NCBI GenBank assembly: GCA_963702025.1
Contig: OY969699.1
Coordinates: forward strand, 928,001-992,000
Length of the DNA: 64,000 nucleotides
Direction of reading: 5' to 3'
Source of the DNA: an uncultured bacterium
GTDB taxonomy: Bacteria > Babelota > Babeliae > Babelales > Vermiphilaceae
Part shown: positions 1 to 64,000 of the stretch, piece after piece
Numbering within the stretch: position 1 is the stretch's first letter
Layout: every line of letters begins with the position of its first letter
The notes under the pieces: generated by a model
Told to the model about the DNA's origin: nothing
The model's input: the letters and a program-made list of their open reading frames with translations, nothing else
Database searches by the model: none
Program-made: the position numbers and the translations under genes

Positions 1-311
1 ATATTATTTTGGATAATCTGGATATCATTATAAATTTCACGATTTTTTGCAAAATCTCCCGGTAATGACCCGGGTGAGATTTGGAGCCCGGCAATTGTTC
101 GCACTTCAGGACCTCTTGGCACCCGTTCGGGGTAATTGAGATAGGCTTCTTCAATATCTTCAGGTGTTTCGGTAATGAAAGTGGTTTGTGGGGTCGCCAC
201 ATAGGTGGTTTGTGGTGTTGTTGCTATATAGGCAGCAAATGCAGAAGTGGCTAGAAATAGTATTCTAGCCACTATAAATGCGAATATAATTTTATTGATA
301 CTGCACGTCAT
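1..311 (-). CDS. Partial exported hypothetical protein (runs off window start)
   Basis: ATG at 311 just after the stop of the upstream ORF; translates MTCSINKIIFAFIVARILFLATSAFA-AYIATTPQTTYVATPQTT... and stays open to position 1; not in the ORF track because it is truncated. Confidence 0.7.
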   Translation of the reverse strand, partial: MTCSINKIIFAFIVARILFLATSAFAAYIATTPQTTYVATPQTTFITETPEDIEEAYLNYPERVPRGPEVRTIAGLQISPGSLPGDFAKNREIYNDIQIIQNN

Positions 312-319
312 GATTTTGC

Positions 320-1069
320 TTATTTATTTAACAGGGCATCGATTTTTTGCTCAAGAGCTTTAATTTCATTGTAATAGAGCTTTTCTTTTTGTTTATCGAT
401 AGCATTTTTTAAGTTATCGACATTGCCTTCTAACTTTGAAACGAGTGAATTCAACTCGGAAGCGCCTTTATCCAAAAGATTTTTGCCGACCGATTTTGCC
501 TGTTCTATTTTTGCCTGTGTGCCTGCGATAACTTTTGCCTTAGAGCTTTTAAGCTGCGTGTCTAATTTTTGCTCAAGATCTTGAATGTCACTATAAAGCT
601 TGTCTTTTTGTTCGCTACTAGCAGTTTTTAAGTCTGCAATTTTACTTTCAAGGTTCTTAATGAAAGAGTTGAGCTCAGCTGCTACTTTGTCTGAAAGAGT
701 TCGAGTGGCCAGTTTCGCCTCTTGGATTTTAGCTTGCGTGTCCGTTAAAATTTTTGATTTAGAGGCTGCAAGCTTTGCTTCTATTTTTTGCTCGAGCGCT
801 TTGATATCTGAATAGATATTTTCTTTTTGTTCTTTTGCGGCTTTACGCAAATCCTCTATTTTAGTTTCCAAATTACCAATAAGTGATTTGAGCTCAGAAC
901 CATTGGGATTTAAAAGATTTTCCGTTGCTGCTTTGGTCTTCTTTAGTTTTGCCACTGTTTCAGCTAGAACCTTTGTCTCATAATTAATATCGGGTGTCTC
1001 GGCCTTTTCTAATGACTGGGCTAAGTGTGGAACCCCTAAAAGTAGAGCAGTTACTAACATTTTCTTCAT
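320..1069 (-). CDS. Exported coiled-coil protein with about 2.6 copies of a 73-aa repeat
   Basis: Signal peptide; repeats begin GSELKSLI, AAELNSFI, ASELNSLV; RBS GGAG upstream. Confidence 0.8.
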   Translation of the reverse strand: MKKMLVTALLLGVPHLAQSLEKAETPDINYETKVLAETVAKLKKTKAATENLLNPNGSELKSLIGNLETKIEDLRKAAKEQKENIYSDIKALEQKIEAKLAASKSKILTDTQAKIQEAKLATRTLSDKVAAELNSFIKNLESKIADLKTASSEQKDKLYSDIQDLEQKLDTQLKSSKAKVIAGTQAKIEQAKSVGKNLLDKGASELNSLVSKLEGNVDNLKNAIDKQKEKLYYNEIKALEQKIDALLNK

Positions 1070-1245
1070 AGAATTCTCCTTTTATCATATATTTATATAT
1101 TATCTAATTGTAATTATAGCAACGTGAATTGGGCCAAATCAAGAGATTTGTCAACATTAGTTATTCTTTGATATTATTTACAAATAGAAACCAATTGTGT
1201 TACCTTATAAGAAGAAGAGATTTTGATCTGCAAAAGGAGTAGAGA

Positions 1246-1851
1246 ATGAGGTTTAGAGCATTTTTTTTATTATTTTTACCCCTCATGCTCAATGGCATGC
1301 AAAAGCCTGAAATGACTGAGCAGCAAAAAGAGGGATTAAAACGTGAAATGGATGCATTAATGGTTGCAGAATTAGACGATGAAGATTTTTTTGCAATGAA
1401 TCTACTTATTAATGAGGCCCCTGACTATTTTGCGCATGAATATACGGCGGCAAATTATTATAGAAATTCTTTACTTGCGTTAGTTGTTTATTGGCAACGT
1501 TTTGATATAGTTGCTAGATTATTAAAACTGGGCGCTGCAGTAAATAAACAAAATGCCGTAGGAATTACTCCTCTCATGTATGCGGTACAGTGGAAAGATG
1601 TTCCGATTATTAACTTGCTGTTGAAAAATGGTGCAGATGTTTCAATAAAGGATAAAGAAGGCAACACGGCACTCCATTTTGCTCGGACACCTGAGGTGGC
1701 CAAAATTCTTTTAGAAGCTGATGCGGATCCTAGCATTACCAATGCCCAGGGATTAACACCATTACAATCTATTCTTAAAAGTAAGGCGGTTAAAGCATAC
1801 CCTACATTGGCAAAAGAAATGGAAGAAGTATTTCAGAGGAAATTAATATGA
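1246..1851 (+). CDS. Ankyrin-repeat protein with signal peptide
   Basis: GITPLMYAV, GNTALHFA, GLTPL ankyrin motifs; N-terminus ends in GMQ. Confidence 0.9.
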   Translation: MRFRAFFLLFLPLMLNGMQKPEMTEQQKEGLKREMDALMVAELDDEDFFAMNLLINEAPDYFAHEYTAANYYRNSLLALVVYWQRFDIVARLLKLGAAVNKQNAVGITPLMYAVQWKDVPIINLLLKNGADVSIKDKEGNTALHFARTPEVAKILLEADADPSITNAQGLTPLQSILKSKAVKAYPTLAKEMEEVFQRKLI

Positions 1852-2495
1852 TAGATAAAAGAATTTATTTGTTGATATTTATCGTTTGTGCGCAGACAGC
1901 TAAAGGCATGGAAATGCCTCTCCAAAAATTGAAAGAAGTAACACTGAGCGAGCAGCAGAAGTTAGATTTGCGACGAGCCATGAGAGAAGCGATTGATGAT
2001 AAAGATATTCCTACCGCACTACGATTAATTGATGAACACCCTGATTATTATGTGAATCACTATTCTTCTTTTGGCCAATCGCTGTTAAATGCTGCAATCC
2101 AAAATAATTTGCCAGAAATTATACAAAAATTGATTCAAAAGGGGGTGAATGTTAATGTGCCCGATGAATTGAAGGAAATTCCTCTGGGTTTAGCTTTTTC
2201 AGCGCAAGATTTTAAGCCGATTAGCCAAATGTTGATTGATGCTGGTGCCGATATAAATATAAGATCAGGCGCCAATGAAACGTTATTATCCTTGGCAATT
2301 AGAAATGTAGAAATTTTTGGCGTCGATCGCATTGAATTTCTTTTACAAAATGGTGCCGATCCCTTATTAAAAAATGATCAAGGCGTAAATGCACTCAGTC
2401 TGATTCGCTCAGTGCAGCCTAAAAATAAACGCGATCAAATAAGAGCTCTTTTTGCAGACTACGGATTTGGTGGTGCAAAACAAAAATTGGAATAA
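1848..2495 (+). CDS. Ankyrin-repeat protein with signal peptide (paralog of 1246..1851)
   Basis: GVNVN, GADIN, GADPLLKN motifs; GME after the h-region; 4-nt overlap with the upstream gene. Confidence 0.9.
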   Translation: MIDKRIYLLIFIVCAQTAKGMEMPLQKLKEVTLSEQQKLDLRRAMREAIDDKDIPTALRLIDEHPDYYVNHYSSFGQSLLNAAIQNNLPEIIQKLIQKGVNVNVPDELKEIPLGLAFSAQDFKPISQMLIDAGADINIRSGANETLLSLAIRNVEIFGVDRIEFLLQNGADPLLKNDQGVNALSLIRSVQPKNKRDQIRALFADYGFGGAKQKLE

Positions 2496-2524
2496 TTGGT
2501 TCTTTTTAACCTTTTCATCTTTAA

Positions 2525-2995
2525 TTACGATTTTGTCGTTTCTTTTTCTTGCGCTCTTTTTAATGCGTCTAGTTGCTGTTCTTTTTCTTCTAGTTGTTTT
2601 TCCATACTCACAATTTTCTCAAGATCGATAATGAGTTTTGTGCCAGCGAGTTCCATGTCTAGAAACAGCACGCTAGTCAGTCTAGCTTTCTCATGGGATA
2701 TTTTCTTTTGTCTATCAGCTAAAGGGTTGTTGATATCATTAATATAATCTTCTGTTGATGGGTCGTTTTGAGGATATTTGTCTATTTTATCTTGCTGTAA
2801 GAGAGCGCAATGTGATTCGAGTGCTTTTAAGACATCGGGAGTATTTCCATTATGTAATCGAATGCATTCCGCAAGTCTGCCGTAACCCATATTGAATATT
2901 GTCCCTAAAAATCCTCTAAATTTTTCTTGTTCATTCTTCATGCCGACTATGGTTGAAGCGGTCAAGAGTAGGGCTATGCTGACTATTTTTTTCAT
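2525..2995 (-). CDS. Exported hypothetical protein
   Basis: MKKIVSIALLLTASTIV-GMK signal; helical C-terminus. Confidence 0.7.
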   Translation of the reverse strand: MKKIVSIALLLTASTIVGMKNEQEKFRGFLGTIFNMGYGRLAECIRLHNGNTPDVLKALESHCALLQQDKIDKYPQNDPSTEDYINDINNPLADRQKKISHEKARLTSVLFLDMELAGTKLIIDLEKIVSMEKQLEEKEQQLDALKRAQEKETTKS

Positions 2996-3018
2996 ACTAA
3001 ATCCTTTTAATTATGATT

Positions 3019-3570
3019 TTAGTTGTTTTCCAATTGTTTTAAGAATTGTTCATTTTTTTCTTTTTCTGGTCTCAACTCTGCTCTTTTTGCCAAAGATAAT
3101 GCCAGGCGCAAGGCATCCAAATTCTCTTGTAAGGTGAGGCGTGCCTCAACCACTTTGCAAAGAGTTTGCGCACGATATTTACTATTTGATGTTTGTGCAT
3201 CGTTTTTGTCATGGGGTATTGCGGCATCAGAAAGATCAATTTTTTTTGCTGTTTGTTCCATACATGCAGTAAGATATTGGTAAATATTATTGCTATTTTG
3301 GGTTGTAACTGCATATAAGTACCATTCCAATGCTCTTGAAAATAATGTGTTGAGTTCCTGAGCTTCTTTAATAATTGGTTGCATTTGCGTGGCAAAACGG
3401 GGATCTTTGCATTTATTGAGCACTTCTTGGTCAATAGGGCAAAGAATAGATTTTTCATTCAAAATATCCAGCTTTGCTGGTGGTACTCCTGCGTTTTGCT
3501 CAGCTGCTTGTTGCATGGCACCAATATTTGATGCGGCTAGAAGTACTATAATGCTTGCTATTTGTTTCAT
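3019..3570 (-). CDS. Exported hypothetical protein (probable paralog of 2525..2995)
   Basis: MKQIASIIVLLAASNIG-AMQ signal; RBS AGGAG. Confidence 0.7.
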   Translation of the reverse strand: MKQIASIIVLLAASNIGAMQQAAEQNAGVPPAKLDILNEKSILCPIDQEVLNKCKDPRFATQMQPIIKEAQELNTLFSRALEWYLYAVTTQNSNNIYQYLTACMEQTAKKIDLSDAAIPHDKNDAQTSNSKYRAQTLCKVVEARLTLQENLDALRLALSLAKRAELRPEKEKNEQFLKQLENN

Positions 3571-3598
3571 CCTAGTCTCCTTTCTTCATATCTGCCAT

Positions 3599-3895
3599 TT
3601 AATGCGGGCCCGTCATGAGAGCAACCAATACGAGTGCCGCGCTCACTAAAAGTACTGCCGCGGCTGCTTTAGCGCCTTCTTCAGAATACTCATAGTTGTA
3701 CCAATAGGGATTGAGGAGAAATGGGTTGTAATAAGGCAATAACGGTTGAGAATAGGTGGTGTAAACGGTGGTAGTAGGGTGGTAATATGGCGTATATGTC
3801 GGATATGGCTGAACATAGGTTGTGGTATACATGGCAGACATATTTGATGTGAGTACTATGCTCAACAATAAGGGTAATAAAGCTGATAATTTCAT
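3599..3895 (-). CDS. Small Tyr/Pro/Thr-rich exported protein with C-terminal hydrophobic helix
   Basis: Start moved to MKLSALL to avoid overlapping argS; YTTTYVQPYPTYTPYY low-complexity region; hydrophobic tail. Confidence 0.6.
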   Translation of the reverse strand: MKLSALLPLLLSIVLTSNMSAMYTTTYVQPYPTYTPYYHPTTTVYTTYSQPLLPYYNPFLLNPYWYNYEYSEEGAKAAAAVLLVSAALVLVALMTGPH

Positions 3896-3905
3896 GAGTA
3901 GATCC

Positions 3906-5651
3906 TTACATTTTAATCGGTTTACTGATTCCCAATAGGTCAAAGGTTAGCGCAAAGGTTTGGCGGAGTAAAGTGATAAGCAATAATCGTCCGCGGCTTT
4001 GATTGATGTTGCTCATTTCAATAACGCGGTTGTGCGCATAATAATGGTGAAAAATATCTGCCAACTCTGTGGTAAAATAGGTCAAATGGTGCGTTTGACG
4101 TGTTGCGGCAATAATTTCCAACAAATGTTTTAACGAGGTAATTTTTTTAAGCAGGAGTGCTTCCGAGCGTCCAAGATGAGCTGCATCGGCACCGGAGATG
4201 TTTGCAAGCTCTTTGTGCTCGGCGGCTTTTTCTAAGATGCTGCCGGTGCGCACGTAGGCATATTGCACATAAAAGACCGGATTTTCTTCCGTTTTTTTGA
4301 GTGCCAAATCAAGATCAAATTCCAATTGCGCATCTGCTTTGCGATTGAGATAAAAAAAACGTGCCACATCGGTGCCCACTTCATCAATCACATCGGTCAA
4401 GGTTACCATGGTGCCGGCCCGTTTAGACATTTGCACCAATTGTCCGCTTGCTTTCATTGTTACTAATTGATAGAGAATTACTGCTAAATCAATGCGAGAA
4501 AGCCCCAGCGCTTGACGAATTCCCTCAAGACGAACTGCATAACTATGATGATCATGCCCCAACACCATTACCAAATGATCAAAGCCCCGTTTTGCTTTAT
4601 CAAGCAGATAGGCAATATCGGCAGCAACATAGGTCCACTCACCGGTTGATTTGCGCACCACACGATCTTTATCATCACCAAATTTAGTTGAGGCAAACCA
4701 GAGCGCATGCTCGTGCTCATAAATAAAATTATGCTCTTGCAAGAGTTTTACGGCGCGTTCAATGGCACCGCTTTCATGCAATGTTTTTTCGGAGAACCAC
4801 ACATCAAAGTGAACTCCGTAGTTGGCGAGCGTTTGTTTAATTTTTTCAAGCAAAAATTCTTTTGCATAATGTTCAAAGAATGAATCGGGGTTATCAATAA
4901 CAGAGTTGCCTTTTTCTTTCACCAACTCTTGCGCAAGATCCAAAAGATATTCGCCACGATAACCATCTTCAGGCAATTGAGCAGCAATACCAGCAGCTTG
5001 TTGGCATCGCACTTTAAACGACTGGCCCAATTTGGCAATCTGGTTGCCCGCATCATTGATATAGAATTCTTTTGTCACCTGGTGGCCAATAAAGGTGAGG
5101 ATATTGCCCAAAACATCACCAATAATGGCGCCGCGACCATGCCCCAAATGCAACGGGCCGGTGGGATTTGCGCTGACAAACTCAATGTCAAAACGATGTT
5201 TGGGCGCATCATCTTCGAGTTTAAAGAAGGCTTCTTTTTGTTTTTCAAGTTCTTGTGCCAAATCATGAATCGCATTTTGGGTAAAATAGGCATTTAAAAA
5301 TCCAGGTCCGGCAATCTCGATTTTTGCAATGTAGGGATGTTTAAATGTATCGATTATTTCTTGCGCAATTTGACGCGGGTTTACCCGTCCGTGCATGGTG
5401 AGCTCGTCGAACCATGCTTGTTGCTGGCGCTCGAATGGTTCGACGAGCTCACCACGAGCGGCTACATTTGTTTTTTCGGAGAGGACTTTTGCCAACACCA
5501 TGGCAGCATTACTATTTAAATCGCCAAACTCCGCTTTTTTAGGCTCAACATTCAGTATAAAATTACATAAGTGCGTTTCTTGCTCCGTTATCCCGAACGT
5601 TTTTTGAAGATAAGAAGAAAACGCAGTTTGTATATGGCTAATGGGATTCAT
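3906..5651 (-). CDS. argS: Arginine--tRNA ligase carrying an about 30-aa repeat-derived insertion
   Basis: FGD, IAGPGFLN, SANPTGPLHLGHGR (HIGH), MSKR, YVQYAYVR motifs. Confidence 0.97.
   Translation of the reverse strand: MNPISHIQTAFSSYLQKTFGITEQETHLCNFILNVEPKKAEFGDLNSNAAMVLAKVLSEKTNVAARGELVEPFERQQQAWFDELTMHGRVNPRQIAQEIIDTFKHPYIAKIEIAGPGFLNAYFTQNAIHDLAQELEKQKEAFFKLEDDAPKHRFDIEFVSANPTGPLHLGHGRGAIIGDVLGNILTFIGHQVTKEFYINDAGNQIAKLGQSFKVRCQQAAGIAAQLPEDGYRGEYLLDLAQELVKEKGNSVIDNPDSFFEHYAKEFLLEKIKQTLANYGVHFDVWFSEKTLHESGAIERAVKLLQEHNFIYEHEHALWFASTKFGDDKDRVVRKSTGEWTYVAADIAYLLDKAKRGFDHLVMVLGHDHHSYAVRLEGIRQALGLSRIDLAVILYQLVTMKASGQLVQMSKRAGTMVTLTDVIDEVGTDVARFFYLNRKADAQLEFDLDLALKKTEENPVFYVQYAYVRTGSILEKAAEHKELANISGADAAHLGRSEALLLKKITSLKHLLEIIAATRQTHHLTYFTTELADIFHHYYAHNRVIEMSNINQSRGRLLLITLLRQTFALTFDLLGISKPIKM
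5394..5461. repeat. Palindromic repeat pair inserted in frame in argS
   Basis: Perfect 20-bp inverted repeat tggtgagctcgtcgaaccat (5396-5415) / atggttcgacgagctcacca (5435-5454). Confidence 0.9.
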
Positions 5652-5740
5652 AAATTAATGACTCTTTTTTTAAATGTTTCTGCTATTATACTAAGCATTC
5701 TAGCAAGAAACTATAAAGTTGTCAGATAAGGAGATCACTA

Positions 5741-6142
5741 ATGAATTATGTGTTTTCTATTGTTATGGGCATACTGCTTTTCATGCAGTTGGGCGCCTTT
5801 GGCATGGGGCATGAAATAAAACTAGAATCAGATACAAAGGAGATCCTTGATCTCTTAAAACGGAATAAAGAATCCGATCCCAATGTAGGCATTATTTTAT
5901 GTCTGATTCTTGAGAAAGATCCCCGATTGGCTAATTGCAAAGACGATAAGGAACATACCCCTTTATGGCACGCTGTTACCAATAAAACTTTTTGGGCAAT
6001 AGATCCCTTACTTAGATACGGTGCCGAGCCCGACTATGGGGCATTTGATCGCGCTAAAAACTATTCTGTCCCCGAATGCAAGCAGCTGAAAGATGCATAT
6101 CTGGCAAAAATTAAAAAAGCTGAATCGGGAAGCAAATTGTAG
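5741..6142 (+). CDS. Small ankyrin-repeat exported protein
   Basis: HTPLWHAV...LLRYGA; signal peptide ending GMG. Confidence 0.75.
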   Translation: MNYVFSIVMGILLFMQLGAFGMGHEIKLESDTKEILDLLKRNKESDPNVGIILCLILEKDPRLANCKDDKEHTPLWHAVTNKTFWAIDPLLRYGAEPDYGAFDRAKNYSVPECKQLKDAYLAKIKKAESGSKL

Positions 6143-6189
6143 TCTTGATTAACATAAATTATCTATAAAACCTCATAACAATTAAGGAT

Positions 6190-6588
6190 ATGTCTATGAA
6201 ACGCGCAGCGGTGTTTACTGCTTTTGCAATGTCATTACTATTTTCACCATCATCTCATGGTATGGAACCAAATGAAGGTAAAGTACGATTACTATCAGTA
6301 TCTATAAGTCATTTACGAACCCTTTATGACTATGATCTTCCTCATGAATGTTTGGCAGGTTTTTTGTTAAAAGCTCGCGAGGACATCAAAAATTGTGATT
6401 CAAATGAATTTATGCAATTTCTGGCGCAACGAAATGTTGAAATTACTAAGGAACCTATAAAAGATGAATCAAAAGAAGATACCAGTGCCCAAGAAATAAA
6501 AGCTGAAGCTCCCCTGAACAGGATTTTGAACACCGTAAATCATGTGCAACCGGCTTTGCACCAATCCGGCTGTTCACCCGAAGATTGA
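6190..6588 (+). CDS. Exported hypothetical protein
   Basis: Signal peptide ending SH-GME; RBS AAGGA. Confidence 0.65.
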   Translation: MSMKRAAVFTAFAMSLLFSPSSHGMEPNEGKVRLLSVSISHLRTLYDYDLPHECLAGFLLKAREDIKNCDSNEFMQFLAQRNVEITKEPIKDESKEDTSAQEIKAEAPLNRILNTVNHVQPALHQSGCSPED

Positions 6589-6651
6589 TGTTTCAAACTG
6601 AAATTATGAATTTTAAAAATCCCTGCTATACTTTGTATACAGGGGTTTTTT

Positions 6652-7701
6652 ATGAAAATAGCAGTACTTGTTTCAGGCGGAGTTGATAGCTCAGTTGCAT
6701 TGCGATTGCTCAAAGACCAAGGGCATGATGTAACCGCTTTTTATCTTAAAATTTGGCTTGAAGATGAACTTTCTTACCTGGGCGATTGCCCTTGGGAAGA
6801 AGATCTTGCCTATGTGCGCAAAGTATGCGAACAGGCTAATGTGCCACTCAACATTATTTCTTTGCAAAAAGAATACTGGGATCAGGTGGTGGCATATACA
6901 ATGGCAGAAATTAAAGCAGGAAGAACGCCAAATCCAGACATTTTGTGCAACCAACGGATTAAGTTTGGTGTGTTTTTTAATCATATTGACGATAGTTTTG
7001 ATAAGGTGGCAACTGGCCATTACGCTCAAGTAGAGAAAAATAATTTGTTCACTCTCTATCGCGCTCCCGACCCAATTAAAGATCAAACCTATTTTCTTTC
7101 TTATTTGAGCCAAGCGCAATTGGCGCGTGCCTTATTCCCCATCGGCCATTTGCACAAAGAACAGGTTCGCGCATTGGCGCACCAATATGATTTACCCAAC
7201 AAGGATCGCAAAGATTCCCAAGGCATTTGTTTTTTGGGGAAACTCAAATTCAATGATTTTATTAAATTTCATGTCGGTGAAAAACGGGGCGATTTAATGG
7301 AATATGAAACGGGCAAAAAATTAGGCATTCATAAAGGATTTTGGTTCCACACTATTGGCCAACGGCAAGGTTCCGGTCTTGCGGGTGGGCCGTGGTATGT
7401 GGTTGCAAAAAATACTGATGAAAATACAGTCTTTGTTTCACGCAACTATTATTCACCAGATAAACATCGCAATAGTTTTACCGTTGAACAGGTTAATTGG
7501 CTCTCGGGAATACCACCCGCAAAAACAGACTTGCAAGTAAAAATAAGACATGGCAAACAGATCTATAATTGTACCGTGGTTCCAATTTCCGATACCCGGT
7601 GGCAGGTAACCCTTGATCGGGATGACCAAGGCATTGCTCCGGGTCAATTTGCCGTTTTTTATGATGGCGCTGAATGTCTTGGTGCGGGTACAATTTGCTA
7701 A
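6652..7701 (+). CDS. mnmA: tRNA 2-thiouridine(34) synthase
   Basis: SGGVDS, TPNPDILCN, ATGHYA, KDQTYFL, DSQGICF, PGQFAVFY. Confidence 0.97.
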   Translation: MKIAVLVSGGVDSSVALRLLKDQGHDVTAFYLKIWLEDELSYLGDCPWEEDLAYVRKVCEQANVPLNIISLQKEYWDQVVAYTMAEIKAGRTPNPDILCNQRIKFGVFFNHIDDSFDKVATGHYAQVEKNNLFTLYRAPDPIKDQTYFLSYLSQAQLARALFPIGHLHKEQVRALAHQYDLPNKDRKDSQGICFLGKLKFNDFIKFHVGEKRGDLMEYETGKKLGIHKGFWFHTIGQRQGSGLAGGPWYVVAKNTDENTVFVSRNYYSPDKHRNSFTVEQVNWLSGIPPAKTDLQVKIRHGKQIYNCTVVPISDTRWQVTLDRDDQGIAPGQFAVFYDGAECLGAGTIC

Positions 7702-7712
7702 AAAAAGATATA

Positions 7713-7740
7713 TTGACAAATTGCATGCATTTGCTATAAT
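7713..7740 (+). promoter_or_regulatory. Sigma70-type promoter for the SET gene
   Basis: TTGACA-16 nt-TATAAT with an extended -10 TG. Confidence 0.65.
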
Positions 7741-7768
7741 TTCTACTAGAAATAATTTTTAGCCTAAA

Positions 7769-8437
7769 ATGGAGAATTACATGAATATATTTCGGATTTG
7801 GTTAGTTCTGTTGTTCTACGCTGTTTCCTGTTTTGGCATGGAAAAGCTTGAGCCAGTAAAAAAATTATATGCCTCGGATTTTGAGAAACTTGGCGTGATG
7901 TACACAAACGAACTCATTTGTAGGGTAGATAAGCCAAAAATTAAATATATCGAATGTAATCGCCTTATGCGCCATAAATATGGGCAGCTCCTCGCGCAAA
8001 AACATGAAGCTCCTGTGTATCTCAAATATATCAATGATAGGGTGAGATACGGGGCATTTGCCGATACTGATATTGCAAAAGATAGTCTGATTGCCGAATA
8101 TACCGGCGAACTTATTCATGAGCAAATGTTTAGCCAGATTGAATCTGTGGATGATTCCGCATATTGCATGGACGTTGGACATTATTATTACGATGCGAGT
8201 TTTGACCCGGTTGTTACCGCTTTAATTGTTGACGCAAAGCGCTGCGGCAATTTTACTCGTTTTATTAATCATAGCTCTACACCAAATACTTTCCCCACCA
8301 CCATTTATGGCGGGGATAATTTGTGGCATGTTATTATTCTAGCAAACAAACGGATTGCCAAAGGCGAACAACTCACTATTGATTACGGGAATGATTATTG
8401 GCAAAACCGCGGTATCGTGCCAGAGAATTTGGAATAA
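7769..8437 (+). CDS. SET-domain lysine methyltransferase with signal peptide
   Basis: YGAFA, IAEYTGE, RFINHS, QLTIDYG..YW; SCF-GME N-terminus (start may be 7781). Confidence 0.9.
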   Translation: MENYMNIFRIWLVLLFYAVSCFGMEKLEPVKKLYASDFEKLGVMYTNELICRVDKPKIKYIECNRLMRHKYGQLLAQKHEAPVYLKYINDRVRYGAFADTDIAKDSLIAEYTGELIHEQMFSQIESVDDSAYCMDVGHYYYDASFDPVVTALIVDAKRCGNFTRFINHSSTPNTFPTTIYGGDNLWHVIILANKRIAKGEQLTIDYGNDYWQNRGIVPENLE

Positions 8438-8451
8438 TTTTACAGGAATTA

Positions 8452-9042
8452 TTAAACAAGCTTGCTTAGCAATTCCCGTGCATGTTTTACCTGCATTTCT
8501 CTTTCTTTTTTCCACGCGGCCATAACTTGTTGTTTTGAGGCATCAGGATGGTGGTGCTGATATTCTTGCATGAAAGTCAAAAGCGCCCACTCTTTTTTTG
8601 GTTGGGCCTTTGTTTTTTTTCGGAGCTCATATTCCTTTTGCCACATCTGTGCAAATTCTTTATAGGTTGGCGGATTTCCATCATGCCAGCGGGCATTGAT
8701 CCAATCGACACCAAAAGCAGTAAAATGGAAATGAGGGCCGATCAGTTTTTTGAAGAAAATCCTTGTTTTTAGATCATTTTTATAGGCGCCGTAGAGAACC
8801 GGAGTATTTTCAGCAAGCGGATAATTCATGCATTTTTGCGCGCGTGAAATAGCCGGAATAGTTTTTGCCGGCAATACTGTGCCGGTTTTTAAAAAATGCA
8901 TGATCTTTTTGATGAGTTCGGCTTTGCCTTCTTGCCAAGGAATGTTGTACGTTTTGCACAGATCACGCAGCTCTTTCATGTTCATGAAATGGAGAGCATC
9001 AAAAAGCTCTTTCATTTCTTGGGGACTCAATTTTCTTGGCAT
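8452..9042 (-). CDS. Conserved hypothetical protein (SAP-like N-terminus, DUF6434-like)
   Basis: ELRDLCK...GKAELIKKI; RIFFKKLIGPHFHF...W...PTY. Confidence 0.6.
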   Translation of the reverse strand: MPRKLSPQEMKELFDALHFMNMKELRDLCKTYNIPWQEGKAELIKKIMHFLKTGTVLPAKTIPAISRAQKCMNYPLAENTPVLYGAYKNDLKTRIFFKKLIGPHFHFTAFGVDWINARWHDGNPPTYKEFAQMWQKEYELRKKTKAQPKKEWALLTFMQEYQHHHPDASKQQVMAAWKKEREMQVKHARELLSKLV

Positions 9043-9190
9043 AGTTATCCTTTGTGGGAATAAATAATCTCTTTAGGTATATTAAAACCTATAACAAGAA
9101 AAAAATACACGAAAATATGCTGATTTTTTCTTTGCCAATAGCCAATTACATGGTAAGTTAGAATAACCTAACTATTTCGAATCAAAAGGC

Positions 9191-9793
9191 ATGTGCATGA
9201 AAAAATTCTCATTCCATTTATTTAAAAAATTACCGGCGCATGAGAAGAAGATAACCTTCTCAACAACGCTCACCTTAATTCGGTTCATTCTGATTCCTTT
9301 TATTGTTGGTGCTATGATACTTGATGCGTGGCACAGCGCATTTATTCTCTTTATTATCGCTGCAATTACTGATGTGCTGGATGGCTGGACGGCGCGATGG
9401 TTCAATGAACGAACCTTTTTGGGTGCGGCCCTTGATCCGGTGGTTGATAAGTTTCTGGTGCTTGCGATTTTTTTTACTCTGGCATTTATTCAACCATTGC
9501 TTTTTACCATACCGCTCTGGTTTGTGATCCTTGTTCTTTTAAAAGAGATGGTGCAGATTGGCGGCGCGGTGTTTATTTATTATGCCAGGGGACATTTAAC
9601 TATTGCTCCCACTCTTTTAGGCAAAGCAACTATGGTGGTGCAGACTGCTTTTATAGCATGGCTATTTTCCTGCTACTTTTATGGGTGGCTGCCGATTAAA
9701 ACATATTATGTGATGTTGGGCGCTGTTTTAACATTAGTGGGTCTAGCCTTTCTTGATTATGCGCGTATTGGTTTTGCGCAATGGCGCACGTAA
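9191..9793 (+). CDS. pgsA: CDP-alcohol phosphatidyltransferase (PgsA-like)
   Basis: TDVLDGWTAR...GAALDPVVDK signature; multiple TM helices. Confidence 0.85.
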   Translation: MCMKKFSFHLFKKLPAHEKKITFSTTLTLIRFILIPFIVGAMILDAWHSAFILFIIAAITDVLDGWTARWFNERTFLGAALDPVVDKFLVLAIFFTLAFIQPLLFTIPLWFVILVLLKEMVQIGGAVFIYYARGHLTIAPTLLGKATMVVQTAFIAWLFSCYFYGWLPIKTYYVMLGAVLTLVGLAFLDYARIGFAQWRT

Positions 9794-9809
9794 ACATTTT
9801 GGAGGATTA

Positions 9810-10208
9810 ATGGTATATCAAAGAAATTATGTTATCTTGGTGATATTTTTTTTTGGCTTAATGGCGGCAGAATCCTTTGTTGAGCCTAAAAAAACATCTA
9901 ATCAAAAAATGAGTGCAGATGATTGTTGCCAACAAATTCTTTGGGGTGGCAAAGAATTTGCGCGAATCAGCCAATATACCGGTGCAATTCAGGCCATAGA
10001 TTTATTATGGGTTGAAGATTATTTTGACGATGAAAAAAATGGGGTATTTAATCTTGCGGCAAAAGATCAGGCTAAACTGCAGGATTATGTTGCGCATAAA
10101 GAAAAATATAATCGTGCCCGTGAAGAATATGAAAAAGTATTAAAAGAAGAGCTTGAATTCTTAAAGCAGTTTGAATCCTCGGTTCGGACGAGTAAAAAGA
10201 AAAAGTAG
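9810..10208 (+). CDS. Exported hypothetical protein
   Basis: GGAGG RBS before ATG 9810; hydrophobic N-terminus. Confidence 0.6.
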   Translation: MVYQRNYVILVIFFFGLMAAESFVEPKKTSNQKMSADDCCQQILWGGKEFARISQYTGAIQAIDLLWVEDYFDDEKNGVFNLAAKDQAKLQDYVAHKEKYNRAREEYEKVLKEELEFLKQFESSVRTSKKKK

Positions 10209-10307
10209 GGCTTAAAAAAAGTTTTTTTTTATATAGTATTTAATTATTAGTGTAATTTTTTTATTGCGGGTGTTTTTGAAAAACATCATTTATGCAAAAG
10301 GATATTC

Positions 10308-10916
10308 ATGAGTTCATTTAATCGTGTCATTATGGCAGGAAACCTAACCCGCGATCCGGATTATAAACAATTAACTTCCGGCCAAGCAGTCTGCCGTTTA
10401 GGATTAGCATCAAACCGTCAATTTAAGAATAAGCAAAGCGGTGATATGATCCAAGAAGTTTGCTATATCGATATTGATGTGTGGGGACCGCAAGCAGAAA
10501 GCTGCCGTCAATATTTGCAAAAGGGCAGACCAATCTTGGTTGAAGGTCGCTTAAAGCTTGATACGTGGGATGATGCAAACGGTCAAAAGCGCAGCAAGCA
10601 TAGCATTGTTGCCGATCGTGTTGTCTTCTTATCATCCAATAATCAAGCAAGCGCTGAAGCTACCGATCAAGATGAACAGCGCCTTGATCCCAATAACCCG
10701 GTAGAAAAAGAGTTGATGAATCAGATTGATCAAATAAAATCGCGGAATGCGGCACGCGCTGCAAAACCTGCTGATTCACAATTTGAACCGGCCCGTGCGC
10801 AAGCGCCGGCCAAAAAGAAAACTGTACCGGTAGCGGCTCAGCAACCGCAAGCGGCAGTTGGCGGCGAAATTGATTTTGCCGATGAACCACCGTTTGCCGA
10901 CGATTTGCCTTTTTAA
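10308..10916 (+). CDS. ssb: Single-stranded DNA-binding protein
   Basis: NRVIMAGNLTRDP, KGRPILVEGRL, C-terminal DDLPF. Confidence 0.97.
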   Translation: MSSFNRVIMAGNLTRDPDYKQLTSGQAVCRLGLASNRQFKNKQSGDMIQEVCYIDIDVWGPQAESCRQYLQKGRPILVEGRLKLDTWDDANGQKRSKHSIVADRVVFLSSNNQASAEATDQDEQRLDPNNPVEKELMNQIDQIKSRNAARAAKPADSQFEPARAQAPAKKKTVPVAAQQPQAAVGGEIDFADEPPFADDLPF

Positions 10917-10934
10917 GATAAGCGTATTTTTGAT

Positions 10935-10970
10935 AAAAAAGCCTCGGTGATCATCACCGAGGCTTTTTTT
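10935..10970. terminator. Bidirectional intrinsic terminator
   Basis: A6-gcctcggtga-tca-tcaccgaggc-T7 between convergent genes. Confidence 0.9.
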
Positions 10971-10981
10971 GCTCTTGAGGG

Positions 10982-12448
10982 TTAAGGTTTTGGAGAATTA
11001 ATATATATCTCATCTTTTTCATTCACCCGAATGGTAAACGGATTCCAGTTATAAGTGCCTTCGCGGCCATTTGGCTGATAGATTATATTTATTTTGCCCT
11101 CTAAATCTATTCCAATGACTCCTATTTGTTCGCGTCCAGATTTTAAAATAGTAATCAGTTCACCTTTTTTTAGCGGGACATTGAGTTTTGCCGTTTGATG
11201 CGGATTGATAACTTCTACTTTTTCTTTATTATTTTCATGAGTATATTTTATAGAAATCTGATTATTTGAATCATTTCTTATTTCGTAGAGCATGAGAGCC
11301 GGGGAAATTTTTTGGGGGCAAGACTTTTGCGGTTGTATCGGTGGTGCCACTTTTAATGGAACTGGTTGAATGGCTTGAGCTTTTGATGGAAGCTCATTTT
11401 TTAATCGAATTGCAACATCACGTAAAATAGTTCGTATGCCATCAAGATTTGTTTCAACATCTTTAAAAAAGTTAATATCCTTGATTTTTTCTTTCATTTC
11501 TTCTTTAACTTTTGCAAGAAGCGCCATCGCCACCCGAATAATGGCGAACTTCGTTGCATTATTTTTGTCTTTTTGTGCTGCTTCTTGAATTGTCCAGATA
11601 ACCATTTTAACTTTTTGACCGATTCCCAATGGTTGTAGAAAATCATCTACCGTGTTTAATCGGTTAATAGCTTCAGAAAGATCTTTTTCTGAAAAATTCA
11701 GTGTTCGTGGGGTAACCGGGTGCACCCCTAACGCAGTTAATAGGGCGATCCGTTCCTCTTCAGGGATTACTTGTGCCTCATTAATGTAATAGGCAGGTGT
11801 GTTGCCTTGGCTGTCAACAACATTTGTCTGAGCGCCATACTTCTTCTCTCTGAGTAATCTAACCGCGTTAAGAATATAGTTAATAGAAGACTTTTTTGAT
11901 TCTTTTTCTTTTAACTGTTCTATAGCTTTTGGTAATGCGGCTTTTAATTCTGCTGGTGTTTTAAAGTTTTCTTTTTCAATATCCAAGTGAATAAGCGAAT
12001 ATTGAGAATCGCGGATTAGTTCTGCCAGTGGCGTTCTTCCTTTTTCTTCTGAACTTCCTTTATTAATGTCATCGACTGCCCCTTGTTTAAGAAGGAATTC
12101 AAGTATATTTATATCACCACCGCGCACTGCATTATGTAAAATAGTAAGCCCTTGCTTATCGATACTATGAATATTGGCTCCGTTGTTGAGTAGGAACATA
12201 ATAATCTGAGGGTAATTCTCTTTGTTTTGCTTGTTTTGTTGCAAGACGGCCCATGCCAAGGGGGTTTTTCCAAATTTGTCTACTTTGTCTACTGAACGGG
12301 GATCTTGTTCTATGATCTCGATAACTCTTTGTAGATTCCCCTCAGAAGCAGCCCACCCAATATCTTGTTGTTTGGGTATCTCCATGCTGTGGCATGTCAC
12401 TAAAAACATAACAGCGATGAAAGTGAAATTTTTAATTACTTTCAACAT
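10982..12448 (-). CDS. Ankyrin-repeat exported protein with an unknown C-terminal beta-rich domain
   Basis: GKTPLAWAV, GLTILHNAV, GRTPL; TCH-SME N-terminus; AGGAG RBS before 12448. Confidence 0.85.
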   Translation of the reverse strand: MLKVIKNFTFIAVMFLVTCHSMEIPKQQDIGWAASEGNLQRVIEIIEQDPRSVDKVDKFGKTPLAWAVLQQNKQNKENYPQIIMFLLNNGANIHSIDKQGLTILHNAVRGGDINILEFLLKQGAVDDINKGSSEEKGRTPLAELIRDSQYSLIHLDIEKENFKTPAELKAALPKAIEQLKEKESKKSSINYILNAVRLLREKKYGAQTNVVDSQGNTPAYYINEAQVIPEEERIALLTALGVHPVTPRTLNFSEKDLSEAINRLNTVDDFLQPLGIGQKVKMVIWTIQEAAQKDKNNATKFAIIRVAMALLAKVKEEMKEKIKDINFFKDVETNLDGIRTILRDVAIRLKNELPSKAQAIQPVPLKVAPPIQPQKSCPQKISPALMLYEIRNDSNNQISIKYTHENNKEKVEVINPHQTAKLNVPLKKGELITILKSGREQIGVIGIDLEGKINIIYQPNGREGTYNWNPFTIRVNEKDEIYINSPKP

Positions 12449-12586
12449 ATCTTTCTCCTTTACATAAAAAGTTTTGTTAAAAAAGCCTAACACTCAGGCA
12501 AACCTTACTGCAATATTTTATTTTTATTGACAATTAGAATTTAAAAACTGCAATCTAGTATATGAGATTGATTGAGGAGTAAAGGT

Positions 12587-13315
12587 ATGATGAAGCCTTT
12601 ATATATAGTGTTGTTTATTTTTTTTCCAATAATACCGTATGAAAAACTGACTCAATTTCTGCCTCCAGAATCATGCATGATTCATCAATTGCCTGCCTGT
12701 TTACAAGGAAACCCGGTTTATCATATAAAAACATTGGCGGTACAAAAAGATTCCTTCAGTTGTGGGTATCATGCGATTTTTAACGCGGTTGCTCTTGATA
12801 AGGCAGTGTACGAAGACTCAGATTTTGTTTATGGCATTAAGAAAAATCTTAATAATACGTACCTTTTTTTCGATGTATGTGCGGCTGTAAAAAAGCACAT
12901 TAGTGTGAGTCAACCGCTCAACGGTGCCCATATTGAAGACATTGCTAAAGAATTTCCTTTGGGCGAGCGCTTGTTGTCATTATTTTTTTTGGGGGATGAT
13001 ATTATGATTCCGCGCCTTGCAGTGAATGTAGAGCATCCGCTTACGATGTCCAAATCAGAAATAGAAAAGCTCTTAAAAGATAAACAAAAGGCCATTGTGC
13101 AGGAAAAAATTAAACAACTAATTGATAATGTTAAAACAAAACAGCGGCAGGCTGCGCATTTTATTTGCAATGTTGGTAATCATTATATGCTTTGCACCGT
13201 TATTTCTGATTATTCATTACAAACCAAATTATATGTGATTGGCGCATGGAACGAGCCGATCAACGAAGCAGCGCTTAAATATATTAACCTCTTTTTATCT
13301 TATATGAAGGCATAG
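12587..13315 (+). CDS. Putative papain-fold (Josephin-like) cysteine protease, exported
   Basis: QKDSFSCGYHA and FICNVGNHY motifs; hydrophobic N-terminus. Confidence 0.55.
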   Translation: MMKPLYIVLFIFFPIIPYEKLTQFLPPESCMIHQLPACLQGNPVYHIKTLAVQKDSFSCGYHAIFNAVALDKAVYEDSDFVYGIKKNLNNTYLFFDVCAAVKKHISVSQPLNGAHIEDIAKEFPLGERLLSLFFLGDDIMIPRLAVNVEHPLTMSKSEIEKLLKDKQKAIVQEKIKQLIDNVKTKQRQAAHFICNVGNHYMLCTVISDYSLQTKLYVIGAWNEPINEAALKYINLFLSYMKA

Positions 13316-13325
13316 GGAACGAGCC

Positions 13326-13826
13326 ATGAAAATAAAAGCATTTTTAGTTTTGCTATTCATAGCGCAGGGCCTTGCAGCCTGTGAAGATAACCGCTTTCAT
13401 CGGATCTTTCCCCTATCTTCTTTTAAGTTAGTCATTGATACCTGTATGCGATCGTATAGTGATGTGCTTTTGTTGCAAGATAAAATTGCAAATCATGAAA
13501 AAATAAATGATCTACTTGATCTTTTAGTTGGGCGCCTTATCCATTTAGAAAGTTATGTTGAGCAACTCATCTTTGCCTATAATAATGATGCGACCGTAAG
13601 TTATGAGGAGCTGGAGTATTTGATGAAATTGATCGAACATCTTGAAATTACGATTACCGAAACTGAGTGTCAAAATTTTTCTGAGCCGCTGAATGAGATA
13701 ACCAATTGCTTAAAAATGGAACTCAAAAAAACCCTGACACAGCTTTCTTCACATAATCTTACGCAAGGGCGATCACTCCTTTATCGGTTCCTACCATCAG
13801 AATGCCGCTCACTCCAATTTGCTTAA
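13326..13826 (+). CDS. Exported helical hypothetical protein
   Basis: Signal MKIKAFLVLLFIAQGLAA-C (possible lipobox); 3' end overlaps the convergent gene. Confidence 0.6.
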   Translation: MKIKAFLVLLFIAQGLAACEDNRFHRIFPLSSFKLVIDTCMRSYSDVLLLQDKIANHEKINDLLDLLVGRLIHLESYVEQLIFAYNNDATVSYEELEYLMKLIEHLEITITETECQNFSEPLNEITNCLKMELKKTLTQLSSHNLTQGRSLLYRFLPSECRSLQFA

Positions 13827-16800
13827 CCCAATAGAATGCGTTAACACTGCCAAAAACTGGATCATTAAGCAGTGCTTCATTCGGGTTGGTGATATCCCAC
13901 TCTGCCGCATTAAAAGGAAGACACATTAATTGTTCAGGTAAACATGAAGATTGTATATTATCTACGGTGAAAATACGGCGTGCGCCATCCGACCAGAAAT
14001 AACTGAAGAGTGGTAAGGTTGCAAAATTAGGATCTGTACCGGCGGTTGTGCTATCAAATAATGGCGGAACAAAAGCAAATGGCACGGTATTTTGGCTGCC
14101 ATTAAGTTGTTGGATAATGCTTCTATTAAAAGTACCCAACCCGTTTTGGTCGGCGATGTAAAATGGCCAAATAGTGGATGGTGATGCAACCGGGATTGAT
14201 GCATTATCAACGCCGGCAATGTCTGTGTAAAATGCGAGAGTATTTGGGATTAAACTCCATGCGGCATCTGTCTGGTTGGTTGCTTGTTGAACGCCGGTTG
14301 TTTTTGTGGATTGATACAATCCATTATTGGTGGCCAAAACAAGTTGTTCTGTTGAACCGTCTGGCATTGTTGAGATGATTTGAATAGCGTTGAATACCGC
14401 GATATTGGCAAAGATTCCGGTGCCCGTTTCTGCGAGTATAAAAATATTTGCCGGATTAAACATCGATGAAACACTTGGCTGGAATGGAATCAGGTAGAGA
14501 GTACTTTGCAATGCTGTTTCTGCCAAAACATACAGTACATTTCCTGTTGTTTTGATATCAAAAACTTCGCCGGTGATATTGGGTGCCAATTGCCAACTGC
14601 CGGTGCTAAATGGCGGAGCATTTAATGCACCAAGAGTGCTCACAGCAAATCCTGCACCGCCGTCGCTAAATACATAAAGCCCTGTTTGGGTGCCGGCAAA
14701 GAAATAGTTGGTATTAGTTCCCGATTCTTGCCGCGCGTATTCCATTACTGTTGCTTGGCATGCATTTTTCGGCAGATCGGTGACTAAAAAGTTACTGGCA
14801 AGTGAGAAATTGGTGGTTACCGTTTGCGGACTTGAGACAGAGGCGCCCAATGCTTGGCTGATCCGCGCAAAGATAACTGATCCGCTGCCGGAAAATAATG
14901 CGTAACGGCTTTGATTTGAGATAAATCCGCGCGTGGATTGATCAAGATCAAGCACGGCCCTTGCTACACAGGTTGTCAAACCCGACTGGCAATCGGTTGT
15001 TGTGGTGCCGCGAATGGCAAGATTGAGCTGCGCAATCAGTGATGCGGGATCGTCTGAATTATTTTGCCATGCGGTTTGCAACACAGTATTAGTAGCTGAA
15101 TTGACTGCCCAAATTTTGGCCAGTGATGCGTCAACAGCAAATTGTGCAACGCCGGTGATATTGAATTGGGTGCCAATGGTATAGGGGGGGAATGCTTTTT
15201 TGGTCCATGGGGTCCAGCGAATAATTTTACCTGTTTCATCAAAAAGCGCCTGTGAATATAAAATGCCGCTATTGGTAGCTGCATTTGTTGATCCGTTTAT
15301 TGAAACATAAACCGTATCGCCAACCACATCAATGTCACCGATTAAACTTGGTACCGGTAGTGCGAGCGGTCCATCCCCCACCATAACTGCCGGATCGGTG
15401 TTGAGTGGAAGATCGGTGTTGGTGGCTGCGGGTACAACAAATTTGTAATTTACCAACGGCGCATTTTTATTTGCCAGGGTTCCTTGTACCGGGTTGGTTG
15501 GATCGTCAAGATCAACCAACGGTAATGCATAGATCTGATTGCCAATCGTGCTTATTGTGCCATTGCCGCCATTAATGATCAGATAACTGGGGCCGGTGCT
15601 CGCGTGTAGTACGCGCACTTTATTGATCGCAAGGCTATCTTGCATTGCATCAAATACACCGACCATATAATTTTGAATACCGGCGCCGTCTATAAATGCT
15701 GCATCGGGGGCAATATCGGCAAAGGTAATAATGCCACTGCTATCAACTGAGGCCACCACCACTGATTTGGCGCCCGATGAACTTGATCTAGTTTGCATAC
15801 GATTTTCCGGCTGGGCACTCCTGGTTTCGGGGACACCAACAGGGCCGGCCCATGAAAAAGTGGAAGAAATTGGTCTGTTATCTGATTTAAATACCGGTGT
15901 GGTCGGCACAATAATGGGCGGCAATGGTGGTTGGGGTGCCGGTCCGGTTATTATTGGAATGCACTGCGCATCAACAGGGCTGTAGGTGTAACCAAACTGG
16001 CAGGTGGGCCATGTTATGCAGGCATTAAGTTGGGGAACATATACTTGCCCCGGTGGACAAATGAGGGGGCCGGTGCAGACGCCCAGATCCGGAACAAAAA
16101 ATTGCCCCGCTGGACAGGGGCTACAACCACTGCCATCAATATAAATGCCGCCATTGGTACATATGAAACAGGCCAATGCGTTTTGGTCAAAATAATATCC
16201 TGCCGGGCAGGTGACGCAGGCCGCCAGTTGCGGGTTCCAGAAATAGCCACTCGAACAGATAGCGGTTACGCATTGTAAAAGAATCGGATTAAAATATTGG
16301 CCGATTGGACAGGTTATGCAGGTCTGGCTCAGGGTATCAAAATAGGCCCCGGATGCACACGTGACACATTGCTGGAGCGCATTATTACAATACCATCCGA
16401 ATGGGCAGGTGGGGCAGAGTGAGCCGGTACAGCTACCGGTTCCCGTGCCGGCCGGGCAGGTTTGCCCGCTGCTGCTTATGCCGGCGCTGGTCACTTGAAG
16501 TCCAATATATAAACGCTGTAACTGGTCATCCCAAAAAAGGTCAACTTGATTGGGCACTATGGTCGGTGAATTGTTTATTAATACTTCCGGTGTGGTTGGG
16601 TCAAGTGCTATCGCTTTAATGCCGCTGTCGCCCGATACAGCCGGTACCTGTGTGAGTGATAATGGATTTCGATTGATGGAGATGCTTGCTATGCCGCCGT
16701 TACAATCTGAACCAAAAAAACCATTGCAGGGTCTTAATGCGGCAAACATAAAATTGAGGCTCGCAGCTAAACCCACAACACCATTTGTTTGCAAACCATT

Positions 16801-17211
16801 CACATTCACGGCGCCACTTGCATCAAGAAGTATGGGTGATCTGGCAAGGTTTGAGCCGTCATTGTTTGTCGCAATTACTACTTTTGGTTCTTCTGCTGGA
16901 TTTACCGGATCAGTAACAATACCCAAAATGGGATTTGTATCGCCAAGAGTGGTGGCAAGGGTTAAAGATGCAATACCTTGACCGTTCAACGTTTCATTGG
17001 TTGCGATACCGGTAAAGCTGCTATTTTCACCAAAGGTTGGAGGATTTGCTTTAGAGATTGCATTGGTGCCACCGCCCGGGTTTAAACCCACATAAAAATT
17101 TCCGGTTGCCCGATCGAGTATCGTTGCTCGTATGGTTTGATTAAAAGTCTGAACCACGCTGGTGCCGTGTGCATAATTTACCAGCGCACAGAGTAATAAT
17201 ATTCTTTTCAT
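13759..17211 (-). CDS. Large exported beta-rich surface protein with an internal Cys-rich repeat block
   Basis: 1150 aa; signal peptide; CP(A/I/F)G(Y/Q/W)(Y/F) repeats; Pro-rich linker; T/N/S/G-rich beta repeats. Confidence 0.85.
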   Translation of the reverse strand: MKRILLLCALVNYAHGTSVVQTFNQTIRATILDRATGNFYVGLNPGGGTNAISKANPPTFGENSSFTGIATNETLNGQGIASLTLATTLGDTNPILGIVTDPVNPAEEPKVVIATNNDGSNLARSPILLDASGAVNVNGLQTNGVVGLAASLNFMFAALRPCNGFFGSDCNGGIASISINRNPLSLTQVPAVSGDSGIKAIALDPTTPEVLINNSPTIVPNQVDLFWDDQLQRLYIGLQVTSAGISSSGQTCPAGTGTGSCTGSLCPTCPFGWYCNNALQQCVTCASGAYFDTLSQTCITCPIGQYFNPILLQCVTAICSSGYFWNPQLAACVTCPAGYYFDQNALACFICTNGGIYIDGSGCSPCPAGQFFVPDLGVCTGPLICPPGQVYVPQLNACITWPTCQFGYTYSPVDAQCIPIITGPAPQPPLPPIIVPTTPVFKSDNRPISSTFSWAGPVGVPETRSAQPENRMQTRSSSSGAKSVVVASVDSSGIITFADIAPDAAFIDGAGIQNYMVGVFDAMQDSLAINKVRVLHASTGPSYLIINGGNGTISTIGNQIYALPLVDLDDPTNPVQGTLANKNAPLVNYKFVVPAATNTDLPLNTDPAVMVGDGPLALPVPSLIGDIDVVGDTVYVSINGSTNAATNSGILYSQALFDETGKIIRWTPWTKKAFPPYTIGTQFNITGVAQFAVDASLAKIWAVNSATNTVLQTAWQNNSDDPASLIAQLNLAIRGTTTTDCQSGLTTCVARAVLDLDQSTRGFISNQSRYALFSGSGSVIFARISQALGASVSSPQTVTTNFSLASNFLVTDLPKNACQATVMEYARQESGTNTNYFFAGTQTGLYVFSDGGAGFAVSTLGALNAPPFSTGSWQLAPNITGEVFDIKTTGNVLYVLAETALQSTLYLIPFQPSVSSMFNPANIFILAETGTGIFANIAVFNAIQIISTMPDGSTEQLVLATNNGLYQSTKTTGVQQATNQTDAAWSLIPNTLAFYTDIAGVDNASIPVASPSTIWPFYIADQNGLGTFNRSIIQQLNGSQNTVPFAFVPPLFDSTTAGTDPNFATLPLFSYFWSDGARRIFTVDNIQSSCLPEQLMCLPFNAAEWDITNPNEALLNDPVFGSVNAFYWVKQIGVSGILMVGTDKGVIALA

Positions 17212-17285
17212 TGTGATCCCCCTTAAAACGAATTACGTTGTAAGTCAACCACAATGAACTTTAATATTTCAATAGAACCTTGTCT

Positions 17286-18575
17286 TTAAAAATCGCAGGC
17301 AAAAGAAAAGCCTGCTTCAATGCCAACCATATTGGTATTAAATATACGCTTGCCGCCCACTATTACATTAAAAAAAGCGCCAACATGAGGCAACCATGAG
17401 CGATTGTAGGTAGCAAAATCATATTCCAGCAATAGATTAACCGTGTGCATTTTCCATCCCCAAAACTCGGGGTCGGTATTCACGAGCATGGGATCAAAAA
17501 TGGTGGTATTACACGGAATAATCGTATCTCTATATTTGTTTACAAAACTATAACCTACCAAAAAGGAAAGTCCGCAAAGCACGTGATCCCCTTTAATATA
17601 AAAATTTGACTCCCAGATGGTTCCCGGATCAATGCGGCATTCACCCTGGGCAAGTTTGATTAAGCCACTTTGAGAGCAATCCGTTTTGAGGTGGAGTAAT
17701 TTATGTTTTCGTAGAAATGGCATACCGCCAATAAAGGCGCCCACCGTGAACCAATCATACCAGCCGACGGCTGCGGCAAAACTAATGGGCACTGCATAAA
17801 ATCCATCGTATCCATTAGCAATATCAAAAACCTCGCTCTCATTGTTGGCATGACCGGTGGGAAACAGTGCGCCGATGCGAAATGTGGTGTCAAAGTAATC
17901 GATCTCTTGAGTTTCTTCAAAGTTATTGGTCCATCCGGCCAAAATACTCAAATCGCCCACTCCGTTATAGCTGATCGGATTTATTGAGAGGCCATATTTT
18001 TGCAAAATGCTGGGGAATAGCGCCAGAAAATGTTGCCAGACCGGCGTTTCTTTATTGGGACCACTATTACACTCGGTGGGTGAAAGATCTACAGCCTGTA
18101 TGTCAGTGACTTCTATGTGCCGTACTGGTAAATGTGCCTGCACAAAAAAACCGCAACTCAGGTTTTGAGAAACGCTTAAATTAGCCTCGATAAGTTTGAA
18201 TTTTCCATGAAAACTGAGCATGGCAAAGCCATCGTTGGGCGCGAGCAATTCAAGTTGGGTTAACACAATATCTTGTGGGGTTGTCAAATTTTTTCCCGGA
18301 ACGTTGATGCCGAGATTGAGCATGTTGTAAACCCCATAAATATCAAGGAGGGGGACTTCTTGGCAGCCCCCTGAGTTTCGTGCTGTGTGAGTGGAACCAA
18401 AACCAAGGGCCACATCAAATGAGCTAAGCCATGGTTTTGCCAACCGGGGTTCATAGAATTCCGGTAAAAAATTGGTGGCTCGCCAGAAGTGAGGGTTATC
18501 AATTGAGATGGCAGCGCGAGAAATGCACAAAAGAGTTATTAGACTTATTTTTTTGACAAACGTGGACCTGTTCAT
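17286..18575 (-). CDS. Putative outer-membrane beta-barrel protein (distant member of the 44.9-50.4 kb family)
   Basis: Signal peptide; alternating beta strands; GFFVQAHLPV, GVGDLSILAGW, FPTG; terminal Phe. Confidence 0.65.
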   Translation of the reverse strand: MNRSTFVKKISLITLLCISRAAISIDNPHFWRATNFLPEFYEPRLAKPWLSSFDVALGFGSTHTARNSGGCQEVPLLDIYGVYNMLNLGINVPGKNLTTPQDIVLTQLELLAPNDGFAMLSFHGKFKLIEANLSVSQNLSCGFFVQAHLPVRHIEVTDIQAVDLSPTECNSGPNKETPVWQHFLALFPSILQKYGLSINPISYNGVGDLSILAGWTNNFEETQEIDYFDTTFRIGALFPTGHANNESEVFDIANGYDGFYAVPISFAAAVGWYDWFTVGAFIGGMPFLRKHKLLHLKTDCSQSGLIKLAQGECRIDPGTIWESNFYIKGDHVLCGLSFLVGYSFVNKYRDTIIPCNTTIFDPMLVNTDPEFWGWKMHTVNLLLEYDFATYNRSWLPHVGAFFNVIVGGKRIFNTNMVGIEAGFSFACDF

Positions 18576-18701
18576 ATGTGAATCTTTCCTTTTTAAGCTG
18601 TAGGGCATGTCTTAATGTATAAAAAATTTATGATAAAAAGAAAAGGGTTTGTCTTGGCCTGTTCCATTGTTATACTGAAAAAAGTATGAGACAAATAAAG
18701 A

Positions 18702-18828
18702 CCCTTCGATATGCAGTAAACTGCTACTCAGGCCCCTCGACAAGCTCGGGGTGATCGGAATCCCCGTTCGTGCTGAGCTTGTCGAAGCATCGTGGTGAGT
18801 GATTGCGTTAGCAATCGTATCGAACCAT
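18702..18828. repeat. Cluster of four palindromic repeat units upstream of grpE
   Basis: ccttcgata..tactcagg; cccctcgacaagctcgggg; tgctgagcttgtcgaagca; tggtgag..gtatcgaacca. Confidence 0.85.
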
Positions 18829-18867
18829 TTTTGTATTATTTTAAAACATAATTTATTTGAGTGAACC

Positions 18868-19491
18868 ATGAACGAAGAAAATAATAATCAGCAAGAACAA
18901 AACCAAGATCAAGAATCCAACCTTGCCCAACAATTGCAAGAATGTCAGGCGCAAAGAGATGAATGGCGGGATCGTTTTTTACGGGTTGCGGCAGAATTTG
19001 AAAACTATAAAAAACGGGCAGAAAAAGAGAAGGTCCAGTGGATAACGGGGGCCCAAGCATCGTTACTTTCTGATCTGATAACCATTGTTGATGATTTTGA
19101 TCGCGCATTTGCTCCCAGCCTACGCTTATCCGGGTCTTCCGACTCGGCAACCCTTCGGCAAGCTCAGGAGTTAACGCGCCCTTCCGCTCATCCTGAGGAG
19201 CAGCGCAGCTGCGTCTCGAAGGACGGCGGGCAGGCAACCCAATCAAATGAATTTGTTGATCAGTCACGGGCCGGATTTGAATTAATTTACAAAGCATTGC
19301 AAAAATTGCTTGAAAAATATGGTGTCACCCAGATGAAAATGGGCGAACATTTTGATCCAATGCTCCATGAAGCGATCATGCAAGTGGAGGATGCCACAAA
19401 ATCCTCGGGTGATATTGCACAGGTTTTGCAAAAAGGGTATATGTTTAAAGGTGAAGTACTCAGACCGGCAAAGGTAAGTGTGGTGAAATGA
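18868..19491 (+). CDS. grpE: Nucleotide exchange factor GrpE with an about 35-40-aa repeat-derived insertion
   Basis: AEFENYKKR, DDFDRA, FDPMLHEA, QKGY...LRPAKVSV. Confidence 0.95.
   Translation: MNEENNNQQEQNQDQESNLAQQLQECQAQRDEWRDRFLRVAAEFENYKKRAEKEKVQWITGAQASLLSDLITIVDDFDRAFAPSLRLSGSSDSATLRQAQELTRPSAHPEEQRSCVSKDGGQATQSNEFVDQSRAGFELIYKALQKLLEKYGVTQMKMGEHFDPMLHEAIMQVEDATKSSGDIAQVLQKGYMFKGEVLRPAKVSVVK
19151..19223. repeat. Palindromic repeat pair inserted in frame in grpE
   Basis: cccttcggcaagctcagga (minus-orientation unit) and ccgctcatcctgaggagcagcgcagctgcgtctcgaagga (plus-orientation unit). Confidence 0.85.
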
Positions 19492-20369
19492 AAAAGTTTG
19501 TTTTCATTCCTTTAATTTTTACAGTCTCCCTATCATTTGGTATGGAGAAATCGAGTGAAAAACAAAGAGAATGCGAACAAATATGCTATCTAAATAGAAT
19601 TCCAACGGATATAATCCTTGAAATTTTAATGTGCTTATTTTCATGTGATGATGTGCCACTGATAAAAAATCTTCATGAAGCAACAGTTCTGGTAAAGCCA
19701 TTTTTATATAGCGCCAAGAAATATTTTACAAATGATATGTTGCATAAACAGCTTGTAAAAAGAATGTCCAAAATATATAAGACCCTTACTGCTGAGATTT
19801 CCTTGGATCTTCCTACCCCAGCCAGTAAAGAATATTTAAAAAGCATCGGGATAGATGATGTAATAAAATATTGTGGATACAATATTATAAAAAATGGTTT
19901 TCCTGCGCAGATACGGATGTTGCTTGATGTATGGCCGGTCGGATGCGCAATCCAGATTACTCCTTTTAAAAATTCGATAAAGCGCAATTTAATAATAGAA
20001 CTTGCTGAAACTGATATAGAGGCTCAGCGCTTAAGGCTTTTGCTTTCAAAGGGTATTGATGTAAATGTTATTTCCAATTATGCATCCGGAGATAATGCTT
20101 TGCACAAAGTTGTGCGTACTGCTACTAAAGAAAATGAAGCGTTAAAAAGAAAGCAACTAAAAGTTTTACTTGATTATGGCATCAACGTTGATCATGAAAA
20201 TAATAATTACAATCGTACGGTATTCGACTTGGCTAGGGTTCTTGCTGAGCCAGGGAACCCATTCAAGGAATGCCATTCTCTCCGTTCTGATTTAGAACGG
20301 GCCAAAAGGGATCGAGAGATGGAAAAAAGAGTTGAATCGCATGTGAATAAATGGAATCACTTAAAATAA
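19488..20369 (+). CDS. Exported F-box-like plus ankyrin protein
   Basis: SF-GME; YLNRIPTDIILEILMCL; GIDVN, GDNALHKVV. Confidence 0.75.
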   Translation: MKKFVFIPLIFTVSLSFGMEKSSEKQRECEQICYLNRIPTDIILEILMCLFSCDDVPLIKNLHEATVLVKPFLYSAKKYFTNDMLHKQLVKRMSKIYKTLTAEISLDLPTPASKEYLKSIGIDDVIKYCGYNIIKNGFPAQIRMLLDVWPVGCAIQITPFKNSIKRNLIIELAETDIEAQRLRLLLSKGIDVNVISNYASGDNALHKVVRTATKENEALKRKQLKVLLDYGINVDHENNNYNRTVFDLARVLAEPGNPFKECHSLRSDLERAKRDREMEKRVESHVNKWNHLK

Positions 20370-20517
20370 CTGAAGTATCTAGACGGTTAGTTGCAAAGGT
20401 TACTTAGGAGGAATTTATAAAGAGGTATTAGATTTTGTAGAGCCGCATGGCCCCACCTAAAGCTTCAAAAGGGTGTATAGTCTCTTGAAAAGTTAATAAA
20501 GAAAAAAGTTCAAGCGC

Positions 20518-21513
20518 ATGAAAAAAGTACTTATTTGTTTAAGTTTCTTTTCATCAATTTCTGCCATGCAAAATGCTACTCACCATGCTTCTGATTGTTT
20601 TGACCTGCTTCCTTCCGATATTATTGCTTTAATTTTGGAGAAGCTTATTACTCCTTTTAATCTAAAAGTATGTGGCGAGGGGCCACAGGAATTTATAACT
20701 ATACCTGGCTGGCAATCGAGCGGCGCACGAGAATTTTTGAAAATTCGAAAAAAGTATTATGGAAGTGTGCAAATTCCCAAAACACTTTTTGCTGCATTGG
20801 AGAGTGACCATTCTTCGTTTGGCAAGAAACTCGGTTTATCTGTTTGTCTAGCAAGTCGTGGCTCCATGGTATGGCTGAAGCAAGAACTTGAAAAAAAAGA
20901 TATGACTGATCACGCATACAACTTTATCAAATTTTCCTGTGCTCAGAAGAACCCATTGCCGGTTGCCCCATTTTCCACTTCACGAGTGAAATTGTTATTG
21001 AAGGCGGGATTTCCTATCAACTCATATTGCAATGATGAGGGTGTTCCCTTGCTCATTGAGGCATTGCAACAATTGCCAAAAGATCATAGCGATATTTATA
21101 AACTGGCAAGTGATAAAATAAATCTTTCATATATTCAAAGAATTGCCTGGATCACTTTATTGGTTGCCTATGGTGCTGATCCCAATATCTGCACCCGGCA
21201 TGGCACATCTGCACTCCTTTGTCTTGTTCAAGATAGAAACTCATCATTTGATTGGAGCCCGAAAAGTGCCATAAAAATGCTGTTAGAATTAGGGGCCAAG
21301 CCCGTAACAAAGGGTCAGCTTATCAAAGGTAAAACGGAAGATGATAGCACAGTGCGCGATGAACAGGCCTATACGAATGCGATTGAAGACGCTGCTTATT
21401 TAGCCGACCTTTGCGAGCAATTTGCAAAAAAAAATGAACAACAAAATGCAATCGCCAAGGAGCTTGCAAATAAGAAGTCGCCCTTGAGTAAAATTTGGCA
21501 AAAACAGCCCTAA
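20518..21513 (+). CDS. Exported F-box-like plus ankyrin protein
   Basis: IS-AMQ; FDLLPSDIIALILEKL; LLVAYGADPN, LLELGA. Confidence 0.75.
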   Translation: MKKVLICLSFFSSISAMQNATHHASDCFDLLPSDIIALILEKLITPFNLKVCGEGPQEFITIPGWQSSGAREFLKIRKKYYGSVQIPKTLFAALESDHSSFGKKLGLSVCLASRGSMVWLKQELEKKDMTDHAYNFIKFSCAQKNPLPVAPFSTSRVKLLLKAGFPINSYCNDEGVPLLIEALQQLPKDHSDIYKLASDKINLSYIQRIAWITLLVAYGADPNICTRHGTSALLCLVQDRNSSFDWSPKSAIKMLLELGAKPVTKGQLIKGKTEDDSTVRDEQAYTNAIEDAAYLADLCEQFAKKNEQQNAIAKELANKKSPLSKIWQKQP

Positions 21514-21541
21514 CCGTTCGTGGTGAGCCTGTCGAACCATG
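21514..21541 (+). repeat. Single palindromic repeat unit filling the gap between convergent genes
   Basis: ccgttcgtggtgagcctgtcgaaccatg. Confidence 0.85.
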
Positions 21542-21543
21542 CT

Positions 21544-22635
21544 TCATTTAAAATAACTCAAAATACCAATTACCAACTCAATCCAAATAAGTACAATAAT
21601 GGAAACGGTGAGCATGTCTTCTCGAATCGCTTCCGTTTTATGTTGCAACGTGGAGAGTACATCTTTAATAATGATCAATTTTTTATCGATCGATTCTTTG
21701 AGATTTTTCAGTTCTCGTTTTTCAACCAAGAGTGAATAGAGTTCCGAATAATATGGTTCACCCGCAAGTTTAATGCTCCCCTCAAGCCGTTCAGCAATAA
21801 CTGAAATATCAACTTTTAACTTATCAAGATCATCTACGGGGCCCTTGGAGAGTGTGCCGATGAACGGAAAATATGATTTTAATGGCACCTTGCGAACGCG
21901 GCCCTCGTAAATATAATTAAGTTGTTGTTCAAGAGTGCGATCAAAATAACGCAACTCTAAGTGCTGAATGTTGGCAAAATCAAAAAAATCGAGAATATCT
22001 TGGTATTCATCGTCGTAAATAAATGCTGCTTCGGTATCCACCACAATTAAATCACCCCGAAAATAACCGATCGCGTCAGCCAAAATTTCATTCTTTTGGT
22101 TTTCTGAAAGTGTTTCAGTTTCAAAACGTAATGCGGATGCAATGATCCCGCCATAAGTATCTTTGAGTTTTACCATATCAAGTAAATTGGGAAGCGGATC
22201 AACTTGGATCACCAGGTAAGTGGAACGGGTATGAAAAAAGTTAGATTTTGCAATAAATGGCTTAATATTTTTAAAGATTGTTTCTGAATCAATAAGACTT
22301 TGCTCGGCCCACTGATTGTCAATCCCATCAAGCTGTTGACGAATATTTTTAAGAGTATCTTTAAAAGGAATTTTATAAAGAAGTGAGATAGCACCAAAGT
22401 TATGAATTTTTGCGTTAACGCAGGTTGGGCTTTTTTCTGTTTCAGGAATTTCAATCGCAAGAGGAAGATGATAGTTTTTAAAGAATTTGGAGAGAGTTAA
22501 TGGTTGTGGAACCACTAAACCGGATGCTTTTACTTTTTCTAAATTAATATCGTCACCCACGTCAAATGCATGGAATAAATAGATGTTTCCTTCAAATAAC
22601 TGTTCAAGAGGGTTGTTTTCAGTATTTTCAGCCAT
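21544..22635 (-). CDS. RMD1/DUF155-like membrane protein
   Basis: AFDVGDDINL, FGAISL, C-terminal IIVLIWIEL TM helix. Confidence 0.65.
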   Translation of the reverse strand: MAENTENNPLEQLFEGNIYLFHAFDVGDDINLEKVKASGLVVPQPLTLSKFFKNYHLPLAIEIPETEKSPTCVNAKIHNFGAISLLYKIPFKDTLKNIRQQLDGIDNQWAEQSLIDSETIFKNIKPFIAKSNFFHTRSTYLVIQVDPLPNLLDMVKLKDTYGGIIASALRFETETLSENQKNEILADAIGYFRGDLIVVDTEAAFIYDDEYQDILDFFDFANIQHLELRYFDRTLEQQLNYIYEGRVRKVPLKSYFPFIGTLSKGPVDDLDKLKVDISVIAERLEGSIKLAGEPYYSELYSLLVEKRELKNLKESIDKKLIIIKDVLSTLQHKTEAIREDMLTVSIIVLIWIELVIGILSYFK

Positions 22636-22794
22636 GGTATTTTATCTCCGGGAATGCAAACGAATGGTTTCTTATTACCCTACCCGAATGAATTTGAATG
22701 ATCAAATAGCCTGGCAATCGCTTGATTTATTTACTATTATTTCTAAACTTAAACATTATTCTAAATGCTGCTTGTACATACGCGAAAGATCTTT

Positions 22795-23217
22795 ATGAAG
22801 AAAAAAATTCTGGTTTTACTGCTTGCCGTTGCGATCCAAAGTGTCGCTGAGACACCAAGTGAAAAATCAAAGAAAGAAGCGGAGGAACTTCGTAATGAAA
22901 TACGAACTGCTATTTCAACTATCATTGAACATCCGGTGGTTCAAACAGTCAGTGTTTCTGTTGGCCTTGCATGCATTGGTTCAATACTATGTAAATTGAA
23001 GCATGTTGATTTTTTTCAAGCTATGAATATATATCCTCGGCTGAGAGAAATAAACAATAGTGGCACTGCAGAGTTGGTTCTTTCAATTAATACAAGCCGA
23101 GTTTATACCCATCCAAATATTTATTTTGAAGCAGTAACTGCTGGATTATTATTGCATCATCCGGTAGCAAAAGTAGTTAACAAATTGTCCCATTTATTTA
23201 ATATGAGTAAAACATGA
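22795..23217 (+). CDS. Exported or membrane hypothetical protein
   Basis: Signal MKKKILVLLLAVAIQSVA; VQTV and AGLLL motifs shared with the next gene. Confidence 0.6.
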   Translation: MKKKILVLLLAVAIQSVAETPSEKSKKEAEELRNEIRTAISTIIEHPVVQTVSVSVGLACIGSILCKLKHVDFFQAMNIYPRLREINNSGTAELVLSINTSRVYTHPNIYFEAVTAGLLLHHPVAKVVNKLSHLFNMSKT

Positions 23218-23657
23218 AAAATATAATTATTGTTCTTTTTCCCTTTTTTCTTTCGATTTCAGCCGTTCAACCGGTAAAGCCGCCACAAAATCATGCGCCT
23301 GCACCTTTTCCAAAACAAGAAATAGTTAAGCAAAAAGAAGAGGAGCAAAAGCCGCTACTAACGGTGAATGCTTCTAATATTAAAGAGCTAGTGCACAAGA
23401 AATATAAAGAAATTTCTCCGGCAATAAAAACTGCTAAAGATGGTGTTGTCAATACGTATAATACGGTAACCGGCTTAACTTTAGTGCAAACAGTTAAGGT
23501 GACAACGGGGTTATTCTTGACTTGTTCTTCATTGCATGCAATAGCTCAAGATCGGAATGAGATTGCTTTTAGGCGAATGCTTGTCGCAGGGTTACTCCTT
23601 CGGCATCAAATGACTGAGTTATACTCTGCGGTACTTAACAAGTTGAATAGAAAATAA
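23214..23657 (+). CDS. Exported or membrane hypothetical protein (paralog of previous gene)
   Basis: Signal peptide; VQTVKVTTGL...VAGLLLRH. Confidence 0.6.
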   Translation: MKNIIIVLFPFFLSISAVQPVKPPQNHAPAPFPKQEIVKQKEEEQKPLLTVNASNIKELVHKKYKEISPAIKTAKDGVVNTYNTVTGLTLVQTVKVTTGLFLTCSSLHAIAQDRNEIAFRRMLVAGLLLRHQMTELYSAVLNKLNRK

Positions 23658-23662
23658 GTGTA

Positions 23663-23743
23663 CACATGGTGAGTGATTGCTTTAGCAATTGTATCGAACC
23701 ATGATCCTTCGATACGCATTCAAAGAATGCTACTCAGGATGTG
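23663..23743. repeat. Inverted pair of palindromic repeat units between convergent genes
   Basis: cacatggtgag..gtatcgaaccatg / tccttcgatac..tactcaggatgtg. Confidence 0.85.
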
Positions 23744-24022
23744 TCATATCTTCCTAAATACTTTGCGCAGTTCAATTTTTGCTGCTTCTAATCGTTTGCG
23801 ATCTTTTGCTGCCAATTTTTTTCCCGCGCGATTTATGTAGAAATTAAGCATAGACATTGCGGATTGGAACTTAGTTCCTTTGGTGCGATTGCTCGCCATA
23901 ACTGATCGTTGTAAACTTTTTGCTATTTCGCGTGGTGAAAGGGTAAAAACTCCTGCCTCCAAATCCATAGCATTCGATGTTTGGGCAACTTTTTTGCTCC
24001 AGTATTTCTTTTTGACTGCCAT
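23744..24022 (-). CDS. DUF3175-family protein
   Basis: WS..V...SNAMDLEAGVFT, FQSAMSMLNFYINRAG. Confidence 0.8.
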   Translation of the reverse strand: MAVKKKYWSKKVAQTSNAMDLEAGVFTLSPREIAKSLQRSVMASNRTKGTKFQSAMSMLNFYINRAGKKLAAKDRKRLEAAKIELRKVFRKI

Positions 24023-24081
24023 TATTTTCTCCTTTTAGTTAAAGGTAAACGAGAAGAAAAGTGGCATGCAAGAGTTACTAC

Positions 24082-24621
24082 TTATAAAAAAAATTTCTTA
24101 AATTTTTCATTCATTCGGAGCACAGAAGAATGTAAGGTATAATCACTTATTTTATCAAATGGCACCCAGGCAAGATCATGTGATTCTTCGCTAACGTTAT
24201 ACTGAGCATCGGTAGGTGCTTGTAGCAAATACCGCACATCATAATGGTAGGTGCATGCTCCTGCAATTGCATGAATATCAATATCAAAAATGTCATCATG
24301 TAAGAAGGTTAATCCCGTAATGCCAGATTCTTCATGTGCCTCTTGAGCCGCCACCATTTTGCAATCTGTTTGCCCATCATTGTGGCCACCAAGCTGCACC
24401 CACAAATTAAATTTTTTGTGATGGGTGAGTAAGGCATGAGTTTTTTGTACATTAACGATCCAAATTGAGCTGGTAACATGCCCCTTATTGGCGCGTGAAA
24501 AAGAGTCGGGATTACTATTAAGAAAATCAGTAAAATGCCGTATCATGTGCTGCTCTTCTACGGTGCACCATGGGGTGGCAGCGAATGTGTTTAAATCATC
24601 GTGCAGTTTGTGTTGGCTCAT
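24082..24621 (-). CDS. Nudix hydrolase
   Basis: GHVTSS, WVQLGGHNDG..QEAHEESGI Nudix box, HYDVRY. Confidence 0.85.
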   Translation of the reverse strand: MSQHKLHDDLNTFAATPWCTVEEQHMIRHFTDFLNSNPDSFSRANKGHVTSSIWIVNVQKTHALLTHHKKFNLWVQLGGHNDGQTDCKMVAAQEAHEESGITGLTFLHDDIFDIDIHAIAGACTYHYDVRYLLQAPTDAQYNVSEESHDLAWVPFDKISDYTLHSSVLRMNEKFKKFFL

Positions 24622-24623
24622 AA

Positions 24624-26444
24624 TTACCTCTTTAAAATAGCCAAGAATGCCTCTTGAGGCACTTCAACAGTCCCAACCTGTTTCATCTTCTTTTTGCCCT
24701 CTTTTTGTTTTTCAAGCAGCTTACGCTTTCGGGTAATGTCGCCGCCATAACATTTTGCCGTCACATCTTTTCGTAATGCTGATACTGTTTCTCGAGCAAT
24801 TATTTTGGCCCCGATTGCTGCTTGAATGGCAACTTCAAAAAGTTGGCGCGGAATCACTTGACGTAATTTTTCACAAATTTCGCGACCAATATAAAATGCT
24901 TTATCGGCATGTACAATCAATGCAAGAGCATCTACGGGTTTGCCATTTAATAAGATGTCCATTTTTACCAATTTTTCCGGTTGATAGCCAGCTTCTTCAT
25001 AATCAAAACTGGCGTATCCGGAGCTCAGTGATTTAAGTTTGTCATAAAAATCGGTAGCAACTTCATTGAGGGGGAGTTTATATTTTAAGATTATGCGATC
25101 CTCATCAAGAAATTTCATCTCTTTCTGTTCACCACGTTTTTCATCGCAAAGGGTCATCATATTGCCCAAATATTGCTTTGGCACAATGATGGTGGCATTG
25201 ATAATCGGCTCATAAATCTCTTCGATACGATTTGCTTCAGGAAAATCGGATGGTGTTTCTACATCCATCATTTCCCCCGTGTGCGCTAATTTTACTTTAT
25301 ACAGCACGCTTGGCGCAGTGGCAATAACGGTAATGTTATATTCTTGTTCCAAGCGTTGCTTAAAAACGTCCATATGCAATAGGCCTAAAAACCCGCAACG
25401 GAAACCCAGCCCCAGTGCCGGAGAACTCTTTTTTTCAACCGAGACACTGGCATCATTAAGAGTTAATTTTTCAATGGCATCACGCAATAACTCAAAATCG
25501 CTCGCGTCAACGGGAAATATGCCGGCAAATACTACCGGCTTTGCCGGTTTAAATCCCGGAAATGGTTTAACCGGAAACCGCGAATGATAAATCGTATCGC
25601 CTACCCGTGCTTCACGCACCGTTTTCATACCGGTTATCACATATCCTACTTGCCCGGCATAGAGTGCATCCATTGGCTGCTGATCGGGATACATAAGGCC
25701 AACTTCGAGCACTTCATATTCGTTGCCCAATTGCGCCAAAGTTACCACATCCCCCTTTTTGATCATCCCATCTTTGAGCGCAATCAAGCATATTACGCCG
25801 CGATAATCGTCGAACCATGAATCAAAAAGTAATGCCTTGAGCGGTTGGTCACTGCTGCCCTCGGGCGCAGGAATCCGCACTATTATGGCATCAAGCACAT
25901 CGGTAATGCCAATGCCGGCTTTGCCCGAAGCATGAATAATGTCATTCTGCTTAAAATCAAAGAGTGTCTCCATTTGGCGCATTACTCGTTCGGGCATCGC
26001 GTTCATCATGTCCACTTTATTAAGAACGGGAACAATGGTGAGGTCCTGGTCAAAGGCAAGATAAAAATTTGCCATAGTTTGCGCTTCAACGCCTTGGGTG
26101 GCATCAACCAGGAGCGCAGCACCCTGGCATGCGTACAGTGATCGAGAAACCTCATATGAAAAATCGACGTGCCCGGGGGTATCAATCAGATTGAGCAAAT
26201 ACATTACCCCTTTGTGCTCATAAAACATTGAGGCAGTTTGGGCCTTAACAGTAATACCTCGCTCTTTTTCAACCTGTAATTTATCTAAAAATTGTTCATG
26301 TTTGATACGATCAGAAAGGGTGCCGGTCTTTTCCAGCAATCGATCTGAAAGAGTAGATTTGCCATGGTCGATATGCGCAATAATTGAAAAATTACGCACC
26401 TGTTGTGCGGGAAAATCTTTGAGATTAATTTTTTTTAAATCCAT
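24624..26444 (-). CDS. lepA: Translation elongation factor 4
   Basis: AHIDHGKSTL, DTPGHVDF, GFLGLLHM, CYGGDITRKRKLL. Confidence 0.98.
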   Translation of the reverse strand: MDLKKINLKDFPAQQVRNFSIIAHIDHGKSTLSDRLLEKTGTLSDRIKHEQFLDKLQVEKERGITVKAQTASMFYEHKGVMYLLNLIDTPGHVDFSYEVSRSLYACQGAALLVDATQGVEAQTMANFYLAFDQDLTIVPVLNKVDMMNAMPERVMRQMETLFDFKQNDIIHASGKAGIGITDVLDAIIVRIPAPEGSSDQPLKALLFDSWFDDYRGVICLIALKDGMIKKGDVVTLAQLGNEYEVLEVGLMYPDQQPMDALYAGQVGYVITGMKTVREARVGDTIYHSRFPVKPFPGFKPAKPVVFAGIFPVDASDFELLRDAIEKLTLNDASVSVEKKSSPALGLGFRCGFLGLLHMDVFKQRLEQEYNITVIATAPSVLYKVKLAHTGEMMDVETPSDFPEANRIEEIYEPIINATIIVPKQYLGNMMTLCDEKRGEQKEMKFLDEDRIILKYKLPLNEVATDFYDKLKSLSSGYASFDYEEAGYQPEKLVKMDILLNGKPVDALALIVHADKAFYIGREICEKLRQVIPRQLFEVAIQAAIGAKIIARETVSALRKDVTAKCYGGDITRKRKLLEKQKEGKKKMKQVGTVEVPQEAFLAILKR

Positions 26445-26605
26445 TGTTTGTTTCTCGATTGAAAGCAGGAAAGAGGTTTTTTCTATTTTAGTGTACGAGA
26501 AATGGGGTATTTGTAAATGTCAGTGCTTGGATAGTATTGCTTTTTGTAATGGATTTTGTTCTATGCTTGAATCGAAAATCAAGTGAATAAGAAAGGGAAT
26601 GAATC

Positions 26606-28132
26606 ATGAACTGGTTGATCAAAAAAATTCTAGGAGCGATGGTCTTAACCATTGTTTGCATACACGCTTTTGAACCTCCGCCGTGTAAATCCAAAAAAGA
26701 TGAATACCAAGAGATGCAAGAGTTGGCCGAGCAATTTGTTATGGAAAGTCATCTTGATGATATTTTTGAAAAAATTCTGCATAGTTATGTGAGCTATAAA
26801 CCAATAGGTTTTGAATATCTATCAAGTCTAACACTACAAGAGTTACTCGTGTATACACAACGAATGGAAAGTGCAGCGGCCGCATCATTTGCCAAGCAGT
26901 ATAACAGAGGGTTAAATGCAATTAACCAGTTTATCATTGATATAACTAATAATGTAAAAGCTGAGCTGGAAAAAAGGAAAAAACCGAAAAAAACAGACTT
27001 TCAAGTACTTATTCTGCAAAAGCCTCTTTATCTTAACGGCCTTACTTTTAAAGAATTGCAAGACATGCTGAGCACTGTTGAGCGCATCCTCAATGATACG
27101 ATCGAACAAGAGCGATGGGCAAAAGAATTACATATGGATAACAAGGCGTTTATTGAAGTTGCTCGGCAATTAAAAAAGATGTTAATGGAAGACATAAAGC
27201 AGGTAAACAAACTTGTTGATCAAGCGTTGGAAAAATTAGCACAAGAAAAAAAGGATGAGCTTGCCAAAAGCGCTGAAATAAAAGACGCATTAAAAGGTGA
27301 GCATGCTAAAGAATCGGTACAAAAGATTGAAGAAATATCCAAACAGTTTCCGGAATTTTTTAAAAATATCCCTCCAGAAATTCAGCTGCGATTTTTAAAT
27401 AAGTTTGAAACAATTTATGCTAAAAATAAATCGATTACTGCGGTCTTGGCTAATTTATACAAAGATCCTCTGCAAACGAAAGAGCAGCGGTTAATTGCCT
27501 TGGGAGAAGTTTTAGGATTTCACTCCTATTATTCCTACGGGTATGTCTTTTTTGATAATGGCGAGCGGGCGCGCGGCGTAACACTACCCCAATACCTTAA
27601 AGTGCAACGAGAATTCAAACAAGCAATGGAATATGAAAAAGTGCTGGCATTAGAGCAAGAATCTATATACATGGTAAATGAATTAGTAAAAACCTATAAG
27701 ATTCATCTTATGCCGATTGATGTTCTTGATGAGATAGTGATGTTGATTCGCCTGTATGAGCTTATACAAAAAGATAAAGACTTTTCGAGTAGATTAAAGA
27801 CATTCAAAATCCTCATTAATCCCTATCAACAAAAAGATATAACTTATGCCAAAGTGGTAATCTATGCGAGCGGCAAAGAAAATGCGCAAAAAATGCTGAA
27901 CAGCATCTATGCTAAATTTAAAAATATGGTTGGTCTGGATATAGCGCCTCGCTATAATGCAAAAGTGACCGATTTAATATGGATCGCCCAAGGGGATGGC
28001 GATTATAAGTTGGAACAACCGTTTATCAGTTACTATGAATCGCCGTTACGGGTTTATTATCGTGCCGATATCACTGGCGCAGCGCAAAATTATCACTTAA
28101 TTAATCCCGAAACGGGAAAAGAAATTATTTGA
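26606..28132 (+). CDS. Exported protein, tandem family member 1 (coiled coil plus putative HopA1/OspF-like C-terminal domain)
   Basis: YKIHLMP, TFKI, KVVIYA, LIWIAQGD, NYHLINP. Confidence 0.7.
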   Translation: MNWLIKKILGAMVLTIVCIHAFEPPPCKSKKDEYQEMQELAEQFVMESHLDDIFEKILHSYVSYKPIGFEYLSSLTLQELLVYTQRMESAAAASFAKQYNRGLNAINQFIIDITNNVKAELEKRKKPKKTDFQVLILQKPLYLNGLTFKELQDMLSTVERILNDTIEQERWAKELHMDNKAFIEVARQLKKMLMEDIKQVNKLVDQALEKLAQEKKDELAKSAEIKDALKGEHAKESVQKIEEISKQFPEFFKNIPPEIQLRFLNKFETIYAKNKSITAVLANLYKDPLQTKEQRLIALGEVLGFHSYYSYGYVFFDNGERARGVTLPQYLKVQREFKQAMEYEKVLALEQESIYMVNELVKTYKIHLMPIDVLDEIVMLIRLYELIQKDKDFSSRLKTFKILINPYQQKDITYAKVVIYASGKENAQKMLNSIYAKFKNMVGLDIAPRYNAKVTDLIWIAQGDGDYKLEQPFISYYESPLRVYYRADITGAAQNYHLINPETGKEII

Positions 28133-28138
28133 GAGCAT

Positions 28139-29182
28139 ATGATGAAATATTTTTTCTGTATGACTGTCATCTTTTCATTGTGCGGAATGGAAATGCCGCA
28201 AGAAAAAAAAGGTGAGCAGGATATCGCCAAAAAGTTGCTCAAGGAAAAAGAAGTATCAAAACAACTAAAAGAAGAAATGGGTGATAAAGAAGAAAAGCGT
28301 GCGCGGCGTGATTTAATAGCGTTTCAAAAATTTCATCCACAACGAACTGTTTCAGTTAAAGAAATTAAAAAAAAATTCCCGCAGCTTTTTACTGGTATAC
28401 CTGAAAGCATGTATCAACATGTTGCTGATTATGTTGAATTTAAGTTTGGTAAAGCCATAGAGAAGCAGCTACAAGGGCTTAAAAATATTAAGAAAAGCAA
28501 AGCGATTGCCAAAGATCCGGATATTTCTTTACGTACTTTCTTGTGGCAAGCGATCGGCATAAATTATGGTCTTCTTGCCTATTACTTAACTTGCCAAAGT
28601 TATTTCCATTTTCTTGATCCCGGTGAAAAAAAATTCTTTAAAGGTCATCGCATTCATCATCATATAGAAGATGTTGCCGTTTTTGACCAAAAAGGAGAGC
28701 AACAAACTGCGCCGCGCAAAGAGATGGCCGAGAAATTGGTGCAAAAATATAAAATTCATCTGATGCCCAAAGCAGAGGATATGACGCCAATCATAATTCA
28801 ATTGTTAGAGAGTGTAAAAAATGATCTGGAGCTGGCTCAGTTAATACACTCATTTAAAGCGCGCCCGGATCCCAACACTCTCTTGCAAGGGCGTATTGTT
28901 TCTCGGATTGTTATCTACCCTGCCTCGGGTAAAGAGAATGCCCAAAAGCTTCTTGATAAACTGTATTCTCTGTTAAAAAATGTTGAAGGATCCGGACAAC
29001 ACCCATTTGCCAATGCACGCGTCTCCGATCTTATCTGGATTGCTCACGGTGATAGCGGTGATAAGCCTTTTTTTCGTCACTATTACGAACAGCCGAATAT
29101 GGTTTATTTTCGCCCTGATATGACCGGCACTATAGAAAATTATCATTTGATTAACCCCGAAACGAGAAAAGAAATTGTGTAA
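28139..29182 (+). CDS. Exported protein, tandem family member 2
   Basis: LC-GME; YKIHLMP, SFKA, RIVIYP, LIWIAHGD. Confidence 0.7.
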   Translation: MMKYFFCMTVIFSLCGMEMPQEKKGEQDIAKKLLKEKEVSKQLKEEMGDKEEKRARRDLIAFQKFHPQRTVSVKEIKKKFPQLFTGIPESMYQHVADYVEFKFGKAIEKQLQGLKNIKKSKAIAKDPDISLRTFLWQAIGINYGLLAYYLTCQSYFHFLDPGEKKFFKGHRIHHHIEDVAVFDQKGEQQTAPRKEMAEKLVQKYKIHLMPKAEDMTPIIIQLLESVKNDLELAQLIHSFKARPDPNTLLQGRIVSRIVIYPASGKENAQKLLDKLYSLLKNVEGSGQHPFANARVSDLIWIAHGDSGDKPFFRHYYEQPNMVYFRPDMTGTIENYHLINPETRKEIV

Positions 29183-29195
29183 CGAAAGGAAAAAA

Positions 29196-30350
29196 ATGAA
29201 ATTCTCTTTTTATCTATTCATTATTATCTCTCCAATGCTTACAACCGCTATGGAGATGCCAGAGCAAAAGAAAAAACAAGTTCTCACGCAGTTAGAAAAA
29301 AATAAAATCGCTGCGCTGAAAGAATATGAACATTTTAAAAAAACGGGGGCCGAGCTTTTGCATACCCCCGATTATCTACGAAATAATGCCCCAAACTTAT
29401 TTGAATTCGTGCCCGCCGAACTGTGGTCAGCCATTGCGAGCCTTGCAGATTATCAGTATGGTGAATTGGCGCCGCAAGAATTAAAAAATCTTAGCACGCG
29501 ACGTAACCGTGCCGAATATGTGCCGTTCCGGTGGACGGCGCTGGGCTATCATTTTAACGTGATCCCCTATCATTCAAATAATGGGTATTTTCATTTTGAT
29601 AAAAATCAATCAAATCAAAGCATACTCAAAGGAATTCGCGATAAGGATGCATCACTGGGAAAATATCTTCAGTTACTTGATTCCTACGGAAAATTAATGC
29701 GTGACAAAGAGCAAACCGATGATGAGATGACGATTTTTGAACATGAGCTGGCTGCTGCCAAAAAATCAAAGGAAAATATTGAAGGGCCCTATATTCAAGA
29801 GCTTCAAGAAAATGTGAAAAATAGCAAAAGCATCGCAAGATATCTGGGCGGTCAGCTGCAATTAACACAAGAAAATTTAAAAAAACAGTTGGACCAGCTA
29901 ACGACTCAATACACTATTAATCTAATGCCCTATGATCGTGATCTCACGCCAATTATCATAAAATTACTGCGCGCTTTAAAAGATGATGCAGAACTGCAAG
30001 GCTTGATCAATTCATTTAAGGTAATGATAGACGGTGACTATAACAAACCGGAATTGCTGAATCCGCGCGTTGTTATTTACCCGGCACAAGGAAAGGAAAA
30101 TACCCAAAAAGCGCTCAATAAGCTTGCAACCATTTTTGCCAATACAAAAGGGCTTCCGAACAGAAAGTTGCTTTACCATGCAAAAGTGAATGATTTAATT
30201 TGGATAGCGCAGGGTGATAGCAGATATAAAGGGAACGAATATGCGATATATTATGAGCATCCCAATCGCGTCTATTATCATCCAAATACCACCGGAACGC
30301 TCCACGATTATCACCTAAAATTCCCCGGAACGGACAAGGATATTATCTGA
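29196..30350 (+). CDS. Exported protein, tandem family member 3
   Basis: TT-AME; YTINLMP, SFKV, RVVIYP, LIWIAQGD. Confidence 0.7.
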   Translation: MKFSFYLFIIISPMLTTAMEMPEQKKKQVLTQLEKNKIAALKEYEHFKKTGAELLHTPDYLRNNAPNLFEFVPAELWSAIASLADYQYGELAPQELKNLSTRRNRAEYVPFRWTALGYHFNVIPYHSNNGYFHFDKNQSNQSILKGIRDKDASLGKYLQLLDSYGKLMRDKEQTDDEMTIFEHELAAAKKSKENIEGPYIQELQENVKNSKSIARYLGGQLQLTQENLKKQLDQLTTQYTINLMPYDRDLTPIIIKLLRALKDDAELQGLINSFKVMIDGDYNKPELLNPRVVIYPAQGKENTQKALNKLATIFANTKGLPNRKLLYHAKVNDLIWIAQGDSRYKGNEYAIYYEHPNRVYYHPNTTGTLHDYHLKFPGTDKDII

Positions 30351-30891
30351 TTGTTTCTATCGGAATAGTGAGATTATCGAATAATAACTGACGTATTTTT
30401 AAAGCGTTTTCATAATTTGTTTCCCGCAGTTTTTTCTTTTCCATTACTTCTTTATACGAGTTGTAAAGCATCCACCAACTACTGGTCCATACCAGGAATG
30501 CTGCGGCACCAAGGATATTATTTTTGTATGAGGGAGCATTATTGTTTAACTCATTTAATATCATTGCAGGAACAAAAGTTGCACCACATAATCCAAAACC
30601 TAATTGAAGCTGGCCTGCAATAGAAAGCTCTTGACCTGATTCCAATTCAACGCCATTATTTGAGAATGCTCGACATTCTTTCTGATTTCGTCGTCGCGTG
30701 ACAATTTCTCTGCTTAAATCCAAATATTTCAATTGCTCATTGGGTGTAAAAGGGACCACGTATGTTCGTTTTCTATTTTCAAGTTCAGTAGTGAATGCAT
30801 CCAAGTTGCTCTCTGAAATAGCTTTTTCAATAAGATCCGTTGCGAAAGTATTTAAGGTAATGAGTGATAAGGTAAAAAGTAGTTTTTTCAT
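30343..30891 (-). CDS. Exported two-TM hypothetical protein (tandem duplicate A)
   Basis: ATDLIEKAISESNLDAF...two hydrophobic segments...ALKIRQLLFDNLTI. Confidence 0.75.
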   Translation of the reverse strand: MKKLLFTLSLITLNTFATDLIEKAISESNLDAFTTELENRKRTYVVPFTPNEQLKYLDLSREIVTRRRNQKECRAFSNNGVELESGQELSIAGQLQLGFGLCGATFVPAMILNELNNNAPSYKNNILGAAAFLVWTSSWWMLYNSYKEVMEKKKLRETNYENALKIRQLLFDNLTIPIETIR

Positions 30892-30908
30892 AATTTCCTG
30901 TAGATTTT

Positions 30909-31439
30909 TTAAGCAATAGTGAGATTATCGAATAATATTTGGCGAATTTTTAAAGCATTATTATATTTGGTTTCTATAGATTTTTTTCGCTCTGTGTACT
31001 CATTTATTAGTCTTCTTATGCCATCAGTTATCAAGGAAATAGCGGATATAACAAGAGTTAAAGCAACTTTGTTATAAAATGGTATTTTTTCGCTATTTTT
31101 TTCCAATTCAATTGTTTTAATGGTGAATACTAATGCGTATAGGCTTGCAACTCCACCGCAAAGTTCAAGACCCGGCACAATCGATTCATTTTTTTCTTCT
31201 GAGTACAATTCGCTTGCCATAGGGATTTCAAAGTAATTCCGCCGACGGCTCGCAACCTCTTTGCTCAAATCCAAATATTTTAATTGCTCATTAGGGGTAA
31301 AAGGAACTGCGTACGTTCGTTTTCTATTTTCAAGCTCAGTAGTGAATGCATCCAAGTTGCTCTCTAAAATAGCTTTTTCAATAAGATCCGTTGCGAAGGT
31401 ATTGGTGATTAAGGATAATGTAAAAAATAATTTTTTCAT
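30909..31439 (-). CDS. Exported two-TM hypothetical protein (tandem duplicate B)
   Basis: N- and C-termini nearly identical to 30343..30891. Confidence 0.75.
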   Translation of the reverse strand: MKKLFFTLSLITNTFATDLIEKAILESNLDAFTTELENRKRTYAVPFTPNEQLKYLDLSKEVASRRRNYFEIPMASELYSEEKNESIVPGLELCGGVASLYALVFTIKTIELEKNSEKIPFYNKVALTLVISAISLITDGIRRLINEYTERKKSIETKYNNALKIRQILFDNLTIA

Positions 31440-31445
31440 GGTTTC

Positions 31446-32594
31446 CTATTTATGTGATGTTCTTAATTCTCGTAATTCTTGAAAATTTTTCTTTTGCAGC
31501 TCAAGAAGTTGAGTATTTGAATGTTTAATAATACTTCGTTGAATAAAATAGAATAATAATTTTAGTCCAAAGAGGCCGACCATTCCTAATAATGGAAAAT
31601 ATACTTCGTATTTCTTTAAGTAGTCTTTAAAAATTTTTGCATTTTCACGTTTTAATTTACAGGCATGATCATTGAGTGATTCATTTAATGCTTCTTCGAC
31701 ATCATTTTTAGTAATAGGAGTGTGATCTCTATTTTTGCAAAAAGCGTTAATTGCGGCCCCGCCAATCAGTCTGTTTAGTTCGTGAAAGGAGAATCCTTGA
31801 GTTTTTTTTGTTAGGGTTTCTAAAGATTTCTTTTCAAGAGCAACAAATTTTTCTTCAAATAAGTTTAATCGTAAGGCAGTTGATGGCAAGTTGATTAAAA
31901 ATCCTTCTCCGAAACGATCAAAAATGGCATCTGGGATTCTTCCCGGTTGATTCGTGGTTGCCAGAATAACTGTAGAAGTATTATCAGCACACATTTTGAG
32001 TTGGTGCCAAAAGAGGTGTTCAGCCCTGGGATTATTTATAATCTCTGAAAAAAAACTAATATCATCAAGTATCAAAGTTCTTTTTTCAGATGAATTTAGA
32101 AATGGATCAAATAATGCATCTAAACGAGTTTGCATAGAAGAAGGATATTCGCTCCAAAGATCAGTGCCAACAACAAATACGAAAGGGCGCTTCAAATAAT
32201 AAGCTAATGCCTTTGCAAGAGTAGTTTTCCCGTTCCCCGTAGGGCCTTTTAGCAATATTGTATTTCCCTGTGTGTCAGGTCTTGCTTTTATGAGATTAAT
32301 TTCTTCAATGAGCCTTTCTGGTAAAGTCTTGAGTGTTATTTCTATACTTCTTTCACTTACTTCATTTAGTGCGTCTTGGTATGGCTGTAGTTCAAAAAAT
32401 GGGGTATGGCGAATATTATCTAACTCAAGTTTTCGTACCCGCAGCTGATTTTCAAGTTGATTTATTTTTTGAACTAAATCAGTGTTAAGTTCAGTTTCAT
32501 GTTCTTCATTATGTAGGATCTCCATAGGCAAAGCGATTTGAGTGCTGAGAAATAAACAAGAAAGTACGAAAAGAAGATTGGAACGTCTTTGCAT
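31446..32594 (-). CDS. Classic-clade AAA+ ATPase with signal peptide and C-terminal TM helix
   Basis: GPTGNGKT (Walker A), LILDDI (Walker B), ATTN...DAIFDRF; AGGAG RBS before ATG 32594. Confidence 0.8.
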   Translation of the reverse strand: MQRRSNLLFVLSCLFLSTQIALPMEILHNEEHETELNTDLVQKINQLENQLRVRKLELDNIRHTPFFELQPYQDALNEVSERSIEITLKTLPERLIEEINLIKARPDTQGNTILLKGPTGNGKTTLAKALAYYLKRPFVFVVGTDLWSEYPSSMQTRLDALFDPFLNSSEKRTLILDDISFFSEIINNPRAEHLFWHQLKMCADNTSTVILATTNQPGRIPDAIFDRFGEGFLINLPSTALRLNLFEEKFVALEKKSLETLTKKTQGFSFHELNRLIGGAAINAFCKNRDHTPITKNDVEEALNESLNDHACKLKRENAKIFKDYLKKYEVYFPLLGMVGLFGLKLLFYFIQRSIIKHSNTQLLELQKKNFQELRELRTSHK

Positions 32595-32708
32595 GATTTC
32601 TCCTTGTTGCAAATGTACTGTTTGTTTCGTAAGAATATTCCAATTTTTAAGCTTGTTGTCAACAAACTTAATGAAATAATTTATATTATGGGTAAGAAAT
32701 GAAAAAGA

Positions 32709-32750
32709 ATGGTTCGATACGATTTCTTCGAAATCACTCACCATGAACGG
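32709..32750 (-). repeat. Palindromic repeat unit
   Basis: atggttcgatacgatttcttcgaaatcactcaccatgaacgg. Confidence 0.85.
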
Positions 32751-32805
32751 ATTTTGGTAATCTTTTTTAGATGCTCTTATTGCACATAAAGTCTGATATT
32801 TTTAG

Positions 32806-33309
32806 CTACAGCGTAATAATTTGATTAGCAACATACAGCTCATCTTTAATGCGCAATGCTTCATCAAGCAACAATTTTGGTTTTTTATATGCGCGAATAA
32901 GGTTGATGATGGCAAAATAACCTGAAGTGACCATAACACCGGAGCCGATCAGAAATCCGAGTGCAGCATCATCGGTAAAATGTTTGCCCCTTGCGCAGTC
33001 TTCAATTACACCTGCGATTATTCCTAGTCCACAACAAGAACCAAACAGTGCGGCAAAGCTATAAAATAATTCAGTGCATAGTGCCGCCTGAAAAGCATGT
33101 TTTGCTACTAATCTTTCCCGTAAGTTCACCATGCGGTCGGCCGTATCAAGAAGATTATATTGTTTGTCAGCAGGAATTTGTTCATTATTTTTTGCCCGGA
33201 GAAATGCCTGGTAATCGCTTTCCAGAATGGCATTTAACATGCCACAATAATCTTGGGTTACACAAAAAGTTGGTATTGCCATTAGTAAACTGCACATAAT
33301 TTTTTTCAT
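32806..33309 (-). CDS. Exported two-TM hypothetical protein (distant paralog of 30343/30909)
   Basis: AILESDYQAF, QYNLLD, ALRIK; start MKKIMC. Confidence 0.7.
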   Translation of the reverse strand: MKKIMCSLLMAIPTFCVTQDYCGMLNAILESDYQAFLRAKNNEQIPADKQYNLLDTADRMVNLRERLVAKHAFQAALCTELFYSFAALFGSCCGLGIIAGVIEDCARGKHFTDDAALGFLIGSGVMVTSGYFAIINLIRAYKKPKLLLDEALRIKDELYVANQIITL

Positions 33310-33405
33310 GAGATTACCTTCATGTATGAAATTGAGAATGAAATGATTGAAATGCAGTCTAGATAATATTCGGGTGTTTGTAAAATTGAAGCGGAAGATT
33401 TTTAA

Positions 33406-33431
33406 ATGCTTCGACAAGCTCAGCACGAACG
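33406..33431 (-). repeat. Palindromic repeat unit
   Basis: atgcttcgacaagctcagcacgaacg is the reverse complement of 18765-18790. Confidence 0.85.
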
Positions 33432-33453
33432 AGTTCGTGGGCCACCATTTTTG

Positions 33454-34266
33454 TTACTCATTGCCCTTATCATAAATCTCACCTTGCGGCATTGCAATTC
33501 GATTTTGGATTTCTTGGGCAAGCGGTTCAAAATAAGTATCCAGAGTCTTTTGGAGTATGGTGCTGTCCAGCATTTGTACCGAGTAATCAAACCCAAAGCA
33601 TGCGGCGAGCAACATGATTTTGTTGAGAATGTTGGAATCTCCGGTTGCCACATGCCACATGGTGAATGGATGATAGCCCGGATAAAAATGAGGAAGTTGA
33701 GTGCGGAAATTAGTAATCATTTGCAATGGATTGGCACCGGTGACATCACTTGCCAGTGTGCAGTCGGTTGCCGGATTCATGAGAATCATATGTGTAATAA
33801 GATATGCTTCTTTGAGTGCAAGTTCTGATGATCGATTAGCTAAGAATTGCAGTGCTAGATTACTCAGATAGGAGAGTCCGGCAAAGGTGCCGAGGCTAAT
33901 GCCAATATTTTTTGCATTCTCTAATTTTGTTATTGGACCTTTAACAGCGCCAATATTGAATCTAGAAAGTGCAAAGCTCGTTTCAAATGCGCCGGCAATG
34001 AGCGATACCAGAAAAACAAATTGCTTGGTGGTATGTTGATCCAGTATTTGTGCATGCAAGGCGTCAAGCGCCGCCATTACCGGGGTATAATGCTTGCCAA
34101 ATTGTTGGGGAGCATTTAGGTCGGCCCCATTGTTAATTGCTTCAACTACGGTGACCAGATTGGATTCTGCAATGCCCTTAAATAGTTGGTCATTAACATC
34201 ATTAGAACAAAAAGTATATGAAATTAAGCTGAGTGCTAATGCACTCACTGCGCGATAGTTGAGCAT
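33454..34266 (-). CDS. Exported ankyrin-containing membrane protein
   Basis: Signal peptide; NGADLN...YTPVMAA; two hydrophobic segments. Confidence 0.65.
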   Translation of the reverse strand: MLNYRAVSALALSLISYTFCSNDVNDQLFKGIAESNLVTVVEAINNGADLNAPQQFGKHYTPVMAALDALHAQILDQHTTKQFVFLVSLIAGAFETSFALSRFNIGAVKGPITKLENAKNIGISLGTFAGLSYLSNLALQFLANRSSELALKEAYLITHMILMNPATDCTLASDVTGANPLQMITNFRTQLPHFYPGYHPFTMWHVATGDSNILNKIMLLAACFGFDYSVQMLDSTILQKTLDTYFEPLAQEIQNRIAMPQGEIYDKGNE

Positions 34267-34561
34267 GGATAAACCCTTTTAAGAATTTTTTATGGCTAAA
34301 AAGTATAGTATTACTATGAATTATTTTGTTGCCAAGTCAACGAGATCTTTGGCCAAAGTAATCATTTGCATTAGTTGCGCAGCTTTTTTGGCAAAAAATC
34401 AATACTGTTTACATTGCCCTGAATAAACAAATAGTATTTAAAAAATCTCTTTACGCAAACTATCGATTTCTTGTGAAAATTTGACTATAGGATATACTAT
34501 AAGAGTACTTCAGAATTCCCCAAAAATAGTAATTAAATGAATTGTGTGAAAGGCGTTGCCC

Positions 34562-37252
34562 ATGGCCGAAATAAATAATCATGATAAAATTGCTGAATTA
34601 AAAGTTAAGCCGGTTCTGATTGAACAGGAGTTAAAAGATTCGTTTCTTGATTATGCCATGTCGGTTGTGGTGAGCCGCGCGATTCCGGACATTCGTGATG
34701 GGTTAAAACCGGTGCATCGCCGCGTGCTGTATGCCATGTATCAACAAGGCTTTTATTACAACAAGCCTTATCACAAATCGGTGCGCGTAGTGGGTGACGT
34801 GCTTGGTAAATATCACCCGCATGGTGACCAGGCAGTGTATAACACCATGGTGGGCATGGTGCAGGATTTCTCCAAACGATATCCTTTGCTTGATGGGCAG
34901 GGTAACTGGGGTTCGGTCGATGGGGATAATGCAGCAGCGATGCGTTATACTGAAGTTCGTATGGCAAAGATCGCGGCGGAATTGCTTGCCGATCTTGATA
35001 AAGAAACCGTTCGATTTGTACCAAACTTTGATGAATCCACCGTTGAACCAACCGTTTTGCCCAGCAAATTACCTAATTTATTAGTCAATGGCACCACCGG
35101 TATTGCCGTGGGTATGGCAACCTCGATTCCTCCGCATAACTTAGGTGAAGTAATTGATGCTTGTTTGGCACTGCTTGCCAGTGAACAGATAACCGATGAA
35201 GAATTATTTGAAAAAGTTCCCGCTCCCGATTTTCCAACCGGCGGCATTATTTGTGGTCGAGCCGGGATTGTAAAAGCATATAAAACCGGGCGCGGCAACC
35301 TCATCTTGCGTGCGGTGGTTGAGGTTGAGGAGACCAAAAAAGGTTCTTCTCTTATTATCACGCAATTGCCCTACATGGTGAATAAGGCAAACCTGGCCAT
35401 GCAGATTGCAGATTTAACGCGTGACAAAGTGGTCGAAGGTATTAGCAACATTCGTGATGAATCTGATAAAAAAGGCATGCGGTTAGTGATTGAGATCAAG
35501 CGGGGCGAAATGCCACAGGTTGTTCTTAATCAGCTTTATAAATATACCCCGCTGCAAACATCGATTTCTATCTTGATGCTGGGCCTTCTTGATAATAGCC
35601 CACTGGTCTTCTCATTGCGTCAGTTATTGCAACAATTTTTATATCACCGACGTGAAGTTGTTTATCGCCGAACCGTGTATGATCTGCGTAAGGCGCAAGA
35701 GCGTGAGCATCTTTTAAATGGTTTTATTATTGCCTTGACCAATATTGATGAAGTGGTCGCTCTTATCAAGCAATCGAAGGCTGCAGAAGAGGCAGTAACC
35801 AAGTTAAACAAAAGATTTTTACTTTCAGCTGAACAGGGCAAGGCGATTCTTGAGATGCGCTTGCAGCGTTTGACCGGCCTTGAACAAGAAAAGATTCATT
35901 TAGAATTGGAAGAACTTAAAAAAACGATCGCGCACTATAGAAGCATCATCGAAGATGAAGAGATTCTTAAAAATGAGGTGCGCCAAGAGTTGGTCGCCAT
36001 CAAAGAGGAATATGCTGATAAACGGCGGTCGCGCATTGAAGGTGCCATTGATATTCTCACCGAGGCTGATTTGATCCCGGATGAAGAGGTGGTTGTTACT
36101 TTAACGCGTAAAGGATACATAAAGAGAGTTCCTCTGGAAACGTATGGCGTACAACATCGCGGCGGCAAGGGCAAGATGGGTATGGCAGCACTCGAAGAAG
36201 CTGAGGACGTGATCGAGGATCTTTTTGTTGCGCGAGCACATGATAATCTGCTCTTCTTTACTAATCTTGGTCGCGTTTATAGCATGCAAGTATTTGAGGT
36301 TCCTGAAGGTTCACGCATTGCCAAAGGGCGCGCCATTGTTAACTTGTTACCTCTCACGCCGGGCGAGCGCGTGGTTAAATTACTCTGTGCCCGGGATTTA
36401 ATTGAGGGAACATTCATAGTTCTGCTGACTAAGAATGGTATTATTAAACGTACCGATGCGAGTGAATTTGCCCATATCCGCTCAACCGGTATCCGCGCAT
36501 CCACATTGCGCGAAGGCGATGAATTGGTCTTCTGCGCATTAAGTGCTGGCAATGATTCTGTTATTATTGCTACCGCTCACGGCCAAGGTATCCGATTCAA
36601 TGAAAAAGAGGTCCGTTCGATGGGACGGCAAGCAGCTGGTGTGATTGGCATTCGTTTGAAAAAGGGTGATTATGTGGTTGGCATGGAAGTGCTTGCGGAT
36701 CATGGTGACATCTTATTTGCAACTGAAAATGGGTACGGCAAACGGGTGAGCATTGCCGATTTTCGTGTTGCGCATCGCGGTGGTCTTGGTGTTCGCACCA
36801 TTCCTGCTGATAAACGCAATGGTCAGGTTATTGGTCTTGCGCATGTTACCGATCGCTCAAATTTATTACTCATTGACCAAGCGGGTAAAATTATTCGTTT
36901 GCCATCTTCTGAAGTGCGCACTATGGGTCGTCAGGCTAAAGGAGTACGTTTAATTCGTCTCGACGCGGGCCAAAAATTATCTTCCGTAGTGGCATTTGAA
37001 GAAGAAGACACAACGAGCGGTTCACCGGCTGGTGGTCCATCATCAGGCGCACCCGGCACGTCGGGCCCCAAAGGGACCGGCCATCGTATGGACACTCTTG
37101 AGGATGTAACCGCACCGATTTCTTCAGCGCCCGAAGAAATACCTTTTGAAGAAGAGGACGAGGTTGCCGACACCAATTCTGCACCCGTGCAAGGTACAAT
37201 CTATGCGCGCGGCGTTGATGATGGTGATGAAGATCCATTCGCTGGTTTTTAG
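34562..37252 (+). CDS. gyrA: DNA gyrase subunit A
   Basis: [22 protein letters not shown], GyrA box QHRGGKG, beta-pinwheel repeats, acidic tail. Confidence 0.98.
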
Positions 37253-37318
37253 CTAAATTTTAAAATGAAGCTTTTCTTAATTCGTTGATCCCCGTTCGTA
37301 TTTTGAAAAGGAGTAAGC

Positions 37319-38107
37319 ATGCAAATCAAGAACATAGCTATAGGACTGCTTGCAATTACGAATATATTATGTCTCTTTATAATTGCCGGTAAAAAAACAG
37401 ACTGTATTCAGTCAAATAAGAGCGACGACGCGTTCACTGCCATTCCGTATGATAAGCAAATGCTGAAATCATTAAAAGAAATATTAATCAAAGATTATAA
37501 CCCCACAGGAGAAAAATGTGGTGCGGCAATAAGTCTTTCAAAAAGAGGGAGCTTTGCCGGAACTGCTCGTTTAGATATGGTTTGTTTAATACAAGGATCA
37601 AGAAGCGTTATATGGCAAACGTTACAAAATGTAAAAAGTGAGCTGATTAATGAATATAAAGTATTTGAACAACTGGCAGAAGCAGAAAATATTCAAGAGA
37701 TAGATGGCCTATTATATCGTCCGGAAGGCAAACGGAATGCACTATTATTCGTAAAGCAAGGGTTACTTTATGATCAAGGTGATTTTTCTGCTAATGACTT
37801 TCTTCAAGGTTATTTACTTGGTTACGATAAAAAAGACATCGAATTCTTTTATCAACGATTTGGATTCCGTCAGCAGCAAAAGAAAAAAAATGAAAGCGAT
37901 TCTTTAGTGCCCAGTTCTTATACTGATTTTTCTCCAGAACTTAAAAATGAATTTGAGAATTTTAAAAAATATGAATGGCCTCTATCAAAAAATCATAACA
38001 GATATGAGCTCGATAAAAAGAAAGCGATTGATTGGCTTGAGGAGAATAAAGAATTGAGTGATGATCAGTTGTATCAACAGATACAAGAACTCAAAAAGAC
38101 TTCTTAA
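37319..38107 (+). CDS. Membrane-anchored hypothetical protein
   Basis: N-terminal TM helix; GYLLGY motif; AGGAG RBS. Confidence 0.65.
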   Translation: MQIKNIAIGLLAITNILCLFIIAGKKTDCIQSNKSDDAFTAIPYDKQMLKSLKEILIKDYNPTGEKCGAAISLSKRGSFAGTARLDMVCLIQGSRSVIWQTLQNVKSELINEYKVFEQLAEAENIQEIDGLLYRPEGKRNALLFVKQGLLYDQGDFSANDFLQGYLLGYDKKDIEFFYQRFGFRQQQKKKNESDSLVPSSYTDFSPELKNEFENFKKYEWPLSKNHNRYELDKKKAIDWLEENKELSDDQLYQQIQELKKTS

Positions 38108-38114
38108 AACTTTG

Positions 38115-38137
38115 AGCAGGAATTACCTGCTTTTTTT
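38115..38137 (+). terminator. Intrinsic terminator
   Basis: agcagg-aatta-cctgct followed by a T-run. Confidence 0.65.
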
Positions 38138-38276
38138 CCGCTCATGAATAGCTTTTGCATTACTAAAGACATCGTTACTATCGCAATTCTGTACAAACTT
38201 GTCAATGCAAATTAAACTACTAAATTATATTTCAATAATTGTAATCCTACAATACAACATTATCGCCGAGAATTTT

Positions 38277-39401
38277 ATGCATTCCGCCGCATCGCAGGTA
38301 TTACTTCATCTTTCATTAATTGAGAGTCTTGGCCCCGGCTTGGGCCAGCGGCTCGTGCGCCATTTTGGTGTTGAGCAATTGACTGCATTATATAATGCAA
38401 GTGCGCATGAATTAACCAGAATCGCGGGAGTTTCTGAAACTGCTGCAACAAAAATAGTAAAAGGACTTGCCGATCGCTCAGTTTTAGAAACAGAACTGGA
38501 GTTGCTTGAAAAGCATAAGATTTCTTGGGTTTCAATTATTGAGAGTGATTATCCGCTGCTATTAAGTCCGATTCATCTGCCGCCGATTGTACTTTACTGG
38601 AAAGGCACCTTGCCAGGGGAGCAGAGCATAGCAATTGTCGGGTCACGCGAAGCAAATAGTTATGGCAAATATGCGGTGGAACGGTTGCTGATTCCTCTTG
38701 TTGGCCAAGAATGGGGGATCATAAGTGGCGGTGCCTTGGGCATTGATACAATGGCTCATCAAACAACAGTTGATGCGGGTGGTATAACCTGCGCGGTGTT
38801 GGGGTCGGGTATTTTAGTTCCTTATCCACCCGAAAACAAAGAATTATTTAATACCATTTGCACTAATGGAGGGGCGGTTATTAGCCCTTTCCCGTTGTTA
38901 ATGAAACCTCTTCAGGGCAATTTTCCGGCGCGAAACCGGGTGATTGCCGGGCTTGCCAAAGGATGTGTGGTGGTGCAAGCAGCTATTAAAAGTGGTGCGC
39001 GCATTACTGCAGAATTTTCTTTGCAACAGGGAAGAACAGTATTTGCCGTACCTGGTCCGATTGACGATCCTTTGAGTGTTGGCTGCCATGAACTCATTGC
39101 CCAGGGGGCAACTATAGCAACCTGCGCTCAGGATATTTTGGTAGAATTTGGCCAAGAAATTCAGGAGCAAATCGTAGATACTACTGATCAACAAACCTCG
39201 CTATTACCCATAATTAAGCCCTTGCCACTGCATCAAGATCCAATGTTTGCTGCCATACTAGAAGTGTGCAAGCAACCAAATTCCATCGATGAGCTTATTG
39301 AAAAAACGAATATTCCCCTTGCTCAGCTCACGCCAATTCTTTTTGATTTGCAGCTGAAAGGGTATATAAGCCAAAATATGGCCGGATTATGGCAAAAGTA
39401 G
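38277..39401 (+). CDS. dprA: DNA-processing protein DprA
   Basis: AIVGSR, SGGALGID, FPARNRVIAG, SGARITA, FAVPG. Confidence 0.95.
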   Translation: MHSAASQVLLHLSLIESLGPGLGQRLVRHFGVEQLTALYNASAHELTRIAGVSETAATKIVKGLADRSVLETELELLEKHKISWVSIIESDYPLLLSPIHLPPIVLYWKGTLPGEQSIAIVGSREANSYGKYAVERLLIPLVGQEWGIISGGALGIDTMAHQTTVDAGGITCAVLGSGILVPYPPENKELFNTICTNGGAVISPFPLLMKPLQGNFPARNRVIAGLAKGCVVVQAAIKSGARITAEFSLQQGRTVFAVPGPIDDPLSVGCHELIAQGATIATCAQDILVEFGQEIQEQIVDTTDQQTSLLPIIKPLPLHQDPMFAAILEVCKQPNSIDELIEKTNIPLAQLTPILFDLQLKGYISQNMAGLWQK

Positions 39402-39484
39402 TGAGCTCTACTTTGATTTTTGCCGTAAAAAACTATATATTTGGTATAAAGTAAGGCTTTTTTAAAGTTACACAAGGATAACGT

Positions 39485-39751
39485 ATGCCAGTACCAAAAC
39501 GAAAAAGATCCCGTGCCAGAAGAGATTCGCGCTTTGCCAATAAAGGTATTAAAGCAAAAGCATTAACTGAATGCAAGAATTGCAAAGCTGCCCAACTGCC
39601 TCATCAGGTCTGCAAGAATTGCGGCCATTATAAAGGGGTTAAAATTTTAGTAACCAAAGCGGAACGTACGCTCAAACGCAATGAAGCTAAGCAAGAACTT
39701 AAAGCACGCGCTGAAGCCGCTCAAGGCCCTTCAGAACAACCATCAGAGTAA
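39485..39751 (+). CDS. rpmF: 50S ribosomal protein L32
   Basis: MPVPKRKRSRARR, CKNC...PHQVCKNCGHY; C-terminal extension. Confidence 0.95.
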   Translation: MPVPKRKRSRARRDSRFANKGIKAKALTECKNCKAAQLPHQVCKNCGHYKGVKILVTKAERTLKRNEAKQELKARAEAAQGPSEQPSE

Positions 39752-39778
39752 AATCTTTCTTCAATAAAATTCAAAATT

Positions 39779-39805
39779 GAGGGATAGTTATTATCCCTCT
39801 TTTTT
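39779..39805 (+). terminator. Intrinsic terminator after rpmF
   Basis: gagggata-gttat-tatccctc followed by T6. Confidence 0.7.
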
Positions 39806-39884
39806 AGTTCACTTTATCTTTTGCGCCAAACATGCTAGGTTCATGCTGCATATCAGTTGTCCGACTTTAAAATAAGGGATTTTT

Positions 39885-40571
39885 ATGAAAGATATTCTTA
39901 GCGGCTCATTTAATCTAAATTTTGATGATTTGATGGCCTACGTCAAAAATAATCTATTAATACTTGGTATTTGCGTTGGCGCTTTGTGCGCGGTTGGCGG
40001 ATCCTTATGGGGGTATCATTTTTATAAAACCTCACAAGAAGAAGCGGCACACACCGTTTTATTTGATTGCTTAGCTCAGTATGAGCAGGCTCTTCAAAAT
40101 AAAGCGCAGTGGTCAGATGTGGCAGCAATGTGCCAAGCAGGGTACGAAAAATATAGCAGCACCGCAGTGGCTCCCTATCTTTTAGCGGTGGAAGTTGATG
40201 CATTGCTTGCGCAGGATCAAAATCAAGCGGCTCTGGAAAAATTAGATGCAATGATTGGTGGCATCGATACTCAATCGCCACTTTATTCATTGTTCCGCAC
40301 TAAGCAAGCATTATTGCGGCTTGATAGCAGTGATGAACAACTCAAAGAAAAAGGGCTCCATGAACTTGAACAACTGGCATCCGACAGCAAAAATTGGTAC
40401 AACGATGAGGCCCAATTTTATTTAGGCCTATATTATCGTGAGCAAGGACAGCAAGAAAAAGCCGTTGCAGCATGGAAGCAGCTAATAGCATTAAACGATG
40501 GCATTGCCGATGAACAGGCGCGTTCTCCATGGGCCTCTCTTGCGAAGGACAAAATTAACGGACTAAGCTAA
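39885..40571 (+). CDS. YfgM-like membrane-anchored TPR protein
   Basis: N-terminal TM helix followed by TPR-like helices (AQFYLGLYY). Confidence 0.65.
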   Translation: MKDILSGSFNLNFDDLMAYVKNNLLILGICVGALCAVGGSLWGYHFYKTSQEEAAHTVLFDCLAQYEQALQNKAQWSDVAAMCQAGYEKYSSTAVAPYLLAVEVDALLAQDQNQAALEKLDAMIGGIDTQSPLYSLFRTKQALLRLDSSDEQLKEKGLHELEQLASDSKNWYNDEAQFYLGLYYREQGQQEKAVAAWKQLIALNDGIADEQARSPWASLAKDKINGLS

Positions 40572-41989
40572 TGGATGCACCGGGAAAAGTTCGGGTGCGG
40601 TTTGCACCATCTCCAACAGGTCATTTGCATATTGGCGGATTACGTTCTGCCATATTTAATTGGCTCTTTGCGCGCCATCATAATGGCATCTTTCTTTTGC
40701 GCATAGAAGATACCGACCTTGAACGCTCAAAACAAGAATATACCGATTCAATTATCGCCTCATTTTCTTGGATGCATATTGATTGGGATGAACCGATTAT
40801 TATTCAATCGCAGCGGTTGGCCCGTCATCAAGAAATAGCACAGCAGTTGCTTGCGCAGGGCAAAGCTTATTATTGCCAGTGCACCCAAGAGCAGGTTATT
40901 GAACGGCTTTCAAAAACTCCCGGATTCGACGCAAACTTTATTAGATACGATGGCTATTGCCGCACCAAGAAAAATAGTCACGGTGCGATTCGGTTTAGTA
41001 TCCCCAACACGGTAACCACCGTTGAGTGGGATGATCTGATTCGTGGGCATATAAGTATTAGTGTTGATCAATTGGATGATTTTATCATTGCGCGGTCTGA
41101 TGGCACACCTATGTACAATTTTGTGGTTGTTGTTGATGATGCTGATATGCGTATATCACATGTTATTCGGGGCGAAGAACATATTGCCAATACACCAAAA
41201 CAGATTTTGCTCTATCAATCATGCGATTTTGCCGTACCACTATTTGCGCATTTGCCCATGATTTTAGGCAGTGATGGCAGCAAGTTAAGCAAGCGCGATG
41301 CAGCAACCGGCGTATTTGAATATAAACAAATGGGGTATTTACCTGATGCGCTTTTTAATTATCTAGTTCGTTTGGGCTGGTCGCATGGCGATCAAGAAAT
41401 TTTTACCAAAGATGAAATGGTTGCATTTTTTGACCTTGCTCATGTGCATAAAAAGGGTGCTATTTTTGACCAACAAAAACTTGATTGGATCAATGGTGTT
41501 TATATGCGTGGCATGAGCGATCAGGATTTGCTCACCATTATTCAGACCGATAGTGCGCCAACAATTCTGACCGATTTGCCAACGTGGAATACTCAAACGG
41601 TTCTTCTTTTGATTAATATTTACAAGCAACGCGCCAAAACGGTGCGGGAACTTGTTACCGATATTAAAGCATTCTATGTTCGCCCTCAACAGTTTGAAGC
41701 AGCTGATAGAGCCCAGTGGATTCATGCGGATTCGGTAAAGCAATTGAACGAAATTATAGCACTATTAAAAGCTGCCGAGCCGTTTAGCGCTGACGCGCTT
41801 TCATCCGCGGTTAAAGAATGGACGAAGAACCATAATCTTAAGATGGTGGCTATTGCGCAACCGTTGCGCATGGCATTGCTTGGCAAAACTTCCGGTCCTG
41901 GAGTATTTGAACTTATGCCGGTGCTGGGCAAAAATGAATCTATTGAGCGAATTGAACATTTAATTCGGTCGATTCAAGTGAATCCCTAG
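40571..41989 (+). CDS. gltX: Glutamate--tRNA ligase
   Basis: RFAPSPTGHLHIG, RIEDTD, IRGEEH, KLSKR. Confidence 0.97.
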   Translation: MDAPGKVRVRFAPSPTGHLHIGGLRSAIFNWLFARHHNGIFLLRIEDTDLERSKQEYTDSIIASFSWMHIDWDEPIIIQSQRLARHQEIAQQLLAQGKAYYCQCTQEQVIERLSKTPGFDANFIRYDGYCRTKKNSHGAIRFSIPNTVTTVEWDDLIRGHISISVDQLDDFIIARSDGTPMYNFVVVVDDADMRISHVIRGEEHIANTPKQILLYQSCDFAVPLFAHLPMILGSDGSKLSKRDAATGVFEYKQMGYLPDALFNYLVRLGWSHGDQEIFTKDEMVAFFDLAHVHKKGAIFDQQKLDWINGVYMRGMSDQDLLTIIQTDSAPTILTDLPTWNTQTVLLLINIYKQRAKTVRELVTDIKAFYVRPQQFEAADRAQWIHADSVKQLNEIIALLKAAEPFSADALSSAVKEWTKNHNLKMVAIAQPLRMALLGKTSGPGVFELMPVLGKNESIERIEHLIRSIQVNP

Positions 41990-42004
41990 CGTGAGGTAAC
42001 TCCC

Positions 42005-42952
42005 ATGAAGATTGCATTACTTTTTCCCGGTTACGGTGTGCAGCATGTTGGAATGGGTAAAGATTTGCATAATCAATCCCGTATCATCCAAGAATATTTT
42101 GAAGAGGCAGATAATTGCCTGGCCGTTAACTTTGAAAAATTACTTTTTTCATCATCAGATTTAGATATGAGCATGATGCAGCATGCTTATCCGGCAATCT
42201 TTTTACTCAGTAGCGCTATTTTTGTAATGTTGAAAGATAAGGGATTGCATCCCAATATTGTTGCCGGTTATGATACCGGTGCGTATGCAGCCCTCTTTGC
42301 AGCGGGCTGCATCAGTTTTCCTGACGGGTTATATCTTATTAACAAATATGCCACACTTTACCACGAAGCATTGCTCACCTTGCCATCCGTTTCAATTTTA
42401 AACGTTAAAAAGTATCCTCGTGCCAAACTAGAGAAATTATGCAAACTGGTGAGCCAAGGGGATGACCGGGCAATCATCGCGATATTCTTTGCCGCCGATG
42501 AACATGTGGTAACCGGTCCGAGCGGTATTATGGATACGTTAAAAGAACATCTTGAAAAAACAGGTGCGGCTGTGCGTGAAATGCCTGTTGAGGTTGGCCT
42601 TCATTCATCGTTGCTTACCGAGGTTGCTGCACAATTTAAAGTTTATTTAAGTAAAGTTGATTTTAAAGAATTACAGATCCCCATTTATAATCCACTGAAT
42701 GCCAAGCTTTTAGCTGATGCAAATGCGGCCCAGCAAATGATTGTGGATCTCGTGCATACACAAATCGAATGGTATACAACTATGCAGCAATTGGGTGATT
42801 GTGATCTTATTGTGCAGTGTGGGCCCGGTACCGTTCTTGCAACACAGGCAGAATCATTATTTCCTGATAAAAAAATATTCAGTATTACTCAAATGGCGGA
42901 TGTTGAACAATTACAACAATATCTTGAAGAAATTAAAACGAAAGTGGAATAG
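42005..42952 (+). CDS. fabD: FabD-like ACP S-malonyltransferase homolog lacking the catalytic Ser
   Basis: FPGYG, VAGYDTG (normally GHSLG), LHS, GPG; intact ORF. Confidence 0.75.
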   Translation: MKIALLFPGYGVQHVGMGKDLHNQSRIIQEYFEEADNCLAVNFEKLLFSSSDLDMSMMQHAYPAIFLLSSAIFVMLKDKGLHPNIVAGYDTGAYAALFAAGCISFPDGLYLINKYATLYHEALLTLPSVSILNVKKYPRAKLEKLCKLVSQGDDRAIIAIFFAADEHVVTGPSGIMDTLKEHLEKTGAAVREMPVEVGLHSSLLTEVAAQFKVYLSKVDFKELQIPIYNPLNAKLLADANAAQQMIVDLVHTQIEWYTTMQQLGDCDLIVQCGPGTVLATQAESLFPDKKIFSITQMADVEQLQQYLEEIKTKVE

Positions 42953-42954
42953 CA

Positions 42955-43206
42955 ATGGCACAATTTAGTTATGACGATACCTTTGCAAAAGTTGCCGATA
43001 TCATTGCTCAAAAATTGAGTATCGAAAAAAAAAGAATCACCAAAGAATCAACGCTTGCCGATTTGGGCGCCGACTCCTTGGATTTGGTAGAAATTATTAT
43101 GAAAATGGAAGATCAATTTGGGATCCATATTAATGATGAAGATGCTGAACATATGAATAATGTGCATCAGGTGGTTGAATATATCCAAACTCGGCGCACA
43201 AAGTAG
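42955..43206 (+). CDS. acpP: Acyl carrier protein
   Basis: DLGADSLDLVE phosphopantetheine site. Confidence 0.95.
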   Translation: MAQFSYDDTFAKVADIIAQKLSIEKKRITKESTLADLGADSLDLVEIIMKMEDQFGIHINDEDAEHMNNVHQVVEYIQTRRTK

Positions 43207-43344
43207 ATTTAATTCCTCTAAGTTTTTTAGCACTTTTTTGGCCAAATCTGCCATGTTTGCGCGATTTTTAATTTCTCTTGATTTGCGATCTTTTATTGTG
43301 ATATATTTCAAATAGAATATATATATAATTAAAAGGGGTTGCCC

Positions 43345-44220
43345 ATGAAAAACAGTAAAATAGCGCTTATACTAATGGCTTTTGTCTTCTATAGTTGCCC
43401 TGCTATGGAACTGCCCAATGAAGGACAGGCATCATTAGGAGCAATGCCTGCGGACATAAAAAATCTTATTTTGTATGAACTTATTGAGGTGGACCCTTCT
43501 TTAAAGCCAGATGATCTTACCGATTTTTATAAATCGATTAAGAATATTACCAATTATGCCCGATTGAACAGTGAATTTAAAGCTTTAGTTAATGATCCTC
43601 GCAACATGATTTGGTTGGTAAAAACCTTAGTTGAGCGATTTAAGGATAAATCTCCCAAAAGTGTTGATGAGCTTTTTATCGCAAAGGGCTTAGCAAATAT
43701 GCCGGGAATTAAAAGTATAGAATTTCAGAATTGGCTTCAAAACCTTATTAAAGAAAAAGAATTAAGATTAGCTGCGGAGGATCTTAATGTAGAAAAAGTA
43801 AAAAAGTTACTTGCTGAGGGCATTGATGCAAATGCTTCAGATAGATTATTTAACATGCGACCGCTGAATTATCTTGTGTGGGGCCTAGCTTTTAAAGGTG
43901 GGAATGAGCAGAACACGGCTGAAGCCATTACAATTTTAAAACTATTAATGGCTGCAGGGGCAAACATTAATGTACAGGCTGGTAATGGATACACACCAAT
44001 ATTACTGGCAACAATATACCAAAATATACCGCTCATGCAGGCAATTCTAGAATATCATCCTGATCTTAGTTTGGCCGATAGTGGGGGAGGGACTCCCTTT
44101 CACTTTGCAGTAGCTGCCGGTGATAGTGCAATTATGAAAGTTTTATCTGACTATGTACAAAAAAATCAAATTGCCGTGAGCCCGGAAATTCAAGAGCTGA
44201 TGCAAAGTAGAATTCAATAA
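43345..44220 (+). CDS. Exported F-box-like plus ankyrin protein
   Basis: SCP-AME; LGAMPADIKNLIL; GYTPILLA, GGTPFHFAV. Confidence 0.8.
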   Translation: MKNSKIALILMAFVFYSCPAMELPNEGQASLGAMPADIKNLILYELIEVDPSLKPDDLTDFYKSIKNITNYARLNSEFKALVNDPRNMIWLVKTLVERFKDKSPKSVDELFIAKGLANMPGIKSIEFQNWLQNLIKEKELRLAAEDLNVEKVKKLLAEGIDANASDRLFNMRPLNYLVWGLAFKGGNEQNTAEAITILKLLMAAGANINVQAGNGYTPILLATIYQNIPLMQAILEYHPDLSLADSGGGTPFHFAVAAGDSAIMKVLSDYVQKNQIAVSPEIQELMQSRIQ

Positions 44221-44221
44221 T

Positions 44222-44445
44222 TTAACGCGAACTCGAGCTAAAAAAACTAGTGATACAAATTGAAAGGGCCGCCCGTGGTGAGCGCGAGCATAGCGAGCGT
44301 ATCGAACCATGCGGCCTAAAAAATCACAAAATATACTGATGAATATTTATTAAACCCGCATGGTTCGATACGCAGCCTGCGGCTGCACTCACCACGAGCG
44401 GGTTTATGACTAACTTTTACAATTCTTAGCTCGATTTCGCTTTAA
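44222..44445. mobile_element. MITE-like composite: 23-bp imperfect terminal inverted repeats enclosing two palindromic repeat units
   Basis: ttaacgcgaactcgagctaaaaa (44222-44244) vs ttcttagctcgatttcgctttaa (44423-44445); inner units at 44269-44314 and 44356-44402. Confidence 0.65.
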
Positions 44446-44454
44446 TTTAGAAGT

Positions 44455-44823
44455 CTACTCAACGACTACCGTTATTTTTCTTTTGTCAGCGGGCTTAATA
44501 TTTTCCCATGGTCGTTTATATTCAAGCGTAAATTGTTGGGTTCCCGGTTTGAGCCCTTTAATCACCCATTTTTGTTCGCCACCAGCACCTATTAGTTTTG
44601 AATCTGATGCTTTATAGACCGGATCGCTGATTTTAATAATATCAGTCTTTAGTGGTTCAGCTAACTGCCAGGAATAGCCGGTTGTAGGATTTGATTTTAA
44701 CTTCAATGTATGTTTACCGCCTTTTTTGATGACGATTATTTCATCTTTTGGTGCGGCCGGTTTCTCCATTCCATAGAGTGTGGATATTAGTGAAGCAGTT
44801 ACAAAAAGTAGACTAACTCGCAT
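44455..44823 (-). CDS. Chagasin-family (I42) cysteine protease inhibitor, exported
   Basis: SNPTTGYSW, GAGG, YKRPWE loops; LY-GME N-terminus. Confidence 0.9.
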   Translation of the reverse strand: MRVSLLFVTASLISTLYGMEKPAAPKDEIIVIKKGGKHTLKLKSNPTTGYSWQLAEPLKTDIIKISDPVYKASDSKLIGAGGEQKWVIKGLKPGTQQFTLEYKRPWENIKPADKRKITVVVE

Positions 44824-44894
44824 TATCATCTCCTTTGTATGATTCTTAATTTTTTTAAGCATAGCATTTGTTATCAAGTCAACGCGATATTTTG

Positions 44895-46517
44895 CTAGAA
44901 GCCGCACCCTGTCTTAATCCAAACGCCCCATTGGGAAATTGAGTTTTTATTTGCTTTAATTTCATGGCGTGGATTTAAGCCCTCAAATTCCACTTCGCCA
45001 CCGATGCCAATAAACGGATCAACATACGGAAAGCAATCGATCCATGCATAACTAATATTGCCAAAAACTTTATGCGTAAAACTATGCGGTGTGGCGGCTG
45101 AATTTTCATCTATTTGATAATCCTCAAAATAAACGGGCGGATTGGGATCGGCAACTACTGCTTGTTGTGAAAATTGATTGCCAAAAATAGTTGCGGTGCT
45201 TTGCGTTGCATTACTTAATGACGGGCCAAGATTGGTAACATTTTGAATACCTTTGAGCGCATAGGTTTTAAAGGGGATTTTTTCTCTATTGCTGATCATT
45301 TCTCGAGAGCGGAACCAGACGTTGTATCCTAAATCTGCCGTGAGATTAGGATCTTCATAGCTTGCCATAATAACCGCGTCTATTTGAATGGCAAAAGAGG
45401 TATCACAATAGAGAGTAGTAATATCAATGACAGGCAGGCAGTTGCCGGTATAAGTATTAGTGTTTCCGTCAAATTGCTTTGCCAAAATATAACGCGTGCC
45501 AGAACCTTTATAGAAAATATTTTCCGGGTCAATAGGATTTCTGAGATCAAATGAGCGGCGTTGGCGCGCATTAAAAATATGAGTAACATTAACATCACTA
45601 AAAAATGATATGCGTTGATCGCCATCTTTTTCCCAGAGGACCACGTGCCCGGTGAAGCCGATTCCTAATTCTGGGTGATTGCCATTGCCTATTATTGGTT
45701 CAAATAGGTAGATGGCCTCCGATGGGGTGCCGCCCGGAATGGAACCACGAATATTAAAACCCGCATGCCCGTAATCATTATTGGCAAAGTTCCAGCCGAC
45801 AGCAACTTGCGCTTCAGTGAATCCCGATTTTGATTGTGGGCCTTCAATGCGTCCAAATTCCAAGCCGCGCGTTACTTGGCCCCAGGTTATGCCACCGGCA
45901 ATAGCATCCGTAAACGATGTGGCCGGTGCAGGAATAGATGCGGCGGCCATGTAACGGGCCGGATATGAACCGGTCGCGGAATTGGGTGCAATTGTTTCTA
46001 AAAGTTTAAAAACCCATTTTGTCCACACATATGGCACATGGAAGCGAATGTAGTAATCTTCATAGCCAAAATAGCCTTCAAAATCTACCAGCCCGGTGCG
46101 AATTTCTGGTTCCATGCGCACCGTGCTTTGGAATGTGGTGGCAAGGCCAAAATAATCGGCAAGGATTTGTGTTTGATTATCGCGGTTTGTCACTTGGCTA
46201 CCGGTAATTACCAATTCGTCATCAGCAAAATAATATTCGGCAAGGCGAGCAGGTCTAAAAGAGTGTTTATATTCCGGGACGAGACTAAAAGCACCGTACA
46301 TTTCTTTGCATGGCTGATTAATAAATCGGTGCCAGCCGGACAATTCTCGCGCAGCATTTACCGCTTCGGATCGCGGGGCAAGAAATGTTTTGCCGTGCAA
46401 TGGTTGATTAAGATCATCATCATTCATGGCGCATATGCCAAGAGTATAGAAAAATAATAATGCGGTTACTAAGCTCAAATATTCTATTCTATTCCCGTGA
46501 CGCATACTCATCCTCAA
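44895..46517 (-). CDS. Putative outer-membrane beta-barrel protein, paralog 3
   Basis: LADYFGL, FEPIIGNG, DLGYN, terminal WGVWIKTGCGF. Confidence 0.75.
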   Translation of the reverse strand: MRMSMRHGNRIEYLSLVTALLFFYTLGICAMNDDDLNQPLHGKTFLAPRSEAVNAARELSGWHRFINQPCKEMYGAFSLVPEYKHSFRPARLAEYYFADDELVITGSQVTNRDNQTQILADYFGLATTFQSTVRMEPEIRTGLVDFEGYFGYEDYYIRFHVPYVWTKWVFKLLETIAPNSATGSYPARYMAAASIPAPATSFTDAIAGGITWGQVTRGLEFGRIEGPQSKSGFTEAQVAVGWNFANNDYGHAGFNIRGSIPGGTPSEAIYLFEPIIGNGNHPELGIGFTGHVVLWEKDGDQRISFFSDVNVTHIFNARQRRSFDLRNPIDPENIFYKGSGTRYILAKQFDGNTNTYTGNCLPVIDITTLYCDTSFAIQIDAVIMASYEDPNLTADLGYNVWFRSREMISNREKIPFKTYALKGIQNVTNLGPSLSNATQSTATIFGNQFSQQAVVADPNPPVYFEDYQIDENSAATPHSFTHKVFGNISYAWIDCFPYVDPFIGIGGEVEFEGLNPRHEIKANKNSISQWGVWIKTGCGF

Positions 46518-46612
46518 ATGATTTAAAATGCTGTTTTAATTAATGGTAAATGTACTGAGTATCATACCAGATGATGGCGATGAAATGAATAAGGGATTGT
46601 TAGCCGTACTAT

Positions 46613-48469
46613 TTAAAATGCCGCACCCGCTTTTAGCCAGACGCCCCACTGGGAAAACGCAACCGTTTGACACGAGTGATCAAATGCCTCACTCGCACAT
46701 TCTGCATTCCCAACATGGTGAGCAAACTCAATGAATGCTCCAACACCGGCAAATGTTGACCAGCTGCAATCGCAGCTATCCCAGTTATAGGTAAGATGTA
46801 CAAAATATCTATTGGAAAGTCCTTTTGTTTCGGCTGCTTCAAAATCTATTAAAGCCGGTTGAATAACTATCGGCAAAAGGGTTGAACGTTGTTGTGTAAG
46901 GGCCCCACCATTTTCGCCAGGAAACACCACGATCTGATTCGTATTATCAGTTTCGGTTACCATCGCCCATTGGGCTTTGCCGCCGTCAATGCCGGGATTT
47001 TGATTTTGTTCTGTATCAACAGGGGTGTCAAATGGTCTATTGGTGCCTGCGTGAATGTCTGCTTGACTTTCAGTAGCAGAAAGAGGAATCGGAGTTCCGG
47101 GAGGCACGGGTGAAGAACCGGCGTCCGCGGCCACAAAACCGTAAATACGGGCATCACCTTTTAATGCAAAGGTGGTATTGCTATCAAAGGGAATTGAGCA
47201 CTGGCAGTGCGGTTTTATTTTTTCACAGGTGCGTGCCCAATAATTGTAGCCAAAATCTAGGTTCCAATTACACCATTGGATATCAAGCATAGCCGTGATG
47301 TCCACTTGTGCTGAAATACTCACATTCACATCAAAGGTGGTAAGATTTGCCAGCGGTGTATACTCATTTTGAAATTGAGCGTTTGGGGGTGTATTATTGG
47401 AAACCATTCCTTGCACGGTGCTAATATAGAGATTTTCAACCGGTGGCGCGATTCTTTGAGCCAGCATATAGCGGCTTAATGGTTTGCCGATCAAATCAAA
47501 TGTTCTTCTTTGGCGCGCTGCAAAGAGTGTTGTCAGATTACCATCGAGATAGAAGGCGATTTTGCGTGGCTTGCAAGGGTCAGCATAGAGCATATAATGG
47601 CAGGTGACGCCTAATCCCAATTCCCAGTGTTTTCCGTTCCCGATTAACGGTTCGAATAAAAATAATCCTTCAGGGCGATTGCCTGTTGGTGCCGCTGCAC
47701 GAATGTTGAGGCCAAAATGATGGTCATCATCTTGTAAAAAATTCCAACCAAAAGCAGCTTGAATATCAGAGATACCTAGTTTGGTGCGCTTTCTTTTGCT
47801 CATGCGCGCATTTGCCAAGCCAACAAAGCTAGAGGAGCCACCAAGATTAGGAACTCTTTCGTAGGTAACAAAATCAGTAAAACTAGTCAGTAATTGGCTG
47901 CGAGGAATTGCTGTCGGAGCAAAATAACCCGCGTCATAGCCATTCACGCCACCGGCAATTATTTGTTCGTTAAACTCGAGTTGCCAACTGGTATAAACAA
48001 TGGGTATGTGAAATCTAAAGTAAAGACCATCTTGCCATTGATCAAGGCCGGCGTAATAGGAAAGATCAACAATAGTGTTAGTAACTTTTGGTTCAAAAGT
48101 AAGTGTGCTTTGAAAATCAGTTGGCAAGCCAAAATAATCTGCTAGCCAATCGGTAGCATTACGGTCGCCAACTTGACTGCCGGATATTTGGATAAATGGC
48201 TTTTCTTCTTCCGTATTTACTAAATCATGCCCAAAAAGAGTAAATCGTATATGATCCGGTTTAAAGGTTTGCATATATTCGGCAGTTACTGCACCCGCAT
48301 TATAAAAACATTCTTGATCGTATTTATTAATGTATGGTGTCCAGCCTATTAGATCTCGCGTGGAGTCTTCCGATTGTGATCGGGGCTGAATAAATGGCGC
48401 AAGGGCAGATAGAGTGACTGGGACCGTTATTAAGAATGCAAAATACCATGTTAAATGCTTCATTATCAA
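46613..48469 (-). CDS. Putative outer-membrane beta-barrel protein, paralog 2
   Basis: RSQS, WLADYFGL, PTGNRP, GNGKHWELG, terminal WGVWLKAGAAF. Confidence 0.75.
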   Translation of the reverse strand: MIMKHLTWYFAFLITVPVTLSALAPFIQPRSQSEDSTRDLIGWTPYINKYDQECFYNAGAVTAEYMQTFKPDHIRFTLFGHDLVNTEEEKPFIQISGSQVGDRNATDWLADYFGLPTDFQSTLTFEPKVTNTIVDLSYYAGLDQWQDGLYFRFHIPIVYTSWQLEFNEQIIAGGVNGYDAGYFAPTAIPRSQLLTSFTDFVTYERVPNLGGSSSFVGLANARMSKRKRTKLGISDIQAAFGWNFLQDDDHHFGLNIRAAAPTGNRPEGLFLFEPLIGNGKHWELGLGVTCHYMLYADPCKPRKIAFYLDGNLTTLFAARQRRTFDLIGKPLSRYMLAQRIAPPVENLYISTVQGMVSNNTPPNAQFQNEYTPLANLTTFDVNVSISAQVDITAMLDIQWCNWNLDFGYNYWARTCEKIKPHCQCSIPFDSNTTFALKGDARIYGFVAADAGSSPVPPGTPIPLSATESQADIHAGTNRPFDTPVDTEQNQNPGIDGGKAQWAMVTETDNTNQIVVFPGENGGALTQQRSTLLPIVIQPALIDFEAAETKGLSNRYFVHLTYNWDSCDCSWSTFAGVGAFIEFAHHVGNAECASEAFDHSCQTVAFSQWGVWLKAGAAF

Positions 48470-50355
48470 CTCCAGAAGATGCCGCCTTTAACCCAAACGC
48501 CCCATTCGGAAAGATTGCACCGCTGGCAACGGCAGTCATCGCACGGAACGGGAGGAGCGGTATTGAGTAACTGGCATGCGGCTATATTATTGCATTGCCT
48601 TTCACCGCGCCGTGGGCCAAACTCTGCCTTACCGCCAACGCCAATGTATGGCATAATATCTTCGCATTCATTCCACGTATAACTTAAATGGGCAAATATT
48701 TTGTGTGACAAACCGCGCGACTCTGCACCTTTTATATTAATGTTGGCATTTGAGAGAAAGACCGGATCATTCGAGGTAAGCTGTTGCGTGTGGGCCGCAT
48801 TGGTTTTAGATGGATCCGCATTAAGGCCCGGTTGTATCATCAACTGATTCGAATCATCAGCATTTGACCACATGGCAAATTCAGCATTATCCACATTAGT
48901 ATTTTGTCCGCCGATGGTGCCATTGGTACCCGCATAAATGGTCGCTAAACTTTCTGTTGCTGAAAGAGGAACAATTGCCGGGCCCATTGGTACCGAATCT
49001 GCTGCCGAGAACCCATAGGTCATTGCGTCACCTTTTAATGCCCACACATTTCCGGATTCCAATCGTGTTGGCCCGTATTGTTCGCTGATGGAAATTTTTT
49101 CGCATGATAGTGCCCAGAAATTATAGCCCAGATCAACCGAGAGGCCGCATGCGGTATAGTTAAATAAAGCAACGATATCAACTTGCACCGCATTGCTCAC
49201 TTTGACGGGCAATGTTGTCAGATTTGCGACCGGTGCATAAGCACCTTTAAATTGAGCAGAGGGGACTGTGCTTCCTGCAGCTGTTCCTTGCGTGACATTG
49301 GCATATAAGTTCGGGGGATTGTTTGGGGCGCCTAGTCGCTCGGCTAACATGTAGCGGCTATTTGGTTTACCTTTAAGATCGAACGTTCTTGTTTGGCTGG
49401 TGCGGCACAGGTGGGTAAAGTTGCCGTCGCAATAAAAGCCAAAGGAGCTTTCTTCATCACAACTTTCCCAGAATGTGTAATGTCCGCTGAAGCCGGCTCC
49501 CACTTCCCAGTGCTTGCCGTTACCTACAATAGGTTGAAAGGTAAAGATGCCATTCGGACGATTACCGGTTGGCGCGTAAACCCGAAAATTGAGGCCGAGA
49601 TGGTAGCATGGGCATAAAAGAAAATTATATCCGAGTGCCATTTGAATTTCTGCCAGCGCTGTTTTTTGTTGGCTCCGGTGATTGAGCCGCGCAAAGGCGA
49701 GCGGTTCAAAGGTAACACCGTCGGGCAGATCGGGAATATCTCCGGCAGAGAAAAAGTCTGATGCGGTGTCAAGAAGGTTGCCCGCCGTAATTGCTGAAGG
49801 AGTAAAATAGCCGGCAGGATACCCTGCTGGCGCTAAACCAGATATCGGTTCTTCGTGAAAATGTAAGTTCCAATTGCTAATAACCAGTGGCGCATGTGCC
49901 CTGAAATAAAGGCCGGTGAACCATTCATCCAGGCCCACATAGACATTGAAGTCCATAATAAAATTGGTTACGCGCGGTCTAAAAAAGAGAGTACTTTGAT
50001 AGGTTGGTGAAAGGCCAAAATAATCGGCGAGCCAGTCCGTTTGATTCCGGTTGGGCACTTGGCTGCCCGCAACTTGGATGGCAACTTCATTTGATGAAAA
50101 TGGTGATGGTGTGTTAAATCCAAATAAACAATGGGCAAGGGCATCCGGATCAAATGAGCGTGTTCCTTCAAGAGTTATTGCGCCGGTAATATACAGATTT
50201 TCCATGTCGTAGAGATTTACTTTGTCGGTCCATCCCATTAAATCACGGGCGGCGTCAACACTCTGCGATCGCATGCTAATATACGGTAATACGGCATGCA
50301 GGTAACTGGAATAGCATATGAGAATGCTGATCACAACGCGTACGAGGCTATTCAT
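48466..50355 (-). CDS. Putative outer-membrane beta-barrel protein, paralog 1
   Basis: Same motifs; terminal WGVWVKGGIFWS; AGGAG RBS. Confidence 0.75.
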   Translation of the reverse strand: MNSLVRVVISILICYSSYLHAVLPYISMRSQSVDAARDLMGWTDKVNLYDMENLYITGAITLEGTRSFDPDALAHCLFGFNTPSPFSSNEVAIQVAGSQVPNRNQTDWLADYFGLSPTYQSTLFFRPRVTNFIMDFNVYVGLDEWFTGLYFRAHAPLVISNWNLHFHEEPISGLAPAGYPAGYFTPSAITAGNLLDTASDFFSAGDIPDLPDGVTFEPLAFARLNHRSQQKTALAEIQMALGYNFLLCPCYHLGLNFRVYAPTGNRPNGIFTFQPIVGNGKHWEVGAGFSGHYTFWESCDEESSFGFYCDGNFTHLCRTSQTRTFDLKGKPNSRYMLAERLGAPNNPPNLYANVTQGTAAGSTVPSAQFKGAYAPVANLTTLPVKVSNAVQVDIVALFNYTACGLSVDLGYNFWALSCEKISISEQYGPTRLESGNVWALKGDAMTYGFSAADSVPMGPAIVPLSATESLATIYAGTNGTIGGQNTNVDNAEFAMWSNADDSNQLMIQPGLNADPSKTNAAHTQQLTSNDPVFLSNANINIKGAESRGLSHKIFAHLSYTWNECEDIMPYIGVGGKAEFGPRRGERQCNNIAACQLLNTAPPVPCDDCRCQRCNLSEWGVWVKGGIFWS

Positions 50356-50506
50356 AGTACAACTCCTTGTTTTTTTATAGAATTTTCGTTGTGTACTGAA
50401 TATTCATATATTTCGATTAAGAAGTCAATTAGATGAACGGTCATCGACTCTTGATGCGGTTAGCAGTATATTTATTGAAAAAAAATGAAATGCAAAATTA
50501 AAGATT

Positions 50507-50590
50507 ACACATCCTGAGTAGGCGCGTAGGGCCGTATCGAAGGATATTCAGAATATGGTTCGATAAGCCCTACGGGCACTCACCATGTGT
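50507..50590. repeat. Inverted pair of palindromic repeat units in a divergent intergenic region
   Basis: acacatcctgagta..gtatcgaagga / atggttcgata..cactcaccatgtgt. Confidence 0.85.
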
Positions 50591-50622
50591 GAATAAAAAA
50601 ATTATGGTAATAAGGTAACGTT

Positions 50623-51399
50623 ATGAACTTCATCTATTTTTGGATCGCCGCGCAAATTATTTTAGAAATGCTGCCGGTGAGTAGCTCAACTCATCTCTAT
50701 TTGCTGCAAGAATTTTTTAAAAAACGGTACAATGTTGTTACACTCAAAGATTTCTATTATTTTTTGCATCTTCCCACCCTTATAATAGTTACCACTTACT
50801 TTGGACGATCGTGGTTGCAGTTGTTATTTGATGCAGGCACTTTGAATGTAAAACCATTAATATGGGTTATGATTGCTGATGGCATCACCGGCATCACATT
50901 CTTGCTAATGCGTAAATCAAAAAAAGAGTTTCCGATTTACATTGGCCTTTGTGTTACCGCATGTGCACTCTGGTTAACGGCCTGGTGTTTGAGCACACAC
51001 TCGATAGGGGTCTGGCAGTATCATGATGCAATAATTCTGGGAATTGCCCAATCGGCTGCCCTATTGCCCGGCATTTCGCGGCTTGCATTTACGTGTAGCG
51101 TTGGATGTTTGCTGGGCTTTTCACTGATAGACTCTTTTTTTCTTTCATGGCTAATGTATGCGCCGCTTATGGCCGCCGCATGTGCAAAAAGCATACTGGA
51201 TTTATACAAACAGCATGCGCTTAAACAACTATTGAATCCGCCGGTGCTGTTGGTTATTATCATGAGTGGAGTTGTTAGTTATGTGGTTTTTATGGCAGTT
51301 ACCATGATGATTAATGCTAACACCTTTTTTCTATGGGGATGGTATATGATGCTGCCATTGGCGCTGTGCGTGTGGTTAGCGATTAAAAAAAGAGACTAA
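50623..51399 (+). CDS. uppP: Undecaprenyl-diphosphate phosphatase (BacA)
   Basis: EMLPVSSSTHL, AQSAALLPGISR; polytopic membrane protein. Confidence 0.85.
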   Translation: MNFIYFWIAAQIILEMLPVSSSTHLYLLQEFFKKRYNVVTLKDFYYFLHLPTLIIVTTYFGRSWLQLLFDAGTLNVKPLIWVMIADGITGITFLLMRKSKKEFPIYIGLCVTACALWLTAWCLSTHSIGVWQYHDAIILGIAQSAALLPGISRLAFTCSVGCLLGFSLIDSFFLSWLMYAPLMAAACAKSILDLYKQHALKQLLNPPVLLVIIMSGVVSYVVFMAVTMMINANTFFLWGWYMMLPLALCVWLAIKKRD

Positions 51400-51416
51400 A
51401 ATCAAGAGGGGGGAGT

Positions 51417-53702
51417 ATGCTGAGTATCTTTAAACAGGCTGCGTCAAAAAAAGAGGCATGGCCCTTTAGCCATGAAATAAAAATAATTTTTAGCGTAGCA
51501 ATAACTATTTTTTTAGGGGTGTCACTTATTTCTTACCGCCATACTGATTGTTCCTGGTTTTATTTTGATTCTTCCGGCCACGCAATCGGCAATTGGTGTG
51601 GCATGGTTGGGGCATATACCGCATCATTAAGTTATTACTTGTTTGGCACCGCGGCGTTGCTCCTCATTTTTTTTTCCTGCTATTGGGTATATTTTTTGGT
51701 GCTCCATAAAACAATACAAGAAGAATGGGATCGCGTAGTCGCTTATGTTGCATTGTTGTATACTCTAGCTGCTGTCTTCGCGTTTCATCGCTGCACTATT
51801 CTAGCCAGAGGAATTCCCGGTGGTTTTTTTGGTCGTTTTGTTTGTAATACCCTCCAAGCACTATTTGATACCATTGGCACCATAATTTTTCTCTATACTC
51901 TGCTTTTTGTCTGCATACTTATCATTTCCCGTGTATCATTTATGCGTGTTATGAAAAAAATATATTATCTGGCATGCAGTAAAGCGGTAAAATCACGTAT
52001 TGTCTATCCGGCGCGGCGCTTGGTTGTTTCCGGGTATTCGTATCTCTATTCTCTGGCGATGCGACATCTGCAACGAGTGCTGGAGCGGGCCGGTTGGCAA
52101 TGCACGGAGCAAAAACAAGAAGAGTTTTCATTTGAAGGTGGTACCCTGGATGATCTTGATCTGCAAGATCTTTTTAATAAAGAAGCATGGCATGGTTTTT
52201 CACCAACAAATACGCCGGACAAAAATTCTCCCGAGACGGCACAAGCACCCATGCCGATCTATCAAGAAACGCAGTACAATGCGGCTGATCTTGCGCAAAA
52301 AGAGATTCCCGCTCCACTTTATGAATTGCCAAAACTTGATATGTTTATTGGCGTTGATGAAGAGCATAATGATCATGCGCTGATGCAGGAGTTGGAGAAA
52401 AGAGCAGGGGCCTTACAAGAAAAATTGGAACGGTTTGGCGTTTTTGGTAAAGTGACCGCGATAAAACGGGGGCCGGTGGTCACCTTATTTGAATATCAAC
52501 CACATATTGATACAAAAATTAGTAAAATTGTTGCCCTGGAAGATGATCTTTCGCTTGCCTTGCAAGCCACGAGTATTCGCATTATCGCACCGATTCCGGG
52601 CAGATCGGTGGTGGGATTTGAAGTGGCAAACAAACAACGGCGTGGCGTGCTATTGTCCCACTTAATTAAAAGTGATGCGTATGAAGAAACCACTGCATCA
52701 CTGCCGATGATTTTGGGTGTTGATACCATTGGCAACACCGTGATTATTGATCTTTCTAAAATGCCCCATTTATTGATGGCCGGATCAACCGGATCAGGCA
52801 AATCGGTGGCGCTCAATGCGATGCTGATTAGTTTGCTGTGCAAAGTTTCTCCTGATGATTTGCGATTGGTAATCATTGACCCTAAACGGCTTGAATTTGC
52901 GCCGTATGCGGATATTGCGCACTTATTGTTCCCGATAGTTACCGATCCAAAATTAGCGCCGCCGGTGTTGCGTTGGGTGGTCAAGCAGATGGAAACGCGG
53001 TATGAGATTATGGCGCAAAGTGGCGCGCGTAATATTGCCGATTATCGAGCGATTGCGCAAAAAAATAATCTGGACAGTATGCCATTTATTATCGTGGTGA
53101 TTGATGAGCTTGCCGATCTTATGATGACGGCAGGCAAGGAAGTTGAAGATGCTATTATTCGCATAACGCAGATGGCGCGCGCGGCCGGCATCCATTTGAT
53201 TGCCGCCACGCAACGCCCATCGGTTGACGTGATTACCGGGTTAATTAAGGTTAACTTCCCGAGCAGAATATCATTCCGTGTTACTTCTAAAATTGATTCA
53301 CGCACCATTCTTGATTGTGCCGGTGCTGATAAACTGCTGGGCAAAGGGGACATGCTCTTTCTGGATGCCAATGATGCACTATTAAAACGGGTGCATGGCG
53401 CCTATGTTCTTGATAAAGAAATTCATCAAGTTATTGGGCATATCAAATCGCAGCGGGCAGCAGATTATCTTGATGTCAAGCAGGTGTGCCAAGAAGATCG
53501 CGTAACGGTAGATTTTGAACAAGATGCTATGTATGAGCAGATTTGCCAGTTCTTGCATGAGATTGATGAAGTTTCTATTTCACTGTTGCAACGCCGTTTT
53601 AGAATCGGCTACAATCGCTCGGCGCGCATTATTGATATGCTTGAATCGGAAGGCTTAATTGCGCCATCATATGGCGGAAAGACGCGCAAAGTTATTCGGT
53701 AG
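51417..53702 (+). CDS. ftsK: DNA translocase FtsK
   Basis: N-terminal TMs; GSTGSGKS, IDELADLM, ATQRPS; gamma domain LQRRFRIGYNRSAR. Confidence 0.97.
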   Translation: MLSIFKQAASKKEAWPFSHEIKIIFSVAITIFLGVSLISYRHTDCSWFYFDSSGHAIGNWCGMVGAYTASLSYYLFGTAALLLIFFSCYWVYFLVLHKTIQEEWDRVVAYVALLYTLAAVFAFHRCTILARGIPGGFFGRFVCNTLQALFDTIGTIIFLYTLLFVCILIISRVSFMRVMKKIYYLACSKAVKSRIVYPARRLVVSGYSYLYSLAMRHLQRVLERAGWQCTEQKQEEFSFEGGTLDDLDLQDLFNKEAWHGFSPTNTPDKNSPETAQAPMPIYQETQYNAADLAQKEIPAPLYELPKLDMFIGVDEEHNDHALMQELEKRAGALQEKLERFGVFGKVTAIKRGPVVTLFEYQPHIDTKISKIVALEDDLSLALQATSIRIIAPIPGRSVVGFEVANKQRRGVLLSHLIKSDAYEETTASLPMILGVDTIGNTVIIDLSKMPHLLMAGSTGSGKSVALNAMLISLLCKVSPDDLRLVIIDPKRLEFAPYADIAHLLFPIVTDPKLAPPVLRWVVKQMETRYEIMAQSGARNIADYRAIAQKNNLDSMPFIIVVIDELADLMMTAGKEVEDAIIRITQMARAAGIHLIAATQRPSVDVITGLIKVNFPSRISFRVTSKIDSRTILDCAGADKLLGKGDMLFLDANDALLKRVHGAYVLDKEIHQVIGHIKSQRAADYLDVKQVCQEDRVTVDFEQDAMYEQICQFLHEIDEVSISLLQRRFRIGYNRSARIIDMLESEGLIAPSYGGKTRKVIR

Positions 53703-54702
53703 CATTTTCTAAATATTTTGCCGAATGCCGCGCGCCATGGTGTAATAAAATTTCTTTCATTTTTTGACTATTTTCTTTAGAAACAGTAAACGACCAATCA
53801 GTAAGATCTAAAGGAGCTATCCCCCTTTCATCGGGTGCATTTACATTAAATCCCGGCTTGGCGAGTACGTATTCAAGCATTTCCGGATAATTACTTTCCA
53901 CGATAGAATGTAATAATAAATTGCGCTGTTCAGGATTTTTTAACTGCGGAAGTGCAGATAAAAGATAATCAAGCATTTCTTTGTTGCCCGACCATGCTAT
54001 TGCGCGCAAAATTGTGTACAACTGTTCTTGCGTATATGTTTGCGGGCTTACACCGCTCAACATTTTTTTAAGCAATTGTTTTTGAGTAATTGTTTGCGCG
54101 TCGTTCAACATTTGTTTAACCAAATTAAGATCGCCTGCAAAAATCGCTGCGGCAAGAAGTGGGTAATATTCAGAACTTTGAGCGCCGGCGTTTAAGAGTG
54201 CTCGTACAATTTCATGTTGATTTTTTTGCACCTGCCCCCATGGCGGCACATCGCCACCGGATATTTCATGTCTTCCAAGGGCAATCGACATAGCTTCATC
54301 GAGGAAATACCAGGTATGGGGTTGCCCATATTCACTTATTGCTAAGTTAAGTTTATTAAGTAACCATCGCATTCCTTTATCGTAGTTAGAATTTTTGAAG
54401 GTAAATGATGTTTTTGCACCATGTTTTAGAAGAAAATCAACCATCTCAATTCTGCCAAATTGGATTGCTGCAACCAGCGGCGTGGTTGATGTTTTAAAGC
54501 TTTTGACTGCATTAACGTTGGCGCCTTTTTTGAGCAGCATTTCTGCTTTTGGTATATCATTTGTGCGGGCTGCTAGAATAAGTTGCATTTCATATGAATT
54601 ATCACCATACAGAAGATATTTAACTTCTTTTAAGAAAGTAAAAACAGGATAGGCGCAGAGTAAAGCAACGCTAATAACTATATATTTTGTTATTTTTTTC
54701 AT
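53692..54702 (-). CDS. Ankyrin-repeat protein with N-terminal membrane anchor
   Basis: GANVN, TTPLVAAI, GIAPLDL. Confidence 0.8.
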   Translation of the reverse strand: MKKITKYIVISVALLCAYPVFTFLKEVKYLLYGDNSYEMQLILAARTNDIPKAEMLLKKGANVNAVKSFKTSTTPLVAAIQFGRIEMVDFLLKHGAKTSFTFKNSNYDKGMRWLLNKLNLAISEYGQPHTWYFLDEAMSIALGRHEISGGDVPPWGQVQKNQHEIVRALLNAGAQSSEYYPLLAAAIFAGDLNLVKQMLNDAQTITQKQLLKKMLSGVSPQTYTQEQLYTILRAIAWSGNKEMLDYLLSALPQLKNPEQRNLLLHSIVESNYPEMLEYVLAKPGFNVNAPDERGIAPLDLTDWSFTVSKENSQKMKEILLHHGARHSAKYLENATE

Positions 54703-54900
54703 AATATCCTTAGTAAAGAATTAATTAATTTAATGTATACTCATTTAGTAATAGGATGGTCAAGTAAAAACAGGTTACACTGAGCACGCTGAAATTACTT
54801 GACAAATGTGCAAAAAAGAGACATTTTTTCTGCATTACAATACAATGTTACTGTTTTAGAAATTATTAAATTCATCAAGCAAAAAACGGAGAAAAAATCG

Positions 54901-56286
54901 ATGCGTTTTGATCAGCATTTTGTTAAAGGGGTTTTACCGGACGCAGAAATTCCTTATGCATCTTTCCCACAGGATGTTTCATTTTCAGTGGATACGCGGA
55001 CATTACAACCGGGTAATATTTTTGTTGCCGTAAGCGGCGCACAGGTAGACGGCCATAACTTCATTGGGCAGGCTCTCGCAAAAAATGCCGGTGGCCTTTT
55101 TATTGCGGTACATAAAAAAGAACTACTTGCAACACTTGATCAACGTCAGTTAAAAAATATATTAGTGATCATTGTTCCCGATACTTTGCAAGCATTTATC
55201 AAATTAGCGTGCGCATGGCGGGATCAATTTACCTATCCGGTTGTTGGTATTACCGGTTCGGTGGGCAAAACTTCCACCAAAGAGATTCTTAAAAATATTT
55301 TGCGTTTGAATGATATCCCCTTTGTTGCTTCTGAGGGTAATCAAAATACTCGTATTGGTGTTGCCATTAACATTTTTAAAATGAGAGCCAACCATAAAGT
55401 GGCTATTTTGGAACTGGGCATCAGCAAGCGGGGCGAGATGGCAGAACTTGCCAAAATCGCGCGTCCAACAACGGCCATTATCACCGGCATCGGCCATGCG
55501 CATATGGAAGGACTTGGTTCATTGGCTGATATCGCCTTAGAAAAACGGGATATTTTCAAATATTTTACTGAGGCGAGCATTGGCATAATTAATGGTGATC
55601 AGCCATTATTGGCAAATGTGGGGTATAATCATCCGGTGGTGAAATTCGGTTGTAAAACGATTAACCAAATTCAAGCCAGAAAAATACAGATTAGTGGAAG
55701 CTCCATCAGCTTTATTTTAAAAATTTATCGTGAAAAATATACCATTACTTTGCAGCACGTGCATGAAGGTGCCGTGATGAATTCTCTGGCAGCAACGGCC
55801 GCCGCATATTTACTCAATATTCCGGTTGCGCGTATTATTCAAGGAATCCAGCAACTATTACAGGTGGCCGGCAGATTTGAAGAGAAAATGCTTGCGCGCA
55901 AAAAGGGCACAATTATTCATGATTGTTATAATGCCAACCCAGAAAGCATGAAGGCAGCGCTTTTGGCATTCCAAAAAATTGAAACAAACGGTCAAAAAAT
56001 TGCCGTGCTTGGTGATATGTTGGAACTGGGCGTTAATTCCCCTTTTTGGCATCGGCAACTGGGTAGATTTTTGCGCAAAGTGCCATCGTTAAAACATCTG
56101 ATTTTAGTTGGTGATATGGTCAAGTGGACGTATAAAACTGTGCCGGTTACCGTGAGCGTTGAGATAGTGCAAAGCTGGCAAGAAGCGGTTGCGAAATTGG
56201 AAGAAAAGCTGGCCAATGAATCGGTTGTTTTGGTAAAAGGATCACGGGGCATAGCGCTTGATAATTTGGTACAGAAGTTTACGTAA
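54901..56286 (+). CDS. murF: UDP-MurNAc-tripeptide--D-Ala-D-Ala ligase
   Basis: DTR, DGH, GITGSVGKTSTK, DCYNANPES, LGDMLELG, VKGSRG. Confidence 0.92.
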   Translation: MRFDQHFVKGVLPDAEIPYASFPQDVSFSVDTRTLQPGNIFVAVSGAQVDGHNFIGQALAKNAGGLFIAVHKKELLATLDQRQLKNILVIIVPDTLQAFIKLACAWRDQFTYPVVGITGSVGKTSTKEILKNILRLNDIPFVASEGNQNTRIGVAINIFKMRANHKVAILELGISKRGEMAELAKIARPTTAIITGIGHAHMEGLGSLADIALEKRDIFKYFTEASIGIINGDQPLLANVGYNHPVVKFGCKTINQIQARKIQISGSSISFILKIYREKYTITLQHVHEGAVMNSLAATAAAYLLNIPVARIIQGIQQLLQVAGRFEEKMLARKKGTIIHDCYNANPESMKAALLAFQKIETNGQKIAVLGDMLELGVNSPFWHRQLGRFLRKVPSLKHLILVGDMVKWTYKTVPVTVSVEIVQSWQEAVAKLEEKLANESVVLVKGSRGIALDNLVQKFT

Positions 56287-56289
56287 AAT

Positions 56290-57216
56290 ATGGTAAAAAA
56301 TAGTTCGTCGTTAAAAAAATTAAAACCGGTTACCGCACATAAACCAGTTCTTGTGCAAGAAGTTCTTGATAATCTTGTAATCAAGCCGCACGGCCTCTAT
56401 CTGGATGTTACCTTTGGCTCGGGCGGACACACGCGTGCCATTTTGGAAAAAGAGCCGACATGTCAGGTGATTGCCATGGATTGGGATGCTCTTGCACTTG
56501 AAACATTTGGCCATCCCCTGCAAGAAGAATTTGCTGATCGGCTCACGCTGTTGTGGGGGAACTTTTCAAATCTGTATAAATTACTTAAAAAATATGACAT
56601 TCAAGAAGTTGATGGCATTTTAGCAGATTTTGGCACGTCCCAAATACAGATTGCACAAACTCCGGGTATTTCCCTTTTTCGTGATACACCGCTTGATATG
56701 CGATTGTCATCAGCGCATCAACAAGTAACTGCCGCTGATGTGCTCAATAGATCTTCCCAGGAAAAATTGGCGCAGCTTTTTTTTCAGTTGGGAGAAGAGC
56801 CCAAAAGTAGGCAGATTGCGCGTGCGATCGTTGCTGCGCGAAGCAAAAAATCATTTACTACCACGGGCCAGCTCGTTGATGTTATTGAATCCGTGATTCC
56901 CAACAAAGGCAAGAGGGGCATACATCCGGCAACCAAAGTTTTCCAAGCATTGCGCATTTATGTTAACCATGAGCTTGAAAATATTCAGGCTTTTTTGCCC
57001 GCGGCGGTTACCGCGTTAAAAACCGGCGGCCGTTTGGCATGCATTAGCTTTCATTCATTAGAAGATCGTATGGTAAAACAGTTTTTTAAGGATCAAGAAT
57101 TGGCGCACACGCTCGAGATTGTTACCGGTCGGGCACTTGTGGCAACCGATGAAGAACTTATGCAAAATCCGTCTGCTCGTTCGGCCAAACTGAGGGTTGC
57201 GCAAAAGCTAAAATAG
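56290..57216 (+). CDS. rsmH: 16S rRNA m4C1402 methyltransferase
   Basis: HKPVL, TFGSGGH, PLDMR, FQALRIYVN, ISFHSLEDR, RSAKLR. Confidence 0.97.
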   Translation: MVKNSSSLKKLKPVTAHKPVLVQEVLDNLVIKPHGLYLDVTFGSGGHTRAILEKEPTCQVIAMDWDALALETFGHPLQEEFADRLTLLWGNFSNLYKLLKKYDIQEVDGILADFGTSQIQIAQTPGISLFRDTPLDMRLSSAHQQVTAADVLNRSSQEKLAQLFFQLGEEPKSRQIARAIVAARSKKSFTTTGQLVDVIESVIPNKGKRGIHPATKVFQALRIYVNHELENIQAFLPAAVTALKTGGRLACISFHSLEDRMVKQFFKDQELAHTLEIVTGRALVATDEELMQNPSARSAKLRVAQKLK

Positions 57217-57227
57217 ATAGGATACCT

Positions 57228-58067
57228 ATGATAAAATACTATCTCTTGAGTTTTTTCTCATTCACCACAATGATTGCCATGGAAACGGCGCCGACAGAGG
57301 ATCATTGGACTTTTTACGAATCAAGCCTTAATGCTGCCCAGCAGGTTAAGATTGTTGTGCCTAGAACAATAGTCGACGTTGGATGCGGGTGGGGCAGTAT
57401 TACGGCGCGTGTTGCAAGGGAAGATTCCGAATGCGAGGTGATTGGCATTGACAGTCACCATTTTGCTATCAGTAAGGCAATCGAGAAATATGGTGATCAG
57501 CCAAATCTTACCTATATTTGTACCGATCCGAAAGATTTGGCACTCTCATTTCACAAAAAAGTAGATTTGGTTCTTTGTAATTCAATGCTGCATTGGTTCT
57601 CTTATCCGGATCAAAAAAAGATGCTCAAACAGATGGCGCAGATACTCAAAAAAGGGGGGAACGCGCAAATTAGTATGGATGGCAACTATACCATCGAATA
57701 CCAAAGATACTTTAGTAGATTGTGGCCTGCTATTGCGAAAAAACATCGTATCGATCCGTTTGAGCAGCAGGTGTTTCCGCGTACAGTGGACTCATTTAGA
57801 ATCCTTGCCCATCTGGCTGGATTTACCGTGAAATCTCTTGAAATAAAGGATATTTGTAAAACCTTTGAGGGGGAAGGCGCCTTTAAAAATTGGGTTCGCA
57901 AAGGGGTGGTTCTAATACCGATTATTTCTACCATAACCGATAGAAAAAAAAGAATAAGCATCGTTGAAGAAATTGTAGATGAATTCACCCTGTATGCGAT
58001 TAAGGCTGATCGGGGTAAAATTGAGTATGAATACTCAATTTTATTGGCTTGGCTAGAAAAAAGGTAG
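57228..58067 (+). CDS. Class I SAM-dependent methyltransferase (Tam-like) with signal peptide
   Basis: VDVGCGWG, IGID, CNSMLHW, LKKGG; MI-AME N-terminus. Confidence 0.8.
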   Translation: MIKYYLLSFFSFTTMIAMETAPTEDHWTFYESSLNAAQQVKIVVPRTIVDVGCGWGSITARVAREDSECEVIGIDSHHFAISKAIEKYGDQPNLTYICTDPKDLALSFHKKVDLVLCNSMLHWFSYPDQKKMLKQMAQILKKGGNAQISMDGNYTIEYQRYFSRLWPAIAKKHRIDPFEQQVFPRTVDSFRILAHLAGFTVKSLEIKDICKTFEGEGAFKNWVRKGVVLIPIISTITDRKKRISIVEEIVDEFTLYAIKADRGKIEYEYSILLAWLEKR

Positions 58068-58096
58068 GCCAAATGAACAAAAAGTGGCTAAAAATA

Positions 58097-58124
58097 TTGA
58101 CAAAAAGAGATGATCTTATACAAT
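58097..58124 (+). promoter_or_regulatory. Sigma70-type promoter for spoVG and tRNA-Gln
   Basis: TTGACA-16 nt-TACAAT. Confidence 0.6.
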
Positions 58125-58185
58125 AAAGTCACTGTTAATCAGAAATTAAGAGGGTTGTAATACTAAAGCTCTAAGGAAAGCAGTC

Positions 58186-58467
58186 ATGGAAATTACAGAA
58201 GTAAAAGTATACCCGGCCAAAGAAACGGGCAGATTAAAGGCCTACGCGACGATCGTCTTTGACAACAGCTTCATTGTGCGTGACCTCAAGATTATTGAAG
58301 GCAACAAAGGTTTCTTTGTGTCAATGCCATCGCGACGCAGAAAAGATGGTACTTTTAGAGATATAGTGCATCCGCTTAACTCTGATATGCGCAAGTCTAT
58401 TGAAGAATTGGTGATCGACGAGTACAAAAAAGTTCTTGAACACGATATAGATCACGAAGAAATCTAA
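58186..58467 (+). CDS. spoVG: SpoVG family nucleic-acid-binding protein
   Basis: MEITEV, LKAYA, FVSMPSRR, FRDIVHP. Confidence 0.92.
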   Translation: MEITEVKVYPAKETGRLKAYATIVFDNSFIVRDLKIIEGNKGFFVSMPSRRRKDGTFRDIVHPLNSDMRKSIEELVIDEYKKVLEHDIDHEEI

Positions 58468-60004
58468 AAACTTTTGGGGCGTCGCCAAGTGGTAAGGCAT
58501 CGGTTTTTGGTACCGACATTCGGAGGTTCGAATCCTTCCGCCCCAGCCAATCAGGTTGATCTGATAAGTTTGCCATACTAGAAAATGGCTCTTTCAGCTC
58601 TACATGCAGAGTTTCACCATCAAGCTTCAAGTTCGAATAAAAAAATCTCAATAATCTCTGCTTTTCATCTAAATTCGAACTTTCAAACCATTCTTTTGCT
58701 TGTGTTGCAAGATCAAGTACAGTTTTTAAGTCTATTAAGCAGTTTTCATCGGTATCTACATGAGCCTGCATTTCTAACGTGATTTCCCGTTGTCTTGTCT
58801 TATATTCTTCTACTTTGGCCTTATACGTTTCGGCATCGATAGCACCATCAAGATGCATATCAACGAGCTTTGAAAGCCGACCTTGGACTTGATCCAGTTC
58901 TTTACGCAATGTTTCTTGAGAATGCTTAAAGAATTCTTGTTCATGTGCATAGGTTTGCTTCAGATAGGTAATAATGCCACTTATTTGAACATCAGATAAT
59001 TTAATACGCTCAAAGTATGCCAGCAGGACAGCAAGAATTTTTTCCTCTCTAATCCATATCTTTGTGCAGATGCCTTTTGAATTACTGCAGGCATAGTAAA
59101 CATATTTTTGTTTTTTGATGTCACCGGACACCGTGCACCCGCACCGGGCGCAGATGAGCAAGCCGCGAAGGAGAATGGGTTTACCCGCATACTGTACCGG
59201 CGATTTATGATGGCCAGCCATAACATCTTGCGCACTATTAAATAGCTCTCGAGATATAAGTGGTGGGTATTTGTGAGGGTGAAATTCTCCCTTAATTCGC
59301 ATAATGCCACAATAAAAGGGATTTTTTAGCGTAGCTTCTATTCTGCTTGGATAGATTTGATTTCCTTCAGCATTTTTAATGCCAAGTTTATTCATTTCTT
59401 GTGCAATCATTTGAAATGATTTGATACCGGTCGCATACATTTCAAACATTTTTACTACATAGGGAGCATTCACCGGATCAACTTCAATAGTTTTCTTGCC
59501 GGTTGGAAGGCTTACATTTTTATAACCAAAGGGGGCCTTAGCGCTCCATTCACCATTTTTTGCACTTTGTTCTTTGCTGCGTTTTACATTATCACTCAGC
59601 TGACGCACATAGCTTGAGGCAAAAAGTACCCCAATGTCCCACTGCAGCAGCTGGGAGCTATTCGATTGTTGATTTACAATAAGACCTTCGCGTAGAAAAT
59701 GGAGTTCCAGTTTGCCTTCTTTGCGGAGCTCATCCAATAGGGGAGTTTCACGGAAGCTTCTTTGTAACCGATCAACCGTATCAGTAATAAGTGCTATAGG
59801 TTGTTTGGCTTTTTTAACATAAGCAATGATCTGATCAAATTGTTTACGCGTATCTTTAGTTGAAGATTCAGTTATTTGAAATGTTTGCTCAACGTGCAGC
59901 TTCTTTCTTGTGGCATATTCAGTAAGCCGACGCACTTGAGAAGGAATTGATTGTCCTTCTTCTTGATCTTTATGCGAAACGCGCGCGAGTATAATAGCTT
60001 TCAT
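58397..60004 (-). CDS. Large serine recombinase (integrase)
   Basis: ARVS...SIPSQ, DRLQR, PFGY recombinase domain, CARCG...YYAC zinc ribbon, coiled coil; C-terminus reads through the tRNA antisense. Confidence 0.93.
   Translation of the reverse strand: MKAIILARVSHKDQEEGQSIPSQVRRLTEYATRKKLHVEQTFQITESSTKDTRKQFDQIIAYVKKAKQPIALITDTVDRLQRSFRETPLLDELRKEGKLELHFLREGLIVNQQSNSSQLLQWDIGVLFASSYVRQLSDNVKRSKEQSAKNGEWSAKAPFGYKNVSLPTGKKTIEVDPVNAPYVVKMFEMYATGIKSFQMIAQEMNKLGIKNAEGNQIYPSRIEATLKNPFYCGIMRIKGEFHPHKYPPLISRELFNSAQDVMAGHHKSPVQYAGKPILLRGLLICARCGCTVSGDIKKQKYVYYACSNSKGICTKIWIREEKILAVLLAYFERIKLSDVQISGIITYLKQTYAHEQEFFKHSQETLRKELDQVQGRLSKLVDMHLDGAIDAETYKAKVEEYKTRQREITLEMQAHVDTDENCLIDLKTVLDLATQAKEWFESSNLDEKQRLLRFFYSNLKLDGETLHVELKEPFSSMANLSDQPDWLGRKDSNLRMSVPKTDALPLGDAPKVFRFLRDLYRVQELFCTRRSPILQ
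58475..58549 (+). tRNA. tRNA-Gln(TTG)
   Basis: TGGGGCG/CGCCCCA acceptor stem, TCGGT-TTTTGGT-ACCGA anticodon arm, GGTTCGAATCC T-arm, encoded CCA. Confidence 0.97.
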
Positions 60005-60019
60005 GACAACAATTTTCTT

Positions 60020-60214
60020 TTATGATTTTTGTATGGTGGCTAGCAGTTGTTCTAAATCTTCTTTGTGATAGAGACGATAACGATTAAGTGGATTGCGATA
60101 TACTGATATCTTTTTTTCTTTTTCCCAGTTTCTCAGAGTGTTTTCTGATACACCGAGTAATTGAGCAGCATCTTTTATTCGCATGTATTCATTAATTTTT
60201 TTGAGCATTTGCAT
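60020..60214 (-). CDS. MerR-type HTH, probable excisionase/recombination directionality factor
   Basis: IKDAAQLLGVSENTLRNWE...YRLY; directly upstream of the integrase. Confidence 0.85.
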   Translation of the reverse strand: MQMLKKINEYMRIKDAAQLLGVSENTLRNWEKEKKISVYRNPLNRYRLYHKEDLEQLLATIQKS

Positions 60215-60274
60215 CCTTCTGTTTTGCTAATAACAAGATTACCAAGGATTGTAAAACGTTACAATTTATATTCA

Positions 60275-60325
60275 ATTTCCGATTTTCTGATTCCTATAGC
60301 AAATCAGAAAATCGGAAATCAGAAA
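60275..60325. repeat. 18-bp perfect inverted repeat with iterons; putative element origin
   Basis: atttccgattttctgatt-N9-aatcagaaaatcggaaat followed by cagaaa. Confidence 0.7.
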
Positions 60326-61831
60326 TTATCGCTTAACTAAACCGGCTTGCTTTGCTTTTTTCATTCTTGTTTCAATTTGGGATTTTGAGAGACCGGTTTG
60401 AGCCATCATTTGATTAATTGTTGCTTTTTGTCCCATCATTTGGGCGATTTCTAAAACCTCCGGATCGGTGCGGGCATTTAACATTTCCCATTTCCAGGTT
60501 CCATCATCATGCTCTTTGAGCTGAACTTGAAAAGTGATCGCGTCTTCGCCGGCAAAATGACGCGTCTTTTCAAAATGTATCTCGAAGCTTGCCCCCTGTT
60601 CAGGTTGATAGTCGTCCGGCTGCCTAAGGCTGATTACAACATCCAAAAGATCTTCTTTCTTGCTAGTACCTCTTTGTTGGCCGCTTTTACCAGCATGGTG
60701 CACAAACAAGACACATTTTCCTCTTCTGCGCAATTCCAATGCCCATTCTTGTGTGGGAAGCCAGCTCTCTGCTTCATTTTCTGACCCGCTTCTAAAAAGA
60801 GATGAAAGATTGTCGATGATGATTACGTCGCTCTCTTGAATGAATTCTTCAATGGCAGCGCGTCCTTCCTCAGTTGAAAGATTTGGCATTGCCTTTTCTT
60901 GCAGATCAGGTGTGATGAAATTTAGAAAACCTGGTGCGGGCTTTTTTTGATCTTCTGTGGTAATTTTGCGTAATCTTTCTTGCATTGAAAATGCAGGCAT
61001 TTCGCCATCGATATAGAGTACTTTCTTTGGTTCTTGAGCTGACCACTTCAAAAAACTTCCACCACTTGCAACTGCATAGGCAATTCCCAGTGCGATATGA
61101 GTTTTCCCCACGCCCCTTTTTGCATAAAGAAGTACCAGGCCCTGCGACCATAAGAAAGGAGAAAGAATCATTGCTGGCTTTGGAAGATCCAAATCTAGGA
61201 AATCATCAAATGAGATGGCTTTAACTTTGTCTGTTTGAGATTCATTTTGAATTTGGATCTCGGATATTGTTGGTACATAGTCAGGTGTATTTTTTGCGAT
61301 TTCCAGAAATCTCGATGTGGTGTTTTCTGCTTTGCTGAGCCAATCAGTTATGTCCTCTCCGTGTGATTCACGATATTCTAAGCCAGGCAAATCAACCACC
61401 CTGAGGCGTTTGACTCGGCCAGATAATTTCTTGCAGAGCATATCCCGTCTTTGAAACCCGGTCTTATCATAGTCAAAAAGAAGCACAACATCGGCATTGG
61501 CTAAAGTTTCAGTGTATTCATCCTTCCATTCAGATGAGAATGGAGCTGTAGTAGAAGGAATGAAATTCTTTAAAAGATAGTCGGCATCTTTTTCCCCTTC
61601 GACCAAATAAATCGGGTGATTCTTCTCAATTGCTTTCAGGAGCTCAGGTAATCGGTAAAGTACTTTTCTAACTCCCTGTATATTTTGTACCAAATTACCG
61701 TTTTCATCGGTGCGTTCGCACCGAAACTCTTTTTTCTTGCCCTCAGCATCTGAGTAAGTCTCAATGCGTCGTTTTTGAAATAATGTTTTGCCGGTTTCAT
61801 CTTTGTAGAGGTACACTTTGTTAGTATCCAC
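60326..61831 (-). CDS. TOPRIM primase plus AAA_25 (RecA-like) helicase
   Basis: LYRL, VEGEKDAD, FDYDKTG, DITDW; GVGKT, IDGE, IIDNLS, VHHAGK; GGAGG RBS before GTG 61831. Confidence 0.85.
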   Translation of the reverse strand: MDTNKVYLYKDETGKTLFQKRRIETYSDAEGKKKEFRCERTDENGNLVQNIQGVRKVLYRLPELLKAIEKNHPIYLVEGEKDADYLLKNFIPSTTAPFSSEWKDEYTETLANADVVLLFDYDKTGFQRRDMLCKKLSGRVKRLRVVDLPGLEYRESHGEDITDWLSKAENTTSRFLEIAKNTPDYVPTISEIQIQNESQTDKVKAISFDDFLDLDLPKPAMILSPFLWSQGLVLLYAKRGVGKTHIALGIAYAVASGGSFLKWSAQEPKKVLYIDGEMPAFSMQERLRKITTEDQKKPAPGFLNFITPDLQEKAMPNLSTEEGRAAIEEFIQESDVIIIDNLSSLFRSGSENEAESWLPTQEWALELRRRGKCVLFVHHAGKSGQQRGTSKKEDLLDVVISLRQPDDYQPEQGASFEIHFEKTRHFAGEDAITFQVQLKEHDDGTWKWEMLNARTDPEVLEIAQMMGQKATINQMMAQTGLSKSQIETRMKKAKQAGLVKR

Positions 61832-62129
61832 GGCGGCCTCCAAACTTTTTGTGAGGAAACAATTCTCTGGTTTTGATGCCGATAGCCGCGCACATTTCAT
61901 TAATGGTACAGCCTTGAGAAAAACATTTCATGAGAATAGTGCCATCTGATGCTTCACTGATAGAGAAGCTGGGATTGCGGTCATCATGCGCGGGGCAACA
62001 CATAGAATAACCACGGGAAGTTGGCTTAGGTCGAGAACCATTTTTTCTTGTAATTGCCGCAATAATTTCTTGCAGTTTTGAAGAAAGGATTTGTTGTGAA
62101 TTGTAGCAGTTTTTGCTATAATTTATCAT
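61821..62129 (-). CDS. Stand-alone primase zinc-binding (CHC2-like) domain protein
   Basis: CPAHDDRNPSFSI...MKCFSQGC. Confidence 0.8.
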   Translation of the reverse strand: MINYSKNCYNSQQILSSKLQEIIAAITRKNGSRPKPTSRGYSMCCPAHDDRNPSFSISEASDGTILMKCFSQGCTINEMCAAIGIKTRELFPHKKFGGRRGY

Positions 62130-62196
62130 ATTAAATTCCTATATTATATTGGCCGGCAGCAACCGGTCTTTTTTTTTAACTTTTTTTATCGCATTA

Positions 62197-62376
62197 TCAC
62201 TTACTGTTTTCTTTTGTTTTTTGCCCTCCACTTTCTTTCAATGCTTTTTGCTTGTGGCGTTGAGATACCTTGTATAACAAACCGAAAAATCCCAGGAGAT
62301 TCTCATTTGGGCTCTCTTGATTGGCCAGCGGGGGAATGACGAGTTTGAGGTTCTTGGGAATTCTTTGGTTCTTCAT
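62197..62376 (-). CDS. Small hypothetical protein of the element
   Basis: Co-oriented with the replication genes; NLLGFFGLLYKV; start uncertain. Confidence 0.45.
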   Translation of the reverse strand: MKNQRIPKNLKLVIPPLANQESPNENLLGFFGLLYKVSQRHKQKALKESGGQKTKENSK

Positions 62377-62547
62377 GATTAAAAGTCTGAGCCTAAAAAA
62401 AATATCCCACCTTTTTAGATTGAAAAGTTTTGCATTTGATTTATGGATCATGAATTACGCAAGTTATTTTTTGTTTTTTTTCTCGCTATCAACCAAAATT
62501 TAAGTTAAATTTGTTACTGTTTTGTAATGTTTGGGGTAGGGAATACA

Positions 62548-64000
62548 ATGAAAGAATGCTGTAAATTTGATTGTGATAAATTAAGTGCGCCTATTAGGGT
62601 GTTGAGCTATTATGTGGCTCTCTTTTATTCAGAAAAGGCTGATGATATACGATGCGAAATACTTGCCGGTAAGATATTGCCGTTGATTGAGCAGATTCGT
62701 CCTCATTTGCATAAAGAATGGCTTGAAGAAAAAGAAGAGCATGTAGATGAATCGGAATCGCTTTATGAAAAGGCGCTCTTAGATATTAAAAATGTTTTTA
62801 GCGTGTTGAGGCAGCGGGTAGTAAGCGCTGGATTGCTAGAGAACGAAAAAATTAAGCAATCCGTGTGTATCGCTGATGCTAGGTTTGAATTCCGCCCGGC
62901 AAGTGAAAATGCATTTATCAAAAATTCTCCTGCTACGGGAAAACCTGAATGGATTTGTTCTAATTGTGGGCAAAGCAAAGAAATGCATAGAGTATGGGCA
63001 CTCCCTTCATATGCCCATTGCCTGTATGAGGCAGTTCAATTTTTGTGTAATGCGCTTGTAGAGTTACGACGGGAAGATCTTATTAATGACTTTGCAGAAA
63101 TTGAATATGTTGATCGCTATCGATATGTGCCTAAGCCTCCAAAAAAAACGCTACAGGAGTATTTTTGTGCTAATTGTTGTTGGATATTCAATGACGATTC
63201 GGCTCCTAAAGATGAAGAAGGTAATCCTATTCCCTTTGATAGGCTAGATAAAAATTGGAAGCATCCTAACTGTGAAAGTCTTCTTGAGAGTTTTCGGATG
63301 TACCAAGATACAATTCTGTACAGAGAGCCTGTCCTATTCGGATTAACTTTTTTTGTATCTTTGAGAAAATTTGAAGATCATAGAAACCTTCTTATAACGG
63401 TGAATAAAAAGCCTTCTGAAATCCCGACTTGGGTAGCATATGAAACCATTTGGCGTATCCAGTGGGCTCTAGAAACTCCGCGTGATTATTTTAGAAAAAA
63501 AGGACTATGCTTTAAAAATCCAAGTTCAGTGACATGTGAAAAAAGTGCTTCAGTATTGGGGCAGCATAGTTTATGGAGTGAAGTAAAAACTTCCCAAAAC
63601 AAAAATCGAAATAAGAATAAAAAGAAACGCAAATATACTTTTATAGGTGCAGATAACAAACCTATAGAACTTTCTGCTGTTAAAGATGTACCTTTTTTTC
63701 TTGATAAAGAACGAGTTAATCAAAGCTTATCAATCGTGCTTAAGGAAATAGGAGCTCCGCTTGAAGGAATATCTTGCGACTGTGACTATACGTTTCCTAG
63801 AAATATTGAATTAGGGTTTGAGGGTGAATATCGTTTATGTCTAAGTATAGAATGGGTGCCAGGCATATTTGAAATCTTACAATTGCATTCATTTCAGTTT
63901 AGTGATGCAAACATTAGACATGATTTTATTAAAAAGCTTTATAATAATCCCGGAATCCTTGTTAAAAACCCTTTAGATGTTTACGGCATTAATGCGAAGC
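62548..64000 (+). CDS. Partial large hypothetical protein with CxxC and rubredoxin-like motifs (runs off window end)
   Basis: ATG 62548, open for at least 484 codons; WICSNCG and YFCANCCWIF...PFDRLDKNWKHPNC; absent from the ORF track. Confidence 0.75.
   Translation, partial: MKECCKFDCDKLSAPIRVLSYYVALFYSEKADDIRCEILAGKILPLIEQIRPHLHKEWLEEKEEHVDESESLYEKALLDIKNVFSVLRQRVVSAGLLENEKIKQSVCIADARFEFRPASENAFIKNSPATGKPEWICSNCGQSKEMHRVWALPSYAHCLYEAVQFLCNALVELRREDLINDFAEIEYVDRYRYVPKPPKKTLQEYFCANCCWIFNDDSAPKDEEGNPIPFDRLDKNWKHPNCESLLESFRMYQDTILYREPVLFGLTFFVSLRKFEDHRNLLITVNKKPSEIPTWVAYETIWRIQWALETPRDYFRKKGLCFKNPSSVTCEKSASVLGQHSLWSEVKTSQNKNRNKNKKKRKYTFIGADNKPIELSAVKDVPFFLDKERVNQSLSIVLKEIGAPLEGISCDCDYTFPRNIELGFEGEYRLCLSIEWVPGIFEILQLHSFQFSDANIRHDFIKKLYNNPGILVKNPLDVYGINAK

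Follow-up and report, generated by a model that had tools for sequence, protein, structure and literature searches.

A methionine-glutamate tag directly after predicted signal peptides is associated with host-type proteins in a Babelota-like bacterium

Why should many proteins of one bacterium share a methionine, usually followed by glutamate, immediately after the signal peptide? The question is raised by a window of 64,000 nucleotides (the whole stretch of DNA analysed) in a Babelota-like genome of 1.6 Mb, 95% complete. The bacterium is likely a parasite of single-celled eukaryotes. The preliminary description listed 18 such proteins, and all 18 motifs are present in the translations of the genes named: eleven ME, three MQ and one each of MN, MK, MY and MG. 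It assumed that the signal peptide is cut just before the Met. A home-made cleavage model, which is a heuristic and not SignalP and is blind to the residues at +1 and +2, cuts exactly there in 16 of the 18 window proteins; the cut falls one residue earlier in the gene at 28139 and two residues earlier in that at 31446. The preferred start positions are 3895, 7781, 12448, 32594, 44823-44829 and 46505.

Below, a slash stands before the tag Met, followed by the position of its ATG. Ankyrin proteins are encoded at 1246..1851 (plus strand, G/MQ, 1297, after the signal peptide), 1848..2495 (plus, G/ME, 1908), 10982..12448 (minus, S/ME, 12385) and 43345..44220 (plus, A/ME, 43405), and a weak ankyrin match is found at 19488..20369 (plus, G/ME, 19542). 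Thus the claim that the tagged proteins have unrelated folds fails for these five Pfam assignments, the last of them weak. Pfam upholds the SET domain at 7781..8437 (plus, G/ME, 7838), the AAA ATPase at 31446..32594 (minus, P/ME, 32525) and the SAM methyltransferase at 57228..58067 (plus, A/ME, 57279). The F-box call has no Pfam support even at E up to 5; only an F-box-like pattern LP.[DE][ILV]...I is seen, in the genes at 19488, 43345 and 20518..21513 (plus, A/MQ, 20566), the last without a Pfam match. No Pfam match was found for the genes at 2525..2995 (minus, G/MK, 2941), 3019..3570 (minus, A/MQ, 3516), 3599..3895 (minus, A/MY, 3832), 5741..6142 (plus, G/MG, 5804), 6190..6588 (plus, G/ME, 6262) and 28139..29182 (plus, G/ME, 28187), and none above the cut-off for 29196..30350 (plus, A/ME, 29250). 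A chagasin-family (I42) protease inhibitor is encoded at 44455..44829 (minus, G/MEKP, 44769). The product of 44895..46505 (minus, A/MN, 46427) ends in Phe and is a paralog, 35% identical, of the probable outer-membrane barrel protein at 46613. Therefore it is probably not an effector, and it is an exception to the effector pattern.

The Met tag is real and spread over the whole genome. Met occupies +1 in 235 of 652 predicted signal-peptide proteins, against a background of 1.85% (binomial p about 1e-227), and these cases span 130 unrelated families. The same holds when no cleavage model is used: among 636 proteins with a signal-peptide-like start, ME occurs at residues 14-34 in 175, where 11 are expected. 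The preceding residue is A, G, S, P, C or T in 170 of these 175 proteins, and position -3 is mostly occupied by L, A, S, I, V, T or C. The Met thus follows a site of the signal peptidase I type, behind a basic n-region and a hydrophobic h-region, and the genome encodes this enzyme (one PF10502 match). The tag rule covers 16-22% of the genes. C-terminal residue, cysteine content and basic clusters differ little between tagged and untagged classes.

Translation could begin a second time at the tag Met, inside the gene, and give a cytoplasmic isoform; or this Met could be the only true start and the upstream extension spurious. This would agree with a public homolog of the window methyltransferase, P0002 (73% identical), whose recorded start is the ME; the homolog search with this methyltransferase yielded one relative only. 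However, a Shine-Dalgarno motif precedes none of the 235 tag ATGs and 66% of the first ATGs, the Shine-Dalgarno pairing energy is -1.3 kcal/mol for the former and -5.7 kcal/mol for the latter, and the preceding stop codon is overlapped by 15 first ATGs and by no tag ATG. In the window, the first ATG of the gene at 1848 has a Shine-Dalgarno motif and overlaps the stop of the preceding gene, and the first ATG at 19488 also overlaps the preceding stop. The genes have a single start, upstream of the tag. These counts refute the internal or late start at the sequence level, and we assign it a negligible probability. In practice, gene callers can place the start at the tag Met, at the cost of the signal peptide.

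The conservation extends beyond the Met. The consensus is M-E-K/L-P: the residue after the tag Met is mostly Glu, Lys is the commonest residue at +3, and the consensus reaches on to K/L at +3 and Pro at +4 (82 of 248 strict cases). The preliminary description had compared the tag with substrates of the eukaryotic N-terminal acetyltransferase NatB, and position +2 fits this class well: E, D, N or Q follow in 197 of the 248 strict cases (79%), compared with 19.7% after internal Met. Small residues that would let an aminopeptidase remove the Met are found in 21 of 248 (38.4% after internal Met), hydrophobic residues in 7 of 248 (25.7%), and Pro in none.

Such a Met could also be functionless, being either the old start of a gene that gained an upstream signal peptide or part of an N-terminal module spread by recombination. 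Several observations agree with this: in family f4 the SET homologs lack a predicted signal peptide, and their starts lie within a few residues of the tag position; adjacency of tagged genes is 0.65, above the expected 0.51; and tag status differs in 18 of 129 paralog pairs, some of them by model error. But Glu is the second residue in only 6 of 224 true starts of non-secreted genes, as opposed to 147 of 248 tags, and no Shine-Dalgarno remnant precedes the tag; a relic bacterial start as the sole cause is thus rejected. A common leader cassette or DNA motif is not supported, as similarity among signal peptides is no greater for tagged than for untagged proteins, and 130 family-representative leaders contain only six weak DNA pairs. 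Codon usage within the tag is near the genome average. The motif is maintained at the protein level, and a functionless origin seems very unlikely.

Proteins with host-type domains tend to carry the tag, and envelope proteins tend not to. Among 300 scanned proteins, strict +1 Met is found in 32 of the 51 with ankyrin, WD40, LRR or RING domains, in 1 of the 13 from the envelope and in 3 of the 45 with other Pfam matches (p=4e-10 for the first group against the other two pooled, although paralogs are not independent), as well as in 78 of 191 proteins without a Pfam match. The tag can serve as a simple sequence predictor of host-directed proteins, these 78 included. Of the 107 ankyrin proteins with a signal peptide, 69 are tagged by the strict and 89 by the relaxed rule. 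BamA and both secretins are untagged, and both chagasin copies seen in the genome are tagged. The same genome contains untagged SIR2, RING and DNA ligase proteins with signal peptides, and in a 14-member GNAT family with signal peptides Met starts 4 of the 10 members shown and 4 of 14 overall.

The explanation that we favour, tentatively and at somewhat less than even confidence, is that signal peptidase I exposes an N-terminus of the NatB class, free of degrons, which has been selected in the host cytosol. About a fifth of the genes encode a predicted Sec signal peptide followed by Met, usually Met-Glu; signal peptidase I would cut before this Met, on mostly host-type proteins, which may then pass out of the cell in vesicles or by a type II-like system, for which two secretins and two ATPases are encoded, and reach the host cytosol. 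There the Met-Glu start may survive, possibly acetylated, and would resemble that of a newly made protein of the protist host. The tag would likely be kept because such a start survives as a nascent host protein does. Products of signal peptidases would usually expose residues read by eukaryotic N-degron ligases, and signal peptidases are indeed named, in the part of the source consulted, among the makers of Arg/N-degron termini (PMC11735805). With an acidic or amide residue in second place, a Met would escape trimming by methionine aminopeptidase, form no Met-hydrophobic degron and belong to the NatB class; the same text defines this class as Met plus Asp, Glu, Asn or Gln and names unacetylated Met-hydrophobic termini as degrons. 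However, NatB acts co-translationally and is described in that text as shielding only a subset of proteins, which counts against this reading.

Besides the enrichment, the sorting with host-type domains and the residues at +2, occurrence of the same tag in G147, an unrelated lineage of intracellular type, counts in favour of selection in the host cytosol, and so does Ser at +1, of the NatA class, in lineages low in Met. Against it, the chagasin inhibitors are tagged although they would be expected to act in a lumen, a probable barrel family includes one of the tagged proteins of the window, and GNAT, SIR2 and RING proteins, which need cytosolic substrates, are often untagged. Moreover, in family f5 Lys, a destabilising residue, is the first residue of most SET homologs, and K/L at +3 with Pro at +4 exceeds what degron avoidance needs.

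The tagged chagasins and the barrel paralog would be accounted for if Met-Glu were an optimum on the bacterial side, which helps signal peptidase I to cut or the protein to pass through Sec, or protects the N-terminus against aminopeptidases of the periplasm or phagosome. Sec passage is easier for mature proteins with acidic residues near the N-terminus, and Pro at +4 could block tripeptidyl peptidases. Further, the Q-rule is described as stabilising extracytoplasmic proteins (PMC10653852). However, the envelope proteins pass through the same peptidase and are untagged but for 1 of 13. Glu at +2 follows Met in 59% of cases and makes up no more than 10% among the genome's other proteins with signal peptides; and positive charge is not avoided, since Lys is the commonest residue at +3. 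An advantage of this kind is quite unlikely to explain the tag.

The main rival, similar in logic to PEXEL of Plasmodium, is that M-E-x-P serves the mature protein as an address. Its reader would be either a receptor in the bacterium, for type II secretion or the loading of vesicles, or a translocon that takes cargo across the host vacuole membrane. The four-residue consensus and the sorting with host-type cargo agree with this rival. So does the set of secretion genes: two secretin matches (PF00263) and two strong type II ATPase matches (PF00437), with no match to the VirB4 or FlhA/SctV families (PF03135, PF00771) in this 95% complete genome. No known injection route is thus seen. Plasmodium export can be satisfied by an N-terminus made by signal peptidase, according to the part of PMC10653839 consulted, and tagged chagasins suit a signal to leave the cell better than one to survive in the cytosol. 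On the other hand, the tagged chagasins, the barrel paralog and the untagged GNAT, SIR2 and RING proteins count against an address as well as against host-cytosol selection; no receptor candidate was identified; and the tag's reappearance in Alphaproteobacteria would call for another receptor of the same taste. An address is a real but doubtful possibility.

The distribution in relatives also bears on the address. The tag is strong in 25 of 120 relatives and close to background in several families in which ankyrins are still exported; its spread is patchy. Ankyrin proteins retain a signal peptide without the tag in families f4, f7, f11 and f14, as far as their genomes were sampled, and no genome reaches 15 tag hits in f4 (0 of 11), f5 (0 of 11) or f10 (0 of 7), where counts are at background. 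None of 23 chagasin homologs in relatives is tagged, including those from the same genus whose adjoining genes are tagged. Hence the tag as an export signal, suggested in the preliminary description, retains its association with host-type proteins, but an obligatory role is weakened by the untagged ankyrins and chagasin homologs and the often untagged GNAT, SIR2 and RING proteins. A phylum-wide obligatory signal is rejected for the genomes sampled.

The closest analogues of the tag are the Q-rule of Bacteroidetes and the N-termini of mature Plasmodium proteins. In PEXEL the consensus is RxL before the cut and Glu, Gln or Asp as the second residue. Here Glu, Gln or Asp is second in 188 of 248 cases, and signal peptidase can cut in both systems. 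Unlike PEXEL, the tag is bacterial, lacks an RxL site (Leu at -1 in 1 of 175 proteins, Arg outside the ten commonest residues at -3) and plasmepsin V, has +1 fixed as Met and has no known translocon, and delivery to the host and acetylation are only presumed. PEXEL is described (PMC10653839) in an intracellular parasite, for host-directed proteins with an N-terminus made by proteolysis, as would be the case here. Under the Q-rule, as given in the consulted parts of PMC5837995 and PMC10653852, Gln at +1 after signal peptidase I is cyclised to pyroglutamate. In both systems a residue specific to the lineage is fixed just behind the cut by signal peptidase I, here a predicted one, and likely serves to protect the N-terminus. 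However, Gln is at +1 in only 42 of the 652 proteins, not in most type I substrates (in two Bacteroidota records the same cleavage model gives Gln 7 of 17 and Met 0), and the tag is Met-Glu, is found on a subset of host type and not on most exported proteins, is patchy within the phylum and has so far implicated no modifying enzyme of bacteria. It resembles NatB substrates in its first two residues and in the depletion of aminopeptidase-removable and Met-hydrophobic starts, but the Met would be exposed post-translationally by a bacterial peptidase and is not an initiator Met on a host ribosome.

In the lipoprotein +2 rule and the lipoprotein export signal of Bacteroidetes, an acidic residue after the cut also carries sorting information. 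Those signals follow a lipidated Cys and signal peptidase II, unlike the tag with its Met at a type I site. Babela massiliensis and Chromulinavorax destructans have ankyrin and ubiquitin-system effectors with signal peptides (PMC4378268, PMC6561590), and in the sections consulted they resemble the present set in protein classes, high share of signal peptides and type II or Sec as the only named route. No motif behind the signal peptide is mentioned in these sections, and the word "methionine" is absent from the main text of PMC4378268. No prior description of the tag was found in the literature searched, which did not extend to the signal-peptide tables of Babelota supplements.

Babelota have hundreds of secreted eukaryote-like proteins and no recognised injection system. 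If the tag is host-driven, the bacterium would be tuning its signal-peptidase products to eukaryotic N-terminal quality control, in convergence with malaria parasites. Protist-parasitic bacteria of two phyla might have independently evolved a Plasmodium-like export code, in which a host-acetylated Met-Glu N-terminus would also be the address for an undescribed step that brings Sec-exported effectors, hundreds of them, to the cytosol of the host with no injection of type III, IV or VI; this extension is unlikely.

The second phylum is represented by G147, an alphaproteobacterium with ATP/ADP translocase, in which 13 of 26 pattern hits are, by eye, an in-frame signal peptide followed by ME; the swapped pattern gave 0 of 12. 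The same inspection of the five alphaproteobacteria with the highest counts among those lacking the translocase yields 1 of 92 hits; raw pattern counts are misleading, as these five genomes gave 16-24 hits each. A general Met tag in translocase-bearing alphaproteobacteria was not found (5 of 152 in 40 stretches): G300 and G315 have four and three in-frame cases by eye, and only G147 is strong. Plasmids searched with an ankyrin protein yielded no useful endosymbiont loci. In lineages with little Met, Ser is seen at +1 (11 of 22 in family f14, 31 of 152 in translocase-bearing alphaproteobacteria), compared with 3 of 49 in a control that is not AT-rich free-living (p=0.03). Ser at +1 belongs to the NatA class.

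The genome carrying the window is a single contig of 1,596,033 bases (GC 39%), in which 1,532 genes were called with a dicodon model. It is treated here as a member of Babelota, a phylum described, in the available text of PMC12172432, as strictly intracellular with protist hosts. Signal peptides were scored with a home-made heuristic (basic n-region, hydrophobic h-region, weights at -3/-1) that leaves positions +1 and +2 unscored; approximately 40% of the genes score as secreted. The predicted cut may miss by a few residues; strict counts have Met exactly at +1, and relaxed counts are marked as such.

All 18 motifs listed in the preliminary description were found in the translations, and the heuristic cut directly precedes the Met in 16 of them. 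The pattern also holds genome-wide: Met occupies +1 in 235 of 652 proteins scoring at least 9, against a background of 1.85%, and in 248 of 702 when the cut-off is lowered to 8 (relaxed, 331 of 776 signal-peptide proteins among the 1,532 genes). With no cleavage model, ME occurs at residues 14-34 of 175 out of 636 signal-peptide-like proteins, against 11 expected, preceded in 170 of the 175 by A, G, S, P, C or T. Applied to two Bacteroidota records as a positive control, the same heuristic predicted 17 signal peptides, with Gln at +1 in 7 and Met in none; several of those without Gln were lipoproteins. In the negative control, stretches from mostly free-living bacteria, Met was found in 0 of 49.

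The +2 residues of the 248 strict tags are E (147), Q (25), D (16), H (12), N (9) and K (9), and never P; +3 is mainly K or L, and Pro stands at +4 in 82. BLAST linkage groups the 235 tagged proteins into 130 families, and 78 of the family representatives have E at +2. The pattern itself is solid and apparently undescribed: literature searches that covered few subscription papers turned up no account of Met or Met-Glu following the signal peptides of bacteria. A residue rule fixed at the signal peptidase cut is of a known kind, and its tie to host-type cargo is apparently new here. By analogy with the Q-rule, as treated in the accessible parts of PMC5837995 and PMC10653852, the tag might serve processing or protease protection on the bacterial side, which we consider unlikely.

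An internal translation start, offered earlier as an alternative, is extremely improbable, as a Shine-Dalgarno motif precedes none of the 235 tag ATGs versus 66% of the upstream first ATGs; overlap with the previous stop was seen for 15 first ATGs and for none of the tag ATGs. The tag is also unlike a relic bacterial start, because Glu is second in just 6 of 224 non-secreted genes with Shine-Dalgarno starts. Leaders are no more alike when tagged (mean alignment score 9.8 among tagged, 9.3 among untagged, 9.5 between the two), tag codons are near genome usage, and the 130 family leaders show only 6 weak pairs on the DNA level. Thus the tag is maintained, or arises anew, at the protein level. 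Its origin from relic or shuffled start codons, which we regard as very unlikely, would be favoured in one family by the SET homologs of Babelota family f4: with ATG starts only considered, 16 of 16 lack a predicted signal peptide, and several start near the tag position. In its record, the public homolog P0002 of the window methyltransferase 57228 (73% identity) begins at the tag ME, which suggests that gene callers drop such signal peptides.

A Pfam scan (E 1e-6) covered 300 of the 382 signal-peptide proteins in sampled stretches, out of 652 genome-wide. The proposed association with effector-like cargo is borne out among the 300: strict Met was found in 32 of 51 ankyrin, WD40, LRR or RING proteins and in 1 of 13 envelope proteins (amidase, binding proteins, OmpH, OmpA, M23, PBP1, NamZ, M48, M15, DUF885, BamD), as well as in 3 of 45 other Pfam-matched proteins and 78 of 191 without a match. 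With a local ankyrin profile and the heuristic, 107 of 117 ankyrin proteins have signal peptides, 69 tagged strictly and 89 in the relaxed count. BamA and both secretins are untagged. Exceptions run in both directions. The two chagasin inhibitors encountered in this genome carry the tag, while 0 of 23 homologs in relatives do; a 14-member family including GNATs has the tag in 4 members only; SIR2, one RING protein and one DNA ligase have predicted signal peptides and no tag. Window gene 44895, also tagged, has its paralogs in a family whose proteins end in an aromatic residue and whose barrel likeness is a lead only.

Across 40-kb samples of 19 relatives, 268 signal peptides were predicted, of which 30 have Met at +1; none of the 30 come from the samples of families f4, f6, f7, f11 and f14. 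A DNA pattern for MK...[A/G]ME has 69 matches in the window's genome versus 6 with the order swapped. At least 15 matches occur in 25 of 120 relatives (f1 14/44, f2 7/7, f8 3/15, f7 1/5) and in none from the other 12 families, the swapped pattern never exceeding 8; these genomes are related, hence not independent. Ankyrin proteins of five relatives (G069, G047, G057, G019, G096) have signal peptides and no Met tag. In the genome G041, a tandem array of dozens of ankyrin genes (G041:C1:1389000-1432000) was observed, and leaders often end in x-P-A/M, not Met-Glu. The records L172, L177 and L179 are titled 'uncultured Pseudomonadota' yet contain Babelota-type genes, with several Met-tagged proteins in L172; these labels may be wrong.

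A strong ATP/ADP translocase match was found in about 50 of 401 alphaproteobacterial genomes (two unpublished, counted in this tally only). The top pattern count among all 401 belongs to the translocase-bearing G147: by eye, 13 of its 26 matches, on many contigs, are in-frame signal peptides ending in A/G-M-E, versus none of the 12 matches to the swapped pattern. The next five highest-counting genomes, which lack the translocase, yield one such case in 92 matches. A tagged gene (M-D) in G147 shares a contig with an alphaproteobacterial-type translocase, which argues against mis-binned Babelota DNA, as judged from this one contig. Among the translocase-bearing alphaproteobacteria sampled, most lack Met enrichment (5 of 152); Ser occupies +1 in 31 of 152 versus 3 of 49 in a control not AT-matched. 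Family f14 has Ser in 11 of 22. Ser at +1, often as Ser-Glu/Asp/Ser, was seen in these two groups in L050 and L069 (from G069) and L215-L254, and may represent another version of the rule, of NatA type.

The strongest clue to the mechanism is the +2 spectrum. Residues of the NatB class follow 197 of the 248 strict tags versus 19.7% of internal Met, aminopeptidase-removable residues 21 versus 38.4%, and hydrophobic residues 7 versus 25.7%. The consulted portion of PMC11735805 defines the NatB class, names signal peptidases as a source of N-degron termini, and counts as N-degrons unacetylated small residues together with basic, hydrophobic, acidic and amide ones. We tentatively favour, at somewhat below even chances, a host-side filter. 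Effectors delivered through Sec would lose the initiator Met; because they cannot keep it, a second Met plus Glu after the cut would rebuild a safe host-like start. This function is predicted from sequence. A host-side filter best explains the same tag in an unrelated lineage of intracellular type and Ser in others. Against it, NatB is described in the same text as co-translational and shielding some proteins only, and the chagasins, 44895 and the untagged GNAT, SIR2, RING and ligase proteins do not fit well. The tag may instead be an address read after secretion, by analogy with Plasmodium's mature N-termini (PMC10653839, in the part available); this is doubtful, accounting for the longer M-E-x-P consensus and the tagged chagasins while leaving the untagged lineages unexplained. 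The filter and the address can both hold.

In the window's genome, signal peptidase I has a single match, there are two secretins and two type II ATPases, and the VirB4 and FlhA/SctV families have no match. This agrees with the accessible parts of PMC4378268, PMC4776705 and PMC6561590, according to which the sole route is type II secretion or Sec and most ankyrin proteins bear signal peptides; PMC6561590 also shows putative vesicles. Many other Babelota genomes (L003-L032) carry between two and four matches to signal peptidase I, frequently adjacent to each other, in open frames of 290-470 aa. Several normally cytoplasmic enzymes have predicted signal peptides or anchors, as do many GNATs: nucleoside diphosphate kinase (L076:1-522), HIT (L090:11749-12198), AhpC (L094:4781-5446), ATP-dependent DNA ligase (L094:7918-8940) and UDP-glucose dehydrogenase (L077:18218-19600).

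Window regions 44895-50355 and 17286-18575 encode three paralogous signal-peptide proteins of 540-630 aa with a PRSQ-like start and an aromatic C-terminus, and a fourth, barrel-like gene. They have no Pfam match, similar genes recur at other Babelota loci, and they are candidate lineage-specific outer-membrane channels. Two near-identical tandem secreted proteins at 30343-31439, starting with TDLIEKAI, are untagged and also have no Pfam match. The edge of an integrated element lies at 58397-62451, with a serine recombinase followed by an AAA_25 protein; the recombinase frame spans tRNA-Gln (58475-58549) and runs into the next gene. The best-matching relatives of this recombinase are in Candidatus Babeliales, Dependentiae or TM6 records (identity 81%, 67%, 61% and 59%), and one of these relatives is adjoined by the same barrel-like gene family.
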